From positions 1-52,809 of the forward strand of contig CAINNR010000016.1 of NCBI GenBank assembly GCA_903851235.1: a stretch of 52,809 bases of DNA, given 5' to 3'. Of this stretch, positions 1-52,809 are shown piece by piece (position 1 is the stretch's first letter; every line of letters begins with the position of its first letter). Below the pieces are notes generated by a model. It was not told where the DNA came from. It saw only the letters and a list, made by a program, of their open reading frames with translations, and searched no databases. This DNA comes from an uncultured Candidatus Berkelbacteria bacterium. GTDB lineage: Bacteria > Patescibacteriota > UBA1384 > XYA2-FULL-43-10 > CAINNR01. The position numbers and the translations under genes were made by a program.

Positions 1-25
1 CATAACTAAAAACCAGAAGGTCGAC

Positions 26-153
26 CTCCCGCCAGTTTCAAACAAAGAACAAAATAATAGGCTGGAACGGGTCAAGAGTGGAGCACCCTACGAGCTGAAC
101 GACCTTGAGGCGAGACAGCCTATTATTTTATACAATTGAAGGACTGGCGGGAG
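26..153. other. Long nested hairpin (candidate structured RNA or leader of a minus-strand gene starting at 3)
   Basis: ctcccgccagt 26-36 pairs with actggcgggag 143-153; aaaataataggctg 51-64 pairs perfectly with cagcctattatttt 116-129. Confidence 0.55.
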
Positions 154-178
154 AAATTCATCAAAATGGCCCAGGTAC

Positions 179-207
179 TTGATTTTCTGGTATATTTATG
201 CTATAAT
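179..207 (+). promoter_or_regulatory. Sigma70-type promoter
   Basis: TTGATT 179-184, 17-nt spacer, TGn-TATAAT 202-207. Confidence 0.7.
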
Positions 208-224
208 GCGTAGTTAGTTGAACC

Positions 225-1317
225 CCTACAGGACGGGGTCAATCCGAACACTTGGAAGATTTAAAACAGCAGATTTATCTGGCTGTTTTTTTGTTTTTCC
301 GGTAGTTGTTTAATCTCTCTTTCGGTGTTGCATATTTCAGACATTCCATAAAACGTTGGTTTAAGGTTTCTTCAATTGCCATTATGAGCTCTTGATCGTA
401 TTTGGATAAGTCACTACTTTTTGGGATATATTTTCTGATTTGCTTGTTTGTGTTTTCAACGCTACCTTTCTCCCAGGAAGAATATGGATTACAGAAATAT
501 ATTTTGATTCCAAGTAACTGTTCTAATGTTTTGTGCATTTGAAACAGAATGTCGTTATCCAGTGTTAATGTTCTCATCTCTGGAAATTTACTTTTAATTC
601 TTTTAAATGCTCTGTGGACTTCATCGATGGAAACATTAAGGATTAATTCAAGAAATACGACTCGTAATCTTCGGTCGGCCACGACAAGGAGAATTCCTTT
701 CCCAGACTTGCCGGAAACGATGAAATCACCCTCCATGTCGCCAACACGAGACCTGTTGTTGATGTTCTTTGGTCTGTCGTTAATGAATACTCGATCTTTT
801 AATTCAGTAACTTTTTTGGTTGGACAGGATTCTCTTTTCTTTTGAAGTTTGATTCCGATTAGTTTACCATACGGACTCTTGATATATCGGTAAATCGTAT
901 CCTTTGAAACATTCGGTAGATCTTTCTCCTGATACTTTAATCTACCGGCGATTGCTTTGGCTGATTGGCCATTAACCAGCGCGTCGTCAATAAACTTTCT
1001 AAGCTGGTTATCGGCAACAATCATTTTTCCGCGAAAACTTGAATCTCTTCGCCTGACATATGACTTGTGCTGGGCTTTTTTCGGATCGTATTCTCCATTA
1101 ACGGAATTTCTTTTGATTTCGTCAGAAAGAGTTGAAACCGACCGCCTTAAAACTTTGGCAATATCTCGCAGTGAATACTTCTTTCCCAGAAGAATGGCAA
1201 TTTCATTTCTTTCATCTTTTGATAAATGGTTAAACCTACTTTTTTTTCATCATTTTAATCTTTTTAAAAATCTCTACTTTTTATTTTAAAGTGTTCGGAT
1301 TCAAATGCGAATCTAAG
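225..1317 (-). mobile_element. IS30-family insertion sequence (~1093 bp)
   Basis: Imperfect 29-bp terminal inverted repeats (225-253 and 1289-1317) with a 13-bp identical core aatccgaacactt; ACC direct repeat at 222-224 and 1318-1320; encloses the transposase. Confidence 0.85.
275..1250 (-). CDS. IS30-family transposase; ATG at 1250 is out of frame by one A in an A8 run
   Basis: DDE motifs GDMEGD, TLDND, WEKGSVEN in ORF 275-1024; the same frame continues upstream as an HTH (FNHLSKDERNEIAILLGKKYSLRDIAKVLRRSVSTLSDEIKRN) with no in-frame ATG. Confidence 0.85.
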
Positions 1318-1444
1318 ACCTTGAAAACACTTTGAGATAAGCGCAGTGGAGATCAAATTATTGGTCTCTGGTGTGCTTATCCCAAGAGGGACAAAGCCTG
1401 CAATCCGCTTATGCGGGGCAGAACACGTGAAAGAGGTGTGTCGT

Positions 1445-2263
1445 ATGAATACGGTGCGTCTCACAGACGATTTCGGGAGAGACCTCGGACTCATGCACGA
1501 GGTAATCGTAACCGGCCGCAAGGTCGGCACCGCGAATGAGCTGACGGCCTTCTTCGCCAAGTTGGCCCACGACAAAGACCTCTTACGCTCGATGATGGAC
1601 TGTGTGTTGGACCGTGTCAGTCTGACTTTTTCAGAGAGGTTGGCACAAGAGATCCTCGGCAAAGGCAAGGTCATCGGCTATCAGGATACCTGCCGCATCT
1701 GGCGGGTGGATCAACCCGAGGTCGAGCCCGCAATGCCGTATAACGAGGACATACTGCTCCAAGCCGCCGAGAGGAACCAGAACGGCGAAGACTGGCGGTT
1801 TGTCTACTGCACCGGTCTCAGCCTTCGCACCCAACTCGAAGTCATGGGCGACAACCGTAAGAAGCAGCCCTGCTTCGACCACGACTACAAGTGGTGGTGC
1901 GAGAACCAGCAGTACGAATGGGCCAATAAGCCCGTCGAAGCAGGCTACCGCCTCCTCGACTTCTCCTGCCCGTTCACGTCCAAGAACTGGCAGCAGCAGA
2001 ACAACGCCATCACCGCGTCCGGCGAGCAGTTCGTCCGGGCCGAAGAGCAGGCTGTTGCTGAAGCCTGTTTCTCCAACTTCATCCTGAACGGCAAGGAACG
2101 CCTACTGCAGAACCGCTATCACTGGGGTCATTTGCAGACCGCCGATGGCCGCCTCGTCTTGGTCGGTCGCTTCGATCACGACGGCTTCTACGTCAACTGC
2201 ATCTGGGGCGACGGCCGCGTCGACGACCTCCTCGGGGCGGTCCGCGCCTGGAAGTCCGCCTGA
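1445..2263 (+). CDS. Hypothetical protein with a C-terminal CLec-like region resembling DGR target proteins
   Basis: GAGGTG RBS before ATG 1445; GC-rich; C-terminus RLLQNRYHW...TADGRLVLVGRFDHDGFYVN..W.D....LGAVRAWK. Confidence 0.6.
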   Translation: MNTVRLTDDFGRDLGLMHEVIVTGRKVGTANELTAFFAKLAHDKDLLRSMMDCVLDRVSLTFSERLAQEILGKGKVIGYQDTCRIWRVDQPEVEPAMPYNEDILLQAAERNQNGEDWRFVYCTGLSLRTQLEVMGDNRKKQPCFDHDYKWWCENQQYEWANKPVEAGYRLLDFSCPFTSKNWQQQNNAITASGEQFVRAEEQAVAEACFSNFILNGKERLLQNRYHWGHLQTADGRLVLVGRFDHDGFYVNCIWGDGRVDDLLGAVRAWKSA

Positions 2264-2299
2264 CCTTGTGGTTCGAATGTTTGTTCCCTTAGTACCCAT

Positions 2300-2357
2300 G
2301 AGCCTTGATGGTTGTCTCGCTTTGCGAGACACGCCGTCGGGGCTCTTTTTCTTTTTT
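2300..2357 (+). terminator. Compound hairpin plus T-tract
   Basis: Outer stem gagccttgatgg/ccgtcggggctc; inner tgtctcgc-ttt-gcgagaca; followed by tttttctttttt. Confidence 0.7.
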
Positions 2358-2632
2358 CAAAAATCAAATATATTAGAACAGTTTCGCTGTTACTGGCTCG
2401 GCTAAGGCCTGGCCATGCGAGATATCTAACTTGATTTTCCGGAATACTGTATTTCTATCTTCAAGTTTCCTGGTGGCAAAATTTTGTTTTCTTTAAACAT
2501 ATTTATTATGAATCAGTCTAAAAAAAATAGAACTTTTAACGGCCTTGAGACCTTGCGTTCTTATCTGCTGTGTAGTATATTCTGTATGCGGTTCTTTGAC
2601 ATCTACATGAACACCAAAAGGGAGGATACAAA

Positions 2633-3604
2633 GTGCGCAACATCAGTCTGCTCGCGCTTGTCGTATTATTCCTATGTTCCGGTTGTGGTGGACCCAAAAC
2701 CAGCTGCAAATCCAACGCGGAGTTGAGTCCGACGCAACTCAAGACCGCCGAAAACATGGTCAAGGACGTGTATCAGAAAGTTCTGGAAGGCAAAGGCAAG
2801 ATTGTCGCCTACTACGACGAAGAGTTGTATATAATGCCGGATGGAAACGGCGATTTCGCCAATGCGGTCAGCAAGAATGCCAAGAAACTTGAAAAGCCGA
2901 TCCACACTATCTCAGCCGTCCATCTTCCGGTTCTCAATCTGACTGTCTCAGACATCGAGCCATTGGTTCAAGCGGTCGCTTGCGAAACCCAAGAAAACGG
3001 CAAGAAAAGAAAGTATAAGATCGTCGATTGGCGCATCTTGATCGAACCCGGAATGGGTGGAGGAGGCCTGGGCGGAGAGCTCGACAAGCTGACTATCATC
3101 CCGGTAACAGTGGAGATAACCGACTTGGGTGGCAAATCCAGTTCAAAACCAACACAAATTCCAGTCAAAACGACCGGCAGTAAGGGAGAGACTCTGTCGG
3201 ACGGTCTGGTCGGTATCTGCCTTGACACCACGACCGAGGGCATCTTCAACAACCCGGTCATCGGGTCTTCAACCCCGGTCATAAATATCCAGTTTACTCT
3301 CGACAACCTGACTGATTCCTCAATCTCATTCGATAAGATCGAGGTCACTTTCCATGCCGCCAACCGACAGTACTCCAAGTGCGTCATCGTTCAGTATGGC
3401 GCTGATGGCGATTACAGTTGCTACTATCTGCCGCCGTATCATGAGGCAACCACGCCTTTCAATCTGGAGGTGTCCGAGTCCGCAACCTTCCACTGTGGAA
3501 CCGGTAATGACCGTATCGTCCATGGTAGGAACCGGGTGGTCATCAAGGTTTTCTCCGGGAAGACGCTGGTTCATGGTCCGTACAACATCGACTTCTCGAT
3601 CTGA
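2633..3604 (+). CDS. Hypothetical lipoprotein
   Basis: GGAGG RBS before GTG; signal peptide with lipobox-like LCSGC; 323-aa ORF. Confidence 0.7.
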   Translation: MRNISLLALVVLFLCSGCGGPKTSCKSNAELSPTQLKTAENMVKDVYQKVLEGKGKIVAYYDEELYIMPDGNGDFANAVSKNAKKLEKPIHTISAVHLPVLNLTVSDIEPLVQAVACETQENGKKRKYKIVDWRILIEPGMGGGGLGGELDKLTIIPVTVEITDLGGKSSSKPTQIPVKTTGSKGETLSDGLVGICLDTTTEGIFNNPVIGSSTPVINIQFTLDNLTDSSISFDKIEVTFHAANRQYSKCVIVQYGADGDYSCYYLPPYHEATTPFNLEVSESATFHCGTGNDRIVHGRNRVVIKVFSGKTLVHGPYNIDFSI

Positions 3605-3844
3605 CAAGTTGATGGAATAAACCACCTTGTCCACATCTTAAACCCTAGGTGTGGGCTTTTTTTATCCGCAAAGTTTGGGTTACTATAGCCAAAGTTGATT
3701 TCAAATAATAATTTTTTCCGCTACAAAAACCAGCTTCCCGAGTTACTAATTTGCGAAAGTCAGGTATTGCAAGACAAAATATAGTCAAAGTGGGCAAAAA
3801 TAAAAGCCGCGTCAACAAAACGCGGCGGTGTGTTCGTACAAATT

Positions 3845-4411
3845 CTAATAATCGTCGGACAGAGGGCAGTTATCTTTAGGTGCGGGAAGAGGGGCGTAAA
3901 GTGGCAGATACTTTAACTCGGCATCAATGATAAATGAATCGTCGAACTCACAATCTGCCCGATCATCGTTCGTCAAGCAAAAATGAGCTGCAGCCGTTTC
4001 CATCAGCGTCGGATACAGACATTCAGAGGAAACCTCTGTCTGCCAGCTGCCAGATTCGTGATTCCAGAAATACAAAACCTTTTCTTTGTAAACTGCAATA
4101 CAGTGGGGGCTCTTGTCCTGCAGTTGGCCGTCAACAACCTTGCCTTCCATCAGCCAATTGGCGTCCGATTCAATAATGATTCTGCCAAGCCGATCAATTA
4201 ACCAGGATTTCTCCGGCCGTGTACCATCATCGAAACGGGACGAGGAAAAACTCCAAATTTCACAATCATCCGGACTCGGCAAAACAACGCCGGGATCATG
4301 ACTGCCGCACCAGTAATACTGTTCACCGTCAACCAAAGTAGTTACGTAAAACGGCGGCTGTGCTTCGAGTGGCATTTCGATCACTCCCCATCCGGATGAT
4401 GTTGCACGCAA
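3845..4411 (-). CDS. Hypothetical protein (start uncertain)
   Basis: 188-aa ORF followed by a gccgcgt/acgcggc hairpin and T-tract at ~3796-3828. Confidence 0.55.
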   Translation of the reverse strand: MRATSSGWGVIEMPLEAQPPFYVTTLVDGEQYYWCGSHDPGVVLPSPDDCEIWSFSSSRFDDGTRPEKSWLIDRLGRIIIESDANWLMEGKVVDGQLQDKSPHCIAVYKEKVLYFWNHESGSWQTEVSSECLYPTLMETAAAHFCLTNDDRADCEFDDSFIIDAELKYLPLYAPLPAPKDNCPLSDDY

Positions 4412-4883
4412 AGAATATATCAGATTACAGACTTAAAATATACATTTGCGCATTAAGTAATCTAAAATGCGCTAAAGGTTACTTTTTAAATTACTTGAGA
4501 CGAAGGTTTCTTTCTTCTGATATTTTAATTTGGTAGAGGCATTATTCGATTAGAAAGGATATATTTTGTCGGTTTTCATCTTGTATCTCTATAACTTGGG
4601 AACAATTTTAGTTCTAATCTGAATGTAATTCAGGAATTTTGTTAATTTTAATACAAAAACAGCCTCTCTGTGAGAGATTATTCCTCGATTCTAATCTTGT
4701 TAGGTAGAGCCGAACATATGGGGGAGAAAGGTTGTTTTAGGGTCAAATAAATACCTCTGGACCCCAATAGAGCTTGATTCTGCTCCAATATGGATTTATC
4801 CATATAATTGTTTTCATTGCCGATGAAGACAATTCTTAATATAAATATATCTCATATATCATTCTTACCAAGTGTACAACCAG

Positions 4884-4912
4884 TTGACAGGGGTGAAAAA
4901 TTGCGTTATGGT
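4884..4912 (+). promoter_or_regulatory. Promoter of paralog 1
   Basis: TTGACA-N17-TATGGT; 30/32 identical to the copy at 5562-5593. Confidence 0.7.
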
Positions 4913-4952
4913 GCTTTAGTCCGACAAACCCGACACAGAGGAGTTGAAGCGA

Positions 4953-5387
4953 ATGAAATACGGCAGTTCCGATGACCAAGTTGTAGTCGGACTTCAGACC
5001 AGGATCAAGGAAGCGAAGCAGCTTGGTATCGATGACACAGTCATCCAAGACATGAAACTTGCATTGGATTCTTATTACCTGGCAGCCGATGTCTTAAATC
5101 TGAAGCGACGACTAATCGCAAGCAGAATACTGTCAGTAATAGCAACCACAATCCCGGAAGCTTACCCTATTGCCAAGGAAGTTTTGTGGGATAATTTCGT
5201 CAAACGGTATTTCCAAACCAATCGCCGAATTTCGTGGGTAGCGGTAGTCGGACCATTGAATGATCCGAAGGTTATCGTTGCAAATGAAAACGAGTATACC
5301 GAACTATCGCACGAAGAATGGCACCAGCTTTCTGCAAACAACGGCGGGTTGCTGGTCTTCGTCTATCGACGAACAGATCGTTTCTGA
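4953..5387 (+). CDS. Hypothetical protein, tandem paralog 1
   Basis: AGGAG RBS then ATG 4953; shares LWD.F...YFQ, W.AVVGPL..PKV and NGGL.VF with 5634-6080. Confidence 0.75.
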   Translation: MKYGSSDDQVVVGLQTRIKEAKQLGIDDTVIQDMKLALDSYYLAADVLNLKRRLIASRILSVIATTIPEAYPIAKEVLWDNFVKRYFQTNRRISWVAVVGPLNDPKVIVANENEYTELSHEEWHQLSANNGGLLVFVYRRTDRF

Positions 5388-5395
5388 GAACTTTT

Positions 5396-5421
5396 GAGCG
5401 GCAAGACGCCGCTCTTTTTTT
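5396..5421 (+). terminator. Intrinsic terminator
   Basis: gagcggc-aagac-gccgctc followed by T7. Confidence 0.8.
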
Positions 5422-5564
5422 CTTGCTTGATCTCCCGAGCCAAGACATTCGGGCGGCCGGAGCCGGAAGACTTCAGTCGCGATATCTTGAACCAGACCAA
5501 ACGACGGATGTTGCAAAGAATAGACCAAACAAATTGATATTTTCAAGTAGCGACAAAAAATCAG

Positions 5565-5593
5565 TTGACAGAGGTAAAAAATTGCGTTATGGT
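5565..5593 (+). promoter_or_regulatory. Promoter of paralog 2
   Basis: TTGACA-N17-TATGGT. Confidence 0.7.
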
Positions 5594-5633
5594 TTTTGAG
5601 TCTGTCGAACCTGATGTCAAGGAGCTGGGTAGA

Positions 5634-6080
5634 ATGGGATACGGAACACACGATGATCCTCTGATCAAGGTAATCGCAGAAAGAATCGCGCTGGCGACCA
5701 GAGTTGGCTGCAGTGGTGCTGTCATCAGGGCGATTCAACAATCACAAGATGCTTATTGCGGTATCATTCCGATTCTAAACCAAAAGTGCTATGACTTGGC
5801 TGCCGAAGTAATGCAGTTGAAAATGGATCAGGAACCAGACATAGACGAGATCATTCACAGGAACTTTTGTCAGATATTGTGGGATAAATTTCTAGAGAAA
5901 TACTTCCAAGATAACCCCCACGCTCAGTGGATAGCAGTTGTCGGTCCATTGGAATCGCCAAAGGTCGTCGCCTATAGCGAAGAGATAAACATTTGGCTCT
6001 CAACCGATGATCGCCGTCAGCTCTCCGAAGACAACGGCGGCCTAATTGTTTTCAGTTGGTTCCGATCGCAACAATGTTAG
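5634..6080 (+). CDS. Hypothetical protein, tandem paralog 2
   Basis: AAGGAG RBS then ATG 5634 (the ORF-track start at 5565 is the -35 box); homologous to 4953-5387. Confidence 0.75.
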   Translation: MGYGTHDDPLIKVIAERIALATRVGCSGAVIRAIQQSQDAYCGIIPILNQKCYDLAAEVMQLKMDQEPDIDEIIHRNFCQILWDKFLEKYFQDNPHAQWIAVVGPLESPKVVAYSEEINIWLSTDDRRQLSEDNGGLIVFSWFRSQQC

Positions 6081-6086
6081 AGCCTT

Positions 6087-6112
6087 GAGCGGCAACTCGC
6101 CGCTCTTCTTTT
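6087..6112 (+). terminator. Intrinsic terminator
   Basis: gagcggc-aactc-gccgctc followed by ttctttt; same stem as at 5396. Confidence 0.75.
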
Positions 6113-6201
6113 ATTTGAATTAAAAAAGGTCCAGCACTTGTGCCGGACCGCAAGATATTTCTATTCGTCTTTACAATTTAACAGACAATCAACAGTAGCA
6201 G

Positions 6202-6942
6202 CTAAACCACCTGCCTTTCTCTTAGTTTTTGCTCGGCAAAGGCCAAATCAGACGGTGTGTCAATGTCAAAGGCAATTTCCGGCCACATGCACTCCAGAAG
6301 TCTGGCTCGACAGCCGAGAAGCTCACCAAGCCGCCGCTCGATGTCATGCGGCTTTATCTGAAATGTCATCAGCCGCAGGAAGTTTCCCCACCCAAGAGCA
6401 ATCAAGTCGGCTAACGGCTTGCAGCGATTCATCCGCAAGATGATTTGCAAATTCGGTTTAACATCGCCTTTGATGTAAATCAGGTTACCTTGGGCAAAGC
6501 AATTGTGACTGCCAACCAAGTATTTTGTAACCCGCGAGCTCTTTCTTTCAGGCCAGAGAAAGAGTCGATGAACCACAGGCCAGATAAAATCTTCTTTACA
6601 AATAGCCACCCTGTCGATAAAGTTCCGGATCAGATCCGTGTTGATCAAAACGGCATCAACGTTAACAATAATCATCGGCTCCAAATCCGGTTTCCGTTCG
6701 ATCACTGACAGTAAATCAGAGAGATACTTCCCTTTGGTCACAATTAGCTCAACACCATCAATCGCGGGAGTGCCAGCCGGAGCAACGATCACAATCTCCG
6801 CTCCATTACCAAATACCCCACGAAACTCCTCCAACACCCTCTGCCACATCGGGATACCGTTAACCAAAACAAAGGCTTTCGGTCCCATCCCAAGACGAGA
6901 GCCATGACCGCCAGCTAGAATGCCGATTTTCACCTTGATCAC
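6202..6942 (-). CDS. MobA-like NTP transferase
   Basis: ILAGGHGSRLG..KA N-terminal motif; DIDTPSDL near the C-terminus; AAGGAG RBS. Confidence 0.75.
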   Translation of the reverse strand: MIKVKIGILAGGHGSRLGMGPKAFVLVNGIPMWQRVLEEFRGVFGNGAEIVIVAPAGTPAIDGVELIVTKGKYLSDLLSVIERKPDLEPMIIVNVDAVLINTDLIRNFIDRVAICKEDFIWPVVHRLFLWPERKSSRVTKYLVGSHNCFAQGNLIYIKGDVKPNLQIILRMNRCKPLADLIALGWGNFLRLMTFQIKPHDIERRLGELLGCRARLLECMWPEIAFDIDTPSDLAFAEQKLRERQVV

Positions 6943-7014
6943 TCTCCTTGCGAGGATTGTAACACAGGGATCTCATTTATGCAATAATTATTGTTTGATT
7001 TCCTCGACTACTTA

Positions 7015-7995
7015 TTACCATCTCCCGCTGTAACCGAGTAAGAATTCATGACAAGTTGTATAAATCTGAGCCGTTGGGCTGCTCCAAATGGCGCCAGAGT
7101 ACCCGGCTTTAGCGGATGCATCAGCCCAGTAGCCAAGATCATATTGGAATAAACCATAATGTCCGTTAGAGCTGACACTGTCGGCGTGACCGTTACTTTC
7201 TTTCATCATCAAATTACAAATGGCATTCGGGTCCTGACCATATTTCATTGCCGCCGCCAAAACAATGTCGTTATAATTGCAGCGCACGGTTATCACCGGC
7301 TTTGTTCCAACATCATCGACTTCACTGGTTGGTTGAACTGTCACAGTCGTATCAACTAACACTCTGCCAACTTCTACTCCGTCCTCCCGAGTAACTCTAT
7401 ATGTCAATTGTTTTGCACCATTGACGCCGGCAGTCAAAACCCGAACTTTCCCCTTATCTAAAGTCGGATCATCTTTTTTAACTATTTGAAACGGTACCGG
7501 TTTGGTTTCAATAATGTTTGTTTTCGCCACCCTGGTTATTGTGACGCTTGAACCATCAAAAATTTGAGCTGAGGTCGAAACGCTGATTTTGTCATCAACA
7601 CCAAGTTCAATATTTTTTTCCGCCAAGAGTTCACCGACGGTTTTCTGCCAGCTACGATAAACACTGACCTTCTTCCCATCCTTAATGTTGATCACCGGCG
7701 CCCGGTCGATTTTTATCGTACTGCCAATACCAAGTTTCGGATCGGGAAAAACCGAGATTTTATCCTCCGGATAATACGGAACCTTGAGATTGGGAATAAT
7801 TTTCGTCGGATCGGTGTTGATAGACTCCCCAGCGGTAATTTTTTCGCTCCCTGATGGCTGGATTTCTCTGATTTGATAGGGATAACTCTTAGCTGCCGTC
7901 TGATTGCTAACACCCGCCGCCTGACTTTTGAGGGCGCTAAAAAAACCGAAACCGGCTAGTGAGACAAAAACCAAAGCGTAAAAAAAATTGCGCAT
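7015..7995 (-). CDS. Secreted G5/DUF348 protein with a lysozyme-like transglycosylase domain (RpfB/YabE-like)
   Basis: Signal peptide; TVGELLAEKNIELG (DUF348-like); G5-like region; KESNG...GLFQY motif. Confidence 0.8.
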   Translation of the reverse strand: MRNFFYALVFVSLAGFGFFSALKSQAAGVSNQTAAKSYPYQIREIQPSGSEKITAGESINTDPTKIIPNLKVPYYPEDKISVFPDPKLGIGSTIKIDRAPVINIKDGKKVSVYRSWQKTVGELLAEKNIELGVDDKISVSTSAQIFDGSSVTITRVAKTNIIETKPVPFQIVKKDDPTLDKGKVRVLTAGVNGAKQLTYRVTREDGVEVGRVLVDTTVTVQPTSEVDDVGTKPVITVRCNYNDIVLAAAMKYGQDPNAICNLMMKESNGHADSVSSNGHYGLFQYDLGYWADASAKAGYSGAIWSSPTAQIYTTCHEFLLGYSGRW

Positions 7996-8024
7996 GAGTA
8001 CATTATATCAAATTAGTCCGGTTT

Positions 8025-9959
8025 TCAGATTTGACTTTTGACATCATCCGGAATTTCCGCCAGAAATCGTGATGGTAAATTAGCAACCGGATTGCCAAAA
8101 TAGATTCGTCCGGAGGCATAAATCAAATACAGTCGTTTTCTCGCCCTGGTAATTCCGACGTAACACAACCGCCGCTCCTCCTCAATTTCATTTTCATCGA
8201 CAACGCTTCTGGCATGAGGCAGCAGCCCCTCCTCCATGCCGATAATAAAGACGGTTGGAAACTCCAGGCCTTTTGACGAGTGCAAGGTCATCAAAGTTAC
8301 AACGTCGGCACTCGAGTCCAATTCATCGGAATCTTGATACAACGCCACCTTCTCCAGGAAGGATTCAAGCGGTTTTTCCAAACCGGCGTTATCGGTGTAC
8401 GACGCAACTGACTTTAACTCCAAGATATTCTCCCAGCGAGCCTCGGCCTCGGCGCTGCCATCGAGTAAATTATCCTTGTAGCCGGAGACCTCCGCTACAA
8501 CTTCGATCAACTCTGATACTCCGAGGCTGGTGGATTTCAGTCGAAAATTTTCGATCATTTCCAGGAATTTGGCAATTTTCTCCGGCGGATCGGAATCAAG
8601 CGATGATAAACCCCTAAGATATTTGATCACGGTTTTCGAGCCGATTCCACGAGCCGGAACATTGACAATTCTCTCAAAGGCAACCCGATCAGCCGGATTT
8701 GCAATCAATCTTAAATAGGCCAAAATATCTTTGATTTCCCGTCGCTCATAGAATTTAATGCCGCCGACAACTTTGTAGGGAATTTCGTAGCGCAAAAACG
8801 CCTCCTCAGCCGCCCGCGATTGAGCATTGGTTCGATAGAGGACGGCAAAATCACTCCAATGAGATTTTTCGGCAAAAACCAAACCGCGAATTTCGGTCGC
8901 GACAAATTCCGCCTCATCCTTTTCATTTAGAGCTTGATAAATTTGCAGCGCCCCGCCCTCCGGATTGTCGGTAAAGAGCGTTTTATCGGTTCGATGGCGA
9001 TTATTCTTAATCAGTTCATCGGCAGCACGTAAAATATTCTTTGTCGAACGATAGTTTTGCTCAAGTTTAATAATTTTCGCTCCCGGATAATCACGCTCAA
9101 AGTTCAAGATGTTACGGAAGTTGGCGCCGCGAAAACCGTAAATTGACTGCGAATCATCACCGACGACACAAAGATTCCTTGATTTTGCCGATAACATTTT
9201 CGCCCATAAATATTGAACCTGGTTGGTGTCCTGATACTCATCGATCAAGATATAGCGGAAAATCCGTTGGTATTTCTCCAAAACCTCCGGATGTTGTTCA
9301 AATAGTTGGACACAAAGGACCAACAGATCGTCGAAATCCATCGCACCGATGGTTTTTAAATATATTTGATACTCCTTGTAGACGTCATAAACGATCTCTT
9401 CAAACGGCGAATTGACAAATTTTTTGTACTCCGCCGGAGAAATAAATTCATTTTTTGAGCTGCCGATAAAATATAAAACGGCGTTCGGACTGTACTGTTT
9501 AGTGTCGATGTTTTTGTCCTGCATAATTTTCTTCACCACCGCCAACTGATCCTGTGAGTCGTAGATGGTAAATCCGGACGGATAACCAATATGGTGAGCT
9601 TCGCGCCGGAGAATCTTGACACAAATGGCGTGAAAAGTCCCAAGCCAGGGCAGAACTACATCATCAGATCCGTCAGTCGAGACAGGTTGTTCAATTTTGT
9701 AATTTCGTTTGATTGGCAAATTCACAGGGGAGAGCAGTCGGCTCATCCGATTGCGCATCTCCCCCGCCGCTTTGTTGGTAAATGTCACTGCCAGAATTGC
9801 TGCCGGCGCAACTTTTTTTTCCGAGATTAAATAGGCCAAGCGATGTGTCAAGGCTTTGGTTTTGCCACTACCGGCTCCGGCCAAAATTAAAACCGGTCCC
9901 TCTGTAGTTCGGACCGCTTCAGACTGTGGCTGATTTAATTGCGAAAAAATATCATTCAT
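8025..9959 (-). CDS. pcrA: ATP-dependent DNA helicase PcrA/UvrD
   Basis: AGAGSGKT, DEYQDTN, VGDDSQSIY.FRGA, LEQNYRS, TLHSSKGLEF, EERRLCYVGITRA. Confidence 0.95.
   Translation of the reverse strand: MNDIFSQLNQPQSEAVRTTEGPVLILAGAGSGKTKALTHRLAYLISEKKVAPAAILAVTFTNKAAGEMRNRMSRLLSPVNLPIKRNYKIEQPVSTDGSDDVVLPWLGTFHAICVKILRREAHHIGYPSGFTIYDSQDQLAVVKKIMQDKNIDTKQYSPNAVLYFIGSSKNEFISPAEYKKFVNSPFEEIVYDVYKEYQIYLKTIGAMDFDDLLVLCVQLFEQHPEVLEKYQRIFRYILIDEYQDTNQVQYLWAKMLSAKSRNLCVVGDDSQSIYGFRGANFRNILNFERDYPGAKIIKLEQNYRSTKNILRAADELIKNNRHRTDKTLFTDNPEGGALQIYQALNEKDEAEFVATEIRGLVFAEKSHWSDFAVLYRTNAQSRAAEEAFLRYEIPYKVVGGIKFYERREIKDILAYLRLIANPADRVAFERIVNVPARGIGSKTVIKYLRGLSSLDSDPPEKIAKFLEMIENFRLKSTSLGVSELIEVVAEVSGYKDNLLDGSAEAEARWENILELKSVASYTDNAGLEKPLESFLEKVALYQDSDELDSSADVVTLMTLHSSKGLEFPTVFIIGMEEGLLPHARSVVDENEIEEERRLCYVGITRARKRLYLIYASGRIYFGNPVANLPSRFLAEIPDDVKSQI
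9674..9696 (-). repeat. 23-bp element copy 1, in frame in pcrA (IEQPVST)
   Basis: aattgaacaacctgtctcgactg on the minus strand, identical to 50403-50425 on the plus strand. Confidence 0.85.
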
Positions 9960-10003
9960 CTCCCTGCATTATACCAGCCGGATGAGGAAATTTAAAAGTC
10001 AAC

Positions 10004-10460
10004 AAAAAAAGGCACGAATGATTTGCGTACTTATAGGGAACAAATATTTTAATTATTGCCCTGTCGCGTCAACTCGTGCCTTCAAGGGGTGTCGCGAAAA
10101 CGACTGATTGGAATCGTTTCGTAGCATCCCTTAAATGACTTTTTGTCATAAAGAGACACTTTTTAACTTTTCCCTAAACCCTGGTTCTCCTCACCAAATT
10201 TTTCTTCTGATTTTCTGCTAGTTCTTTTTCTTTTTCTTTTTGTTTTTTGGCTTATTGGCAAGGAAAGAGTAGAAACAAATCAGAGAAATTTGAATTTCTA
10301 TTCTCTCCTTACCAACGGTTCGGATTAACAAAAAAACTCCCGCAAAGAGGAGCCATGATAAAACAAATACCAAATTTCTAACTGACCAAATTTCGAAAAA
10401 ACCAAAGTTGAAACTTTACTTCGCCCCTCCGCGAATGAGTACTATTAAATTGTTAATGTT
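10004..10460 (-). ncRNA. Candidate structured non-coding RNA of unknown family
   Basis: Promoter at 10467-10496; four long hairpins; ends in an aaggcacga/tcgtgcctt stem with T7; no long ORF. Confidence 0.45.
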
Positions 10461-10466
10461 ATGTCT

Positions 10467-10496
10467 ATTATATACCTAAAATATCTCCGCTGTCAA
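10467..10496 (-). promoter_or_regulatory. Sigma70-type promoter
   Basis: TTGACA-N18-TATAAT on the minus strand. Confidence 0.7.
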
Positions 10497-10636
10497 TAGC
10501 AAAAACCAATGACAGAAAAAATTATCCATTACCACAAAGGATAATTTTTTTAGATTTGATTATTTTGACCATCAGATGAGACAATATCCCCCGACAAAAT
10601 CAGCGCCGAAAAAGCTGATATGGTATAATTAGCAAG

Positions 10637-11155
10637 ATGACAAAAAAGAAAAAAATCATTTTGATTTCTCTGATCGTCGTCGTTTTTTTGGCGATTGTTG
10701 CCGGCGGCTGGTTTTGCTATCGACATTATAAAAACAAAAAAACCAGCAACCAGACGACGGCTACGACCTCAACTTCAAATTCAGCTAGTCAGTTTGACCA
10801 AAAAGATGCCACGCCCGCTACAACAACTCCGTCAACCTCCGGATCAGATCAAAATTCAACGACAACAACTCCGACGACGCCGACCACAACACCTACAACT
10901 TCAGCTGACGATTACTACAACCTTGGATTGGACTCGCTGTCGCAAAATAACTATTCGGCCGCAATTTCCAGTTTCAACAGCGCCATCAAACTAAATCCTC
11001 ACAATCCGAATTATTACAGCAAAAAAGCCCAAGCCCAAGTTTCCGCCGGCAGCAAACAAGCGGCAATCGATACGATCAATCAAGGGCTGGTGGCAAATCC
11101 GAACGATCCAACATTGGAGGATCAATTAAGCGTTTTACAAACGGTGGTTAAATGA
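10637..11155 (+). CDS. Membrane-anchored TPR protein
   Basis: N-terminal TM helix, Thr/Ser/Pro linker, TPR repeats (YYNLG...AISSFNSAIKLNP); TGGTATAAT 7 nt before ATG. Confidence 0.8.
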   Translation: MTKKKKIILISLIVVVFLAIVAGGWFCYRHYKNKKTSNQTTATTSTSNSASQFDQKDATPATTTPSTSGSDQNSTTTTPTTPTTTPTTSADDYYNLGLDSLSQNNYSAAISSFNSAIKLNPHNPNYYSKKAQAQVSAGSKQAAIDTINQGLVANPNDPTLEDQLSVLQTVVK

Positions 11156-12345
11156 AAATAAGAGACAGAAAGAGTTTACTGATTGCAGCGCTGGTGATAC
11201 TTTTCACCATGGTTATGCCGATAGCCGCCATGGCACAATCAGCATCGGATTTTCTAAACGCCGGAGCCGAGAATAATATTGTCTCCGACGCTAATTTTAT
11301 TGATATTAATTCAATGAGTGTCGTCGACATTCAAAATTTTCTTACCAGCCAAAACTCCTATCTGGCAACTTACACCGACAGCTCGGAAACTTTAGCTGAT
11401 GCCACAGCGGAAAATGGCAAATCAGCGGCCCAAATAATTTTCGACGCCGCTCACGGACTTTACCCGGCAGCAATCGGGACAGCCAACGGTATTACCGTCA
11501 GCGCGGCAACCGGCACAATCAGCCCGAAAATTATTCTGGTCTTTCTTCAAAAGGAGCAGAGTTTGGTTTCATCATCTTCCGTATCGTCCGGCCAACTGAA
11601 CGCCGCCATGGGTTACTCCTGCCCGGACTCCGGCGGTTGTAATCCTGCTTACGCCGGTTTTGCCATGCAAGTCGGTTGGGGCGCTTGGCAATTGCGCTAT
11701 AATTTTATCGCCGCCGGGCTACCGGCTAGTTGGTGGAATTCAACTTACGGCGCCGGCAATTCCAGCACTTGTTATGCCGGCCAGACAAAGACTTTAAGCG
11801 ATTACACCGGCAGCTATAACCTAACTTTTGCCAATGCTGCCACGGCGGCAATTTATCGCTATACACCGCATGTTTTTGACTCCGCTTACAATGTTTGGAA
11901 GCTGTTCAATTACAGCTATTTTTCCAATTCGGCCCCACCATCAACGCCCGGTGTCAACGACACTTCGACTGTCAACATGGATACCTACAACAGCTCGGTA
12001 ACACTCACTGGTGGCAAAGACAGCACAGGAAAAACTCTGTTTAACGGCAACGTTATCGCCGATGTCGGCTCCAGCTCATGGCAACTGACTTTTAATCCGG
12101 CAGTCGGCAACAATAGTTTGTCAGTAATTTATCAGGACGCCGACGGCAATCAAACTGCGACAAAAACCATCACCATCAACCGTCATAAATCCGGCGATAT
12201 CAATGGTGACAGCAAAGTTGATTTACTTGACCTGTCAACTCTGGCAGCCGATTGGGGCGGTAATAACTCCCGCTCCGATTTCAACGGCGACGGCAAAGTC
12301 GACCTTTTAGACTTATCAACTTTGGCTGCCGTTTGGGGAACATAA
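11152..12345 (+). CDS. Secreted protein with a putative lysozyme-like domain and a C-terminal dockerin type I domain
   Basis: Signal peptide; ISPKIILVFLQKEQSL, MGYSCPD, ATAAIYRYTPH; duplicated GDINGDSKVDLLDLSTLA / SDFNGDGKVDLLDLSTLA. Confidence 0.75.
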   Translation: MKIRDRKSLLIAALVILFTMVMPIAAMAQSASDFLNAGAENNIVSDANFIDINSMSVVDIQNFLTSQNSYLATYTDSSETLADATAENGKSAAQIIFDAAHGLYPAAIGTANGITVSAATGTISPKIILVFLQKEQSLVSSSSVSSGQLNAAMGYSCPDSGGCNPAYAGFAMQVGWGAWQLRYNFIAAGLPASWWNSTYGAGNSSTCYAGQTKTLSDYTGSYNLTFANAATAAIYRYTPHVFDSAYNVWKLFNYSYFSNSAPPSTPGVNDTSTVNMDTYNSSVTLTGGKDSTGKTLFNGNVIADVGSSSWQLTFNPAVGNNSLSVIYQDADGNQTATKTITINRHKSGDINGDSKVDLLDLSTLAADWGGNNSRSDFNGDGKVDLLDLSTLAAVWGT

Positions 12346-12458
12346 ACAAGATCAGATAAAAAAACGACCTCGTCTGCCAAAAAGGCAGGGTCAAAGATCG
12401 TTTATCTAAAATTAAACTAGCAAAAGATAAATAAAATATCAATAGCCAAAGGAGAAAA

Positions 12459-13697
12459 ATGAAAAAATTAATTACGCTAATAATCGCCTCAGCTCTGTTT
12501 TTCGCAGTTGCACCACACTCTTTGGCTGCCGGTGGAATTTACGCCTCCGGCGGCGGAGCGAAAACCGTCGGCCAAAGCTTTACCGTTACCGTCACCGCCT
12601 CCGGTGCCACTTTCAACGCATTGGAGGGAACGATCTCGGTTTCCGGCCCGGTTTCAGTAAGCGGTTTCTCCGCCGGCGGTGCAACTTGGACTTCGATTCC
12701 GGCCAACGGCACACACTTTGTCGGAATGGTTATTCCGGCAATAACCTCACTGCGAGTGGCAACGATAACACTTAAGGGGACTGGGGTTGGCAGTGGTGCT
12801 GTATCGGTATCCTCGGTCAGATTGGCCAACGCCGGCGCTGATGCTGGCAGTGGTGCCGGCAGCGCAAGTTTTTCTATCGCCAAAGCGCCTGATCTGCCGG
12901 GCGCGCCAACAGTCACCTCATCAACTCATCCGGATCCGACTCAAAGTTATGAAGCGACAACGATTTCGCTTGCTTGGAATAAGGATTCCGGCGTTGATGG
13001 TTTTTCATATCTTCTGGATCAAGCCGCCGGTACAACTCCATCGGCCAAGATAACCGATGCCGCAACGGCGGCAACTTATACCAACCAGGCAATCGGCAGT
13101 TATTACTTTCACATTCGGGCCCACAAAACCGATGGCTGGGGAGCGACGACGACTTTTCAAATCAACATTAAGGCGCCAACGGCAAAAATCGATCCCACTT
13201 TAGCCAAGCCGACGGAAATCAAAGTTGAAAAGTCCGACAGTTTCGTCAATAATATTTCCGATGGCACTTTTTCCGGCCTAAAAATTTCCGGCACAACTTT
13301 AGCCGGCTACAGCGCCAATATAGTTTTGGTTCCAGTGCCGACTTTGCCGGCTGGAAAAGTTTTAAGCGCACTGGCGGATAAATCGGGTAAATTCGAACTA
13401 AACATTGATTGGCCGATCCCGGCCGGACGATACGGGCTGACAATTCAAGGTCAAAAAGATTTGGTCCTGACACCGATCTCCGACACGACGATTTTTGAGA
13501 TCTCTCAAGCCAAAGGCGGAACAATAAACATTTTAACCGACGCCGACACCAACCCGCCAAAAAGCATCGCTCAAACAGTCGCAAACAAAAAATACAATTG
13601 GAAATTAATTTCTGAAATCACCGCCTTGGTTTTAGTCATCGGATTAATTGTAACTTTGATAATCGTTCGCCGTCGCAAATACAAAATCGCTTCATAA
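12459..13697 (+). CDS. Surface protein with a cohesin-like N-terminal beta domain, FN3/Ig-like domains and a C-terminal TM anchor
   Basis: Signal peptide; VGQSFTVTV...NALEGTI...VATITLK; C-terminal hydrophobic helix followed by RRRK. Confidence 0.6.
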   Translation: MKKLITLIIASALFFAVAPHSLAAGGIYASGGGAKTVGQSFTVTVTASGATFNALEGTISVSGPVSVSGFSAGGATWTSIPANGTHFVGMVIPAITSLRVATITLKGTGVGSGAVSVSSVRLANAGADAGSGAGSASFSIAKAPDLPGAPTVTSSTHPDPTQSYEATTISLAWNKDSGVDGFSYLLDQAAGTTPSAKITDAATAATYTNQAIGSYYFHIRAHKTDGWGATTTFQINIKAPTAKIDPTLAKPTEIKVEKSDSFVNNISDGTFSGLKISGTTLAGYSANIVLVPVPTLPAGKVLSALADKSGKFELNIDWPIPAGRYGLTIQGQKDLVLTPISDTTIFEISQAKGGTINILTDADTNPPKSIAQTVANKKYNWKLISEITALVLVIGLIVTLIIVRRRKYKIAS

Positions 13698-13717
13698 TCT
13701 AAACCTGGCACCATCGA

Positions 13718-13753
13718 AAAAAGCCCCAAGACCCGAGTATCTTAGGGCTTTTT
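13718..13753. terminator. Bidirectional terminator
   Basis: aaaaagccccaaga...tcttagggcttttt. Confidence 0.75.
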
Positions 13754-13810
13754 CTGTTAATGTTGGCTTAATATTAAAATTTAGAGTGTATACTAGACAT
13801 CAGGGGGCTG

Positions 13811-14677
13811 ATGAAAAAATTCTTAAAATTTATTGGTGTTGCAATTTTGGCAGGATTTTTTGCTGTTGCATTAACTGGATGCGCACCAAACCAAGCGCAA
13901 AAATCAGCAGACACCAGTTTAACCAATACCCCGTCTAGCACTGGCTCAACTAGCACTCCGGCTGTAATTAGCACACCCACACAGACTCAAACAACTCCGC
14001 AATCAACCACATTCGCTTCGCCATCAAAAACCTCCGGCTGTCACGAAAGCAACGGACTTCCCGATTCAGCTTGCACACCAGGAGCAACAAATTCAGCAGT
14101 GACGCAAGACACTATCAAATCAACAATCTGTGTTTCTGGCTACACTGCTACAATTAGACCAGCAACTAGCTATACGAATAACCTAAAAACTCAACAAATT
14201 GTAGCTTATGGTTATTCGGACAAGAGTTTATCAGATTATGAAGAAGATCATTTAATTGCTTTGGAACTTGGTGGGAGTCCGACTGACGCCGGTAATTTAT
14301 GGCCAGAACCATACAATCTTACCTATAGCGCAAAGGCAAAAGATAAAGTTGAAAATTATCTGCACTCTCAAGTTTGTGGTGGTAGTATAAATCTAGTGGA
14401 TGCACAAAAAGAAATCGCAACTAATTGGATCTCGGTTTATACCGCCCACTATGGCACGATTAGCGGAGGATCAAGTTCTGATTCAGACGATGCGGTAACT
14501 TCTAGCACTTCCACTGGGTCAAGTTCCAGTTCGATCTATACCCCAGCGCCGACTACAATAAATAACGGAGGATATCCGGCCGGAACAAGCGGAATTTGTA
14601 ATGACGGAACATATACTAAAGCAGTTAATCATCAAGGTGCTTGTTCTCATCACAAAGGAGTAAAACAATGGCTGTAA
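13811..14677 (+). CDS. Lipoprotein with an HNH-like domain and a C-terminal DUF3761-like Cys/His domain
   Basis: LTGC lipobox; YEEDHLIALELGG....NLWPE; C-terminal CNDGTYT....GACSHH.GV. Confidence 0.7.
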   Translation: MKKFLKFIGVAILAGFFAVALTGCAPNQAQKSADTSLTNTPSSTGSTSTPAVISTPTQTQTTPQSTTFASPSKTSGCHESNGLPDSACTPGATNSAVTQDTIKSTICVSGYTATIRPATSYTNNLKTQQIVAYGYSDKSLSDYEEDHLIALELGGSPTDAGNLWPEPYNLTYSAKAKDKVENYLHSQVCGGSINLVDAQKEIATNWISVYTAHYGTISGGSSSDSDDAVTSSTSTGSSSSSIYTPAPTTINNGGYPAGTSGICNDGTYTKAVNHQGACSHHKGVKQWL

Positions 14678-14795
14678 CTAAAAATAAACTTGGCAATTAT
14701 ATCTTTACTGGAAGTGGAAACTGGCGACTAAAGACCTCAAATTCCTTTTTCAGCAGCATTATTTCTTGATAGTATTTAGTCCGGAACATCTTAAG

Positions 14796-16169
14796 TCACT
14801 CCACGACTTTGCAACCGATATCACTGACGAGAGAAGTTCCTTCCGGTAAATTTTTATCCGCTCTAATCAACGCCTTATAGCCGGGCGGTAATTCTTTTTG
14901 ATCAGAAAAATTATAGTCAACGGTTTTCGGTTGCAAGTAAAATAGCACTGTCGGCGGGTAAAAACCAGCAAAATAATACTGGCTATTTTGATCCTTAGCT
15001 AAATTTTCATAACTCAAGAGACAAGCCTTATTTGTCTCATATAATTTGATTTCACGCCACCTGGTTGGAATGTATGCCGGTAGCAGAATTGTTGCCAAGA
15101 AAAAAAACACTACCGGATAGATAAAAAAGCTGTTTTTCGAAATCAAATAGAAAATGATAACTGCCAGAGCAATGATCAATGGAATATGAACCGGTAAAAT
15201 GTACCACTCGATTCTGGTAGCGACACTCTGAATTGTGATGAATTGAATTATCAGCCAGCATGCGACAAATATGATCGGCTGTGAATACTTCCTGACCGCC
15301 TCTTTCCAAACAAGAAAAAAAAGTGGCAAAAAAATTGTAATCGGATAATATTTCAAAATATTTTCCAAGTAATAATACCAAGGCGCGATATGACCCTCAA
15401 TCGCTACCTTCGAGCGCAAAACAATCTGGTAATCGTAGTATTGGCTCCAAAAACCAAGGCCGAATTTCTCCAGCATATAGATATGCCATGGAAGGGCGAT
15501 CGTCAACATCAACAGGAGGCCAATCCAGGTGTGAATATTTTTAATGTAGGTTAGAAACTGCCGAGTCAGCAACAAATAAACAACAACAATCAAAAGCGGA
15601 GAAAGTCCGGCCGGGCCTTTGGTCATGACGGCAAAACCAATTAACAGAAAAAATGGATAAAGATATTTTTTCTCCTCTTGTGACAACCAAAAAAAGTAAA
15701 GTCCGGTGACGGTCAGACAAGCCACAAGCATATCAGTCGTACCAAAACGTGAATAAAAAAGTAGAAATGTGTCGGAGACAAAAAGTAGCAACGACAAGAT
15801 GGCAATTTTGGCCTTAAAAAGTCTTTTGCTGAAAATGTAAGTTACCCAAGCCAAAACTACTCCGCTAATCGCTGAAACAAAGCGAGCGGAGAATTCATTG
15901 ACGGCAAAAAGTTTGAATGCGCCGGCCTCAAGCCATAAAGCCAGTGGCGGTTTCTGAAACCAGTCAGCGCCATTCCAGTAAAGCGTAAAAAAGTGACCAT
16001 GCAAAACATTCCTGGCAACTTCGGCATAAATCGCTTCATCCCAATCAGCCAATCCGTAACTTCCCAGCTTCCAAAAACAAGCAACCGCAAAGATAGCGAC
16101 TGAGATTATCGCTAAGACATTAAGCTTCTTATCAGAAAGAGAAATTTTCGATAATCCAAACTTTTCCAT
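14796..16169 (-). CDS. ArnT/PMT-like (GT83/GT39) GT-C glycosyltransferase
   Basis: DWDEAIYAEVAR, QKPPL, SARF, MTKGP, PWYYY motifs; many TM helices. Confidence 0.85.
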   Translation of the reverse strand: MEKFGLSKISLSDKKLNVLAIISVAIFAVACFWKLGSYGLADWDEAIYAEVARNVLHGHFFTLYWNGADWFQKPPLALWLEAGAFKLFAVNEFSARFVSAISGVVLAWVTYIFSKRLFKAKIAILSLLLFVSDTFLLFYSRFGTTDMLVACLTVTGLYFFWLSQEEKKYLYPFFLLIGFAVMTKGPAGLSPLLIVVVYLLLTRQFLTYIKNIHTWIGLLLMLTIALPWHIYMLEKFGLGFWSQYYDYQIVLRSKVAIEGHIAPWYYYLENILKYYPITIFLPLFFLVWKEAVRKYSQPIIFVACWLIIQFITIQSVATRIEWYILPVHIPLIIALAVIIFYLISKNSFFIYPVVFFFLATILLPAYIPTRWREIKLYETNKACLLSYENLAKDQNSQYYFAGFYPPTVLFYLQPKTVDYNFSDQKELPPGYKALIRADKNLPEGTSLVSDIGCKVVE

Positions 16170-16198
16170 AATTTATGACTAAGAGTTCGGTTACGGTT

Positions 16199-18376
16199 CT
16201 ATTTCTCCACCAGTACTATGTCGGCAATGGCGTTCTCGCCGGAAATATTTGTAATTGTGATCGTATCGCCTTTTTTAACGCTGACTTCCCCCAGATCTTT
16301 AACAATAAATTTTTCATCTCCCGATTGTTTGGAAATTTGGAATTTGGAGTTGGAAATTTGAAGTTGGAAGCTACCGCCAACCCCTCCGTCCAAATATCGG
16401 ATGACTAAATCGCCGGATTCATCGGCCACAGCTTGGTGAGATAATACTGCGCCATTTTTCGTTGTATAAATAAAATCCTGCTGTAAATCAGCAAAGATCT
16501 TCTTGCGCCAAAAGGCGTATCGGCCGCGACTCCAGCCATCTTGATATTTATCAAACTCTGATGCCCAATCAGTAATCGGCAAAATGGTCGGATTTTTGTA
16601 CTGCTGTACTGTTTCTATATTCGAATTTTGGATTTGATTTGGAATTTGAGCTTTGTCATTTGAAATCTTGAAGATGTGAATCTTATCGCCAAAATCTTTG
16701 ACATCAACCAGGCCTTTTTTGCTCTTTGCCAAACCGAGCAAGTCCCTGTTATACCACTTGTCTCTGATACTTTGATCGGATTCCAGCCAGAGTCCGGAAA
16801 CCAAATCATATTTCGTCTCCAGGTCGGTTCGGACGATTAAACAATCAGCGCCGCCGTTTTGCATCAAAGATGCGACTTCGCCGTTGTCAGATTTTTCCAA
16901 AAATTGCGAACTCAAACGATTGCGGAAATACATCTCTCCAGATGGCGGTGTTAAAACCGACGCGCCATCGGTTAAATACGAAATTCCAAAAGCCGAAGCT
17001 ATTAGGTCTGAATTAGCGGCGTCAGCGGTTTTATCATCTTTAAAATAGACAAAACCAAGATTCAAAGGATAATAGGCTTTGGTGCAAAAATTCTTGTTTG
17101 ATGAAAGAAAATTTTGGGCTTGGCGATATTCCTCGGGAATTTGTTGTAAATGAAAATATCCCGCGTAGTTGAATGTTAAATACGGCAAGATAATAATGAA
17201 AGTAACGAATACTACCAACAGTTTTGTCGCAATTGATACCAAACGCTTGGATTGCAACCAAGAGAGAATTTGATTTGCGCCGATGGCAAAAAGAAAAATC
17301 AGCGCAAACGATAATAGAAATTCAAAGTGATAAGTTTCACGGAATAAGGCAATTTGCGGAAAGTGGTTAAAAACAAAAGTGTAGAGTGATGTGAATTTTC
17401 CGGTTGGACCGACTGTGAAAGGCAAAATTAATACTGAGGAGAGAATTAATCCGAGAGTTAAGGAACGGTTTTTGCGATCGAAAATTGACAACACGGCGAC
17501 CAGGTATGCCAAACCAAATCCAAGAACAATGATTAACTTTCGCGAAAACGGATAAAAATAACTGACGGTAATGCTGTGATCAGAGAGCATCAAAACATTT
17601 CGCAAACTGTGCGGCAAATCGGCAATGAATTTCAGCGTTACCACTTCGCTTCCAGTTGGAACCGAGTTGCTCGAACCGTGGATCAATCCGACAATAAACC
17701 AGGGCAAAATCAGAATCGCCAACGATGAAATTGTTAAGAGAAAATTTTTCAAAACTACTTTGTTAGCAGTGAAAATCAAATGGATAATTAAAAATAGCAC
17801 TGTCAAAACTCCGGCTTGAAATTGAGAAAAAATCAACGACAGAAGCAGTGCGGATAATAAATACTGCCAAAAGTTTTTTTTCGCTATGAAATAGATGATG
17901 AGAAATATCGGCAGAACAGCATATGCGACAATTGAGTAAGTGAAACCGATTATTGTCCGAATAAATATGTAGGGCGAAAAAGCGTAGGCCAAACCGGTAA
18001 CAAAAGCAACGAATTTAGATTCGATTTTGTTTTTGGCCAGGAGAAAAAAACCGTAGCCGGCGCAAACATGAGCCAAAAGCAGAAATATTTTTAAGCTAAT
18101 TGATGGTGAGATGTTAAAAACTCCGGGCAAGCCTAAAATCGCCTGAGCATATTTTCCGATAATACTGGCAATGCCAAGCGAACCGTTTAGAAATAATCCG
18201 GACCAAAACTGTTTGACGCTGAAAAGCGGCCAGCCCCAGTCATATTTCAGCGGAACGCCTTGCTGGCGAAAAATCGGAAACAAAAAAATGACTGAGATTA
18301 AAATATAGGCCAAAAGCGGCCAGTAATCCCCCAAAAATACTACGATTTTTGATTCGGCTGATTTTTTTGACTTCAT
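16199..18376 (-). CDS. Large multi-TM protein, putative GT-C glycosyltransferase (YfhO/AftD-like)
   Basis: YDWGWP loop after TM1, YAFSPY, FRETYHF; many TM helices followed by an extracellular domain. Confidence 0.6.
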   Translation of the reverse strand: MKSKKSAESKIVVFLGDYWPLLAYILISVIFLFPIFRQQGVPLKYDWGWPLFSVKQFWSGLFLNGSLGIASIIGKYAQAILGLPGVFNISPSISLKIFLLLAHVCAGYGFFLLAKNKIESKFVAFVTGLAYAFSPYIFIRTIIGFTYSIVAYAVLPIFLIIYFIAKKNFWQYLLSALLLSLIFSQFQAGVLTVLFLIIHLIFTANKVVLKNFLLTISSLAILILPWFIVGLIHGSSNSVPTGSEVVTLKFIADLPHSLRNVLMLSDHSITVSYFYPFSRKLIIVLGFGLAYLVAVLSIFDRKNRSLTLGLILSSVLILPFTVGPTGKFTSLYTFVFNHFPQIALFRETYHFEFLLSFALIFLFAIGANQILSWLQSKRLVSIATKLLVVFVTFIIILPYLTFNYAGYFHLQQIPEEYRQAQNFLSSNKNFCTKAYYPLNLGFVYFKDDKTADAANSDLIASAFGISYLTDGASVLTPPSGEMYFRNRLSSQFLEKSDNGEVASLMQNGGADCLIVRTDLETKYDLVSGLWLESDQSIRDKWYNRDLLGLAKSKKGLVDVKDFGDKIHIFKISNDKAQIPNQIQNSNIETVQQYKNPTILPITDWASEFDKYQDGWSRGRYAFWRKKIFADLQQDFIYTTKNGAVLSHQAVADESGDLVIRYLDGGVGGSFQLQISNSKFQISKQSGDEKFIVKDLGEVSVKKGDTITITNISGENAIADIVLVEK
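16329..16370. repeat. Six tandem imperfect 7-mers inside a CDS
   Basis: ttggaaa tttggaa tttggag ttggaaa tttgaag ttggaag, 42 nt, encoding FQLQISNSKFQISK. Confidence 0.7.
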
Positions 18377-18390
18377 TTTAGCGGCTAATC
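18358..18390. repeat. 33-bp direct repeat, left of the AbiE module; contains the start codon of 16199-18376
   Basis: 30/33 identical to 19945-19977. Confidence 0.8.
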
Positions 18391-18399
18391 ACAATCGGA

Positions 18400-19197
18400 T
18401 TATTGATCGTTTGATTCGTCTTTTTCCAACATCTGCTTAAAAAAATGATTAAAATTTACTACTCGTTCGACTTCTCGTGGATTTATTAGGAACGGCTCAA
18501 CCTCTTTGGCTAAGGCTTCGAAATCAATATCCCGACAAAATTTAAGAAATTCTGTTTTCAATTCCTTGCTATTTGAAATCTTCATTTTGCTTTTCAGATA
18601 ATCATAGTTAGGCTTGGTATCGCGCAAAAGAAAAATGATATCAAAAAAATCACGCCCTTTTGCCCTCTTCCTCTCGGTTGCTGCAAAGATTTTTTGAGAG
18701 AGTAAAATATCCTTTGGTGTAATAAATATATTGGTAAAAACGTCAAATTTGTTGAGCTCGAATATCTCAGGAGTATATTTATAATTGTGAGGCATTGTAT
18801 CTAATTGAATAAGTAGTTTTTCCTCTTCTAGACCGGAAAGTTTGTTATCAAAAAGTAACCTTGGAATTTTTACATAGCAATGGTAAGCGCCTTTATAGAT
18901 ATTCCTGATCTCGACAACATATCCTTCAAGAATCAACTCTTTCTTAATCAATGCAGCTATCTTTTCAAAATCATCAACTGACAAATTAAAATTATCAAAA
19001 TCAATATCCTCTGAAAAACGCTGGCTACCATAGCAAATTCGCAGAGCTGTTCCACCCAAAAAGGAAAGCTTATTTGCGTAAGATGAATTAAAGATAATCT
19101 CCAAAATTTTATACTGCAAATACTCTCGCAAGAGAGATTTTGGAAGAGTATATAACTTCTCTGGGTAAGATTGTTTTATCTCATTCAGGCTGATCAT
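18400..19197 (-). CDS. abiEii: AbiEii-family nucleotidyltransferase toxin (type IV TA)
   Basis: FLGGTALRICY...RFSEDIDF; K......R.KGRDFFD. Confidence 0.9.
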   Translation of the reverse strand: MISLNEIKQSYPEKLYTLPKSLLREYLQYKILEIIFNSSYANKLSFLGGTALRICYGSQRFSEDIDFDNFNLSVDDFEKIAALIKKELILEGYVVEIRNIYKGAYHCYVKIPRLLFDNKLSGLEEEKLLIQLDTMPHNYKYTPEIFELNKFDVFTNIFITPKDILLSQKIFAATERKRAKGRDFFDIIFLLRDTKPNYDYLKSKMKISNSKELKTEFLKFCRDIDFEALAKEVEPFLINPREVERVVNFNHFFKQMLEKDESNDQ

Positions 19198-19807
19198 TGA
19201 ATATATCGTTAATTAATAAACTGACTCTTTTCTTTAGCGGTTTGTCTTTAATTAAACTTAGATAATTACTGACTTTTGCCTTTGATATCAATTTTCTGGC
19301 CAGCTCTTTATTTATTCTTAGCTCGTAGAAATCATCTTGACTTTTTAATTCCGGACGAAGATAGAGATAATCAATTATTGCCTTTTCCGGTTCAGCCATT
19401 TTTATCTCGTTTTCAGCCTGTTTGATCAGCTTATATCCAAAAAACATCGAGGGCTTAATTTTATTATAAGTAAACAAAGCAAGCGGGGTTTCAAACTGAA
19501 TTTTTCTTTTACTTGAAACTGCGGTGATCGAAAAAACTCCTTCGGGAATAAAACCGTAATATGATAGCGCTGATTCCAGTGAGACATAACTCGGCTCTAA
19601 CAATTTATTGGAAATAAAAAACATCTCTGTTTCACCAAAAGAATTATCGGGAAAATAGTAATGCTTATTAATAATTTTTTTAATATAGCCTTTTTTAATC
19701 CATTCACTGATACGTCGCAGATCAAAATTTGCCTGGTATTTTTTAATATCAGTCAATGAAAAAGTAATATAGTTACCAAATAGGTTTTTGAGCTCGATAT
19801 ATTTCAT
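19181..19807 (-). CDS. abiEi: AbiEi-family antitoxin/regulator
   Basis: PSYVSLESALSYYGFIPE; AEPEKAIIDYLY; overlaps abiEii. Confidence 0.85.
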   Translation of the reverse strand: MKYIELKNLFGNYITFSLTDIKKYQANFDLRRISEWIKKGYIKKIINKHYYFPDNSFGETEMFFISNKLLEPSYVSLESALSYYGFIPEGVFSITAVSSKRKIQFETPLALFTYNKIKPSMFFGYKLIKQAENEIKMAEPEKAIIDYLYLRPELKSQDDFYELRINKELARKLISKAKVSNYLSLIKDKPLKKRVSLLINDIFNDQPE

Positions 19808-19809
19808 AT

Positions 19810-19867
19810 ATATGTTATATTTAACATATTACATAAACATTCTATCAAAGATAAAAATTAGTGTCAA
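19810..19867 (-). promoter_or_regulatory. abiE promoter with a palindromic operator
   Basis: TTGACA(19867-19862)-N17-TAGAAT(19844-19839); palindrome atatgtta-tatt-taacatat at 19810-19829. Confidence 0.65.
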
Positions 19868-19944
19868 GCAGACTACATTTCATTTTCTTATCATTTTTAA
19901 TAACTTAATGAAATTTAATACAAATGAATAGCTCTGGTGATACA

Positions 19945-19977
19945 CTGATTCTTCTGACTTCATTTTACCGGCTAATC
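19945..19977. repeat. 33-bp direct repeat, right of the AbiE module
   Basis: ctgattcttctgacttcattttaccggctaatc versus 18358-18390. Confidence 0.8.
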
Positions 19978-20037
19978 GTAGCAAATTTGGTCGAGAATTA
20001 AAAGCGCCCCGACAGAAGCCGGGGCGAAGAGAAAAAC

Positions 20038-21180
20038 TTACGGACTCTTCGGTTCGTCAGCCAGACGAACATCAAACAGCCGATAATCAAGGTTCTGATA
20101 TTTTGCCAGAAAATTGGCGGCAAACCGATCTCTGCCTCCCGGATTGTAAAAATGGACAATCAGACTTCCGCCGCGACCGCCGGCTCCCGTAACACAGATA
20201 CCGGAAGATTCTCTGGTCTCCAATATTATCTCCTCTGCAACACTGTTAATCAGATCCGGATGCAAATCCATCTGGCAAGTCTTAAGTTGGGATAAAACCT
20301 TAGTAAACAAATCGACATTGTCCAGTCTGAGCGCTTCCGCCATCAGAGCAGCAGTCATGCCGATATTTCTCAACTTATCTGTCGCCAACTTTTCATTCTC
20401 ACGTAGTTTATCACCAACCATTTGGTGGATATCGGAGGAGTTGTGCCCACCAAGATAGACAACAACAGCAGTTTCGAAAAGTCTGCGAACATTATTACCG
20501 ACAACCTCCGGTGAAACACTGAAGGCATACAAATCTTCAATTCTGATATACTGACAAGCGCTTGGCTTCAGACTCGATCCCTGTGTCGCGGCGATTTGGT
20601 CCTGATTACCGGTTTTGACACAAAGGATCTTGTCCTCGACGAAAACTGCCATTCTGGCGATCTCATCGGCCGGATAATCAGAGCCGAGAAAGGCCCGAAG
20701 AATCGCGACTGAGGTTGCCGCCGAGGTTCCGAGTGAGGCACCCGGCCCAATCGGACTGGAAATCGACAGATGAATATCGCCAGCCGGAATTCTGCTGAAA
20801 TCAAGCAGACTCAAAACTGCCAACGGCAACTCTCTTTTGTTAAAATCACCGGCAGCCAAAGCTTGACGGTCGGCAAAACAGTCAAACTTCGGATCCGATC
20901 CGGCGGAAACGATTATCTTGCCAGCCTCTGACGACCGCGACTCGCCGATATGAGCAAAGACCTGCAAGCCCTTGAACTGGCTTTTTTCTCCGTGAGGCCG
21001 CAAGTAACCGGAGAAATTCAAAACACTTCCCTGCCCAACCAAAGTTCTGGCCAACGGAGTGTCCGACCACTTCCCTGGATCATCCAAGCGAACCGGAACC
21101 TCAGCAAAATAACCTCGAACAATTCTTGGCTCTGAGACAGCCACCGGTTTCATCTGTTCCATCATGCTCACCTCATTCAT
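20038..21180 (-). CDS. GHMP-family sugar kinase (HddA-like)
   Basis: VPVRLD, PIGPGASLGTSAA, GNQDQ, TGAGGRG; cgccccg hairpin terminator at ~20006-20036. Confidence 0.8.
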   Translation of the reverse strand: MNEVSMMEQMKPVAVSEPRIVRGYFAEVPVRLDDPGKWSDTPLARTLVGQGSVLNFSGYLRPHGEKSQFKGLQVFAHIGESRSSEAGKIIVSAGSDPKFDCFADRQALAAGDFNKRELPLAVLSLLDFSRIPAGDIHLSISSPIGPGASLGTSAATSVAILRAFLGSDYPADEIARMAVFVEDKILCVKTGNQDQIAATQGSSLKPSACQYIRIEDLYAFSVSPEVVGNNVRRLFETAVVVYLGGHNSSDIHQMVGDKLRENEKLATDKLRNIGMTAALMAEALRLDNVDLFTKVLSQLKTCQMDLHPDLINSVAEEIILETRESSGICVTGAGGRGGSLIVHFYNPGGRDRFAANFLAKYQNLDYRLFDVRLADEPKSP

Positions 21181-21286
21181 CTGATATCATGTCGTATATT
21201 ATCGTATCTTTTTACTTTTTATTTGTCAATATCAAAATTAGTCGCAACAGCAGGGGCAATTTGCGATTTTCTAAATAGAGAACAAA

Positions 21287-21877
21287 CTATTTAAACTTCA
21301 TATTTTGGGCTTTCGCTCTGGTTTTCGAATCAAAGCGATATTTGATAATTTTTGCCGGCACTCCGCCGACAATCGCAAACGGCTCGACATCTTTCGTTAC
21401 TACGGCGCCGGCGGCAACGATTGCGCCCCGACCGATAGTAACCCCCGGCAAAACAACAACATTGGCACCAAGCCAAACATCATCAGCGATTTTTACCGCC
21501 GCTTTTTCAAATCCTTGGGCTGAAATCGGCCGACTCCAGTCGGAGAATTTATGATTTAGAGTTAGAATCGATGAATTTTGGCCGATCCAAACGTAATTCC
21601 CAAGTGTCAGGCCGGCGATGCTTTCTATGTGGCAGTTGTGGCTGAGAAAGATATGGTCGCCACAGGTTAAATTTTCGCCGCCGATATAGCAGTAGTCGCT
21701 AATACAAACATCGTGACCGAAAGAGATTCCGCCGGGACCGGCCAGAGTGCAACCGCGGCCGATTCGCAATGATTTGCCTGATCGGATAAAAAATAACTTC
21801 CAAAAACAGGCTCGCCAGTGACCAGCTAATGAATTGAAGAAATTGTAGATTTTTCTCAAACAAGAATTTAATTTCAT
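21287..21877 (-). CDS. Hexapeptide-repeat sugar O-acetyltransferase
   Basis: [43 protein letters not shown]. Confidence 0.9.
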
Positions 21878-21916
21878 CTGATTTATTGTTTAGGGTCTAC
21901 TACTCACTAGCTTTTA

Positions 21917-22261
21917 TTAATCTTCTTCCTCGGTTTTTGTCATTGTCATTTTTATGACTGAAATAAAGAAAAACAGCATTGCTCCAAGTGAAAACTGATC
22001 AGTTAAATCAGACTTTTTCAGTACTATCGATAGGGACATCAAAACGAAAAAAACGAATGCCCATACTGCAATCTGTCTGCCACTGGGGCTTGCAAATATC
22101 GCCCAAATCGCTAGCAAAAAAACAATTATTTGGATTGGATGCCAATTTAAATACAGACCCAAACATCCGGAGAAAAACAAAAAAATGTATCTGAGGTCAG
22201 GAATATTATCCGCAATAATATTGCGGCTGTTTTTAATTTCCATTTTTTTAACTTTTTTCAT
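21917..22261 (-). CDS. Small multi-TM membrane protein
   Basis: About four hydrophobic segments; coupled to the upstream gene (ATGA overlap). Confidence 0.6.
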   Translation of the reverse strand: MKKVKKMEIKNSRNIIADNIPDLRYIFLFFSGCLGLYLNWHPIQIIVFLLAIWAIFASPSGRQIAVWAFVFFVLMSLSIVLKKSDLTDQFSLGAMLFFFISVIKMTMTKTEEED

Positions 22262-23805
22262 TTTTGCTTAATTACCCCGGTTATTCCAAGGTCGCTGACT
22301 CCGAAAACTTTGTTGCTCTTCCCAATATCTTCCTGGTCATAAGTAAATTTTAAATACAAAGTCGTTGATTTCCCATCACCGACAACTGACTGACCGAACC
22401 AATCGCCGCCGCCGGCTGGATCTTGTGGTTGTATCTTTTTCCAATTAATATCATCGAACGAGTAATAGCCGATGGTATTAACGGAATACCCGCCAAGTTG
22501 CTTGTATTTGATTTCAAAAGTATCAAAAGCTGTCAGAGTATCAAATTTATAGGAAAAACTCGCCTGACCGCTTGCCGGGGCCGAGACGGCATCACTTATG
22601 TAATCAAGATATGGCAATTGATTTGAGCTGGAGCTGTTTCCAAAAATATCCAAATAATCATTGGCCGAGCGGCTGAATTTATAGCGATATAGTTTGTTGC
22701 CCTGCCCCAAGTCTTCAATAACCGCATTGTATGGTATTTTGCTGCCGTTCTCAATAACCGGCTGAGCCGATTCTATCTGAAAAAACAAGTCGCCAATTGT
22801 TTTATTCGATCCGATGATATAAGCACCAGCAATCGGATAACTTGAGTTATTACAAGAGCCTAAAATTCTAATCGAATTGAAATAGTTTGTTTTGACCGCA
22901 AAGTTATCAATGGCCAAAAAGTAATACTGGCCTTTTTCCAAATTGCTCGCCAATGGGAAACGATAAGTATTTTTTTTCGTCGAATATTTATCCAAATCGG
23001 AGGGATCGAATTGGAAACTGGCAAGAACCGTCGGATCAATGGTCAAATTGCCACTGTTTAAACTGGCCTTTTTCAGCGTTAATTGATAATTGCCTAAACC
23101 GCCGGTACCGACAGTGTCCAACGCCAGATTAACCCAGCTGACATTGTCACTTTGTGCGGAAAAAACCTGTCCGACACCGGCTTTACCAAAACCAAATTTA
23201 AACAAAAGGTCATTATCGGAATCCATTTCTGACGTGACTTTTGTCCCGAGACTATTGCCAAAAATTGTCGACGCCAGTCCGGATAAACACTGATCACTCT
23301 GACAATTCAGTCGAGATAGAGAAATATCGCCAACTTTGATTATCGGGTCATAATTTGGATCATCTCTTTGAATTATGAAATAGGAAAAACTTCCATTGGT
23401 TTTGAAAGTTAAATCTTTCGCCTCAATTTTTCCGTCTTGAGCAACTGAAATATCAGATAAAGTTTGCCTGGCACCTCCGTCGCCGGCAAGTATTAGACGG
23501 ATTTTTGATTTTTCAGCCGTCGTCGCATTTACAGTTGCTCTTATGGTGAAAAACAGATGATAATAGTCGCCGGTATTTGAGATAAGGACTTTGTCAGTCG
23601 AGACGGATCCGGCCCCCGAATCAATGGTAAAAATGTTGTTTTGAATTTCTGAGATCTGTTCTTGATAAGATTTTATCACCAGACTATTGTCGCCCGGATC
23701 AAGATTTTGCATAAAGAAAAAAGCAAAAACCATAATCAAAATTAGCAGAATATATTTCCAGTATTTGATAAGCAAATTGATGATCGGCTCTTTAACTTTT
23801 TCCAT
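22258..23805 (-). CDS. Membrane-anchored extracellular beta-rich hypothetical protein
   Basis: Single N-terminal TM helix; 515 aa; overlaps both neighbours in the operon. Confidence 0.7.
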   Translation of the reverse strand: MEKVKEPIINLLIKYWKYILLILIMVFAFFFMQNLDPGDNSLVIKSYQEQISEIQNNIFTIDSGAGSVSTDKVLISNTGDYYHLFFTIRATVNATTAEKSKIRLILAGDGGARQTLSDISVAQDGKIEAKDLTFKTNGSFSYFIIQRDDPNYDPIIKVGDISLSRLNCQSDQCLSGLASTIFGNSLGTKVTSEMDSDNDLLFKFGFGKAGVGQVFSAQSDNVSWVNLALDTVGTGGLGNYQLTLKKASLNSGNLTIDPTVLASFQFDPSDLDKYSTKKNTYRFPLASNLEKGQYYFLAIDNFAVKTNYFNSIRILGSCNNSSYPIAGAYIIGSNKTIGDLFFQIESAQPVIENGSKIPYNAVIEDLGQGNKLYRYKFSRSANDYLDIFGNSSSSNQLPYLDYISDAVSAPASGQASFSYKFDTLTAFDTFEIKYKQLGGYSVNTIGYYSFDDINWKKIQPQDPAGGGDWFGQSVVGDGKSTTLYLKFTYDQEDIGKSNKVFGVSDLGITGVIKQK

Positions 23806-26317
23806 TGTTTTTCCTGATAATATTCCTCAATAGAAATCCCAAACTTGTGGCTAAAGTTAAGAGTGTCACAAAGCCAAATATATAATAAAGTCGCTGTGGC
23901 CAAAATTCCATCACCAACTCAAAATCATAGCTGCCATCCGAATTTTTAACACAACTGTATTGCTGGCAGAATTTTCCCGGATTAATCAGCCAACTATTGG
24001 CGTATCCGTTAGCCGGAATATGAGCATAGCCAGCAGATAACGGTTTCCTGAACCAGGTTTCAAAAACAGAGCCATTAGGCAAGTTGTCATTTTGGATAGT
24101 GCCCTTAAAATTTTTTGAAACAAAATTACTGCCGAGATTACTAATCAAACCTTGATTAATAAAGTCGCTAAGCTCTGCTGTTGTCGCTTGGTCAGTGGAA
24201 TTTCCGGCAACTTGTTGATCTGATGTTTTGTCAATCGATTTTTTGTAATTTTCCGGATAAAGTCGCCAAGAATCGTTATAAGATTCAGAAAAAACCAAGG
24301 GGAAATCACTCGTCGCTTTGTGAACGCGGACTCGAAATCTTGTCGGGCTGATTTCTTTGTATTCAACAGTTGGGGGCGAATCGACCTTTGTTGGCATGTC
24401 GGCCAGAAGTTTATCCAAAACTCCATCTTTGTTGAAATACAACACCTGACGATTATCAGTGATTGATTTATTGATCACTGTTGGTAAATCGGAAACCGAT
24501 AGTTTTGAGATAATAATTTTCGTCGGAGTATAAATGTGTGGCAGATAGAATTGATCCGCAATTTTATAGAGTGTGAAATAATCATTTTTCTTGACTTCAG
24601 TAATAAAACCTTTGTTGACATAATCCTTAATTTTGTCGGAAGTCTGAGCGATAAATTTTGGATCAACATCAGTGTGATAGATAAAATAGCGACCGTTCAT
24701 TAGACCGAGAAAAGGCAGGAACCAGTTGGAATCCTCCGGGCTCTGACGACTCCAAAGTTTTCCATAATTCCAATCACCAAAAATTGAGAAGGCGTTCATT
24801 TGCGTCGTCGGTTTATTAAATAGCTGAACCGTCGGGTCAACCCCTATTAACTTCCATTTCGGCAAATTGACCCAACCAACAGAGTTGATAACACTGTATG
24901 GACCAGAGACTATACGATCAAGCAGTTTCTCCTGATTTAATTGATCGGCAATCTCCCGATAGTCATTTGGAATTTTTACCAAAGAACTATTTTCAGCGGT
25001 CAGATAATTTTGACCCTTCAGGTGAGCTTCAGAATAAAAAGTTTGAATATTGCCTTTGACAAAAGGGATAGCAGAAAGAAAAGAAACAAAAATCGCTAAA
25101 ACGATAATCAATTTCAACGGCTTGGTTTGCCTGGGAAAAATTAAAACAATCGGAAGCAAAATAAGAAAAGGCATAAATATGGCAGCCTTGTCATAACTCC
25201 GAAGCGAGCCTAAAATAGGATTTTTAAATATCGACCAAATAATACCCGGATTTATAATCCCCGCTCCCTTGTTCAACAAAAAGATACAAACCAAGAGTAG
25301 CAAAAGAAAAATTTTCTCCTGCTTGGTTATTTTTTTTTGAAAACCGAGCAACAACGTCAGAGAGAAAAACAACCCGCCGGCAAAAAATGTCAGCAGTTTT
25401 AGATTGGTTGGGTTATTTATTATATCGCCTAAAAAATAAACCGTAGGAACACTGGCCGCCTGCCACAAAATCCACGATCGCAGATCAAACAAAGCCGTTC
25501 CAGTTGCAAATGAACCAGAAAGTCGAAGCATCTCCTGTATCTGCGGAATTACCGACCAGCTGGTGGAGAGAAGGAGCAAACCGGCATAAAGCAGAGCATA
25601 TTTCAGATATTTTTGAATTTGGAGTCGATCACGATTGAAGATGTAAATTAAGACAATCAGAATCAGCAGTAAAATACATTGGGCGATAAAAAAAGCTAAA
25701 TTGGCATTCGAGATATTGCTAAGAAAAAATATTACCACTAGAAACGGTAGCAATTGCAAAGCACTTTTTCGGTTGAGATCGGTGAAATATCGGTAAGTCA
25801 GGGCAAAGAAGATCGGGATCAGAGGATAAAGAAACAAAAACGGTTGACTATATCCCCACATTCCGGCAAAGTAACGCAAAGTATAAATATTAAAGGTGTA
25901 AGAAAGGGCAAATAAAATTTTAACCCAATCAGAAATTCCAGATTCAGCTGTATCAAAAAACCGCAACGACAGATAGAATGACCAGAAAGATGCTATCAAA
26001 AACAACAGAATCAAAAGGCTTGCTTGATTTTGTAACGAGAGTTTAAGAATTGAGTTGAGAAAATTAATAGCGTAGTTGTACAAGCCATAGCAATAATTGC
26101 TATTGAAATTTCCTTCGCTGGTAGAATTAGCCCAAAGATAATTTCCGCTCTGGATCATTTTTGACCAATTGATTGTTTGCGAGGCGTCTCCACCAGAAAC
26201 AATATACCCAAGTGGCAATCGGTTGACAACAGCGGAATAAATGATGACCAATTGACTAAAGATTAGTAAAAAATACTTGTTGGAAAATATCAATTTAATT
26301 CTAGAAATTAGATTCAT
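23792..26317 (-). CDS. Large multi-TM protein, putative GT-C glycosyltransferase (YfhO/AftD-like)
   Basis: SGGD loop, YTFN, LRSYDK; C-terminal LVFSESYNDSW...ANGYANSW..F.PQ plus TM; start set at ATG 26317. Confidence 0.65.
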   Translation of the reverse strand: MNLISRIKLIFSNKYFLLIFSQLVIIYSAVVNRLPLGYIVSGGDASQTINWSKMIQSGNYLWANSTSEGNFNSNYCYGLYNYAINFLNSILKLSLQNQASLLILLFLIASFWSFYLSLRFFDTAESGISDWVKILFALSYTFNIYTLRYFAGMWGYSQPFLFLYPLIPIFFALTYRYFTDLNRKSALQLLPFLVVIFFLSNISNANLAFFIAQCILLLILIVLIYIFNRDRLQIQKYLKYALLYAGLLLLSTSWSVIPQIQEMLRLSGSFATGTALFDLRSWILWQAASVPTVYFLGDIINNPTNLKLLTFFAGGLFFSLTLLLGFQKKITKQEKIFLLLLLVCIFLLNKGAGIINPGIIWSIFKNPILGSLRSYDKAAIFMPFLILLPIVLIFPRQTKPLKLIIVLAIFVSFLSAIPFVKGNIQTFYSEAHLKGQNYLTAENSSLVKIPNDYREIADQLNQEKLLDRIVSGPYSVINSVGWVNLPKWKLIGVDPTVQLFNKPTTQMNAFSIFGDWNYGKLWSRQSPEDSNWFLPFLGLMNGRYFIYHTDVDPKFIAQTSDKIKDYVNKGFITEVKKNDYFTLYKIADQFYLPHIYTPTKIIISKLSVSDLPTVINKSITDNRQVLYFNKDGVLDKLLADMPTKVDSPPTVEYKEISPTRFRVRVHKATSDFPLVFSESYNDSWRLYPENYKKSIDKTSDQQVAGNSTDQATTAELSDFINQGLISNLGSNFVSKNFKGTIQNDNLPNGSVFETWFRKPLSAGYAHIPANGYANSWLINPGKFCQQYSCVKNSDGSYDFELVMEFWPQRLYYIFGFVTLLTLATSLGFLLRNIIRKNNGKS

Positions 26318-26345
26318 AACATAAATAGATGTTAGAAATAAACTT

Positions 26346-26399
26346 CCCACGACCTTACGGTCGGGGATCTAAGTGAGGAAGATTAGAGATTTAATCTTC
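26346..26399. repeat. Two short palindromes (REP-like)
   Basis: cccacgacc-ttac-ggtcgggg; gaagatta-gagatt-taatcttc. Confidence 0.45.
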
Positions 26400-26437
26400 A
26401 AAGAGATATTACCACGATCAAGTCAAAAAGAACAGCA

Positions 26438-28573
26438 TCAATCAGACTGCAATTTTTTGTTCGATCGCTTCCGACTATAGAAAATATAATAAATTAACAA
26501 CAAAAAAGTAGCTGAAGATAATAATTCAGTCAATACTACATAACGCTCCGGCCAGAATAATAAATAAAAAATAGCGTTTTGATTTCCGTTTTTGTCGACT
26601 GAAAGTACACCGCTTGACCGCAAATCAGAAATTTTCACCTCATACCCATTGCCAATATCATTGGTTATGTGGTGTGTATTATCGGAAGAAATAACTTTAG
26701 CAAAAAAGCCACTGCCGCTCAGCAACTTCCAATAAGAATTATAACTTTCATTGAAATTCAAATTAAAATTGCCACTGATATTTTTGACCTCAATCCTATA
26801 CTTTGCCGGATTGATTTGTTCATAAGTTACGACAGGATAATTTTGACCTGAAGCAGAAATTAAGGGAGTCGTAGATTTTAATTTAATCGCTAAAATCGGT
26901 CCTTTATCGTAATAAATCTCCGCTTTTCCGACTGCAACTTCAGCTCGTAATGCTTGATCGAATTTTAATTTCTCTACATCTCCCCAATCAAAAATGTCTA
27001 AATCTTTGCGAAAAATAATGTAATCTACCCCTGCGGTTGATGACACATTGATTAGTTGATTAGCATCTTGGCTTTTTGCCGCCTCATTTATCTGATTTAT
27101 TATACTGGCAGAACCACCGGTATTGCGGTCGGAGAATGCTGATACTCCAGCAACAGGCGAAAAACCAGCATAGATATCTTGCACTTCCTGGTATGCGCCA
27201 CGAAAATTTTTGTCATATGAAGTTGAAACCATACCGCCAAGTGGGAAAAATATCGCTCTTTTGCTCTTATCATCATTTTGCAGCTTGCTGTCAAGCTCCT
27301 GATATTCTGCCGGCCAAGTTTTGGTTCTAAAGCGGAAATCTGATTGAATTTTCGGTTTACCAAAAAACGAGCCGGAAAAAAATGGCCAGGCACCAAGAAA
27401 TAGTGAAAGTAAAACCACTCCGATCAAAATATATTTCCAACGAAATTTCATCTTGAAAATATAATCGATCGTAATTGCCGCCAATGTCGCCAGAGCAAAG
27501 TTGGCTAAAACCAAAAATCTGGCGACATCTCGCATCAGATTGGCAAACGGCAGTTTGGCTACAAACTCTTGACCACCAAAATAGAAGATAATCGGCACCG
27601 CGAGTATCAGAATTAGATAGACAATATGCCGTCCGAACTTTTTCCATTGGATAAATGAAAATGCCGCCACAAAAGGCAAAGCGTAAGAAAAAATTGTCAG
27701 ATTTTTCGGAAAACTGGCTTCAAATTGATAATTAAATAAACTCGCCCAAAGCCGAAATATATTTGCTAATGTTAATTTCTCGGATGCACCAATGCTGATT
27801 GTACTTTTTACAATGTCATTGCCCACAACGCCTTGATCGGGAAATGCCAAAAGGATAAACAGCCAAAAACTGTTTAGAAGAATAAATCCGATAATCGTCG
27901 CCAAGCCGTAGACGATGCTTAACTTGAACTTCTTCGTTGATATTCCGTAGCCAAGAACTAAAGCCAGTAAAATTAACGAATACCACACTATTGTCTGAGA
28001 TTGAATTGCTAAAGTAAAAACAATTGCTGTCAATATCAGATATCGAAAATCTCGCTTATCAACCGCATTTAAAAACAAAAAACTAAAGAGAGGCATTAGG
28101 GCCAAAGACAACAGAACGTATAGCCAACCCATCAGAGAGTAATTGAAAAATACCGGAGTGAGAATAAAAATAAAACCGCCAATAAACGCCGATAGAGGTT
28201 TTAACCCAATGTAGCGAGCAAAGAGGCTAAAGTTCGCCGCGCCAAGACCAAAAGTCAGGACAAGAGAAATTTTTATTAGCAAAGGAACACCGATACCGAT
28301 TTTTGCAAACAATAATAGAGGTGCAATAAAGAAAATGACGACAGAGGATAATTGCCGGGTGCCAAAAATATTTCCGGTACGAGTCCAAGTGTGAAAAAGA
28401 GTATCAAAAAATACTTTAATCTGACTGGCAGTGGCAGGAAATCCCCAATCTCCACCGCTGAGGCTGCCTTTCGAAAAAAACAATTTAAGAAAAATCAGAA
28501 AAGAGACTAAGAAGTAAAATAAAAAAAGGTAACCATAATGTGATAAGAACTTTTTAATAATTTTCTCCATCAA
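26438..28573 (-). CDS. Large multi-TM protein, putative GT-C glycosyltransferase (YfhO/AftD-like)
   Basis: GGDWGFP, MRDVARF; C-terminal LNFNESYNSYW...F.PE plus TM; paralogous to 23792-26317. Confidence 0.65.
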   Translation of the reverse strand: MMEKIIKKFLSHYGYLFLFYFLVSFLIFLKLFFSKGSLSGGDWGFPATASQIKVFFDTLFHTWTRTGNIFGTRQLSSVVIFFIAPLLLFAKIGIGVPLLIKISLVLTFGLGAANFSLFARYIGLKPLSAFIGGFIFILTPVFFNYSLMGWLYVLLSLALMPLFSFLFLNAVDKRDFRYLILTAIVFTLAIQSQTIVWYSLILLALVLGYGISTKKFKLSIVYGLATIIGFILLNSFWLFILLAFPDQGVVGNDIVKSTISIGASEKLTLANIFRLWASLFNYQFEASFPKNLTIFSYALPFVAAFSFIQWKKFGRHIVYLILILAVPIIFYFGGQEFVAKLPFANLMRDVARFLVLANFALATLAAITIDYIFKMKFRWKYILIGVVLLSLFLGAWPFFSGSFFGKPKIQSDFRFRTKTWPAEYQELDSKLQNDDKSKRAIFFPLGGMVSTSYDKNFRGAYQEVQDIYAGFSPVAGVSAFSDRNTGGSASIINQINEAAKSQDANQLINVSSTAGVDYIIFRKDLDIFDWGDVEKLKFDQALRAEVAVGKAEIYYDKGPILAIKLKSTTPLISASGQNYPVVTYEQINPAKYRIEVKNISGNFNLNFNESYNSYWKLLSGSGFFAKVISSDNTHHITNDIGNGYEVKISDLRSSGVLSVDKNGNQNAIFYLLFWPERYVVLTELLSSATFLLLIYYIFYSRKRSNKKLQSD

Positions 28574-28574
28574 A

Positions 28575-29123
28575 TCAAGCCTTCTTTAATGATTTTATCG
28601 CTCTCGCCGGACTTCCGACAATTACAGAATATGGCGGGAATGATTTGGTCACAATACTGCCGGCACCAACAACGCAATGTTTGCCAAGTTTAACGCCTTT
28701 TAAGATGAAACTTCTGGCCCCGATAAAACAATCATCATCAATTTCAATCTGCTCGCCGGCTGTTAACCCGCTATCCATTGGCGAGATATTTGCTTTAAAC
28801 AGGTGGTCGTGATCCATAATTGAAACTCCGTAGGAAAATAAGCATTTTTTGCCAATAACAATTCCTTTTTTAACCAAAAAAGTTGCATTACGACCAATAT
28901 TGGTACCATCACCGATAGAGATTTTCGACGAAAGATCATTACCATCGATTTGCAGCCAGGCGTTCCGTCCGATCATCACGTTATCTCCGATGATGATACC
29001 TTTTAACCGAACATTCAGCCAATCATAACCGGGGCCGATGAAACTTCGGCGACCAAATCTCATCCCACGGGCTCGAGCCGGAATTGAGATCAAATAAGCA
29101 ACAGAACTTTGTATAATATTCAT
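28575..29123 (-). CDS. Hexapeptide-repeat acetyltransferase
   Basis: IEIDDDCFIGARSFILKGVKLGKHCVVGAGSIVTKSFP..GSPA. Confidence 0.9.
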   Translation of the reverse strand: MNIIQSSVAYLISIPARARGMRFGRRSFIGPGYDWLNVRLKGIIIGDNVMIGRNAWLQIDGNDLSSKISIGDGTNIGRNATFLVKKGIVIGKKCLFSYGVSIMDHDHLFKANISPMDSGLTAGEQIEIDDDCFIGARSFILKGVKLGKHCVVGAGSIVTKSFPPYSVIVGSPARAIKSLKKA

Positions 29124-29126
29124 AAT

Positions 29127-30080
29127 TTAGACTCTCTGTTTGCCGAAAATTATCCCACGAATCGAATAGAAGGCGCTGACGAATAACAAAAAAATATTTA
29201 AAAACGGCAATATTAAAATTCGCGGATTACGATATTCTCTAGCAAAAATTATTTTGCTGTAATAGACAGAGTATATCAAAATTAGAGCCAAAGCCAGAAA
29301 TCTGACGTATGGAATTAACAGCCCGATGAGCAAAAATTCACGAAAAAAAGCGTTGAAAATCTGCCTTGGAGTTTTTATTACCCAATGGCGCAACATGACT
29401 CCTTGAGCTTCGGAGTATTGCCCCTGTTTTTTGATAATATCTTTGGCCGAAAATTTATCATCATCTCTATGGAGGTGAATAATTTTTGCCTTTGTCGGAA
29501 CCAGTTGACCAATCTTACTTAAACGATTGATGATATCGCCATCCTCACCGGCAGTTCGGAAATTTTTGGCGTCAAATCCGCCGACTCTCTTTAGCGCGCT
29601 TCGGCGAAAACAATCGAACTTTCCGTCAAGCCCGCAATAAGTTCTTTCGACCATTCTGGCAAAAAAAACTTTCTGCCAAAAATTATACCTTTGCCAAACT
29701 TTGATCGGATGCAAAACTTGATGGTAGGCGGCGACAATAGTTTTGTCGGATGTTACAAGTGGTTTGACCAACTCTTCCAACGAATTTTTTTTCAAGATAA
29801 CGTCTTGGTGAAGTGTAACTATTAGGTCGGATTTTGACTTTTCAATTCCTTCATTATAGGTCGCCGCCAAACCGATCGGTTTCGAATGATTAATTACTTT
29901 GGCGCAAGTTAAACGATTTTTTCGAATAAAATCATTGATAATTTCAGCCGAGGCATCACGAGAACCGTCGTTAAACAACAAAAGCTGATCAAACTTCAAA
30001 CTTTGATTAACCAGGCTTTGCAGAGTCTTTTCGATCGTTGACTCGCCATTATAAATTGGAACAATGATTGATATCGACAT
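29127..30080 (-). CDS. GT2 glycosyltransferase
   Basis: SIIVPIYNGE, NDGSRD, HQD, GED; C-terminal TM helices. Confidence 0.9.
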   Translation of the reverse strand: MSISIIVPIYNGESTIEKTLQSLVNQSLKFDQLLLFNDGSRDASAEIINDFIRKNRLTCAKVINHSKPIGLAATYNEGIEKSKSDLIVTLHQDVILKKNSLEELVKPLVTSDKTIVAAYHQVLHPIKVWQRYNFWQKVFFARMVERTYCGLDGKFDCFRRSALKRVGGFDAKNFRTAGEDGDIINRLSKIGQLVPTKAKIIHLHRDDDKFSAKDIIKKQGQYSEAQGVMLRHWVIKTPRQIFNAFFREFLLIGLLIPYVRFLALALILIYSVYYSKIIFAREYRNPRILILPFLNIFLLFVSAFYSIRGIIFGKQRV

Positions 30081-30089
30081 TTTACCGAT

Positions 30090-30764
30090 TTAAGATAATT
30101 TTTTAATACTAAAAAGACCAAACGCCGACCTAGGCAAATGGTAGGCCAGTATTTGACTTAGTGAGGCAATGACAAACCAGAAAGATTTTGGTTGAAAGCG
30201 AATTGTTGCGGTCATATCATCGCCCATTGTGGTTGACTGAACTTCACGGCGAAAAAACTTAAAGCCGGCCAGACCGTGGCAAGTAAAACCAAGACCAGAC
30301 ATTTTTTTGTAACTCCAACCGGATAAATGTTTTTGCCAGGGATTATCGTCGAGTGATTTCTGAGGCAAAAAACCATTTGGAGAGGACACAATCAGCTTCT
30401 TTCTTGCCCATTTTTCAGCTTTTTTCAAAATCTTGCGGCCGACTTTTTCCGGCAAATGTTCTAAGACTTCGATCATAATTACGGCATCAAAAGAATCTTT
30501 CGGAAAATCGAGATCCAAAATGTCTTTTTTTAAATATTTAGAGTGAATATTTTTCGATTTCGATGCTTTCAGATACTCATCAAAAATTTCAACACCGAGG
30601 CTTTTTTTGACATCCCGGCAATATTGCAACGGTGATGACGGGCCACAACCTAAATCCAAAACGCTTTCACAACCGGAGAGTTCTCTTTTCAAGCAATAAA
30701 CAACTGTCGGGAAGAGAAAACTAACAATTCTGTTATGATAAAGTTTTTTGACCAGATTTCTCAT
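30090..30764 (-). CDS. Class I SAM-dependent methyltransferase
   Basis: VLDLGCG; FDAV..IEVLEHL. Confidence 0.9.
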   Translation of the reverse strand: MRNLVKKLYHNRIVSFLFPTVVYCLKRELSGCESVLDLGCGPSSPLQYCRDVKKSLGVEIFDEYLKASKSKNIHSKYLKKDILDLDFPKDSFDAVIMIEVLEHLPEKVGRKILKKAEKWARKKLIVSSPNGFLPQKSLDDNPWQKHLSGWSYKKMSGLGFTCHGLAGFKFFRREVQSTTMGDDMTATIRFQPKSFWFVIASLSQILAYHLPRSAFGLFSIKKLS

Positions 30765-31774
30765 TTCGTACCATATAATTTTATTCCGGCCAAATCCTTG
30801 GCGATTATATTGCGTTTATATCGATCAACCAGCGGAATCAGGATGAAACGCGGAACTATAGTCAGACCGATAACATAAAACCAAAACTTAAGTGAGTACA
30901 AATTTTTCGGCCGGTATTTAATTAAAAGCCCGATCTCGTTGAAAAATAAGGGGAACTTTGAGTAGTTTTTCATTTGAACCAAACCATCATAATTTAGAGC
31001 AATGTGACTAATCCCCCACTGTCGAGGTATTTGATACTTTTTTCCTTTTAGAACTTTTTTAAACATCCGCACCCAGGTGAAAGTCGGAGAAGGCTCATAA
31101 ATTGAGGACAACGATCTGGTTTGACTGGAAAAAATCCGAACGGCCAAAATATAATCTTTCAAAAATACCGCTTTATGTTCACGGAAAATCGCCAAGAATG
31201 GATAAATATGCGCCGGGAAAATGTCCGGGTGGATCGGCTCTCGCATCCAATCGTTGCGATAAGCTAAACCGGACAGTTGACCGACCGATTCAAAAACTTT
31301 GGAAAAAACTTTTTCATCGTCAAAAATTGAGATTAAACAATCAGAATTTTCATCAAGCGGTTTAACCGCGCGAACAGCTGAATTGACACTGTCATTTTCA
31401 AACCAATAGTACGGTCTGGTGACAACACCGACGTCTTTATCCATTTTAAAAGCCGCAAATGTTTTTTCGAGAGCAAATTTGGATAAAATATCATCATTAC
31501 CCATTAAATAAACATATTTACCCGTCGCCAATTCCCGGCATCTTTTCAGATTACCCGAATAACCAAGATTTTTTTCGTTCCGAAAGTATTTAATTCGCGA
31601 ATCTTTCGCTTGCCACTTTTTGATCACCTCCTCGGTTTTGTCCGGCGAATTGTCGTCAACAATAATCAGTTCGAAATCCGAAAAAGTTTGGTTCAAAATG
31701 CTCTTGATTGTCGCACCGATGATCCCAGCTGATTTATAAGCCGGAATCAGGACAGAAAAAATTGGTTTCTTCAT
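30761..31774 (-). CDS. GT2 glycosyltransferase
   Basis: SVLIPAYK, DDNSPDKT, GNDD. Confidence 0.9.
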   Translation of the reverse strand: MKKPIFSVLIPAYKSAGIIGATIKSILNQTFSDFELIIVDDNSPDKTEEVIKKWQAKDSRIKYFRNEKNLGYSGNLKRCRELATGKYVYLMGNDDILSKFALEKTFAAFKMDKDVGVVTRPYYWFENDSVNSAVRAVKPLDENSDCLISIFDDEKVFSKVFESVGQLSGLAYRNDWMREPIHPDIFPAHIYPFLAIFREHKAVFLKDYILAVRIFSSQTRSLSSIYEPSPTFTWVRMFKKVLKGKKYQIPRQWGISHIALNYDGLVQMKNYSKFPLFFNEIGLLIKYRPKNLYSLKFWFYVIGLTIVPRFILIPLVDRYKRNIIAKDLAGIKLYGTK

Positions 31775-31777
31775 CAG

Positions 31778-32455
31778 TTAATCTTTCTTATTTAATTTAG
31801 TACATTTAAATATTAAGCTTTTCCCTAACTTCGGGAAAATCCTGACAAAAAATTTATCCACAACTTTGCCTTGCGGATCAAAGTTAATTGTATCAGTCAC
31901 AAAGCGAATCGGCAAAAAATTATTTTCCACTAACAAGTTTTTCAATGAATCGTAGGTGAAATATCTAATGTGGCCGGCATCGTAACTTCTGGCCGTCGTT
32001 TCAATTAATGGGCTGATGCCAAAAGCCAAGAATATTCTCCGGCCGAACGAAGCTAAATTCGGTGTATCAATGACCAAATGACCGCTAGGTTTAAGCGCAA
32101 GAAGGATATTAGTCAGAAATTTATCTGTATCGAAAATGTGTTCGATGATTTCGCCAGCATAAACAACATCAAATTTCTCCTTTAATTTTTTTTGCCAATC
32201 CGAATTAAGATCAAGATCGTAAACTTTTATTCCTCGCTTCTTGCATTTTTTGATCGCCCCTTCGGCAATTTCAATTCCGGTTACATCATTGCCCATGTCG
32301 GAAATTATTTTGCTAAACATTCCATCGCCGCAGCCCAAATCTAAAACCTTTTTATTGCTACCGATCATTTTAAGAACGTTTGCAAACCGGACAGCTTCAA
32401 TTTTATTGAACGGAAAGTCGTGTTTGTATCTGATTGTATTAAATTTCTTGTTCAT
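31778..32455 (-). CDS. Class I SAM-dependent methyltransferase
   Basis: VLDLGCGDG; FDVVYAGEIIEHI; TPN. Confidence 0.9.
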   Translation of the reverse strand: MNKKFNTIRYKHDFPFNKIEAVRFANVLKMIGSNKKVLDLGCGDGMFSKIISDMGNDVTGIEIAEGAIKKCKKRGIKVYDLDLNSDWQKKLKEKFDVVYAGEIIEHIFDTDKFLTNILLALKPSGHLVIDTPNLASFGRRIFLAFGISPLIETTARSYDAGHIRYFTYDSLKNLLVENNFLPIRFVTDTINFDPQGKVVDKFFVRIFPKLGKSLIFKCTKLNKKD

Positions 32456-33618
32456 TTTGTCGTTAAACCGATGATTTTTGATTCTTCCTTGGCAATTTCA
32501 TCCCAGCTATATTTTCTTATCATATTCTCCCCCTGGCTGGCAAGTTCGGCCAATTTTTTTCGATTTTTTAAAAGTGATGATATTTTTTCGGCAAAACTTT
32601 TCTTATTTCCGATGCTCGCAGTTTCAACCAAGTGATCAAAAACTTCCTTGTAAACTGGTAGATCCCAAGCTACAACCGGAACCCCAGACGCGAAGGCTTC
32701 AGCAACTGCGATACCAAAACCCTCTTCGTGACTGGGAAAAATGAAAACTTCTGATGATTTCAAAATTTTGTAAGCTTCGTCGTTTTCCAAAAAGCCCATA
32801 ATTTCAACACTCTTAGAAATTCCTAAAATATCAAAAGACGCTTGCAATTTTGATTTAATCTCGTCACTACCGCCACCAATAATTTTCAACTTCGCGGTTG
32901 GAACTTTTTTCACCACTTCCGACCAAATCTCCGGCAATTCAAAAATTCCCTTTGACGGCACCAGTCGAGCGATAAAACAACATTGATTCGCAGTCTTTTT
33001 TACCTTAATATTTTTAAAATATTCTAAATCAATACCGCAAGGATTTACAACTATTTTCTTTTTATCAAAGTGATACTTTCCCGTAAGCTCGTCTTGAACT
33101 TGGTAGTTAAGATTGATGATTTTGTCCGCCAGCCGGTTAATTCTGGCAAATGAAAAATCCTGAATTTTTGATCCGATGATGCTGACAATTTTGTTACCCG
33201 GTCGCTGCCGCCAATTCGGGTAAATGTGAAAAATACAGGAAATCCATTTCGTCTTCAAATTTTTTTTCTTATATTGATACGCCGGCAGCACGTCGGGGAA
33301 AAAGTCGGATGACGAATAAATGACGTCGTACTTTTTTTCGGCCAACTTTTTTATCAGCCAATTCGCCCGTTTTCTATATCTAAATAGAATGTTGCCCGTC
33401 TCCAAATTTTCCGGCGAGATGATGAAATTAGCCTCACAAACTTCCTTTTTGATAACAGCAAAACCATCCTTTGAAGTGTAAATATCAAGGCTGAAATCTT
33501 TGCCAATCCGCTGAAAAATTTGCATCACTCTTTGGTCGCCACCGGAAATTCCGGCGCCGGCATTCCAAAATGAATTGATCAGGATTGCAATTTTAGGTTT
33601 TCCAGACTTATTTGCCAT
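32452..33618 (-). CDS. GT4 glycosyltransferase
   Basis: ARLVPSKG; PSHEEGFGIAVAEAFASGVPVV. Confidence 0.9.
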   Translation of the reverse strand: MANKSGKPKIAILINSFWNAGAGISGGDQRVMQIFQRIGKDFSLDIYTSKDGFAVIKKEVCEANFIISPENLETGNILFRYRKRANWLIKKLAEKKYDVIYSSSDFFPDVLPAYQYKKKNLKTKWISCIFHIYPNWRQRPGNKIVSIIGSKIQDFSFARINRLADKIINLNYQVQDELTGKYHFDKKKIVVNPCGIDLEYFKNIKVKKTANQCCFIARLVPSKGIFELPEIWSEVVKKVPTAKLKIIGGGSDEIKSKLQASFDILGISKSVEIMGFLENDEAYKILKSSEVFIFPSHEEGFGIAVAEAFASGVPVVAWDLPVYKEVFDHLVETASIGNKKSFAEKISSLLKNRKKLAELASQGENMIRKYSWDEIAKEESKIIGLTTK

Positions 33619-33621
33619 TTT

Positions 33622-33754
33622 TTAACTCTGTTTTCAATTTACCCGATTTAGTTCCCTAGCCCCAAACACCACCTGTCCGACCTTTACCCGACCATAAACC
33701 CAAAGCGTCAACCAACAAACCATTGGATGGAATAACCAAGCGCGATCCGATTTT
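33622..33754 (-). pseudogene. Relic diverged copy of the 3' end of GT2 gene 33986-34999
   Basis: Ungapped alignment with 33989-34115, 97/127 identical by hand count; reads DRAWLFHPMVCWLTLWVYGRVKVGQVVFGARELNRVN*KQS*. Confidence 0.85.
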
Positions 33755-33818
33755 AATAGAAATTATCCGCCGTTACCAGTCTAACTTTTGCGTCTGGGTA
33801 TCTGTTTTTAAAAATCGT

Positions 33819-33881
33819 ATGTATAAATAGTTATATCTTTTTAAGCACCCAATGTACAAAAAGTTATATCTATTTATACAT
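33819..33881. repeat. 24-bp inverted repeat (22/24) with a 15-nt spacer, operator-like
   Basis: atgtataaatagttatatcttttt ... aaaaagttatatctatttatacat. Confidence 0.75.
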
Positions 33882-33985
33882 CGTGACTTGTTTCTGTTGA
33901 GCTTTCTTTGATATATTGTGAACCCGATTATAGGTTAATCCTCATATCCAATTCCTAATAGATCAATGGATAGGCTTTTATCACC

Positions 33986-34999
33986 TTACTGTTTCCAGCC
34001 AGCCCGATTCAGTTCCCGGGCACCGAAAATCATCTGCCCGATCTTACCCCAGCCGTAAACCCAAAGCGTCAACCAGCAGGCCAACGGATGAAAGAACCAG
34101 GCGCGATCCGGTTTTTTAACATAGCCGATGCAAGCCTCGACAAAGGTCGGCAACCAGAGTGCGGAAAAAATAATGAATTTTACAAACCCACCTTTGTTCA
34201 ATTTGTTCCAAGGATATTTCCGTACGCCAAGTTTATTGTAATAGCCGAAATCTTTGATTCGCCGCTTTTGTTTGCGAATGAAAGTTGAAACCGTACCGGA
34301 AAAAACGTGGATGATGCCAACTTTGACTTTGGCAAATTTATTTTTCTTATGTGCTATCAGTTCGTGAATTTCATCAATGTCAAATAAATAATCACCAACC
34401 TGTTTTTCTATCAGTGCCCGACGAATCATCGTGCCGTTGGCGCCGATTGTCGGAACCTTATATTTCTCCAGAGTTAACTTGATGTAGTTGCCGCAATCTT
34501 CCTCCACCACCGGTAAAGCGGTCCAGCGGCCGGTCAGATGATTAATACGGTCATAATTGCCCAAGTACATGCAGATCGGATCATTCATACCAATTAGGGC
34601 ACAGTAGCGGGTAATATAGCCATCTTTCTTTCGATAAGTATATTCGATCGGCTCAGACCCGATAATCTGGCTGTCAACAAACGGCTCAACCATTCGCTCC
34701 AACCATTTTTTGTCCGGTAGATAATTGTCCGAGTCGATCAAGGCAATAATTTCATTTTTGGCCGCTTTGAGTCCGGCGGCTTTGCCGGCTTCACCGGTTA
34801 TAAGCTTATTCGGTACGACACGGCAACCGTACTTTTTGGCGATGGCAAGTGTTTTATCGGTTGAACCACCATCGGCAATAATAATTTCGTACTTTGATTT
34901 CGGATACTCTTGATTTCGGATCCGACGCAAACATTCGCCAAGCGGCTTGGCGGCATTCAAGGTTGGGATAATAATGGAGACTGTCGGTTGATTTTTCAT
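33986..34999 (-). CDS. GT2 glycosyltransferase
   Basis: VSIIIPTLN, ADGGSTDKT, IDSDN; C-terminal TM helices. Confidence 0.9.
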   Translation of the reverse strand: MKNQPTVSIIIPTLNAAKPLGECLRRIRNQEYPKSKYEIIIADGGSTDKTLAIAKKYGCRVVPNKLITGEAGKAAGLKAAKNEIIALIDSDNYLPDKKWLERMVEPFVDSQIIGSEPIEYTYRKKDGYITRYCALIGMNDPICMYLGNYDRINHLTGRWTALPVVEEDCGNYIKLTLEKYKVPTIGANGTMIRRALIEKQVGDYLFDIDEIHELIAHKKNKFAKVKVGIIHVFSGTVSTFIRKQKRRIKDFGYYNKLGVRKYPWNKLNKGGFVKFIIFSALWLPTFVEACIGYVKKPDRAWFFHPLACWLTLWVYGWGKIGQMIFGARELNRAGWKQ

Positions 35000-35032
35000 A
35001 AGGTTTATTTAATTGATTACTAGTGATTATTT

Positions 35033-35458
35033 TTACGTCCACAACTTATTATGATCGAAGTTTTTAGCAGCTCGATAGGAGATAAAATATGTCGGCCAAA
35101 CAGCGCCGTTCATGACAGTATCGTAGAGCAGATGAAGTAAATTGGAAAAACCGAGCGAAAGAAACAGCCAGCCAAGATTCGGAAAAATAAATCCCAGCGC
35201 AATGAAGATGATAGCATATTCAAAACCGTGAGCAAAAACATAAACTTTACCGGAAGTGACAAAATGTTTGCCGGAAAAAAAATCAGCTGAGTTGAGTTTG
35301 AAACCGCGGTTGATAAAATAATCTATCAAGTGATCGCCATCGATAAAAAAACCGCCGACCAAGGCCAATCCAACGGCCCAAAAATCATGGCAAAAATATC
35401 CGACTATTATGCCGACAATGATCGAAAGTGAAAAGTGAGTTAATTCGTCTTGAATCAT
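35033..35458 (-). CDS. Membrane protein, YdjM-like metal-dependent hydrolase family
   Basis: TH, IDGDH, HGFE and HLLYD motifs among TM helices. Confidence 0.6.
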   Translation of the reverse strand: MIQDELTHFSLSIIVGIIVGYFCHDFWAVGLALVGGFFIDGDHLIDYFINRGFKLNSADFFSGKHFVTSGKVYVFAHGFEYAIIFIALGFIFPNLGWLFLSLGFSNLLHLLYDTVMNGAVWPTYFISYRAAKNFDHNKLWT

Positions 35459-35485
35459 AAATTAGTCTCATTAACCCCAATAAGT

Positions 35486-38383
35486 CTAATTGCTCTTGTT
35501 AGATTTTTTCGAAGAAAAATCCGTCAGATGTCCGAGCACTTTTCCGCCAGCGCGAAAGAGGAATTTGATGTCGTCGAAACTTCGAACGCCAACGATCTTT
35601 CGCCAGATAAATTTCGGCGTCACAAATGACTTGTATAAATCCTGCGTCAACTCTTTAATTTTCTCCTCGGTCAGCTCCGATTTCATGATAATTGTTCGCT
35701 GATCGTACTTGTCCCAATCCTCGGTCGTCAGCCAACCATTTTCCTGACACTGTTTGAACAACGGCGTGCCCGGGTAAGGAATTACGATTGTCGCTTGCAA
35801 AGTGTCAACAAAACCCTTATCAAATAATCGCTTTGAGAGGGCAACAGTTCTCTCGGCATCGGCAACCTTCTCCCAGGGATAGCCCATCATCGTGGTAATG
35901 TGCGGCTCAAGTCCACCGGCTTTGGCCATTTTGACACCTTTCTCGATCTCTTCAACCTTCAAGTTTTTATTGATGCGGTCCAGAGTTTTTTGATTGGCCG
36001 ATTCCAAACCGTAGAGGATGAAACGGAATCCGGCTTTGCCCATCAGATTATATTCCTCCTGATTCAACGATTTCAACCGCATATTGCAATCAAGTTTGAT
36101 TTTTTTGTTGTATCCGCGTTCAATCATACCGTCGCAAAATTCGCCCAACCACTCTCCGATCGGAAACGATCCGGAGTCATCCATAATCTCTCGAACCTGA
36201 TATTTTTCGATTAATTCGCCGATTTCATCCAGCACTCTCTTAACCGAATGTTTGCGATAATCTTTGCCCGGATAAAGCGTCGTCCAAGAGCAATTTTTCA
36301 CCGCTACAAAATTCGCCGTGTAGGAGTGATCATCATCAACGGTTAAATTATAAACATCTCCGGAATAAGCGCTTCTGATAATGTTTTTGACTGGTAATAG
36401 AGCATAATTATTAAAAATAAAGCCTTTTTGATAATGTTTTTGCTTGTGAGCAGATAGAGACGTCGGAAAGAATTTTTTAATGTCGTCGCCATATAGATGA
36501 ATAACATACGCTTGATTTTTTGTTTTTTTACCCGCTTTCGGTAAACGGAAACTGGCAATTATATTTTGGCGCAAAAGTAGATCGTAAACTTGGCGAGCAA
36601 GTTTTTCCGAAACTGTTGAAAAAATTAGTTCCCGACCACCATGAACTCTTTCTTTTCTGACATGACCGTCACCGCGAAAAAGACCAACCAACAATTGTTT
36701 TTGCTTGGAAAGCGACAAATGCATAAAACTTGCCGGCAATGATTTGTTAAGACTATTTGAACCGAAAAGCAATTCAAAAGCCCTGGCTAATATGGAAGAA
36801 CCCAAATAAAGCTGAGTCGTATTGTTAGCCTTGTTTTCACTTGCATTTAAAGACAGCCCAAAAATTTGCCCGAAGATCGTTTTTACGTCCTTTATATATT
36901 CTTTTTCTTTTTGAGAAAAGGTAAAACCCAGACAGGCAGAATTTGGTCTATTGCCACGTAGGCTAACATGTCCTTCAGCCAAATAGTAACCGAATAAACG
37001 CAAAGATTCGGCCGATAGTTCCATCTCTCTTGTTACGGACTTCTTGCCTGCCTCAAAACGAAAATCGCTCTTTGTCTCGATTAATGGATTTATTTTTATC
37101 GTCAATTCATCAGATTCAATCAAATCAAAGTAGCGCTTTACTGTTTCTCGGTCAATTTTTAATTCAATAGCTACCCTTCTTTGTGAAACACCATTTAGCC
37201 GCAAATTTTTAATCTTTTCAATTACCGACGGTGAGATTTTTCGTCTTGTTTTAAGCTTTATTTCGGCACTGCGAATAATTTCAGTCAAGTCCAGTGTTTT
37301 CATATCTTTGACTCGCCGATCAATTGGCAGGGAAAGATAATCGCCTGGAGAAATTTCCTCAGCCGGAACAGCGATAATCTCCGGTTTGGTTTTATTCTCC
37401 TGTCGACAAATATAAATCGGGTGATTTGAAGTTGCAAGAATCTTTTCAGCCAAATAATCGGCTTCAACAGTAATCACTGGACCAAGATATGCTCGGCGAT
37501 GCCAGTGGGTAATCTTTCGATACCTGCCCGTATGAGTAAGTACCTTTGCAGATTGCTTATTATTAACAATGTCTTCAATCGGAAAATAACCACTATCGGT
37601 AGTAATTTTGGCACCGGCGGGAAAGCAGAATGTGCATTTTCCCCACCAACAATCGCGGGCGGCAAAGGTGTAAGTTCCCGGCGTTCGTTTGTAATTGCCG
37701 TTTTTAAAGGCGTAGAGTTTCCACTTGGTCAGATCGCGATCGATCATCGGTAGTTCATCGAGGTGATGATTTAGGAGAAAATGTCCGGTATTTTTAATCT
37801 CTTCTTTCGATCGACTCCCATCCGAACTTTTTACTTTTTTCCGGTACCAGATTCCCGGTTCGAGTTGAACTTTGTGATTGTAAGAATTGGCGATATTGAG
37901 GGCGAGAAAATCGTAATCGCCGCCGGTGGCAATAACATCGACAAGTGAATTTTTCATCGACTCCATAGGCAGTGCGGTAACATGATCGCCGCAAAGAACT
38001 ATTTTGGTCTCCGGCAACTCGTCTTTTATAACCTCAATAACTTTCCAGTGCCGTTTAACAACCGGCGTTTTGGTTTCGAAGACAATAAGGTTCGGCTTAA
38101 ACTTTTTAATTCTCTCCAACCATTCGTCTTGCGATAATTCCTCGGCAATGCCATCATCCCACATTACGTCATAGCCCTGCGATTTTAGAAGTGACGCGGC
38201 ATAAGCCGGCACCATCGGATAGATGAAAGTCGGATTGGCAAACCACTGAAACTGACGATTCTGACCAAGACAGGGCGTCCCCTTTTCACTTGGCATCGGC
38301 GGATAAGAAATCGCAATCCGGAACTTGCTATTTTTCTCCCGCTGTTCTTTGGTCGGCTGTTTAATCTGAACTATTTTTTCCAT
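35486..38383 (-). CDS. B12-binding radical SAM protein (HpnJ-like) containing an intein
   Basis: AAGGA RBS and ATG 38383; B12-binding-like N-domain; C-WWGK-C-TF-[intein]-C motif; GLESANQ, PYPGTPL. Confidence 0.85.
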   Translation of the reverse strand: MEKIVQIKQPTKEQREKNSKFRIAISYPPMPSEKGTPCLGQNRQFQWFANPTFIYPMVPAYAASLLKSQGYDVMWDDGIAEELSQDEWLERIKKFKPNLIVFETKTPVVKRHWKVIEVIKDELPETKIVLCGDHVTALPMESMKNSLVDVIATGGDYDFLALNIANSYNHKVQLEPGIWYRKKVKSSDGSRSKEEIKNTGHFLLNHHLDELPMIDRDLTKWKLYAFKNGNYKRTPGTYTFAARDCWWGKCTFCFPAGAKITTDSGYFPIEDIVNNKQSAKVLTHTGRYRKITHWHRRAYLGPVITVEADYLAEKILATSNHPIYICRQENKTKPEIIAVPAEEISPGDYLSLPIDRRVKDMKTLDLTEIIRSAEIKLKTRRKISPSVIEKIKNLRLNGVSQRRVAIELKIDRETVKRYFDLIESDELTIKINPLIETKSDFRFEAGKKSVTREMELSAESLRLFGYYLAEGHVSLRGNRPNSACLGFTFSQKEKEYIKDVKTIFGQIFGLSLNASENKANNTTQLYLGSSILARAFELLFGSNSLNKSLPASFMHLSLSKQKQLLVGLFRGDGHVRKERVHGGRELIFSTVSEKLARQVYDLLLRQNIIASFRLPKAGKKTKNQAYVIHLYGDDIKKFFPTSLSAHKQKHYQKGFIFNNYALLPVKNIIRSAYSGDVYNLTVDDDHSYTANFVAVKNCSWTTLYPGKDYRKHSVKRVLDEIGELIEKYQVREIMDDSGSFPIGEWLGEFCDGMIERGYNKKIKLDCNMRLKSLNQEEYNLMGKAGFRFILYGLESANQKTLDRINKNLKVEEIEKGVKMAKAGGLEPHITTMMGYPWEKVADAERTVALSKRLFDKGFVDTLQATIVIPYPGTPLFKQCQENGWLTTEDWDKYDQRTIIMKSELTEEKIKELTQDLYKSFVTPKFIWRKIVGVRSFDDIKFLFRAGGKVLGHLTDFSSKKSNKSN
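36293..37627 (-). mobile_element. Intein (445 aa) with a LAGLIDADG homing endonuclease and an HTH insert
   Basis: Starts CFPAGAKITT; block B ATSNHP; LFGYYLAEG and LVGLFRGDG; ends VYNLTVDDDHSYTANFVAVKN followed by extein Cys. Confidence 0.9.
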
Positions 38384-38489
38384 ATATTCCTTGACAATTA
38401 TTATTTTATATGATATAAATACTTTGACTCTGAAGCTTGGTATTTTCAGAGTAGCAAAAAAAATCTCCAACAACAAGGAGGCGACGCAA

Positions 38490-39296
38490 GTGACAAGGCA
38501 AGCAACCCAGTACCACTTCGGAATTTCGCTGGCGTCGCTTATACCGCAGAATGTTTTCTTTCCGATCGAGGAGATTGTCGAAGCACTGGCAGAGCTCGGG
38601 TTTGAGTTTCTCCAGGGCGGACCGTTTCGCGGAGTCAGCGGTTATGAAAACTTCGCCATTCCGGTTAAATACAAAGAGCCGACTTGGAACGGAGTCGACA
38701 GTTTGTCCCAGGCGCTCTTCGGCCAGGGCGATGATTTCGAAAAGGCGGATCTCAAGGACTGGCTGGCCTTCCCGGAAACCTGGATTGCCGACCAGGTGTT
38801 CCATCGGCTGCCAGGCCGGGTTGTTTCTCACGAGTTTTCCGCCGGAGACAGACTGGTTGAACTAAATCCGAAAATCAAAATGACGGCGGAGAAAATCGTC
38901 GACAAGTGCCAACGCGAAGGTTACGACTTAGTGATCGACACCAAGCACATGTTCGAGGATAACGCCAAGTTTGATCCTCTCTTCGATAGAATGCCAAACC
39001 ACTTCGGCCGGACAGTAGATGAGAAGTTGGCAAAAATCCGGATCATCTCTCCAAGTGTTGACTTGCTTCACGTTAAGGCAACGGACGGCTTGGACCGAAG
39101 AATTCTCGACGAGTTTCTCCGGTCACCACACCGTCAACAGCTTGACGTCTTGGCAGAGTATCCGCCGATTGCCAGAGCGATGGACATTCCGAAAATGTTC
39201 GCCTCGGCAGGATTCCGTCAGCAAAAGAGAACCGAAGCGCTCGAATATGCCAGCCACTTTCTCCATAGACTAAAGAATATCTTCAACCAAAACTGA
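38490..39296 (+). CDS. Hypothetical protein, possibly TIM-barrel (xylose isomerase/AP endonuclease-like)
   Basis: AAGGAGG RBS before GTG 38490; LVELNP, VIDTKH and LLHVK could be metal ligands. Confidence 0.55.
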   Translation: MTRQATQYHFGISLASLIPQNVFFPIEEIVEALAELGFEFLQGGPFRGVSGYENFAIPVKYKEPTWNGVDSLSQALFGQGDDFEKADLKDWLAFPETWIADQVFHRLPGRVVSHEFSAGDRLVELNPKIKMTAEKIVDKCQREGYDLVIDTKHMFEDNAKFDPLFDRMPNHFGRTVDEKLAKIRIISPSVDLLHVKATDGLDRRILDEFLRSPHRQQLDVLAEYPPIARAMDIPKMFASAGFRQQKRTEALEYASHFLHRLKNIFNQN

Positions 39297-39328
39297 CCCC
39301 GCCCCTCCGGTGGGGTTTTTTATTTCAA
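39297..39328 (+). terminator. Terminator, also direct repeat copy 1 flanking ftsH
   Basis: ccccgcccctccggtggggttttttatttcaa; 30/33 identical to 41266-41298. Confidence 0.75.
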
Positions 39329-39483
39329 ATATCAAAAAACCTATCGTGCCGATTTTCGGATTCAAGGTCAAAAAGCTTGACAAGGCAACGATTTTTTGCT
39401 AAAAGTATGAAGTCCGCACAAACATGCGGAAGCAGCAAAAAAACTAAATAGGCCACCAGGCCATCGACAAGGAGCTGGTAGCA

Positions 39484-41256
39484 GTGTTCGATAATAAAAC
39501 ACCAAAGAGTGGTTATCTATTTCTCGCCGTTGTGATCGCCTTGACAATCACCTTGCACTATTTTTCACATTACATCGATCGAAAGAAAACCGAGAAAGTT
39601 CCGATTTCCAAGCTTTTTCAGGAAATTGACAGCAAAGACGTGACATCGATTACCATCGCCGACACCTTGATTTCATGGGAAACGAAAAACCAAGACCAAT
39701 TCATCTCGGTTGATGATCGACTCCATACTGACAAACTTGTTGCTACCATCGGCGGTTACAATAAGAGTAATCCTCCAATTACACTTGAGATCAAGAACGA
39801 AAGTCATTTCCCCTGGGTGGATATCCTCTTGGTCGCACTTATGGCTCTGATTGTATTGCCATCGCTTAATCGACATTTGATGCCGTTTCATGCCAAAAAA
39901 ACCAACGGTAAAACTGAAACTACATTCAATGACGTTGCCGGCATTGAGGAAGCAGTCGAGGAGGTTTCCGGCATAGTTGATTTCCTGAAAGATCCGGATA
40001 AGTATATTCAAATGGGGGCCAAGATGCCTAAAGGAGTGCTGCTTTTCGGACCTCCGGGATCCGGCAAAACACTTCTGGCCAGAGCTATCGCCGGTGAAGC
40101 CGGTGTAGCGTTTTTTTATCTCTCCGGCTCAGATTTTGTAGAAATATATGTCGGAGTCGGTGCCAAACGGATTAGGGATCTTTTTGCCGAAGCTAAGGCG
40201 GCTGGTAGGGCGATTGTCTTTGTTGATGAGATTGATGCTGTTGGTGCTCGGCGAGGCCTTGCGACCCACTCTGGTAACAGTGAAACCGACCAAACTCTAA
40301 ACGCCCTTCTTTCAGAAATGGATGGTTTCGGTGAAAACACCGGCGTCATTTTCATTGGCGCTACAAATCGTCCTGACGTTCTAGACCCGGCACTTCTCAG
40401 GCCCGGTCGCTTCGATCGACGAGTTATGGTTTCATTGCCTGACAACATTGGACGATTCGAAATTCTTCGACTCCATGCCAAAGCAATCCCGATGGGTCCC
40501 GATATCAGTCTTCAAAATCTGGCATCAACGACCGTTGGGATGTCAGGCGCCGAACTGACCAATATCTTGAACGAAGCAGCAATTATGGCGGTTGAAAACA
40601 GCAGAGGTTTTGTCACTAATCAGGATTTGGAGTTAGCTCGCGACAAACAGATCATGGGGAAACAACAAAAAAGTCGTCTGATTTCACTGGCGGACAGAAA
40701 GATTGCTGCCATCCATGAATCAGGACACGCTGTCGCACAGATTGTATTGGCTGGTAACGATCCGGTCCACAAAATATCGATTATCCCACAAGGTCACGCG
40801 CTGGGAGTGACGATGTTTATGCCGGAGCGGGATGTTTCTCTCTACACAAGAACAATGCTGCAGAACCAGATGACGACAATCCTTGCCGGTCGGGCAGCGG
40901 AGGAGTGTTTCTGTGATGACATCACTACCGGTGCCGAAAATGATCTAAAAAGGGCGACTGAAATCGCCCGGAGCATGATCGAGCGTTTCGGTATGAACTC
41001 CAGTATTGGTTTGATCGACTGCACAGCCACCGATGATTACGGCGTCTCGCTAATCAGCGATGTCACCGCCAAATCGGTAGACGATCAGATCAAATTAACT
41101 TTGGATGACGCCTATTCCACAGCTAGAAAGCTGCTCAAATCCAACGAAGAGCTCGTCAGGACGCTGGCAGATAGATTGGTTGAGATCGAAGTTCTAAATG
41201 CCGAGCAAATATACGCAATTGTCTATTCGGTCGGCATCAAACCATTTGCCAGTTGA
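39484..41256 (+). CDS. ftsH: ATP-dependent zinc metalloprotease FtsH (probably an accessory copy)
   Basis: Two TM helices; GPPGSGKT, VFVDEID, ATNRPDVLDPALLRPGRFDR, HESGH. Confidence 0.9.
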   Translation: MFDNKTPKSGYLFLAVVIALTITLHYFSHYIDRKKTEKVPISKLFQEIDSKDVTSITIADTLISWETKNQDQFISVDDRLHTDKLVATIGGYNKSNPPITLEIKNESHFPWVDILLVALMALIVLPSLNRHLMPFHAKKTNGKTETTFNDVAGIEEAVEEVSGIVDFLKDPDKYIQMGAKMPKGVLLFGPPGSGKTLLARAIAGEAGVAFFYLSGSDFVEIYVGVGAKRIRDLFAEAKAAGRAIVFVDEIDAVGARRGLATHSGNSETDQTLNALLSEMDGFGENTGVIFIGATNRPDVLDPALLRPGRFDRRVMVSLPDNIGRFEILRLHAKAIPMGPDISLQNLASTTVGMSGAELTNILNEAAIMAVENSRGFVTNQDLELARDKQIMGKQQKSRLISLADRKIAAIHESGHAVAQIVLAGNDPVHKISIIPQGHALGVTMFMPERDVSLYTRTMLQNQMTTILAGRAAEECFCDDITTGAENDLKRATEIARSMIERFGMNSSIGLIDCTATDDYGVSLISDVTAKSVDDQIKLTLDDAYSTARKLLKSNEELVRTLADRLVEIEVLNAEQIYAIVYSVGIKPFAS

Positions 41257-41265
41257 TTGCTTTTT

Positions 41266-41298
41266 CCCCACCCCGCCGGTGGGGATTTTTTATTTCAA
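41266..41298 (+). terminator. Terminator, also direct repeat copy 2; overlaps the hicA stop
   Basis: ccccaccccgccggtggggattttttatttcaa. Confidence 0.75.
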
Positions 41299-41515
41299 CT
41301 TGTCGAGATCCTCTTTATTAAGTCCGGCAATTTTAGAATATTATTTAGTGTTCCCGGCTTAATAAATTTGTGATTCGCTACAATAGCTATTTTTTATCAC
41401 CGTCGGTTTTTTCCAATTTTATCTGGCTACCTTTTTGCCCAACGATTTCAACCCCAAACTTAACCAACAGTTTTATTAAAACTTTGGCTGAGATTTGGGA
41501 GTACTTGGCGATCAT
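41290..41515 (-). pseudogene. hicA: HicA toxin pseudogene
   Basis: MIAKYSQISAKVLIKLLVKFGVEIVGQKGSQIKL, then frameshifts to IAIVANHKFIKPGTLNNILK; GSH is changed to GSQ. Confidence 0.75.
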
Positions 41516-41713
41516 TTATCGAACTCTAAGTTGCATTGGAACAACAAATTCTCTTTTGATTTCCGGAAGCGATTTTTTACCAACATACAGATCGGCAGCT
41601 TCCTGGATATTGCGCAATGCTTCCTCAAAGGTATCGCCGCCTGGCAACGACGGAACGGAAACGGAAAAACCGCCATCTTTTTCTTCCTGAAATAAAACGA
41701 AAATTTCTCTCAT
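41516..41713 (-). CDS. hicB: HicB-family antitoxin, possibly degenerate
   Basis: EEKDGGFSVSVPSLPG-GDTFEEALRNIQEA; lacks the usual ~4 residues between PG and GDT. Confidence 0.75.
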   Translation of the reverse strand: MREIFVLFQEEKDGGFSVSVPSLPGGDTFEEALRNIQEAADLYVGKKSLPEIKREFVVPMQLRVR

Positions 41714-41765
41714 GATTTGATATTATTAAAGCGCAAAACAAATGTAGGGCAAACTTTATCAGTCT

Positions 41766-41839
41766 AATTTTCGAACGATCAGGCCTTGGACGAAACGAAT
41801 GCCGTAGCAAACATGAGTTAGAAAAATCATCGGGATTGT
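41766..41839. repeat. 74-bp direct repeat (old 3' end of GT2 gene 42543-43529)
   Basis: 73/74 identical to 42553-42626. Confidence 0.95.
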
Positions 41840-41841
41840 GA

Positions 41842-42252
41842 TCAGTCCAAAACCTCTTCAAGAAATTTTGTCGGTGAGATTATTTCAATTTTTTTATACT
41901 TTTTCAAAGTCAGCAAATGACGATCACCGGAGATTATGAAATCGGCTTGAGCCAAATCGGCAATTGCCAAAAATTCATTATCCGACGGATCGGCCAAGAT
42001 AATTTCAGGAACTTTATCAGGCGAAATAAATATAAAATTTTCTCTGATACTGCATTCGACCAATTGAAGTTGTTCGGGAGAATATTTAAATTTTTTCTTC
42101 AAAACTCTCAACAACTCTCTCAAAGCATTCATGCTGGAATACGCTTCGAACATTTTCCCAAGAGTAACCAATTCGTAAATTATCTGCGGTTTTCCACCAA
42201 AAGTTAGAGCCGAAATGATAATATTTGTGTCAAGCACTATTTTTCGTTTCAT
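41842..42252 (-). CDS. PIN-domain toxin (PIN_3/VapC-like)
   Basis: IVLDTNIIISAL, DPSDNEFL, IISGDRHLL. Confidence 0.9.
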   Translation of the reverse strand: MKRKIVLDTNIIISALTFGGKPQIIYELVTLGKMFEAYSSMNALRELLRVLKKKFKYSPEQLQLVECSIRENFIFISPDKVPEIILADPSDNEFLAIADLAQADFIISGDRHLLTLKKYKKIEIISPTKFLEEVLD

Positions 42253-42481
42253 TGCGGGTTTCTTTTATCAAACGATTAACATCGGCTTTTTTTATCGCCA
42301 ATTTTTTTGCTTGACCTTTTCCATAGTCAAAAATTTCGCTTAACTCTTTTTGCTTGATTAAATAACCGCGCAGGGCTTCGCGAAAAAGCTCGCTTCGATT
42401 GCGACTTTCTTTCTTGGCAATCGCATCGGCTTCCCTCAGCAATTTTTTGCCAATTGAAATATTAATGATTGTTGTATCCAT
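42230..42481 (-). CDS. RHH/CopG antitoxin
   Basis: INISIGKKLLREADAIAKKESRNRSELFREALR. Confidence 0.85.
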   Translation of the reverse strand: MDTTIINISIGKKLLREADAIAKKESRNRSELFREALRGYLIKQKELSEIFDYGKGQAKKLAIKKADVNRLIKETRNETKNSA

Positions 42482-42542
42482 ATTCTCCTTTCAACATAAA
42501 CTATATATTATCTATATAACTTATGTCAACACTCAGACTGAG

Positions 42543-43529
42543 TTACCTCGCCAATTTTCGAACGATCAGGCCTTGGACGAAACGAATGCCGTAGCAAACA
42601 TGAGTTAGAAAGATCATCGGGATTGTCAGAATCCCAACCAGTGGGTTTTTGTAGCGCCAAGAGATGACGACGGCGTCAACGACAAGGCCGACGATGTAAA
42701 CCATAAGCGGGATGGCAGAGAATAGGAGTATGAAGTATGGAGTATGGAAGATAAATAAGGCAAAAATCAGCAAAATAAGGTACAGATCGAACAATGTTGG
42801 CGCGAAATAGCCGATTTTTAGTGAAGTTTTCGGATAGATTTTGGCGAAGTGTCCGCGGTGGAGTGCGTAGTTGCCGATCTGCTTGAAATGCTTGACCAGA
42901 TCGCTTCGGCGATGGTGATAAACGACTCCCTGCGGATCATAGATAATCTTATAGCCGGCGTTGATAATGTCAAGACAAAGTTTTGTGTCCTCGCCCGGCC
43001 AAAAAGCGCTATCAAAGCCACCGACCTGTTTGAATACATCGCGCCAAACCAGAAGATTAACTGTCGGCCAATCTTGCGTTTCGGACAGCGAACCGATCGG
43101 CAAATAGCGATTTCTGGTAAAACCGCCACCGACGTAGGACTCGAAAATCGCGCCGGAGACTTTTTGCAGAACTCCGTCGGAACTTGGAGTAATCGCCGGC
43201 CCGCCGACAGCGCCAACTTCGCCATGGCGAAAACTGCCAACCATTTTCTTAAGCCAATCAGCTTGAGGATAAGCATCATCATCCAAAAAGGCCAGGATTT
43301 TGCCGCTGGCATGTTTTAGGGCCAAATCACGTTTCTTCGCCGGTCCGACTTTCCCCGATGGAATAATTTTGGTTTTTGGCCAAGAGTGAACTTTATCTCT
43401 TTCATCCGGAAAGATAAGAATTTCAAAAGCCGGATAATCGAGCGCCAAAAGATAATCCATTGATTCATGGATGTAATCGTTGATCCGTTTGACCGGAATA
43501 ATAATTGAAACTTTTGGTCTCGACTTCAT
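42543..43529 (-). CDS. GT2 glycosyltransferase
   Basis: VSIIIPV, FLDDDAYP, GGFD...PGED; C-terminal TM helices. Confidence 0.9.
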   Translation of the reverse strand: MKSRPKVSIIIPVKRINDYIHESMDYLLALDYPAFEILIFPDERDKVHSWPKTKIIPSGKVGPAKKRDLALKHASGKILAFLDDDAYPQADWLKKMVGSFRHGEVGAVGGPAITPSSDGVLQKVSGAIFESYVGGGFTRNRYLPIGSLSETQDWPTVNLLVWRDVFKQVGGFDSAFWPGEDTKLCLDIINAGYKIIYDPQGVVYHHRRSDLVKHFKQIGNYALHRGHFAKIYPKTSLKIGYFAPTLFDLYLILLIFALFIFHTPYFILLFSAIPLMVYIVGLVVDAVVISWRYKNPLVGILTIPMIFLTHVCYGIRFVQGLIVRKLAR

Positions 43530-43576
43530 GTAGGCCGATACTAGCACAAATTACGACATCTGCAAATAGCAAGTTT

Positions 43577-45304
43577 TCAGTAGCCAATTTTTTTAAACCA
43601 AGAGATCGTTCGTTTTAGGCCGGAATCTAAATTGATTTTCGGCCGCCAACTGAGCTGTTTCTTTGCCAAACTAATATCCGGCTTGCGCTTTTTCGGATCG
43701 GAGATCGCCGGCGCAATGTGGATAATTTTTGACTTCGAATCGGTTAGCTTAATGACTTTCTCTGCCAATTCAAGCATCGTAAACTCTTCGGGATTGCCAA
43801 TGTTGATCGGTCCTTCAAGATCCGAGTGAATAAATTTCAACTGAGCGTCAATTTGATCATCGACAAAACAGAACGACCGTGTCTGATTGCCACTGCCTTG
43901 GATCGTAATGTCATCACCCGATAATGCCTGTTTAATAAATTGGCTCACCACCCGGCCATCATCCGGGTCCATCAGAGGACCGTAAGTGTTAAAAATTCGA
44001 ACGACGCCGGTGTTGACGCCTTTTTGCTGCCGAGCTTGATAGATTAATGCCTCGGCGTAGCGTTTGCCTTCGTCATAACAGGATCTCATGGTATAAGATT
44101 CAACGTTGCCGGCATAACTCTCCTTCTGCGGATGTTCCAACGGATCGCCGTAAACCTCGGATGTCGACGCCTGAAAAAACCGAGCGTCATTTTTGAGCGC
44201 GAATTTCAGCAAATTTTCCGTGCCAATTGAACAGGTTTCCAAGGTTTTTATCGGGTCGAGATAATACTTTGGCGGCGAGGCCGGACAAGCGTAGTTCAGA
44301 ACAAAATCAAATTTGCCCCGAAACTTCAACGGCTGGCGAATATCATGTTTTTTAAATCTAAACCTCCTATTTTTTCCCAGCTCGGCTAGATTTCTGCCGC
44401 TGCCAGTCTGCAAATTGTCGATAACCAAAACTCGGCCACCGGCTTTTAGTATTCGCTTGGCAATGTTGGCGCCAAGAAAACCGGCGCCGCCGGCGATGAG
44501 ATAATTTTTACCGACATATTTATTCTCTCTGCCAACAAAAGCTTTTTTCGCAATCGGAGCTTCAATCTGACTCATGCGGCGATAATAATTTAGGATTCTG
44601 GCCCGATAGAAAACCGCCAGGGTGTCGAGAATCATTTTCTGTATCGTTTTTAAGTTGATACCCGAACTGACGGCGTTAAAATCCATTTCAATCGGCGCCT
44701 CAAAGACTCGCCGATAACCGAGCTGGTGGGCAATCACCAACATCTCGAGATCAAAGGCATATTGCTTAACCAGCGCCCGTGGAACGACATCTTTGGCAAC
44801 CTTGCTCCTTAGAAATTTCAAACCGGCTTGGGTGTCGGTGACATTCAAACCGAATAAAATTCTAATCACCCGCTGGTAAATCCAAGAGAAAATTCGTCGT
44901 TTTCGCGGATAGTTGACCTGCGACGCCGGGTGGCGTTTCGAACCCAAAACAAAATCGGCGTCAAAAATCTCCATTAATTTGACAAATTTATCGAATTGCC
45001 TCGGGTCAAAGTCACCACCGGCATCGGTAAAAGTGATAATTTCGCCCTCGGCGTGTTTGGTACCGTACTTTAAGGCGTAGCCCTTGCCGTGGTTTGGATG
45101 ATACTCCAGAACTCTGATATTTTTTGATTTATGCCCTCTGGCCTTGGCCGCCGTTCTATCCGGTGAGCCGTCAACGACAACAATCACCTCATAGGAGTAA
45201 CCCAGGGTGTCGTGAGCTTTAACAATTTTATCGATCGTCCGGTAGATATTCTTCTCTTCGTTGTAGGCCGGAATGATAATTGAAAGTTTCGGGGACTTTT
45301 TCAT
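43577..45304 (-). CDS. Fusion of a DPM-synthase-like GT2 and a UDP-glucuronate decarboxylase (UDP-xylose synthase)
   Basis: N-half: IIIPAYNEE, NHGKG, DTQAGLK, FDLE; C-half: GGAGFLG, ACPASP..Y, ASTSEVYGDP, RSCYDEGKR, RIFNTYGP, DDGRVVS. Confidence 0.85.
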   Translation of the reverse strand: MKKSPKLSIIIPAYNEEKNIYRTIDKIVKAHDTLGYSYEVIVVVDGSPDRTAAKARGHKSKNIRVLEYHPNHGKGYALKYGTKHAEGEIITFTDAGGDFDPRQFDKFVKLMEIFDADFVLGSKRHPASQVNYPRKRRIFSWIYQRVIRILFGLNVTDTQAGLKFLRSKVAKDVVPRALVKQYAFDLEMLVIAHQLGYRRVFEAPIEMDFNAVSSGINLKTIQKMILDTLAVFYRARILNYYRRMSQIEAPIAKKAFVGRENKYVGKNYLIAGGAGFLGANIAKRILKAGGRVLVIDNLQTGSGRNLAELGKNRRFRFKKHDIRQPLKFRGKFDFVLNYACPASPPKYYLDPIKTLETCSIGTENLLKFALKNDARFFQASTSEVYGDPLEHPQKESYAGNVESYTMRSCYDEGKRYAEALIYQARQQKGVNTGVVRIFNTYGPLMDPDDGRVVSQFIKQALSGDDITIQGSGNQTRSFCFVDDQIDAQLKFIHSDLEGPINIGNPEEFTMLELAEKVIKLTDSKSKIIHIAPAISDPKKRKPDISLAKKQLSWRPKINLDSGLKRTISWFKKIGY

Positions 45305-45311
45305 GGCAAAC

Positions 45312-46595
45312 CTAAGTGATTTGTTCTCCCCTCAAAAACAGTTTAATTTGACTCTTTTTGCTAAAAAGATAATACAGCATCATGGCGACAAAAAGCAAAC
45401 CGAAGCTGGCGATGATAATATGAACGACAGTCAAAATCGATGAATGCCAGAAGTGAATCGCCCCGATCATAATTAATAAATCGGCGACAAAAAGCCAGAT
45501 GAATTTAAAATCCTTTATTACCAGATAATAGTTCACCAGCAGGTTTATCAGTGAGTAAAACAGCATGCCAAGCGCGACCAGAGGTAAAAGCTGATATTGT
45601 CCGACATACTGTTTGCCGTAAATTGAGATGATTTTCGCCGGCGCAATCATATCGGCGCCAAGAACTAATAACGAGCCTAAGACGACAAATAAAAGTGAGT
45701 AGAAAAAAATCGGATAATGTTTGATGCCTTTGGTTTTCTTTTCGGAAATCATCGGAAACATAACGGTTACAACCGGCCCGGTGATGTAAAGAACGATTTT
45801 TGCCAAAGTCGAAATTGCCGAGTAAACTCCGGCATCGGTCGGAGAAAAGTAATGTTTGATCAGTATGATGTCGAGCGTTTGAGCGATGATCAGAAGGACA
45901 GTAGCAATTAGCGCCGGCTGGGAGTAATTTAGAATTTCTCGCCGATCGAATTTGAAATTTTTCGCCGTCAGGTCGCGACCGGCCCGGCGAAAGATCGTAT
46001 TAATCGGCACAAAGGTGATAAAATAGGAAATTGCCGTTGCCAAAACCACAGCCGAGAGTGCGCCGGAGACGGCAAAGCCGATTTTGACCAAAATGATTCC
46101 CAGTGCCAGTCGAAGCGCCATCTCCAAAGCGCCAATAAATGAAACGGCGGCAAAACGCTGGGATCCCTGAAGAATACCTTTGTTGACGGCGATCGTCAGG
46201 CCGAAAAACAAGCTCAGAAAGGAGATAAAAACCGGCAGTAAATTGCTGATTGAAAAGTAGTTGGCGATCGGTTTAGTTAAAATCAGACAGATGATCAGGA
46301 TCGCCAGCGCTATAAGATAAACCCAGCGGCTAAAAACCGAGAACAATCTCTTCAGCGCCCGAAACTTTTCACCGGCATAAAGTTCGCTCGAATATTTCAT
46401 TGTCACGGTCAAAATGGCACCGGCGGCGACGGAGATGATCATCAACAGCGACATTAAAGCCGTCATTTCGCCGTAATCACGCGGTCCGAGATATCGGCCC
46501 ATCAGAACACTGAAGGCAAAAGAAAAAAGGCCGCCGATAATCGTGCCGACAAAGATAATAAAACTGTTAGAAAAGAGTTTTTTCGTTTCGTGCAT
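45312..46595 (-). CDS. wzx: Wzx-type polysaccharide flippase
   Basis: About 12 TM helices; RYLGPRDYG, GVYSA; start set at ATG 46595. Confidence 0.8.
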   Translation of the reverse strand: MHETKKLFSNSFIIFVGTIIGGLFSFAFSVLMGRYLGPRDYGEMTALMSLLMIISVAAGAILTVTMKYSSELYAGEKFRALKRLFSVFSRWVYLIALAILIICLILTKPIANYFSISNLLPVFISFLSLFFGLTIAVNKGILQGSQRFAAVSFIGALEMALRLALGIILVKIGFAVSGALSAVVLATAISYFITFVPINTIFRRAGRDLTAKNFKFDRREILNYSQPALIATVLLIIAQTLDIILIKHYFSPTDAGVYSAISTLAKIVLYITGPVVTVMFPMISEKKTKGIKHYPIFFYSLLFVVLGSLLVLGADMIAPAKIISIYGKQYVGQYQLLPLVALGMLFYSLINLLVNYYLVIKDFKFIWLFVADLLIMIGAIHFWHSSILTVVHIIIASFGLLFVAMMLYYLFSKKSQIKLFLRGEQIT

Positions 46596-46788
46596 GAGCA
46601 AATAGAATATAACACATCTCTCCTTGTCAGTCGAATGTGTTTTAACGCTCTTGTGGGCATTTCTCACAGAAATTCGAAATGTCGCTACTTGTATCTTGTT
46701 ATAACAAAAATAGTTGAAATGATAAAGTATAAGTGGTAAATTGATATTGGATTTACCTGTAGATAAAGATAACGACAAAGGAGCTATA

Positions 46789-47703
46789 ATGAAAGGTATT
46801 ATTTTGGCCGGTGGCGCCGGAACACGGCTTTATCCGGCAACACTGACGGTTTCCAAACAGTTAATGGCGGTTTATGATAAACCGATGATCTATTATCCGC
46901 TCTCGGTTCTAATGCTGGCGGGAATCCGTGACGTTTTGATAATTTCAACGCCGTTCGACTTGCCGAATTTCAAAAAACTTTTAGGCGACGGCAAAGAAAT
47001 CGGGATGAAATTTTCTTACAAAGAGCAAGCCGCTCCGAACGGTTTGGCTGAAGCTTTTATTATCGGTGACAAATTTATCGGCAACGATTCGGTGGCGATG
47101 ATTTTGGGTGACAATATCTTCTACTCCGCTGGCCTGACCGGACTGTTAAAACAGGCTTGCAAAACCAAAAAAGGCGGCCACATTTTCGCCGTTCACGTTC
47201 CCGATCCGGAGCGATTTGGTGTCGTCGATTTTGATAAAAGTGGCAAGGTTCTGTCGATTGAAGAGAAACCGGAACATCCGAAATCCAATTATGCCGTTCC
47301 CGGATTGTATTTCTTCGGTCCGGAAGTTGTCAAAGAAGCAAAAAATTTGAAACCGTCGGCCAGGGGCGAATTGGAGATGCCGGACCTCTGCCGTAAATTT
47401 CTCAATCGAGGCGAACTTAAAGTTACCGTTCTACCGCGCGGTTTGGCTTGGCTCGACACCGGAACTCACGCTGCAATGAACAAAGCCAATAACTATGTTC
47501 AGATTATGCAGGAGATGACCGGCATGAACATCGCCTGTGTTGAAGAGATCGCTTACCGTCAAGGCTGGATTGATGATAAACGACTAGACGCGACAATCGA
47601 AAAGATGGGCAAGTCAAGTTACGCCGATTACCTGCGGCGAATAGAACGGGAAGCCTCTAAATTGGAACAGACGACTGATGATTATCTTCACGCCAACCGA
47701 TAA
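46789..47703 (+). CDS. rmlA: Glucose-1-phosphate thymidylyltransferase
   Basis: MKGIILAGGAGTRLYP, SKQL, EEKP, SARGELE, WLDTGT. Confidence 0.95.
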   Translation: MKGIILAGGAGTRLYPATLTVSKQLMAVYDKPMIYYPLSVLMLAGIRDVLIISTPFDLPNFKKLLGDGKEIGMKFSYKEQAAPNGLAEAFIIGDKFIGNDSVAMILGDNIFYSAGLTGLLKQACKTKKGGHIFAVHVPDPERFGVVDFDKSGKVLSIEEKPEHPKSNYAVPGLYFFGPEVVKEAKNLKPSARGELEMPDLCRKFLNRGELKVTVLPRGLAWLDTGTHAAMNKANNYVQIMQEMTGMNIACVEEIAYRQGWIDDKRLDATIEKMGKSSYADYLRRIEREASKLEQTTDDYLHANR

Positions 47704-47729
47704 AAATTGACAACTAACTTACGGAGCAA

Positions 47730-48281
47730 ATGATGAAAATTATTGAGACTGAAATTCCCGAGGTAAAAATTATTGAACCGGATGTTTTTGGTGATCATCG
47801 CGGCTGGTTTATGGAATCATACAGCAAAAAAAAGTTTGCCGATTTGGGAATTGACTGCAATTTTGTTCAGGACAACCACTCCTTTTCAGCCGAAAAGGGC
47901 ACTTTGCGCGGCATTCACTTTCAGATAAATCCGATGTCCCAAGCCAAACTTACCCGCTGCACCGTTGGTGCGGTGATGGATATTATCGTCGACCTGCGAA
48001 AAAACTCGCCAACTTACAAAAAATGGCTTAAAATTGAACTCTCAGCCGAGAACAAACGGCTGGCGTTCGCACCCCGAGGTTTCGGTCACGGATTCGTCAC
48101 ACTGACGGAAAATGTCAATTTTCAGTATAAGGTTGATGAATATTACTCTGCCGAATTCGACCGCAGTATTCGTTTCGACGACAAGGAGATCGGCATTGAT
48201 TGGGGAATTGCTGACCCGATACTGTCCGACAAAGACAAAAATGCCCCGCTTTTAAAAGACAGTGATATCAATTTTGAATAA
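47730..48281 (+). CDS. rmlC: dTDP-4-dehydrorhamnose 3,5-epimerase
   Basis: DHRGWFMES, QDNHSFS, LRGIHFQ, GFGHGF. Confidence 0.95.
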   Translation: MMKIIETEIPEVKIIEPDVFGDHRGWFMESYSKKKFADLGIDCNFVQDNHSFSAEKGTLRGIHFQINPMSQAKLTRCTVGAVMDIIVDLRKNSPTYKKWLKIELSAENKRLAFAPRGFGHGFVTLTENVNFQYKVDEYYSAEFDRSIRFDDKEIGIDWGIADPILSDKDKNAPLLKDSDINFE

Positions 48282-48298
48282 TAATTTGAGTAATCAAC

Positions 48299-48769
48299 AT
48301 GTCTGACCCAATGGATATTTATTCCAAACCAATAAAAACCCAGAATACTAAGTTGGGTAGATTATTTTGGATGCAACCACGAAGAAAACCGGAGAAACCC
48401 GGCCGCGAATTGATTGTTAATTTTGATGACCGCTTTCCTTTTGCAAATGATTTTGAAGTTCATTTCAGCTATTTGGTGAAATTTTTCGAAATCGGAAATT
48501 TTGCCGGCAACCATTACCACATTAAAAAACAGGAATTATTCATTCCCGTCAGCGGAAAATTCACGGTTCATCTCGAAAATATTGAAACCAAAGAGAAGGA
48601 AACAATCAAAATTGACTCCGAGGAAAGACAAATATTTTATATCCAACCCAAAACCGCCCACAAGGTAGTTTCCGAATCGGCAAACGCAGTTTTGCTAGTC
48701 TTGGCGACAAGTGCGAACATCGATGGAGACGAATTTGGATACGTAATTAAGAGTAATGAAATAAATTAG
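48299..48769 (+). CDS. WxcM/FdtA-like cupin (sugar 3,4-ketoisomerase-like)
   Basis: GNHYH...E; P..AH cupin motif; lies inside the rml operon. Confidence 0.65.
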   Translation: MSDPMDIYSKPIKTQNTKLGRLFWMQPRRKPEKPGRELIVNFDDRFPFANDFEVHFSYLVKFFEIGNFAGNHYHIKKQELFIPVSGKFTVHLENIETKEKETIKIDSEERQIFYIQPKTAHKVVSESANAVLLVLATSANIDGDEFGYVIKSNEIN

Positions 48770-48777
48770 GAGTTTTT

Positions 48778-49767
48778 ATGAAAATCCTCGTTACCGGCGG
48801 TGCCGGCTTTATCGGCACAAATTTCGTCTATTACATGGTTAACAAAGGTCACGAGGTTGTGGTTTTGGATAAGCTGACATACGCTGGTGGTAAAGATAAT
48901 TTGGAGCCACTTGGCGATAAAGTCAAATTGATTGTTGCCGATGTTTGCAATCGCGACGCGGTAAAAGATGCGGTCAAGGGTATGGACTGGGTAGTTCACT
49001 TCGCTGCCGAATCTCACGTTACGCGATCTGAGAGTGATCCTGAACTTTTTTATCGCTCAAATGTTGAAGGTACGAAGGTGATGATTGAGGAATCAATCGC
49101 CGCCAACGTTAAAAAATTTCTCCATATTTCAACCGATGAAGTTTACGGGTCAACAGATGGAGCCTTATTTAAGGAATCTGATAAATTGCCCGGCGATAGC
49201 CAGGCATCTAGCGCTTATGCAAAATCAAAGTCATTAGCTGATGATTTAGCCCAAAACTTTGCAAAAAAAGGCGCACCAATTTTGATAACCAGAACGACAA
49301 ATAATTTCGGCCCTTGGCAATATCCGGAAAAGGCTTTGCCACGCTGGGTTACAAATCTTTTGCTCGGAGAAAAAATTCCGGTTTGGGGCGAAGGCAAACA
49401 AGTTCGCGACTGGCTTTTCGCGCCGGATAATGCCAAGGCAATTGAATTTGTACTAGAAAACGGCAAACTTGGCGAAGTTTATAATGTCGCTGCTAACAAC
49501 AAACCGGAAATTACCAACAAAATGGTTGCTAAAATTCTTTGCAAATCCTTGGACAAAGATCCCAACGAATGGATCGACTATATCCCCGATCCACGGCCAG
49601 ATCACGATTTTCGCTATGCCATCGACACAACAAAATTAGAATCTCTTGGCTGGAAACCAAATCGCGATCCGGAAAATCAATTTCCAGAAACCGTAAAATG
49701 GTATCAAGATAATCAAGAATGGTGGAAAAAGCGCAAAGCCGAAGCCGAAAGCATCTATAAAAAGTAA
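48778..49767 (+). CDS. rmlB: dTDP-glucose 4,6-dehydratase
   Basis: TGGAGFIG, DKLTYAG, FAAESHV, STDEVYG, YAKSK, RPDHDFRY. Confidence 0.9.
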   Translation: MKILVTGGAGFIGTNFVYYMVNKGHEVVVLDKLTYAGGKDNLEPLGDKVKLIVADVCNRDAVKDAVKGMDWVVHFAAESHVTRSESDPELFYRSNVEGTKVMIEESIAANVKKFLHISTDEVYGSTDGALFKESDKLPGDSQASSAYAKSKSLADDLAQNFAKKGAPILITRTTNNFGPWQYPEKALPRWVTNLLLGEKIPVWGEGKQVRDWLFAPDNAKAIEFVLENGKLGEVYNVAANNKPEITNKMVAKILCKSLDKDPNEWIDYIPDPRPDHDFRYAIDTTKLESLGWKPNRDPENQFPETVKWYQDNQEWWKKRKAEAESIYKK

Positions 49768-49794
49768 ATTTTATTCGTAATTTGGTAAGAGACT

Positions 49795-50730
49795 ATGAAA
49801 ATTCTAATCACCGGTGCCAATGGTCAACTTGGATTAACTTTGCAGGATGTTTTCGCCGGCAACGATTTGGTTTTGACCGACAAGGAAACATTGGATATTA
49901 CCGACGCCAAAGCTGTTGATAATTTTGTTGATGTCGCAAAGCCCAATGTGATAATCAATGCCGCCGCTTATACCGCCGTCGATCAAGCCGAGATTGATAA
50001 GGAATTGGCAAAAAAAATAAATCTCAATGGCGCGAAAAATTTGGCAGCAGCAGCAAAAAAAACCGGCGCAATATTTTTTCAGGTTTCAACCGATTTTGTT
50101 TTTGACGGTAAAAAGTCCAAACCGTATGTCGAATCCGACGAGCCGAATCCGCTTTCATATTACGGCCAGAGTAAACTGGATGGAGAAAAAGCCGTGGCCG
50201 CCGTCGGCGGAAAATATTTTATTCTCCGAACTGCCTGGCTTTATTCACCGTTTGGCAAGAATTTCGTCAAAACAATTGCAAAACTCGGTCGCGAAAAAGA
50301 GGAATTAAAAATCGTTTCCGACCAAATCGGCTGTCCAACCTACGCTTATGATTTGGCGCTGGCGATGAAACAGCTGATTGATTTGGTTCCCAGCAATCAA
50401 GTAATTGAACAACCTGTCTCGACTGGCACAAGCCAAGGCGGATCGAGCAACGATTCTATCTTCGGTCTTTACCATTTCGCCGGCACCGGCGAATGCTCTT
50501 GGTTTGAATTTGCCCAGGAGATAGTGAAATTGTCGGATGGCAAGGCCAAAGTTATTCCCCAAACTTCATATGAATACGCCGCCAGTCGCGGCGAAACGAT
50601 TATCGCCGAGCGACCGAAATATTCACCACTAAATTGCGATAAAATCGAAAAACTCGGTATCAAAACCATCCCTTGGCAAGAATCCTTGGCAAAATGTATT
50701 GAAATTCTGAAACAAAATAAAGAGCTCTAA
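49795..50730 (+). CDS. rmlD: dTDP-4-dehydrorhamnose reductase
   Basis: TGANGQLG, AAYTAVD.AE, STDFVFDG, YGQSKL.GE, DQIGCPT. Confidence 0.95.
   Translation: MKILITGANGQLGLTLQDVFAGNDLVLTDKETLDITDAKAVDNFVDVAKPNVIINAAAYTAVDQAEIDKELAKKINLNGAKNLAAAAKKTGAIFFQVSTDFVFDGKKSKPYVESDEPNPLSYYGQSKLDGEKAVAAVGGKYFILRTAWLYSPFGKNFVKTIAKLGREKEELKIVSDQIGCPTYAYDLALAMKQLIDLVPSNQVIEQPVSTGTSQGGSSNDSIFGLYHFAGTGECSWFEFAQEIVKLSDGKAKVIPQTSYEYAASRGETIIAERPKYSPLNCDKIEKLGIKTIPWQESLAKCIEILKQNKEL
50403..50444 (+). repeat. Element copy 2, in frame in rmlD (IEQPVSTGTSQGGS)
   Basis: aattgaacaacctgtctcgactg-gcacaagccaag-gcggatc; the pcrA copy lacks the central 12 nt. Confidence 0.85.
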
Positions 50731-50787
50731 AGTTTTGATAAAAAAAGACGGCCGAACTTTGGCCGCCATTTGTATTTTTCAGAAAAC

Positions 50788-51282
50788 TTATTCCCAAACT
50801 GTCTCCGATCCGTGCCATCTCCACTGACACTGATGCATCAACAAGAGTTTCTGCCCATCAACCGTCACTTCAATTCCAACCCCATAAAGTTCATTATACC
50901 CTCTGAAAACAACACCGCTTTGTTCAATGATTGCCTTGGCAAGATGCCATGCTTTCTGCTCGGCAACCTCAGGAGAATCTGACAGCAAAATGTCTTTCCA
51001 CTCTATCTTATGGGAAAAAGCTTTCCGGAGCTTTTTAAGACCGTGCGGATCCATTGAAGACAGAATCGCCATATAATGGTACCAGCATTCCACTTTGTCC
51101 GAAACCTTACGTGTTTCCTTCATTTCCTTTGCCAAACCGCAAAGGTTTAAAATTGCATCAGCCACAACCTTGATAATGCTGGCTGAACATTCCGGCACAC
51201 TGCTGTTCCACGGTCCGCCATTTTCCATGATTAACCTACTTTCCGCCCTTTGCTCAGGCGAGGACTGGGAACTTTGGCACAT
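50788..51282 (-). CDS. Hypothetical protein
   Basis: 164-aa ORF with its own cggcc hairpin terminator at ~50740-50766. Confidence 0.55.
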   Translation of the reverse strand: MCQSSQSSPEQRAESRLIMENGGPWNSSVPECSASIIKVVADAILNLCGLAKEMKETRKVSDKVECWYHYMAILSSMDPHGLKKLRKAFSHKIEWKDILLSDSPEVAEQKAWHLAKAIIEQSGVVFRGYNELYGVGIEVTVDGQKLLLMHQCQWRWHGSETVWE

Positions 51283-51370
51283 TCACCATTGCGTCGATTT
51301 TAGCTGATTAATTTATTATTGTCAATAAAAATGTTGACAATAATGACACCATCAAATACAATCCAAATTA

Positions 51371-51598
51371 ATGGTAATAAAAACCTCAAAAAAAATCACT
51401 GTTAACGAGTTGACAAAAGAAGTCAGAATTTTGCGCTCTTTTGTTATTGGGCTGGCACTGAAGGATCCCGAAGGTGAATATCGACCAGAATTTGTTCGAA
51501 ATGTTCTAAAAGCGGCGAAGGAACCAGCAACCGAGGAGTTTATTTCCGCTAAAGATTTCCTTCATCGCTTGGAACAGCTTGAAAAGAATGAAATATAA
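51371..51598 (+). CDS. Putative antitoxin of a RelE/YafQ-type module
   Basis: TTGACA-N17-TACAAT promoter; DPEGEYRPEFV motif; overlaps the toxin start. Confidence 0.6.
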   Translation: MVIKTSKKITVNELTKEVRILRSFVIGLALKDPEGEYRPEFVRNVLKAAKEPATEEFISAKDFLHRLEQLEKNEI

Positions 51599-51855
51599 AC
51601 TTTGTCATTAGAAAAAATTTTTGAAATTCTCGCTGAAATTACCAGCACAATATCGCAAACTTTTTGGCTTTGGCGCTAGAGTAATTGCAAAATCAACCGT
51701 TTGATTCGCAACTTCATACTAAAACACTAAGTGGAAAACTATCGGGATTTTACTCTTTTAGAATTACTCGTAACTGGCGAGTGATTTTTCGTTTTGTTTC
51801 CTCAACTGAAATAGAACTAGTCGATATTGCCGGCCGAAAAGATATTTATCGATAA
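51588..51855 (+). pseudogene. RelE/YafQ-like toxin pseudogene
   Basis: Internal stops and a frameshift; C-half reads QNQPFDSQLHTKTLSGKLSGFYSFRITRNWRVIF...DIAGRKDIYR*. Confidence 0.8.
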
Positions 51856-51865
51856 AAAACCGGGA

Positions 51866-51894
51866 TTGACAAACGCCGGCGGAAAAGCTATAAT
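51866..51894 (+). promoter_or_regulatory. Consensus sigma70 promoter
   Basis: TTGACA-N17-TATAAT. Confidence 0.8.
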
Positions 51895-51979
51895 GGAAAT
51901 AGGATAAAAGAAGTTAGAAAAGAGATCTATCAACCAGATTCACACTGATAAAATAATTTAGCAAGGGAAAAGGAGCGGG

Positions 51980-52567
51980 ATGCTTGAAGTAGATATCGAC
52001 AAAATTTTGCCACTGACAGAGGCAAGAGACAATTTCAACAAGATTATCGATGATGTTGAGGGGACAGAAAAAATGTATGTCCTAACAAAAAACGGCAAGC
52101 CATCAGCCGTGATTGTTGGTGTCAACCATTTGGAAAAGTTGACCGGCAAAACCGCTGATGAGCTAACATCAATCGTCGAGAAAAAGGCCGACGAAACTCC
52201 TGTTGTAGAGGAGGTAACGCCTAATACCCCGAGTGATAATGTCGGGGCGCCAATTTCGCCGACAGAGGCCAGTGTTGATGGGTCCAAACCAGCAACAACA
52301 ACTGATGTTTCCGCCACAAGACAGTCTATCTTGCCCGGTAATGAAACACCGTCACCGTTTGATCTTCCCGTTGATAATCAGGTTTCGTCCCCGACCGAGA
52401 GTGTAGAGGCACCGATGCCTCAAGCCGCGCCAGCTTCTACGGCGCCGAGCGCTGTACCGACATCGTCACCGGGCAGTGCAGGAGATAACATCGCTTCCAA
52501 TCAAGCGCCAGCCGCCGCTCCAACCGAAAATGGAGCCGCCGCTAACGACAGCGATCTGTTTGTTTAG
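51980..52567 (+). CDS. Phd/YefM-domain protein with a long Pro/Thr/Ser/Ala-rich tail
   Basis: LPLTEARDNFNKIIDDV....VLTKNGKPSAVIV; AAGGAG RBS. Confidence 0.75.
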   Translation: MLEVDIDKILPLTEARDNFNKIIDDVEGTEKMYVLTKNGKPSAVIVGVNHLEKLTGKTADELTSIVEKKADETPVVEEVTPNTPSDNVGAPISPTEASVDGSKPATTTDVSATRQSILPGNETPSPFDLPVDNQVSSPTESVEAPMPQAAPASTAPSAVPTSSPGSAGDNIASNQAPAAAPTENGAAANDSDLFV

Positions 52568-52583
52568 AGTCGATTTCGAAATT

Positions 52584-52622
52584 AAAAAAGAGCCCTGTCA
52601 AACGATCGGGGGTTCTTTTTTT
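52584..52622. terminator. Bidirectional terminator
   Basis: aaaaaagagccc...gggttcttttttt between convergent genes. Confidence 0.75.
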
Positions 52623-52643
52623 GTTCCTATTATCAAGCAAGGC

Positions 52644-52809
52644 TCACTCATACCTTAACGCATCCAATGGATTAATCTTTGCCGCTCGACGAGATGGGTA
52701 GAGACCTGTTAGAACTCCAACAATAATTGAAAAGAAAAAGATTACGACAACGAATAACCATGGGGGTTGGAAGACCATCAGTTTATCACCACCGGCTCTG
52801 ACTGCCAGC
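52644..52809 (-). CDS. MacB/FtsX-type ABC transporter permease, C-terminal fragment (gene runs off the window)
   Basis: Manual translation ...SIIVGVLTGLYPSRRAAKINPLDALRYE*. Confidence 0.85.
   Translation of the reverse strand, partial: LAVRAGGDKLMVFQPPWLFVVVIFFFSIIVGVLTGLYPSRRAAKINPLDALRYE

Follow-up and report, generated by a model that had tools for sequence, protein, structure and literature searches.

Insertion of genes between long direct copies of local sequence has been described for restriction-modification genes under the name "insertion with long target duplication" (ILTD) (Furuta, Abe and Kobayashi 2010, PMC2853133). According to the available text of that paper, the mechanism is still unexplained and most cases come from naturally competent species. 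We analyzed a stretch of 52,809 nt, hereafter the window, from contig CAINNR010000016.1 of assembly GCA_903851235.1, which belongs to an uncultured Candidatus Berkelbacteria bacterium. As far as the available text describes ILTD, the window resembles it in its small gene units without a mobility gene, its site-unique direct repeats of variable length above 30 bp, the single occurrence of the repeated sequence in a related genome, the possible overlap of repeats with a gene's 3' end, and its selfish or defence cargo. The preliminary description of this DNA knew of no named system with such a layout, but the layout, as that text gives it, is that of ILTD. ILTD of restriction-modification gene units is reportedly also described by Nobusato et al. 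(2000, Gene 259:99).

There are also differences from ILTD. The cargo here comprises toxin-antitoxin and abortive-infection modules, an ftsH paralogue, an insertion sequence (IS) and many orphan genes instead of restriction-modification genes, neither ComEC nor DprA is detectable in the host, which is an ultra-small bacterium of the CPR type, and the density is very high, at about 19 sites per 1.04 Mb. Several pairs are only 76-87% identical and allele-like, which points to donor and resident copies rather than to target duplication.

Other systems share parts of this layout. In Campbell-type insertion-duplication, the basis of laboratory insertion-duplication mutagenesis, a circle integrates via one homologous region; cargo then lies between two homologous copies, as here, the gene stays intact if the segment includes its end, and the event is reversible. 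In our case, however, no circle was observed, the homology spans 33-127 nt with often fewer than 20 identical in a row, and the scheme offers no origin for a first circle. Homology-facilitated illegitimate recombination was reportedly found in transformable bacteria by de Vries and Wackernagel (2002) and Prudhomme et al. (2002), and recipient DNA is said to have been mostly deleted or replaced at the illegitimate end in the published cases. Common to that process and the route that we favor for our sites are one homologous anchor, one illegitimate join and the lack of a recombinase, a combination that would explain why donor and recipient both have cargo next to the same conserved gene, but here the join would lie within the anchor region and leave the resident gene end behind as a duplicate, and competence genes were undetected.

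Integron cassette arrays and integrase-less attC clusters likewise hold small single-gene or toxin-antitoxin cassettes bounded by direct repeats with a stop codon near the boundary, whereas the window has neither a shared attC-like structure nor IntI, and its repeats are local host sequence. Islands made by integrases at the 3' ends of tRNA and other genes restore the target end with the insert and leave a partial target copy on the far side. The same end result is seen here, also in comparison with integrase-less derivatives, yet such islands rely on a recombinase of the tyrosine or serine type and on a single conserved attachment core, whereas the window holds four unrelated sites and no recombinase among its 48 scanned ORFs. 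Long direct target duplications also flank some IS: IS1630 of Mycoplasma makes duplications of 19-26 bp (cited in the available text of PMC2853133), and a DDE_Tnp_1 IS on contig C8 of the present genome is bounded by 16-nt inverted ends and flanked by perfect 53-bp copies of its target. Unlike these, the window cargo has no transposase, terminal inverted repeats or copies of IS ends, and its repeats are not identical.

Bracketed sites in the window

All four direct-repeat pairs of the preliminary description were recovered at the coordinates given there, and its observations are confirmed overall. The repeats are 33 to 127 nt long, mutually unrelated and each present once in relatives, and the host genes at the bracketed sites are intact ORFs. 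The distance between the cargo stop codon and a repeat copy is 9 nt for AbiEii, 9 nt for ftsH and 0-2 nt for PIN, within the roughly 10 nt originally given. The cargo blocks are genuine insertions, with the expected empty single-copy sites found in relatives for the AbiE, ftsH and RHH-PIN sites, and their base composition is foreign (GC 0.31-0.36 versus 0.42 for the window). As first reported for integrases, no integrase, recombinase or transposase family had a Pfam match among the 48 window ORFs scanned, and the cargo ends in the window carry no terminal inverted repeats.

The first site lies at the start of a GT-C-type glycosyltransferase gene (16199..18376, minus strand; Pfam GT-C_AftD, 26.7 bits). 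Repeat 1 consists of two 33-nt copies, 91% identical, at 18358-18390 and 19945-19977, with a longest identical run of 13 nt. Copy A, the functional start of the gene, is made up of 14 nt of leader and the first 19 nt of the GT-C coding sequence, including its ATG (CAT at 18374-18376, minus strand). Copy B is a pseudo-start, aligned with the relatives G003, G007 and G009, and runs on directly into the ancestral upstream flank and a GHMP-kinase gene's terminator. The cargo between them (18400..19807, minus strand; GC 0.31) encodes an AbiEii toxin (18400-19197, minus strand; Pfam AbiEii, 67.4 bits) and a weakly matching AbiEi-like antitoxin (19181-19807, minus strand; NCBIfam AbiEi, 43 bits, below cut-off). 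In G007 and G009 the counterpart of the repeat is single-copy and the AbiE cargo is absent.

At the second site, the GT2c gene (33986..34999, minus strand), which may be a host or an imported gene, encodes a protein 93% and 88% identical to those of G003 and G009. Its 3' end forms copy B of repeat 2 (33989-34115), while copy A (33628..33754) is in-frame coding sequence that is still readable (pN/pS 0.21). The copies are 127 nt long and 76% identical, with a longest identical run of 20 nt. The current GT2 stop codon and the remnant are separated by an AT-rich spacer of 234 nt (33755..33988; GC 0.31), which has no counterpart in G003 or G009, and there is no ORF between the copies. Identities were 97/127 between A and B, 100/127 between B and G003, and 88/127 between A and G003. 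Copy A looks like the leftover 3' end of a diverged resident GT2 allele, and the site resembles an allele replacement instead of the deleted cassette of the preliminary description, which had been deduced rather than observed.

The third site follows o301, a conserved gene of unknown function and uncertain start (38391..39296, plus strand), whose terminator is repeat 3. Copy A of this hairpin (39297..39328, plus strand) lies directly 3' of the o301 stop codon, and copy B (41266..41298, plus strand), 9 nt past the ftsH stop, adjoins the ancestral flank on the HicA side; the pair is 78% identical ungapped and 91% with one gap. The cargo is an ftsH gene (39484..41256, plus strand; Pfam; NCBIfam FtsH_fam, 624.6 bits, cut-off 600). 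This gene is an extra, divergent paralogue that shares 40% identity with the canonical ftsH on contig C28. No ftsH lies between o301 and the next gene in any of the five relatives that have o301, G009 shows a single counterpart of the terminator, and ftsH occupies this junction in 0 of 67 metagenome loci. An older occupant of the junction (41387..41713, minus strand) consists of a HicB-like antitoxin (41516-41713, minus strand; Pfam HicB_lk_antitox, 23.5 bits, below cut-off) and a truncated HicA-like ORF (41387-41515, minus strand).

The fourth site concerns GT2d, a host gene of the GT2 type (42543..43547, minus strand). Copy B of repeat 4 (42553-42637) lies 10 nt before its stop codon, and copy A (41766..41850), a pseudo 3' end of GT2d, is contiguous with the HicB flank and has an ancestral-type stop region just past it. 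These 85-nt copies are 93% identical (98.6% over the inner 74 nt): a single mismatch falls in the inner 74 nt compared to six in the last 11 nt before the stop, and the longest identical run is 59 nt. The cargo (41842..42481, minus strand; Pfam; GC 0.36) encodes an RHH antitoxin (42230-42481, minus strand) and a PIN toxin (41842-42252, minus strand). RHH-PIN is absent at this position in G008, G005 and G009, with a single-copy site in the first two, and HicB adjoins GT2d in G008, G005, L083 and L089; in G003, G021, L110 and L111, RHH-PIN is present without a duplicated gene end. The window is the sum of two parental locus variants, both present in relatives, GT2d-HicB and GT2d-RHH-PIN, with a GT2d end left between the cargos. 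Protein identity to GT2d reaches no more than 82% among its best metagenome relatives, and none is close enough as a donor to trace an exchange.

One contig of depth 4, from run X4, joins 41765 to 42553 and lacks the RHH-PIN cassette exactly. In sequence this is exactly what excision would give, but the 59-nt exact repeat exceeds the k of 31 that the Logan assemblies presumably use, and the join may therefore be a graph artefact. For the reversibility proposed in the preliminary description, this single contig is the evidence, and it does not demonstrate it.

The repeats as a whole could reflect strain variants stitched in tandem in a metagenome-assembled genome of 39 contigs, and independent contigs do break within the site 4 repeat. 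In three of the four pairs, however, the copies differ too much for a k-mer graph to collapse them, and independent contigs from four runs, which may include the source sample, show 100% identity across both ftsH junctions and the site 2 spacer (X1 record 5; X2 records 13 and 15; X3 records 17 and 18). An assembly artefact, which the preliminary description had named as a way to be wrong, is hardly credible to us.

Occurrence and divergence across the genome

By curating a genome-wide self-alignment, we counted 19 such sites in the 1.04-Mb, 98%-complete genome, 15 of them on other contigs beside unrelated genes. Bracketed insertions are genome-wide and not peculiar to the glycan locus, and the earlier picture of toxin-antitoxin modules seeded through that locus was too narrow; toxin-antitoxin genes are found in the cargo of 5 of the 17 sites with scanned cargo. 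The direct-repeat pattern exceeds chance: the whole genome contains 78 direct repeats with lengths of 25-160 nt and spacings of 200-2000 nt versus 2 inverted ones. The same footprint is seen elsewhere in the genome, where a zeta-toxin cassette is missing in G001, G002, G003 and G005, and an MNT cassette in G003, all with exact single-copy sites.

Enzymes encoded outside the window might act in trans, and the genome does hold one Phage_integrase-family gene, its single tyrosine recombinase (C15 64387-64890), a large serine recombinase (C13 26543-28120) and the DDE_Tnp_1 IS with its 53-bp duplication. Such an origin is very improbable. The four repeats are unrelated and of 33 to 127 nt, and therefore offer no common core site; a transposase acting in trans is further opposed by the bare cargo ends and by the 0 matches to the IS end sequence in the window at up to 3 mismatches. 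Moreover, transposase duplications are identical at birth, and allele-like differences would not be expected. Among the other genes whose presence had been proposed as informative, RecA was found, whereas neither ComEC (PF03772) nor, in addition, DprA (PF02481) had a match in the 98%-complete genome.

We next consider how the copies differ. In six ungapped coding gene-end pairs, 37.5 synonymous and 22.5 non-synonymous differences gave a pooled pN/pS of 0.17 (binomial P=2.5e-5, tested against the ratio of 0.5 or higher that a decaying copy made in situ should show). At the PilB site, copies A and B match at 54/62 positions and copy B matches G001-G003 at 53-54/62, so the coding copies there and at site 2 differ as much as orthologues do between species of the genus. 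With mostly synonymous, species-level divergence, one copy of the coding gene-end repeats therefore probably came with incoming DNA, and this part of the original proposal, the capture of DNA with a homologous gene end, gains support, although no circular intermediate was seen. An early duplication in situ, followed by replacement of the functional gene with a diverged allele, could also produce the synonymous bias; the test does not apply to terminator and leader repeats.

A true long target duplication in situ would take place if the repair of a break or stalled fork re-copied 30-130 nt of resident sequence while foreign DNA entered, through template switching or staggered breaks with fill-in, the mismatches coming from later divergence and allele turnover. 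Several young-looking pairs are nearly identical, as this reading would have it (73/74 at site 4; 35/36 and 36/38 for terminator pairs on other contigs), and divergence at site 4 is limited to the final 10 nt, a pattern that entry of the cargo 10 nt ahead of the stop codon would leave. Terminator hairpins, which by our reading make up 7 of the 17 pairs listed, with site 3 of the window as another, are plausible stall sites. The available text of Furuta et al. 2010 (PMC2853133) describes the footprint as target duplication and suggests double-strand breakage. The pooled pN/pS lies far below what free decay of one copy would give, however, and the species-level divergence at site 2 and the PilB site would require great age together with an undecayed pseudo-copy. 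We consider in-situ duplication unlikely.

Possible routes of gene gain

The preliminary description had proposed circles of the Campbell type, carrying cargo and one homologous gene end, that integrate by a single crossover inside the homology and leave by the reverse reaction. The end product matches in its local direct repeats, intact host gene and missing recombinase, and the coding copies diverge like alleles, in keeping with an incoming homologous segment. Identity would be enough for RecA exchange, with RecA present, at site 4 (59 nt) and the zeta-toxin site (37-40 nt), and the X4 contig would be the excision product if its join at depth 4 is no graph artefact. If the mismatches between copies are those between donor and recipient, however, the identity available to a crossover is only 13 nt at site 1, 20 nt at site 2, 13 nt at the PilB site and 14 nt at the M23 site. 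Such runs of 13-20 nt do not exceed the minimum homology that RecA exchange requires. In 9 of 13 pairs the longest identical run measures 13-22 nt, which makes a crossover within the repeat unlikely and calls for an anchor at another place in the gene; among the window sites, only site 4 allows the proposed crossover easily. No circle junction was seen among the assembled contigs examined (contigs, not reads), an earlier illegitimate step would be needed to form the first circle, and the four other RHH-PIN-occupied sites show no duplicated gene end. Taken together, Campbell circles seem doubtful, and the original interpretation is only partly supported.

The reading we favor, at about an even chance, is that the four sites are scars of recombinase-free gene gain with the ILTD footprint, three insertions and one allele swap, that arose by a route homologous on one side and illegitimate on the other; we infer both this route and the direction of transfer. 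DNA would arrive from a related lineage in which the cargo already lay beside the same host gene. On one side, homologous exchange would occur within the shared host gene, and on the other, an illegitimate join would form within the resident copy's end or immediately ahead of it. The donor and resident versions of the gene end, leader or terminator would both be kept, flanking the cargo, and the host gene would stay intact. The process would be homology-facilitated illegitimate recombination, and near-identical repeats, such as those at site 4, could later delete the cargo again.

Several points weigh against this favored route. Site 4 fits an in-situ duplication in which the cargo provided the final codons no less well than it fits two alleles, and the synonymous bias has the second possible origin given above. 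Random joining does not predict illegitimate joins 0-9 nt from the cargo stops, as seen at three window sites. Lastly, ComEC and DprA, as markers of a route of DNA entry, had no match, and no donor close enough to trace an exchange was found.

Under the one-sided homologous and illegitimate route, the roughly 19 places in the genome would be by-products of recombination between locus variants and not the work of a dedicated cassette system. The ILTD footprint, known for restriction-modification genes from the available text of its description, is seen here with toxin-antitoxin and ftsH cargo in an ultra-small bacterium.

Repeat-bracketed insertions in the surface-glycan locus

The genome (1.04 Mb in 39 contigs, 98% complete) contains the window as one entire contig, C16, in which a surface-glycan locus at 14.8-50.7 kb encodes GT-C, GT2 and GT4 transferases, methyltransferases, a flippase and rhamnose genes. 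All four direct-repeat pairs claimed for this locus in the preliminary description were found in place. The site 1 pair, at 18358/19945 (33 nt, 91% identity), brackets an AbiEii gene together with a weak AbiEi match, and the start codon of the GT-C gene lies inside its copy A. The pairs of site 2 (33628/33989; 127 nt, 76%) and site 4 (41766/42553; 85 nt, 93%, with 74 nt of these at 98.6%) are copies of the 3' ends of two GT2 genes, GT2c and GT2d, respectively; no cargo is present between the copies at site 2, and an RHH-PIN module lies between those at site 4. The site 3 pair (39297/41266) is a terminator hairpin of 32-33 nt on either side of an ftsH gene. The window was also said to lack an integrase, and none of 48 scanned window ORFs matched an integrase, recombinase or transposase family in Pfam.

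Independent contigs assembled from four runs on lake water, all belonging to one study and possibly including the source sample, argue against an origin of the repeats as assembly artefacts: in a check covering sites 2-4, they cross both ftsH junctions and cover the site 2 spacer at 100% identity. At site 4 the independent contigs are broken at the repeat, as expected of a 59-nt exact repeat. One contig, at depth 4 and from one of the four runs (X4), joins 41765 to 42553, which corresponds to exact removal of RHH-PIN and gives a hint that this cassette is reversible. Logan assemblies are built with k = 31, and since the exact repeat is longer than this and coverage is low, the join is possibly a k-mer assembly artefact.

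The cargo blocks at the window sites are real insertions, and relatives provided single-copy empty sites for sites 1, 3 and 4 and a partial one for site 2. At site 1, the GT-C start, leader and upstream terminator form one unbroken sequence in two relatives (G007 and G009), while in the window the ancestral upstream flank runs straight into copy B and the gene into copy A. At site 4, HicB directly adjoins GT2d and the gene end is single-copy in G008 and G005, and G009 has neither cassette. At site 3, ftsH is missing after o301, the conserved gene that precedes it, in all five relatives having o301 (G009, G003, G005, G021 and G023), and none of 67 metagenome loci extending 400 nt or more downstream of GT2d contains it; the one terminator of G009 is similar to both copies in the window. 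Contig C28 carries the canonical ftsH, with which the window gene, a second copy, shares 40% identity; in the 12 relatives searched, the best matches of the window gene reach 39-44%. At site 2, relatives carry one GT2c end and the GT4-side flank is not conserved beside GT2c, making this a partial empty site only. Sites 3 and 4 lie at a single convergent junction between genes, where three blocks have gathered (HicAB, RHH-PIN and ftsH). The metagenome scan for GT2d returned no close strain (best 82% protein identity), and the duplicated GT2d end was seen in 0 of the 67 loci.

The AT-rich spacer of site 2 holds an inverted repeat at 33819-33881, where independent contigs tend to end. In G003, a genome of the same genus, a pseudo-start copy of the GT-C leader (locus L037, 1385-1545) precedes a different GT-C start codon by ∼118 nt and may be the scar of another site 1 event. 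HicA at 41387-41515 on the minus strand is shortened to 42 aa beside an intact HicB, and the toxin looks decayed. Elsewhere in the window, a B12-binding radical SAM gene (35486-38476, minus strand) is split by an intein with a LAGLIDADG domain that is present in the homologue of G021 and absent from those of G009, G003, G008 and G023, and a 195-aa ORF (51980-52567, plus strand) carries a Phd/YefM antitoxin domain at its N terminus, being far longer than usual antitoxins.

Distribution of the footprint across the genome

Self-alignment of the genome returned 78 direct repeats against 2 inverted repeats (25-160 nt, spacing of 200-2000 nt). With a filter of 25-160 nt, an E value of ≤0.01 and a spacing of 200-4000 nt, 87 pairs were obtained, 50 of which were left after removal of crowded arrays, and 21 of these 50 were classified by hand as the footprint. 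They make up 19 sites, 4 in the window and ∼15 elsewhere, so that the footprint occurs genome-wide and is not peculiar to the glycan locus. Each window repeat occurs only twice in the self-alignment and is therefore not a high-copy element. The remaining 29 pairs include two retroelement template/variable pairs, tRNA gene pairs, one IS with a 53-bp duplication, tandem paralogues or intragenic repeats, a tRNA-Asp array, two dispersed elements, an unexplained rplO/secY leader and several pairs left unclassified.

Cargo at the non-window sites comprises a zeta toxin, an MNT antitoxin with a decayed HEPN remnant, Fic/Doc, GNAT, a PaaX/Cas2-like protein, an IS and many orphan genes. Exact single-copy sites were found for the zeta-toxin cassette in four relatives (G001, G002, G003 and G005) and for the MNT cassette in G003. 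For the sites on contigs C30, C10 and C25, the whole inserted stretch is missing in relatives, among which no exact empty site was seen, and the search of relatives for the Fic/Doc site on C12 yielded no informative flanks. The proposed test for enrichment of toxin-antitoxin and defence cargo was run as a hand count on a non-random sample, in which toxin-antitoxin or Abi domains occur in 7 of 22 bracketed ORFs compared to 2 of 157 other scanned ORFs (Fisher P = 5e-6), with two ORFs from an unresolved pair counted and one C8 ORF left out.

Tandem paralogy was rejected at most sites, as blastp of the neighbouring genes found none besides three pairs already excluded. Repeats at C27 12876, C32 29005 and C8 56741 (the latter tRNA-Thr) are tRNA gene pairs and were removed from the count. 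The repeat around the SerRS gene (C30 15776-15872/17140-17229) was dismissed as an insertion because it is a dispersed element and SerRS is conserved in place; this AT-rich, intergenic element of ∼95 nt lies on both sides of serS and is found elsewhere in G002. A second AbiE module (C15 24840/26565) was not counted either, its repeat being a multi-copy element near tRNA-Ser flanks.

A 34-nt leader common to rplO (L15) and secY, at C1 24444-24477/24920-24953 (locus L001; 31/34 identical), brackets a core ribosomal gene and contains the ribosome-binding site and ATGAA. In the same genome, the rplA-rplJ gap of the ribosomal operon (C25 11453-15539, L013) measures 4.1 kb compared to 0.8-1.1 kb in five relatives and holds four orphan genes, an rve-type IS and two terminator-plus-promoter duplications. 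At the MNT locus (L010), a 38-aa C-terminal ORF at 1604-1720 on the minus strand, which we take to be HEPN/DUF86-like from its RNRLIHGY motif, looks like the remnant of a decayed toxin beside the intact MNT gene. Just upstream of the latter lies a ∼60-nt element (L010 2256-2320, C15 17255-17319) that also occurs at C37 17673 and in five relatives (G001, G003, G006, G008 and G014) and may be a cassette-borne promoter or operator.

Relation to known systems

To our knowledge, insertion without a recombinase but with long duplications on either side is known almost exclusively from restriction-modification genes, and there is no accepted mechanism for it. The founding paper on such insertion with long target duplication (ILTD) is said to be that of Nobusato et al. 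in 2000. As set out in a later study, ILTD concerns restriction-modification units bounded by long, variable, site-unique direct repeats, which may overlap a gene 3' end, with no mobility genes and with single-copy empty sites in sister genomes; on mechanism that study goes no further than suggesting a role for double-strand breaks (Furuta, Abe and Kobayashi 2010, PMC2853133). The layout seen here, for which the preliminary description knew of no named system, matches this description (PMC2853133). The window inserts are flanked by direct repeats of 33, 127, 32-33 and 85 nt (ILTD requires >30 bp), measure 0.2-2 kb without linked mobility genes (limit, <20 kb), have repeats that are not high-copy and correspond to empty single-copy sites in relatives, that of site 2 being partial. 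The difference lies in the class of cargo, since AbiEi/AbiEii, ftsH and RHH-PIN are not restriction-modification genes. Among small variable segments in general, 10-18% are reported to be flanked by direct repeats, 66-94% of these being <30 bp (Touzain et al. 2010, PMC2884548). In the literature searched, we found no description of the footprint in CPR bacteria or around toxin-antitoxin cargo.

An integron cassette array was rejected because the repeats copy unrelated host sequences and share no attC-type structure, and because there is no IntI integrase; across the genome, Phage_integrase was matched on contig C15 alone. Insertion by a transposon or IS with duplication of the target site was rejected because the cargo ends lack terminal inverted repeats, and the IS end motif gave 0 matches in the window at ≤3 mismatches. 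On contig C8 (13198-14902, L003), the gene of a 500-aa DDE_Tnp_1 transposase, which has terminal inverted repeats of 16 nt, is flanked by a perfect 53-bp direct duplication, unusually long for an IS. Repeats of a diversity-generating retroelement were rejected since mismatches of the window pairs are mixed and not confined to adenine. Two pairs of ∼115 nt on other contigs (C33 8287-8401/8778-8892 and C35 32247-32360/32711-32824) have all mismatches on one base of one copy (18/18 T and 15/15 A), the adenine-only signature of template/variable repeats, with one copy at the 3' end of a 1035-aa gene.

Origin of the repeat copies and route of insertion

Coding repeats, unlike terminator and leader repeats, offer a test of the non-functional copy, which may be a duplicate in decay or part of another functional allele. 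When all six ungapped coding pairs (GT2c, GT2d, PilB, YdjM, PBP2 and M23 peptidase) were pooled, synonymous differences came to 37.5 over 101.7 sites and non-synonymous ones to 22.5 over 351.3 sites, a pN/pS of 0.17, where at least 0.5 is expected for an in-situ duplicate with one free copy (binomial P = 2.5e-5). The site 2 remnant is still readable as a conserved GT2 C terminus and matches the functional copy at 97/127 positions, while the functional copy matches its G003 orthologue at 100/127, and divergence between the PilB copies is likewise at ortholog level. The synonymous bias and the ortholog-level divergence together indicate that two alleles are juxtaposed at the GT2c and PilB sites, and the incoming DNA thus probably carried a homologous gene end. 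The synonymous bias could also have arisen if the functional gene was later replaced by another allele. At site 4, in-situ duplication fits at least as well as two juxtaposed alleles, given that only 1 of 74 nt differs between the copies, but 6 of the last 11 nt do.

The preliminary description had further proposed that small circles carrying a homologous gene end were captured by a single Campbell-like crossover; among the assembled contigs no circle junction was seen. Its observation is confirmed and extended here, and its interpretation is partly supported: the homologous gene end on the incoming DNA is probable from the pN/pS of 0.17, whereas RecA crossover within the repeat is unlikely at most pairs. 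If the two copies come from donor and recipient, the mismatch pattern between them is that of donor and recipient, and a crossover had only those identical runs available. Site 1 has a longest run of 13 nt, site 2 one of 20 nt and site 4 one of 59 nt, and RecA exchange takes ∼20-30 nt or more of uninterrupted identity. Identity is thus long enough at site 4 and doubtfully so at the other sites, and the Campbell step is unlikely for the 9 of 13 pairs whose runs are only 13-22 nt. RecA is present in the genome, in which (at 98% completeness) ComEC and DprA had no match.

The same product would arise without the short-identity difficulty if homologous exchange further inside the host gene served as an anchor and an illegitimate join were made at the far end of the cargo. 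Both parental variants, GT2d-HicB and GT2d-RHH-PIN, exist in relatives. No gene end is duplicated at the four other sites that RHH-PIN occupies, which means that the duplication is not an obligatory mark of the cassette. At three window sites the joins lie within 0-9 nt of the stop codon of a cargo gene; such proximity is not expected if joining is random, and it counts against this reading.

New in these data are the class of cargo, the host, how densely the scars occur and the fact that the repeat copies diverge as alleles do. The footprint known from restriction-modification genes is now seen in a CPR-type bacterium, where it surrounds accessory genes that include toxin-antitoxin and abortive-infection modules. 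The comparison of synonymous and non-synonymous differences can be applied to published cases and other genomes, and here it points to donor-plus-resident ends. More speculatively, and in our view rather improbably, the long target duplication would in general be no duplication at all and would consist of orthologous gene ends of donor and recipient placed side by side, by a recombinase-free route anchored in gene ends and serving as the main entry and exit of accessory and defence genes in ultra-small CPR-type bacteria, at ∼1 scar per 55 kb. If general, this would supply a mechanism for a footprint without explanation since 2000, and the pseudo-copy, as a fossil of the replaced allele, could become a tool for dating events and tracing donors. 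If the donor-plus-resident result of the synonymous/non-synonymous comparison holds, it explains how tiny genomes with few mobile-element enzymes can turn over their defence genes while leaving the neighbouring genes unbroken.
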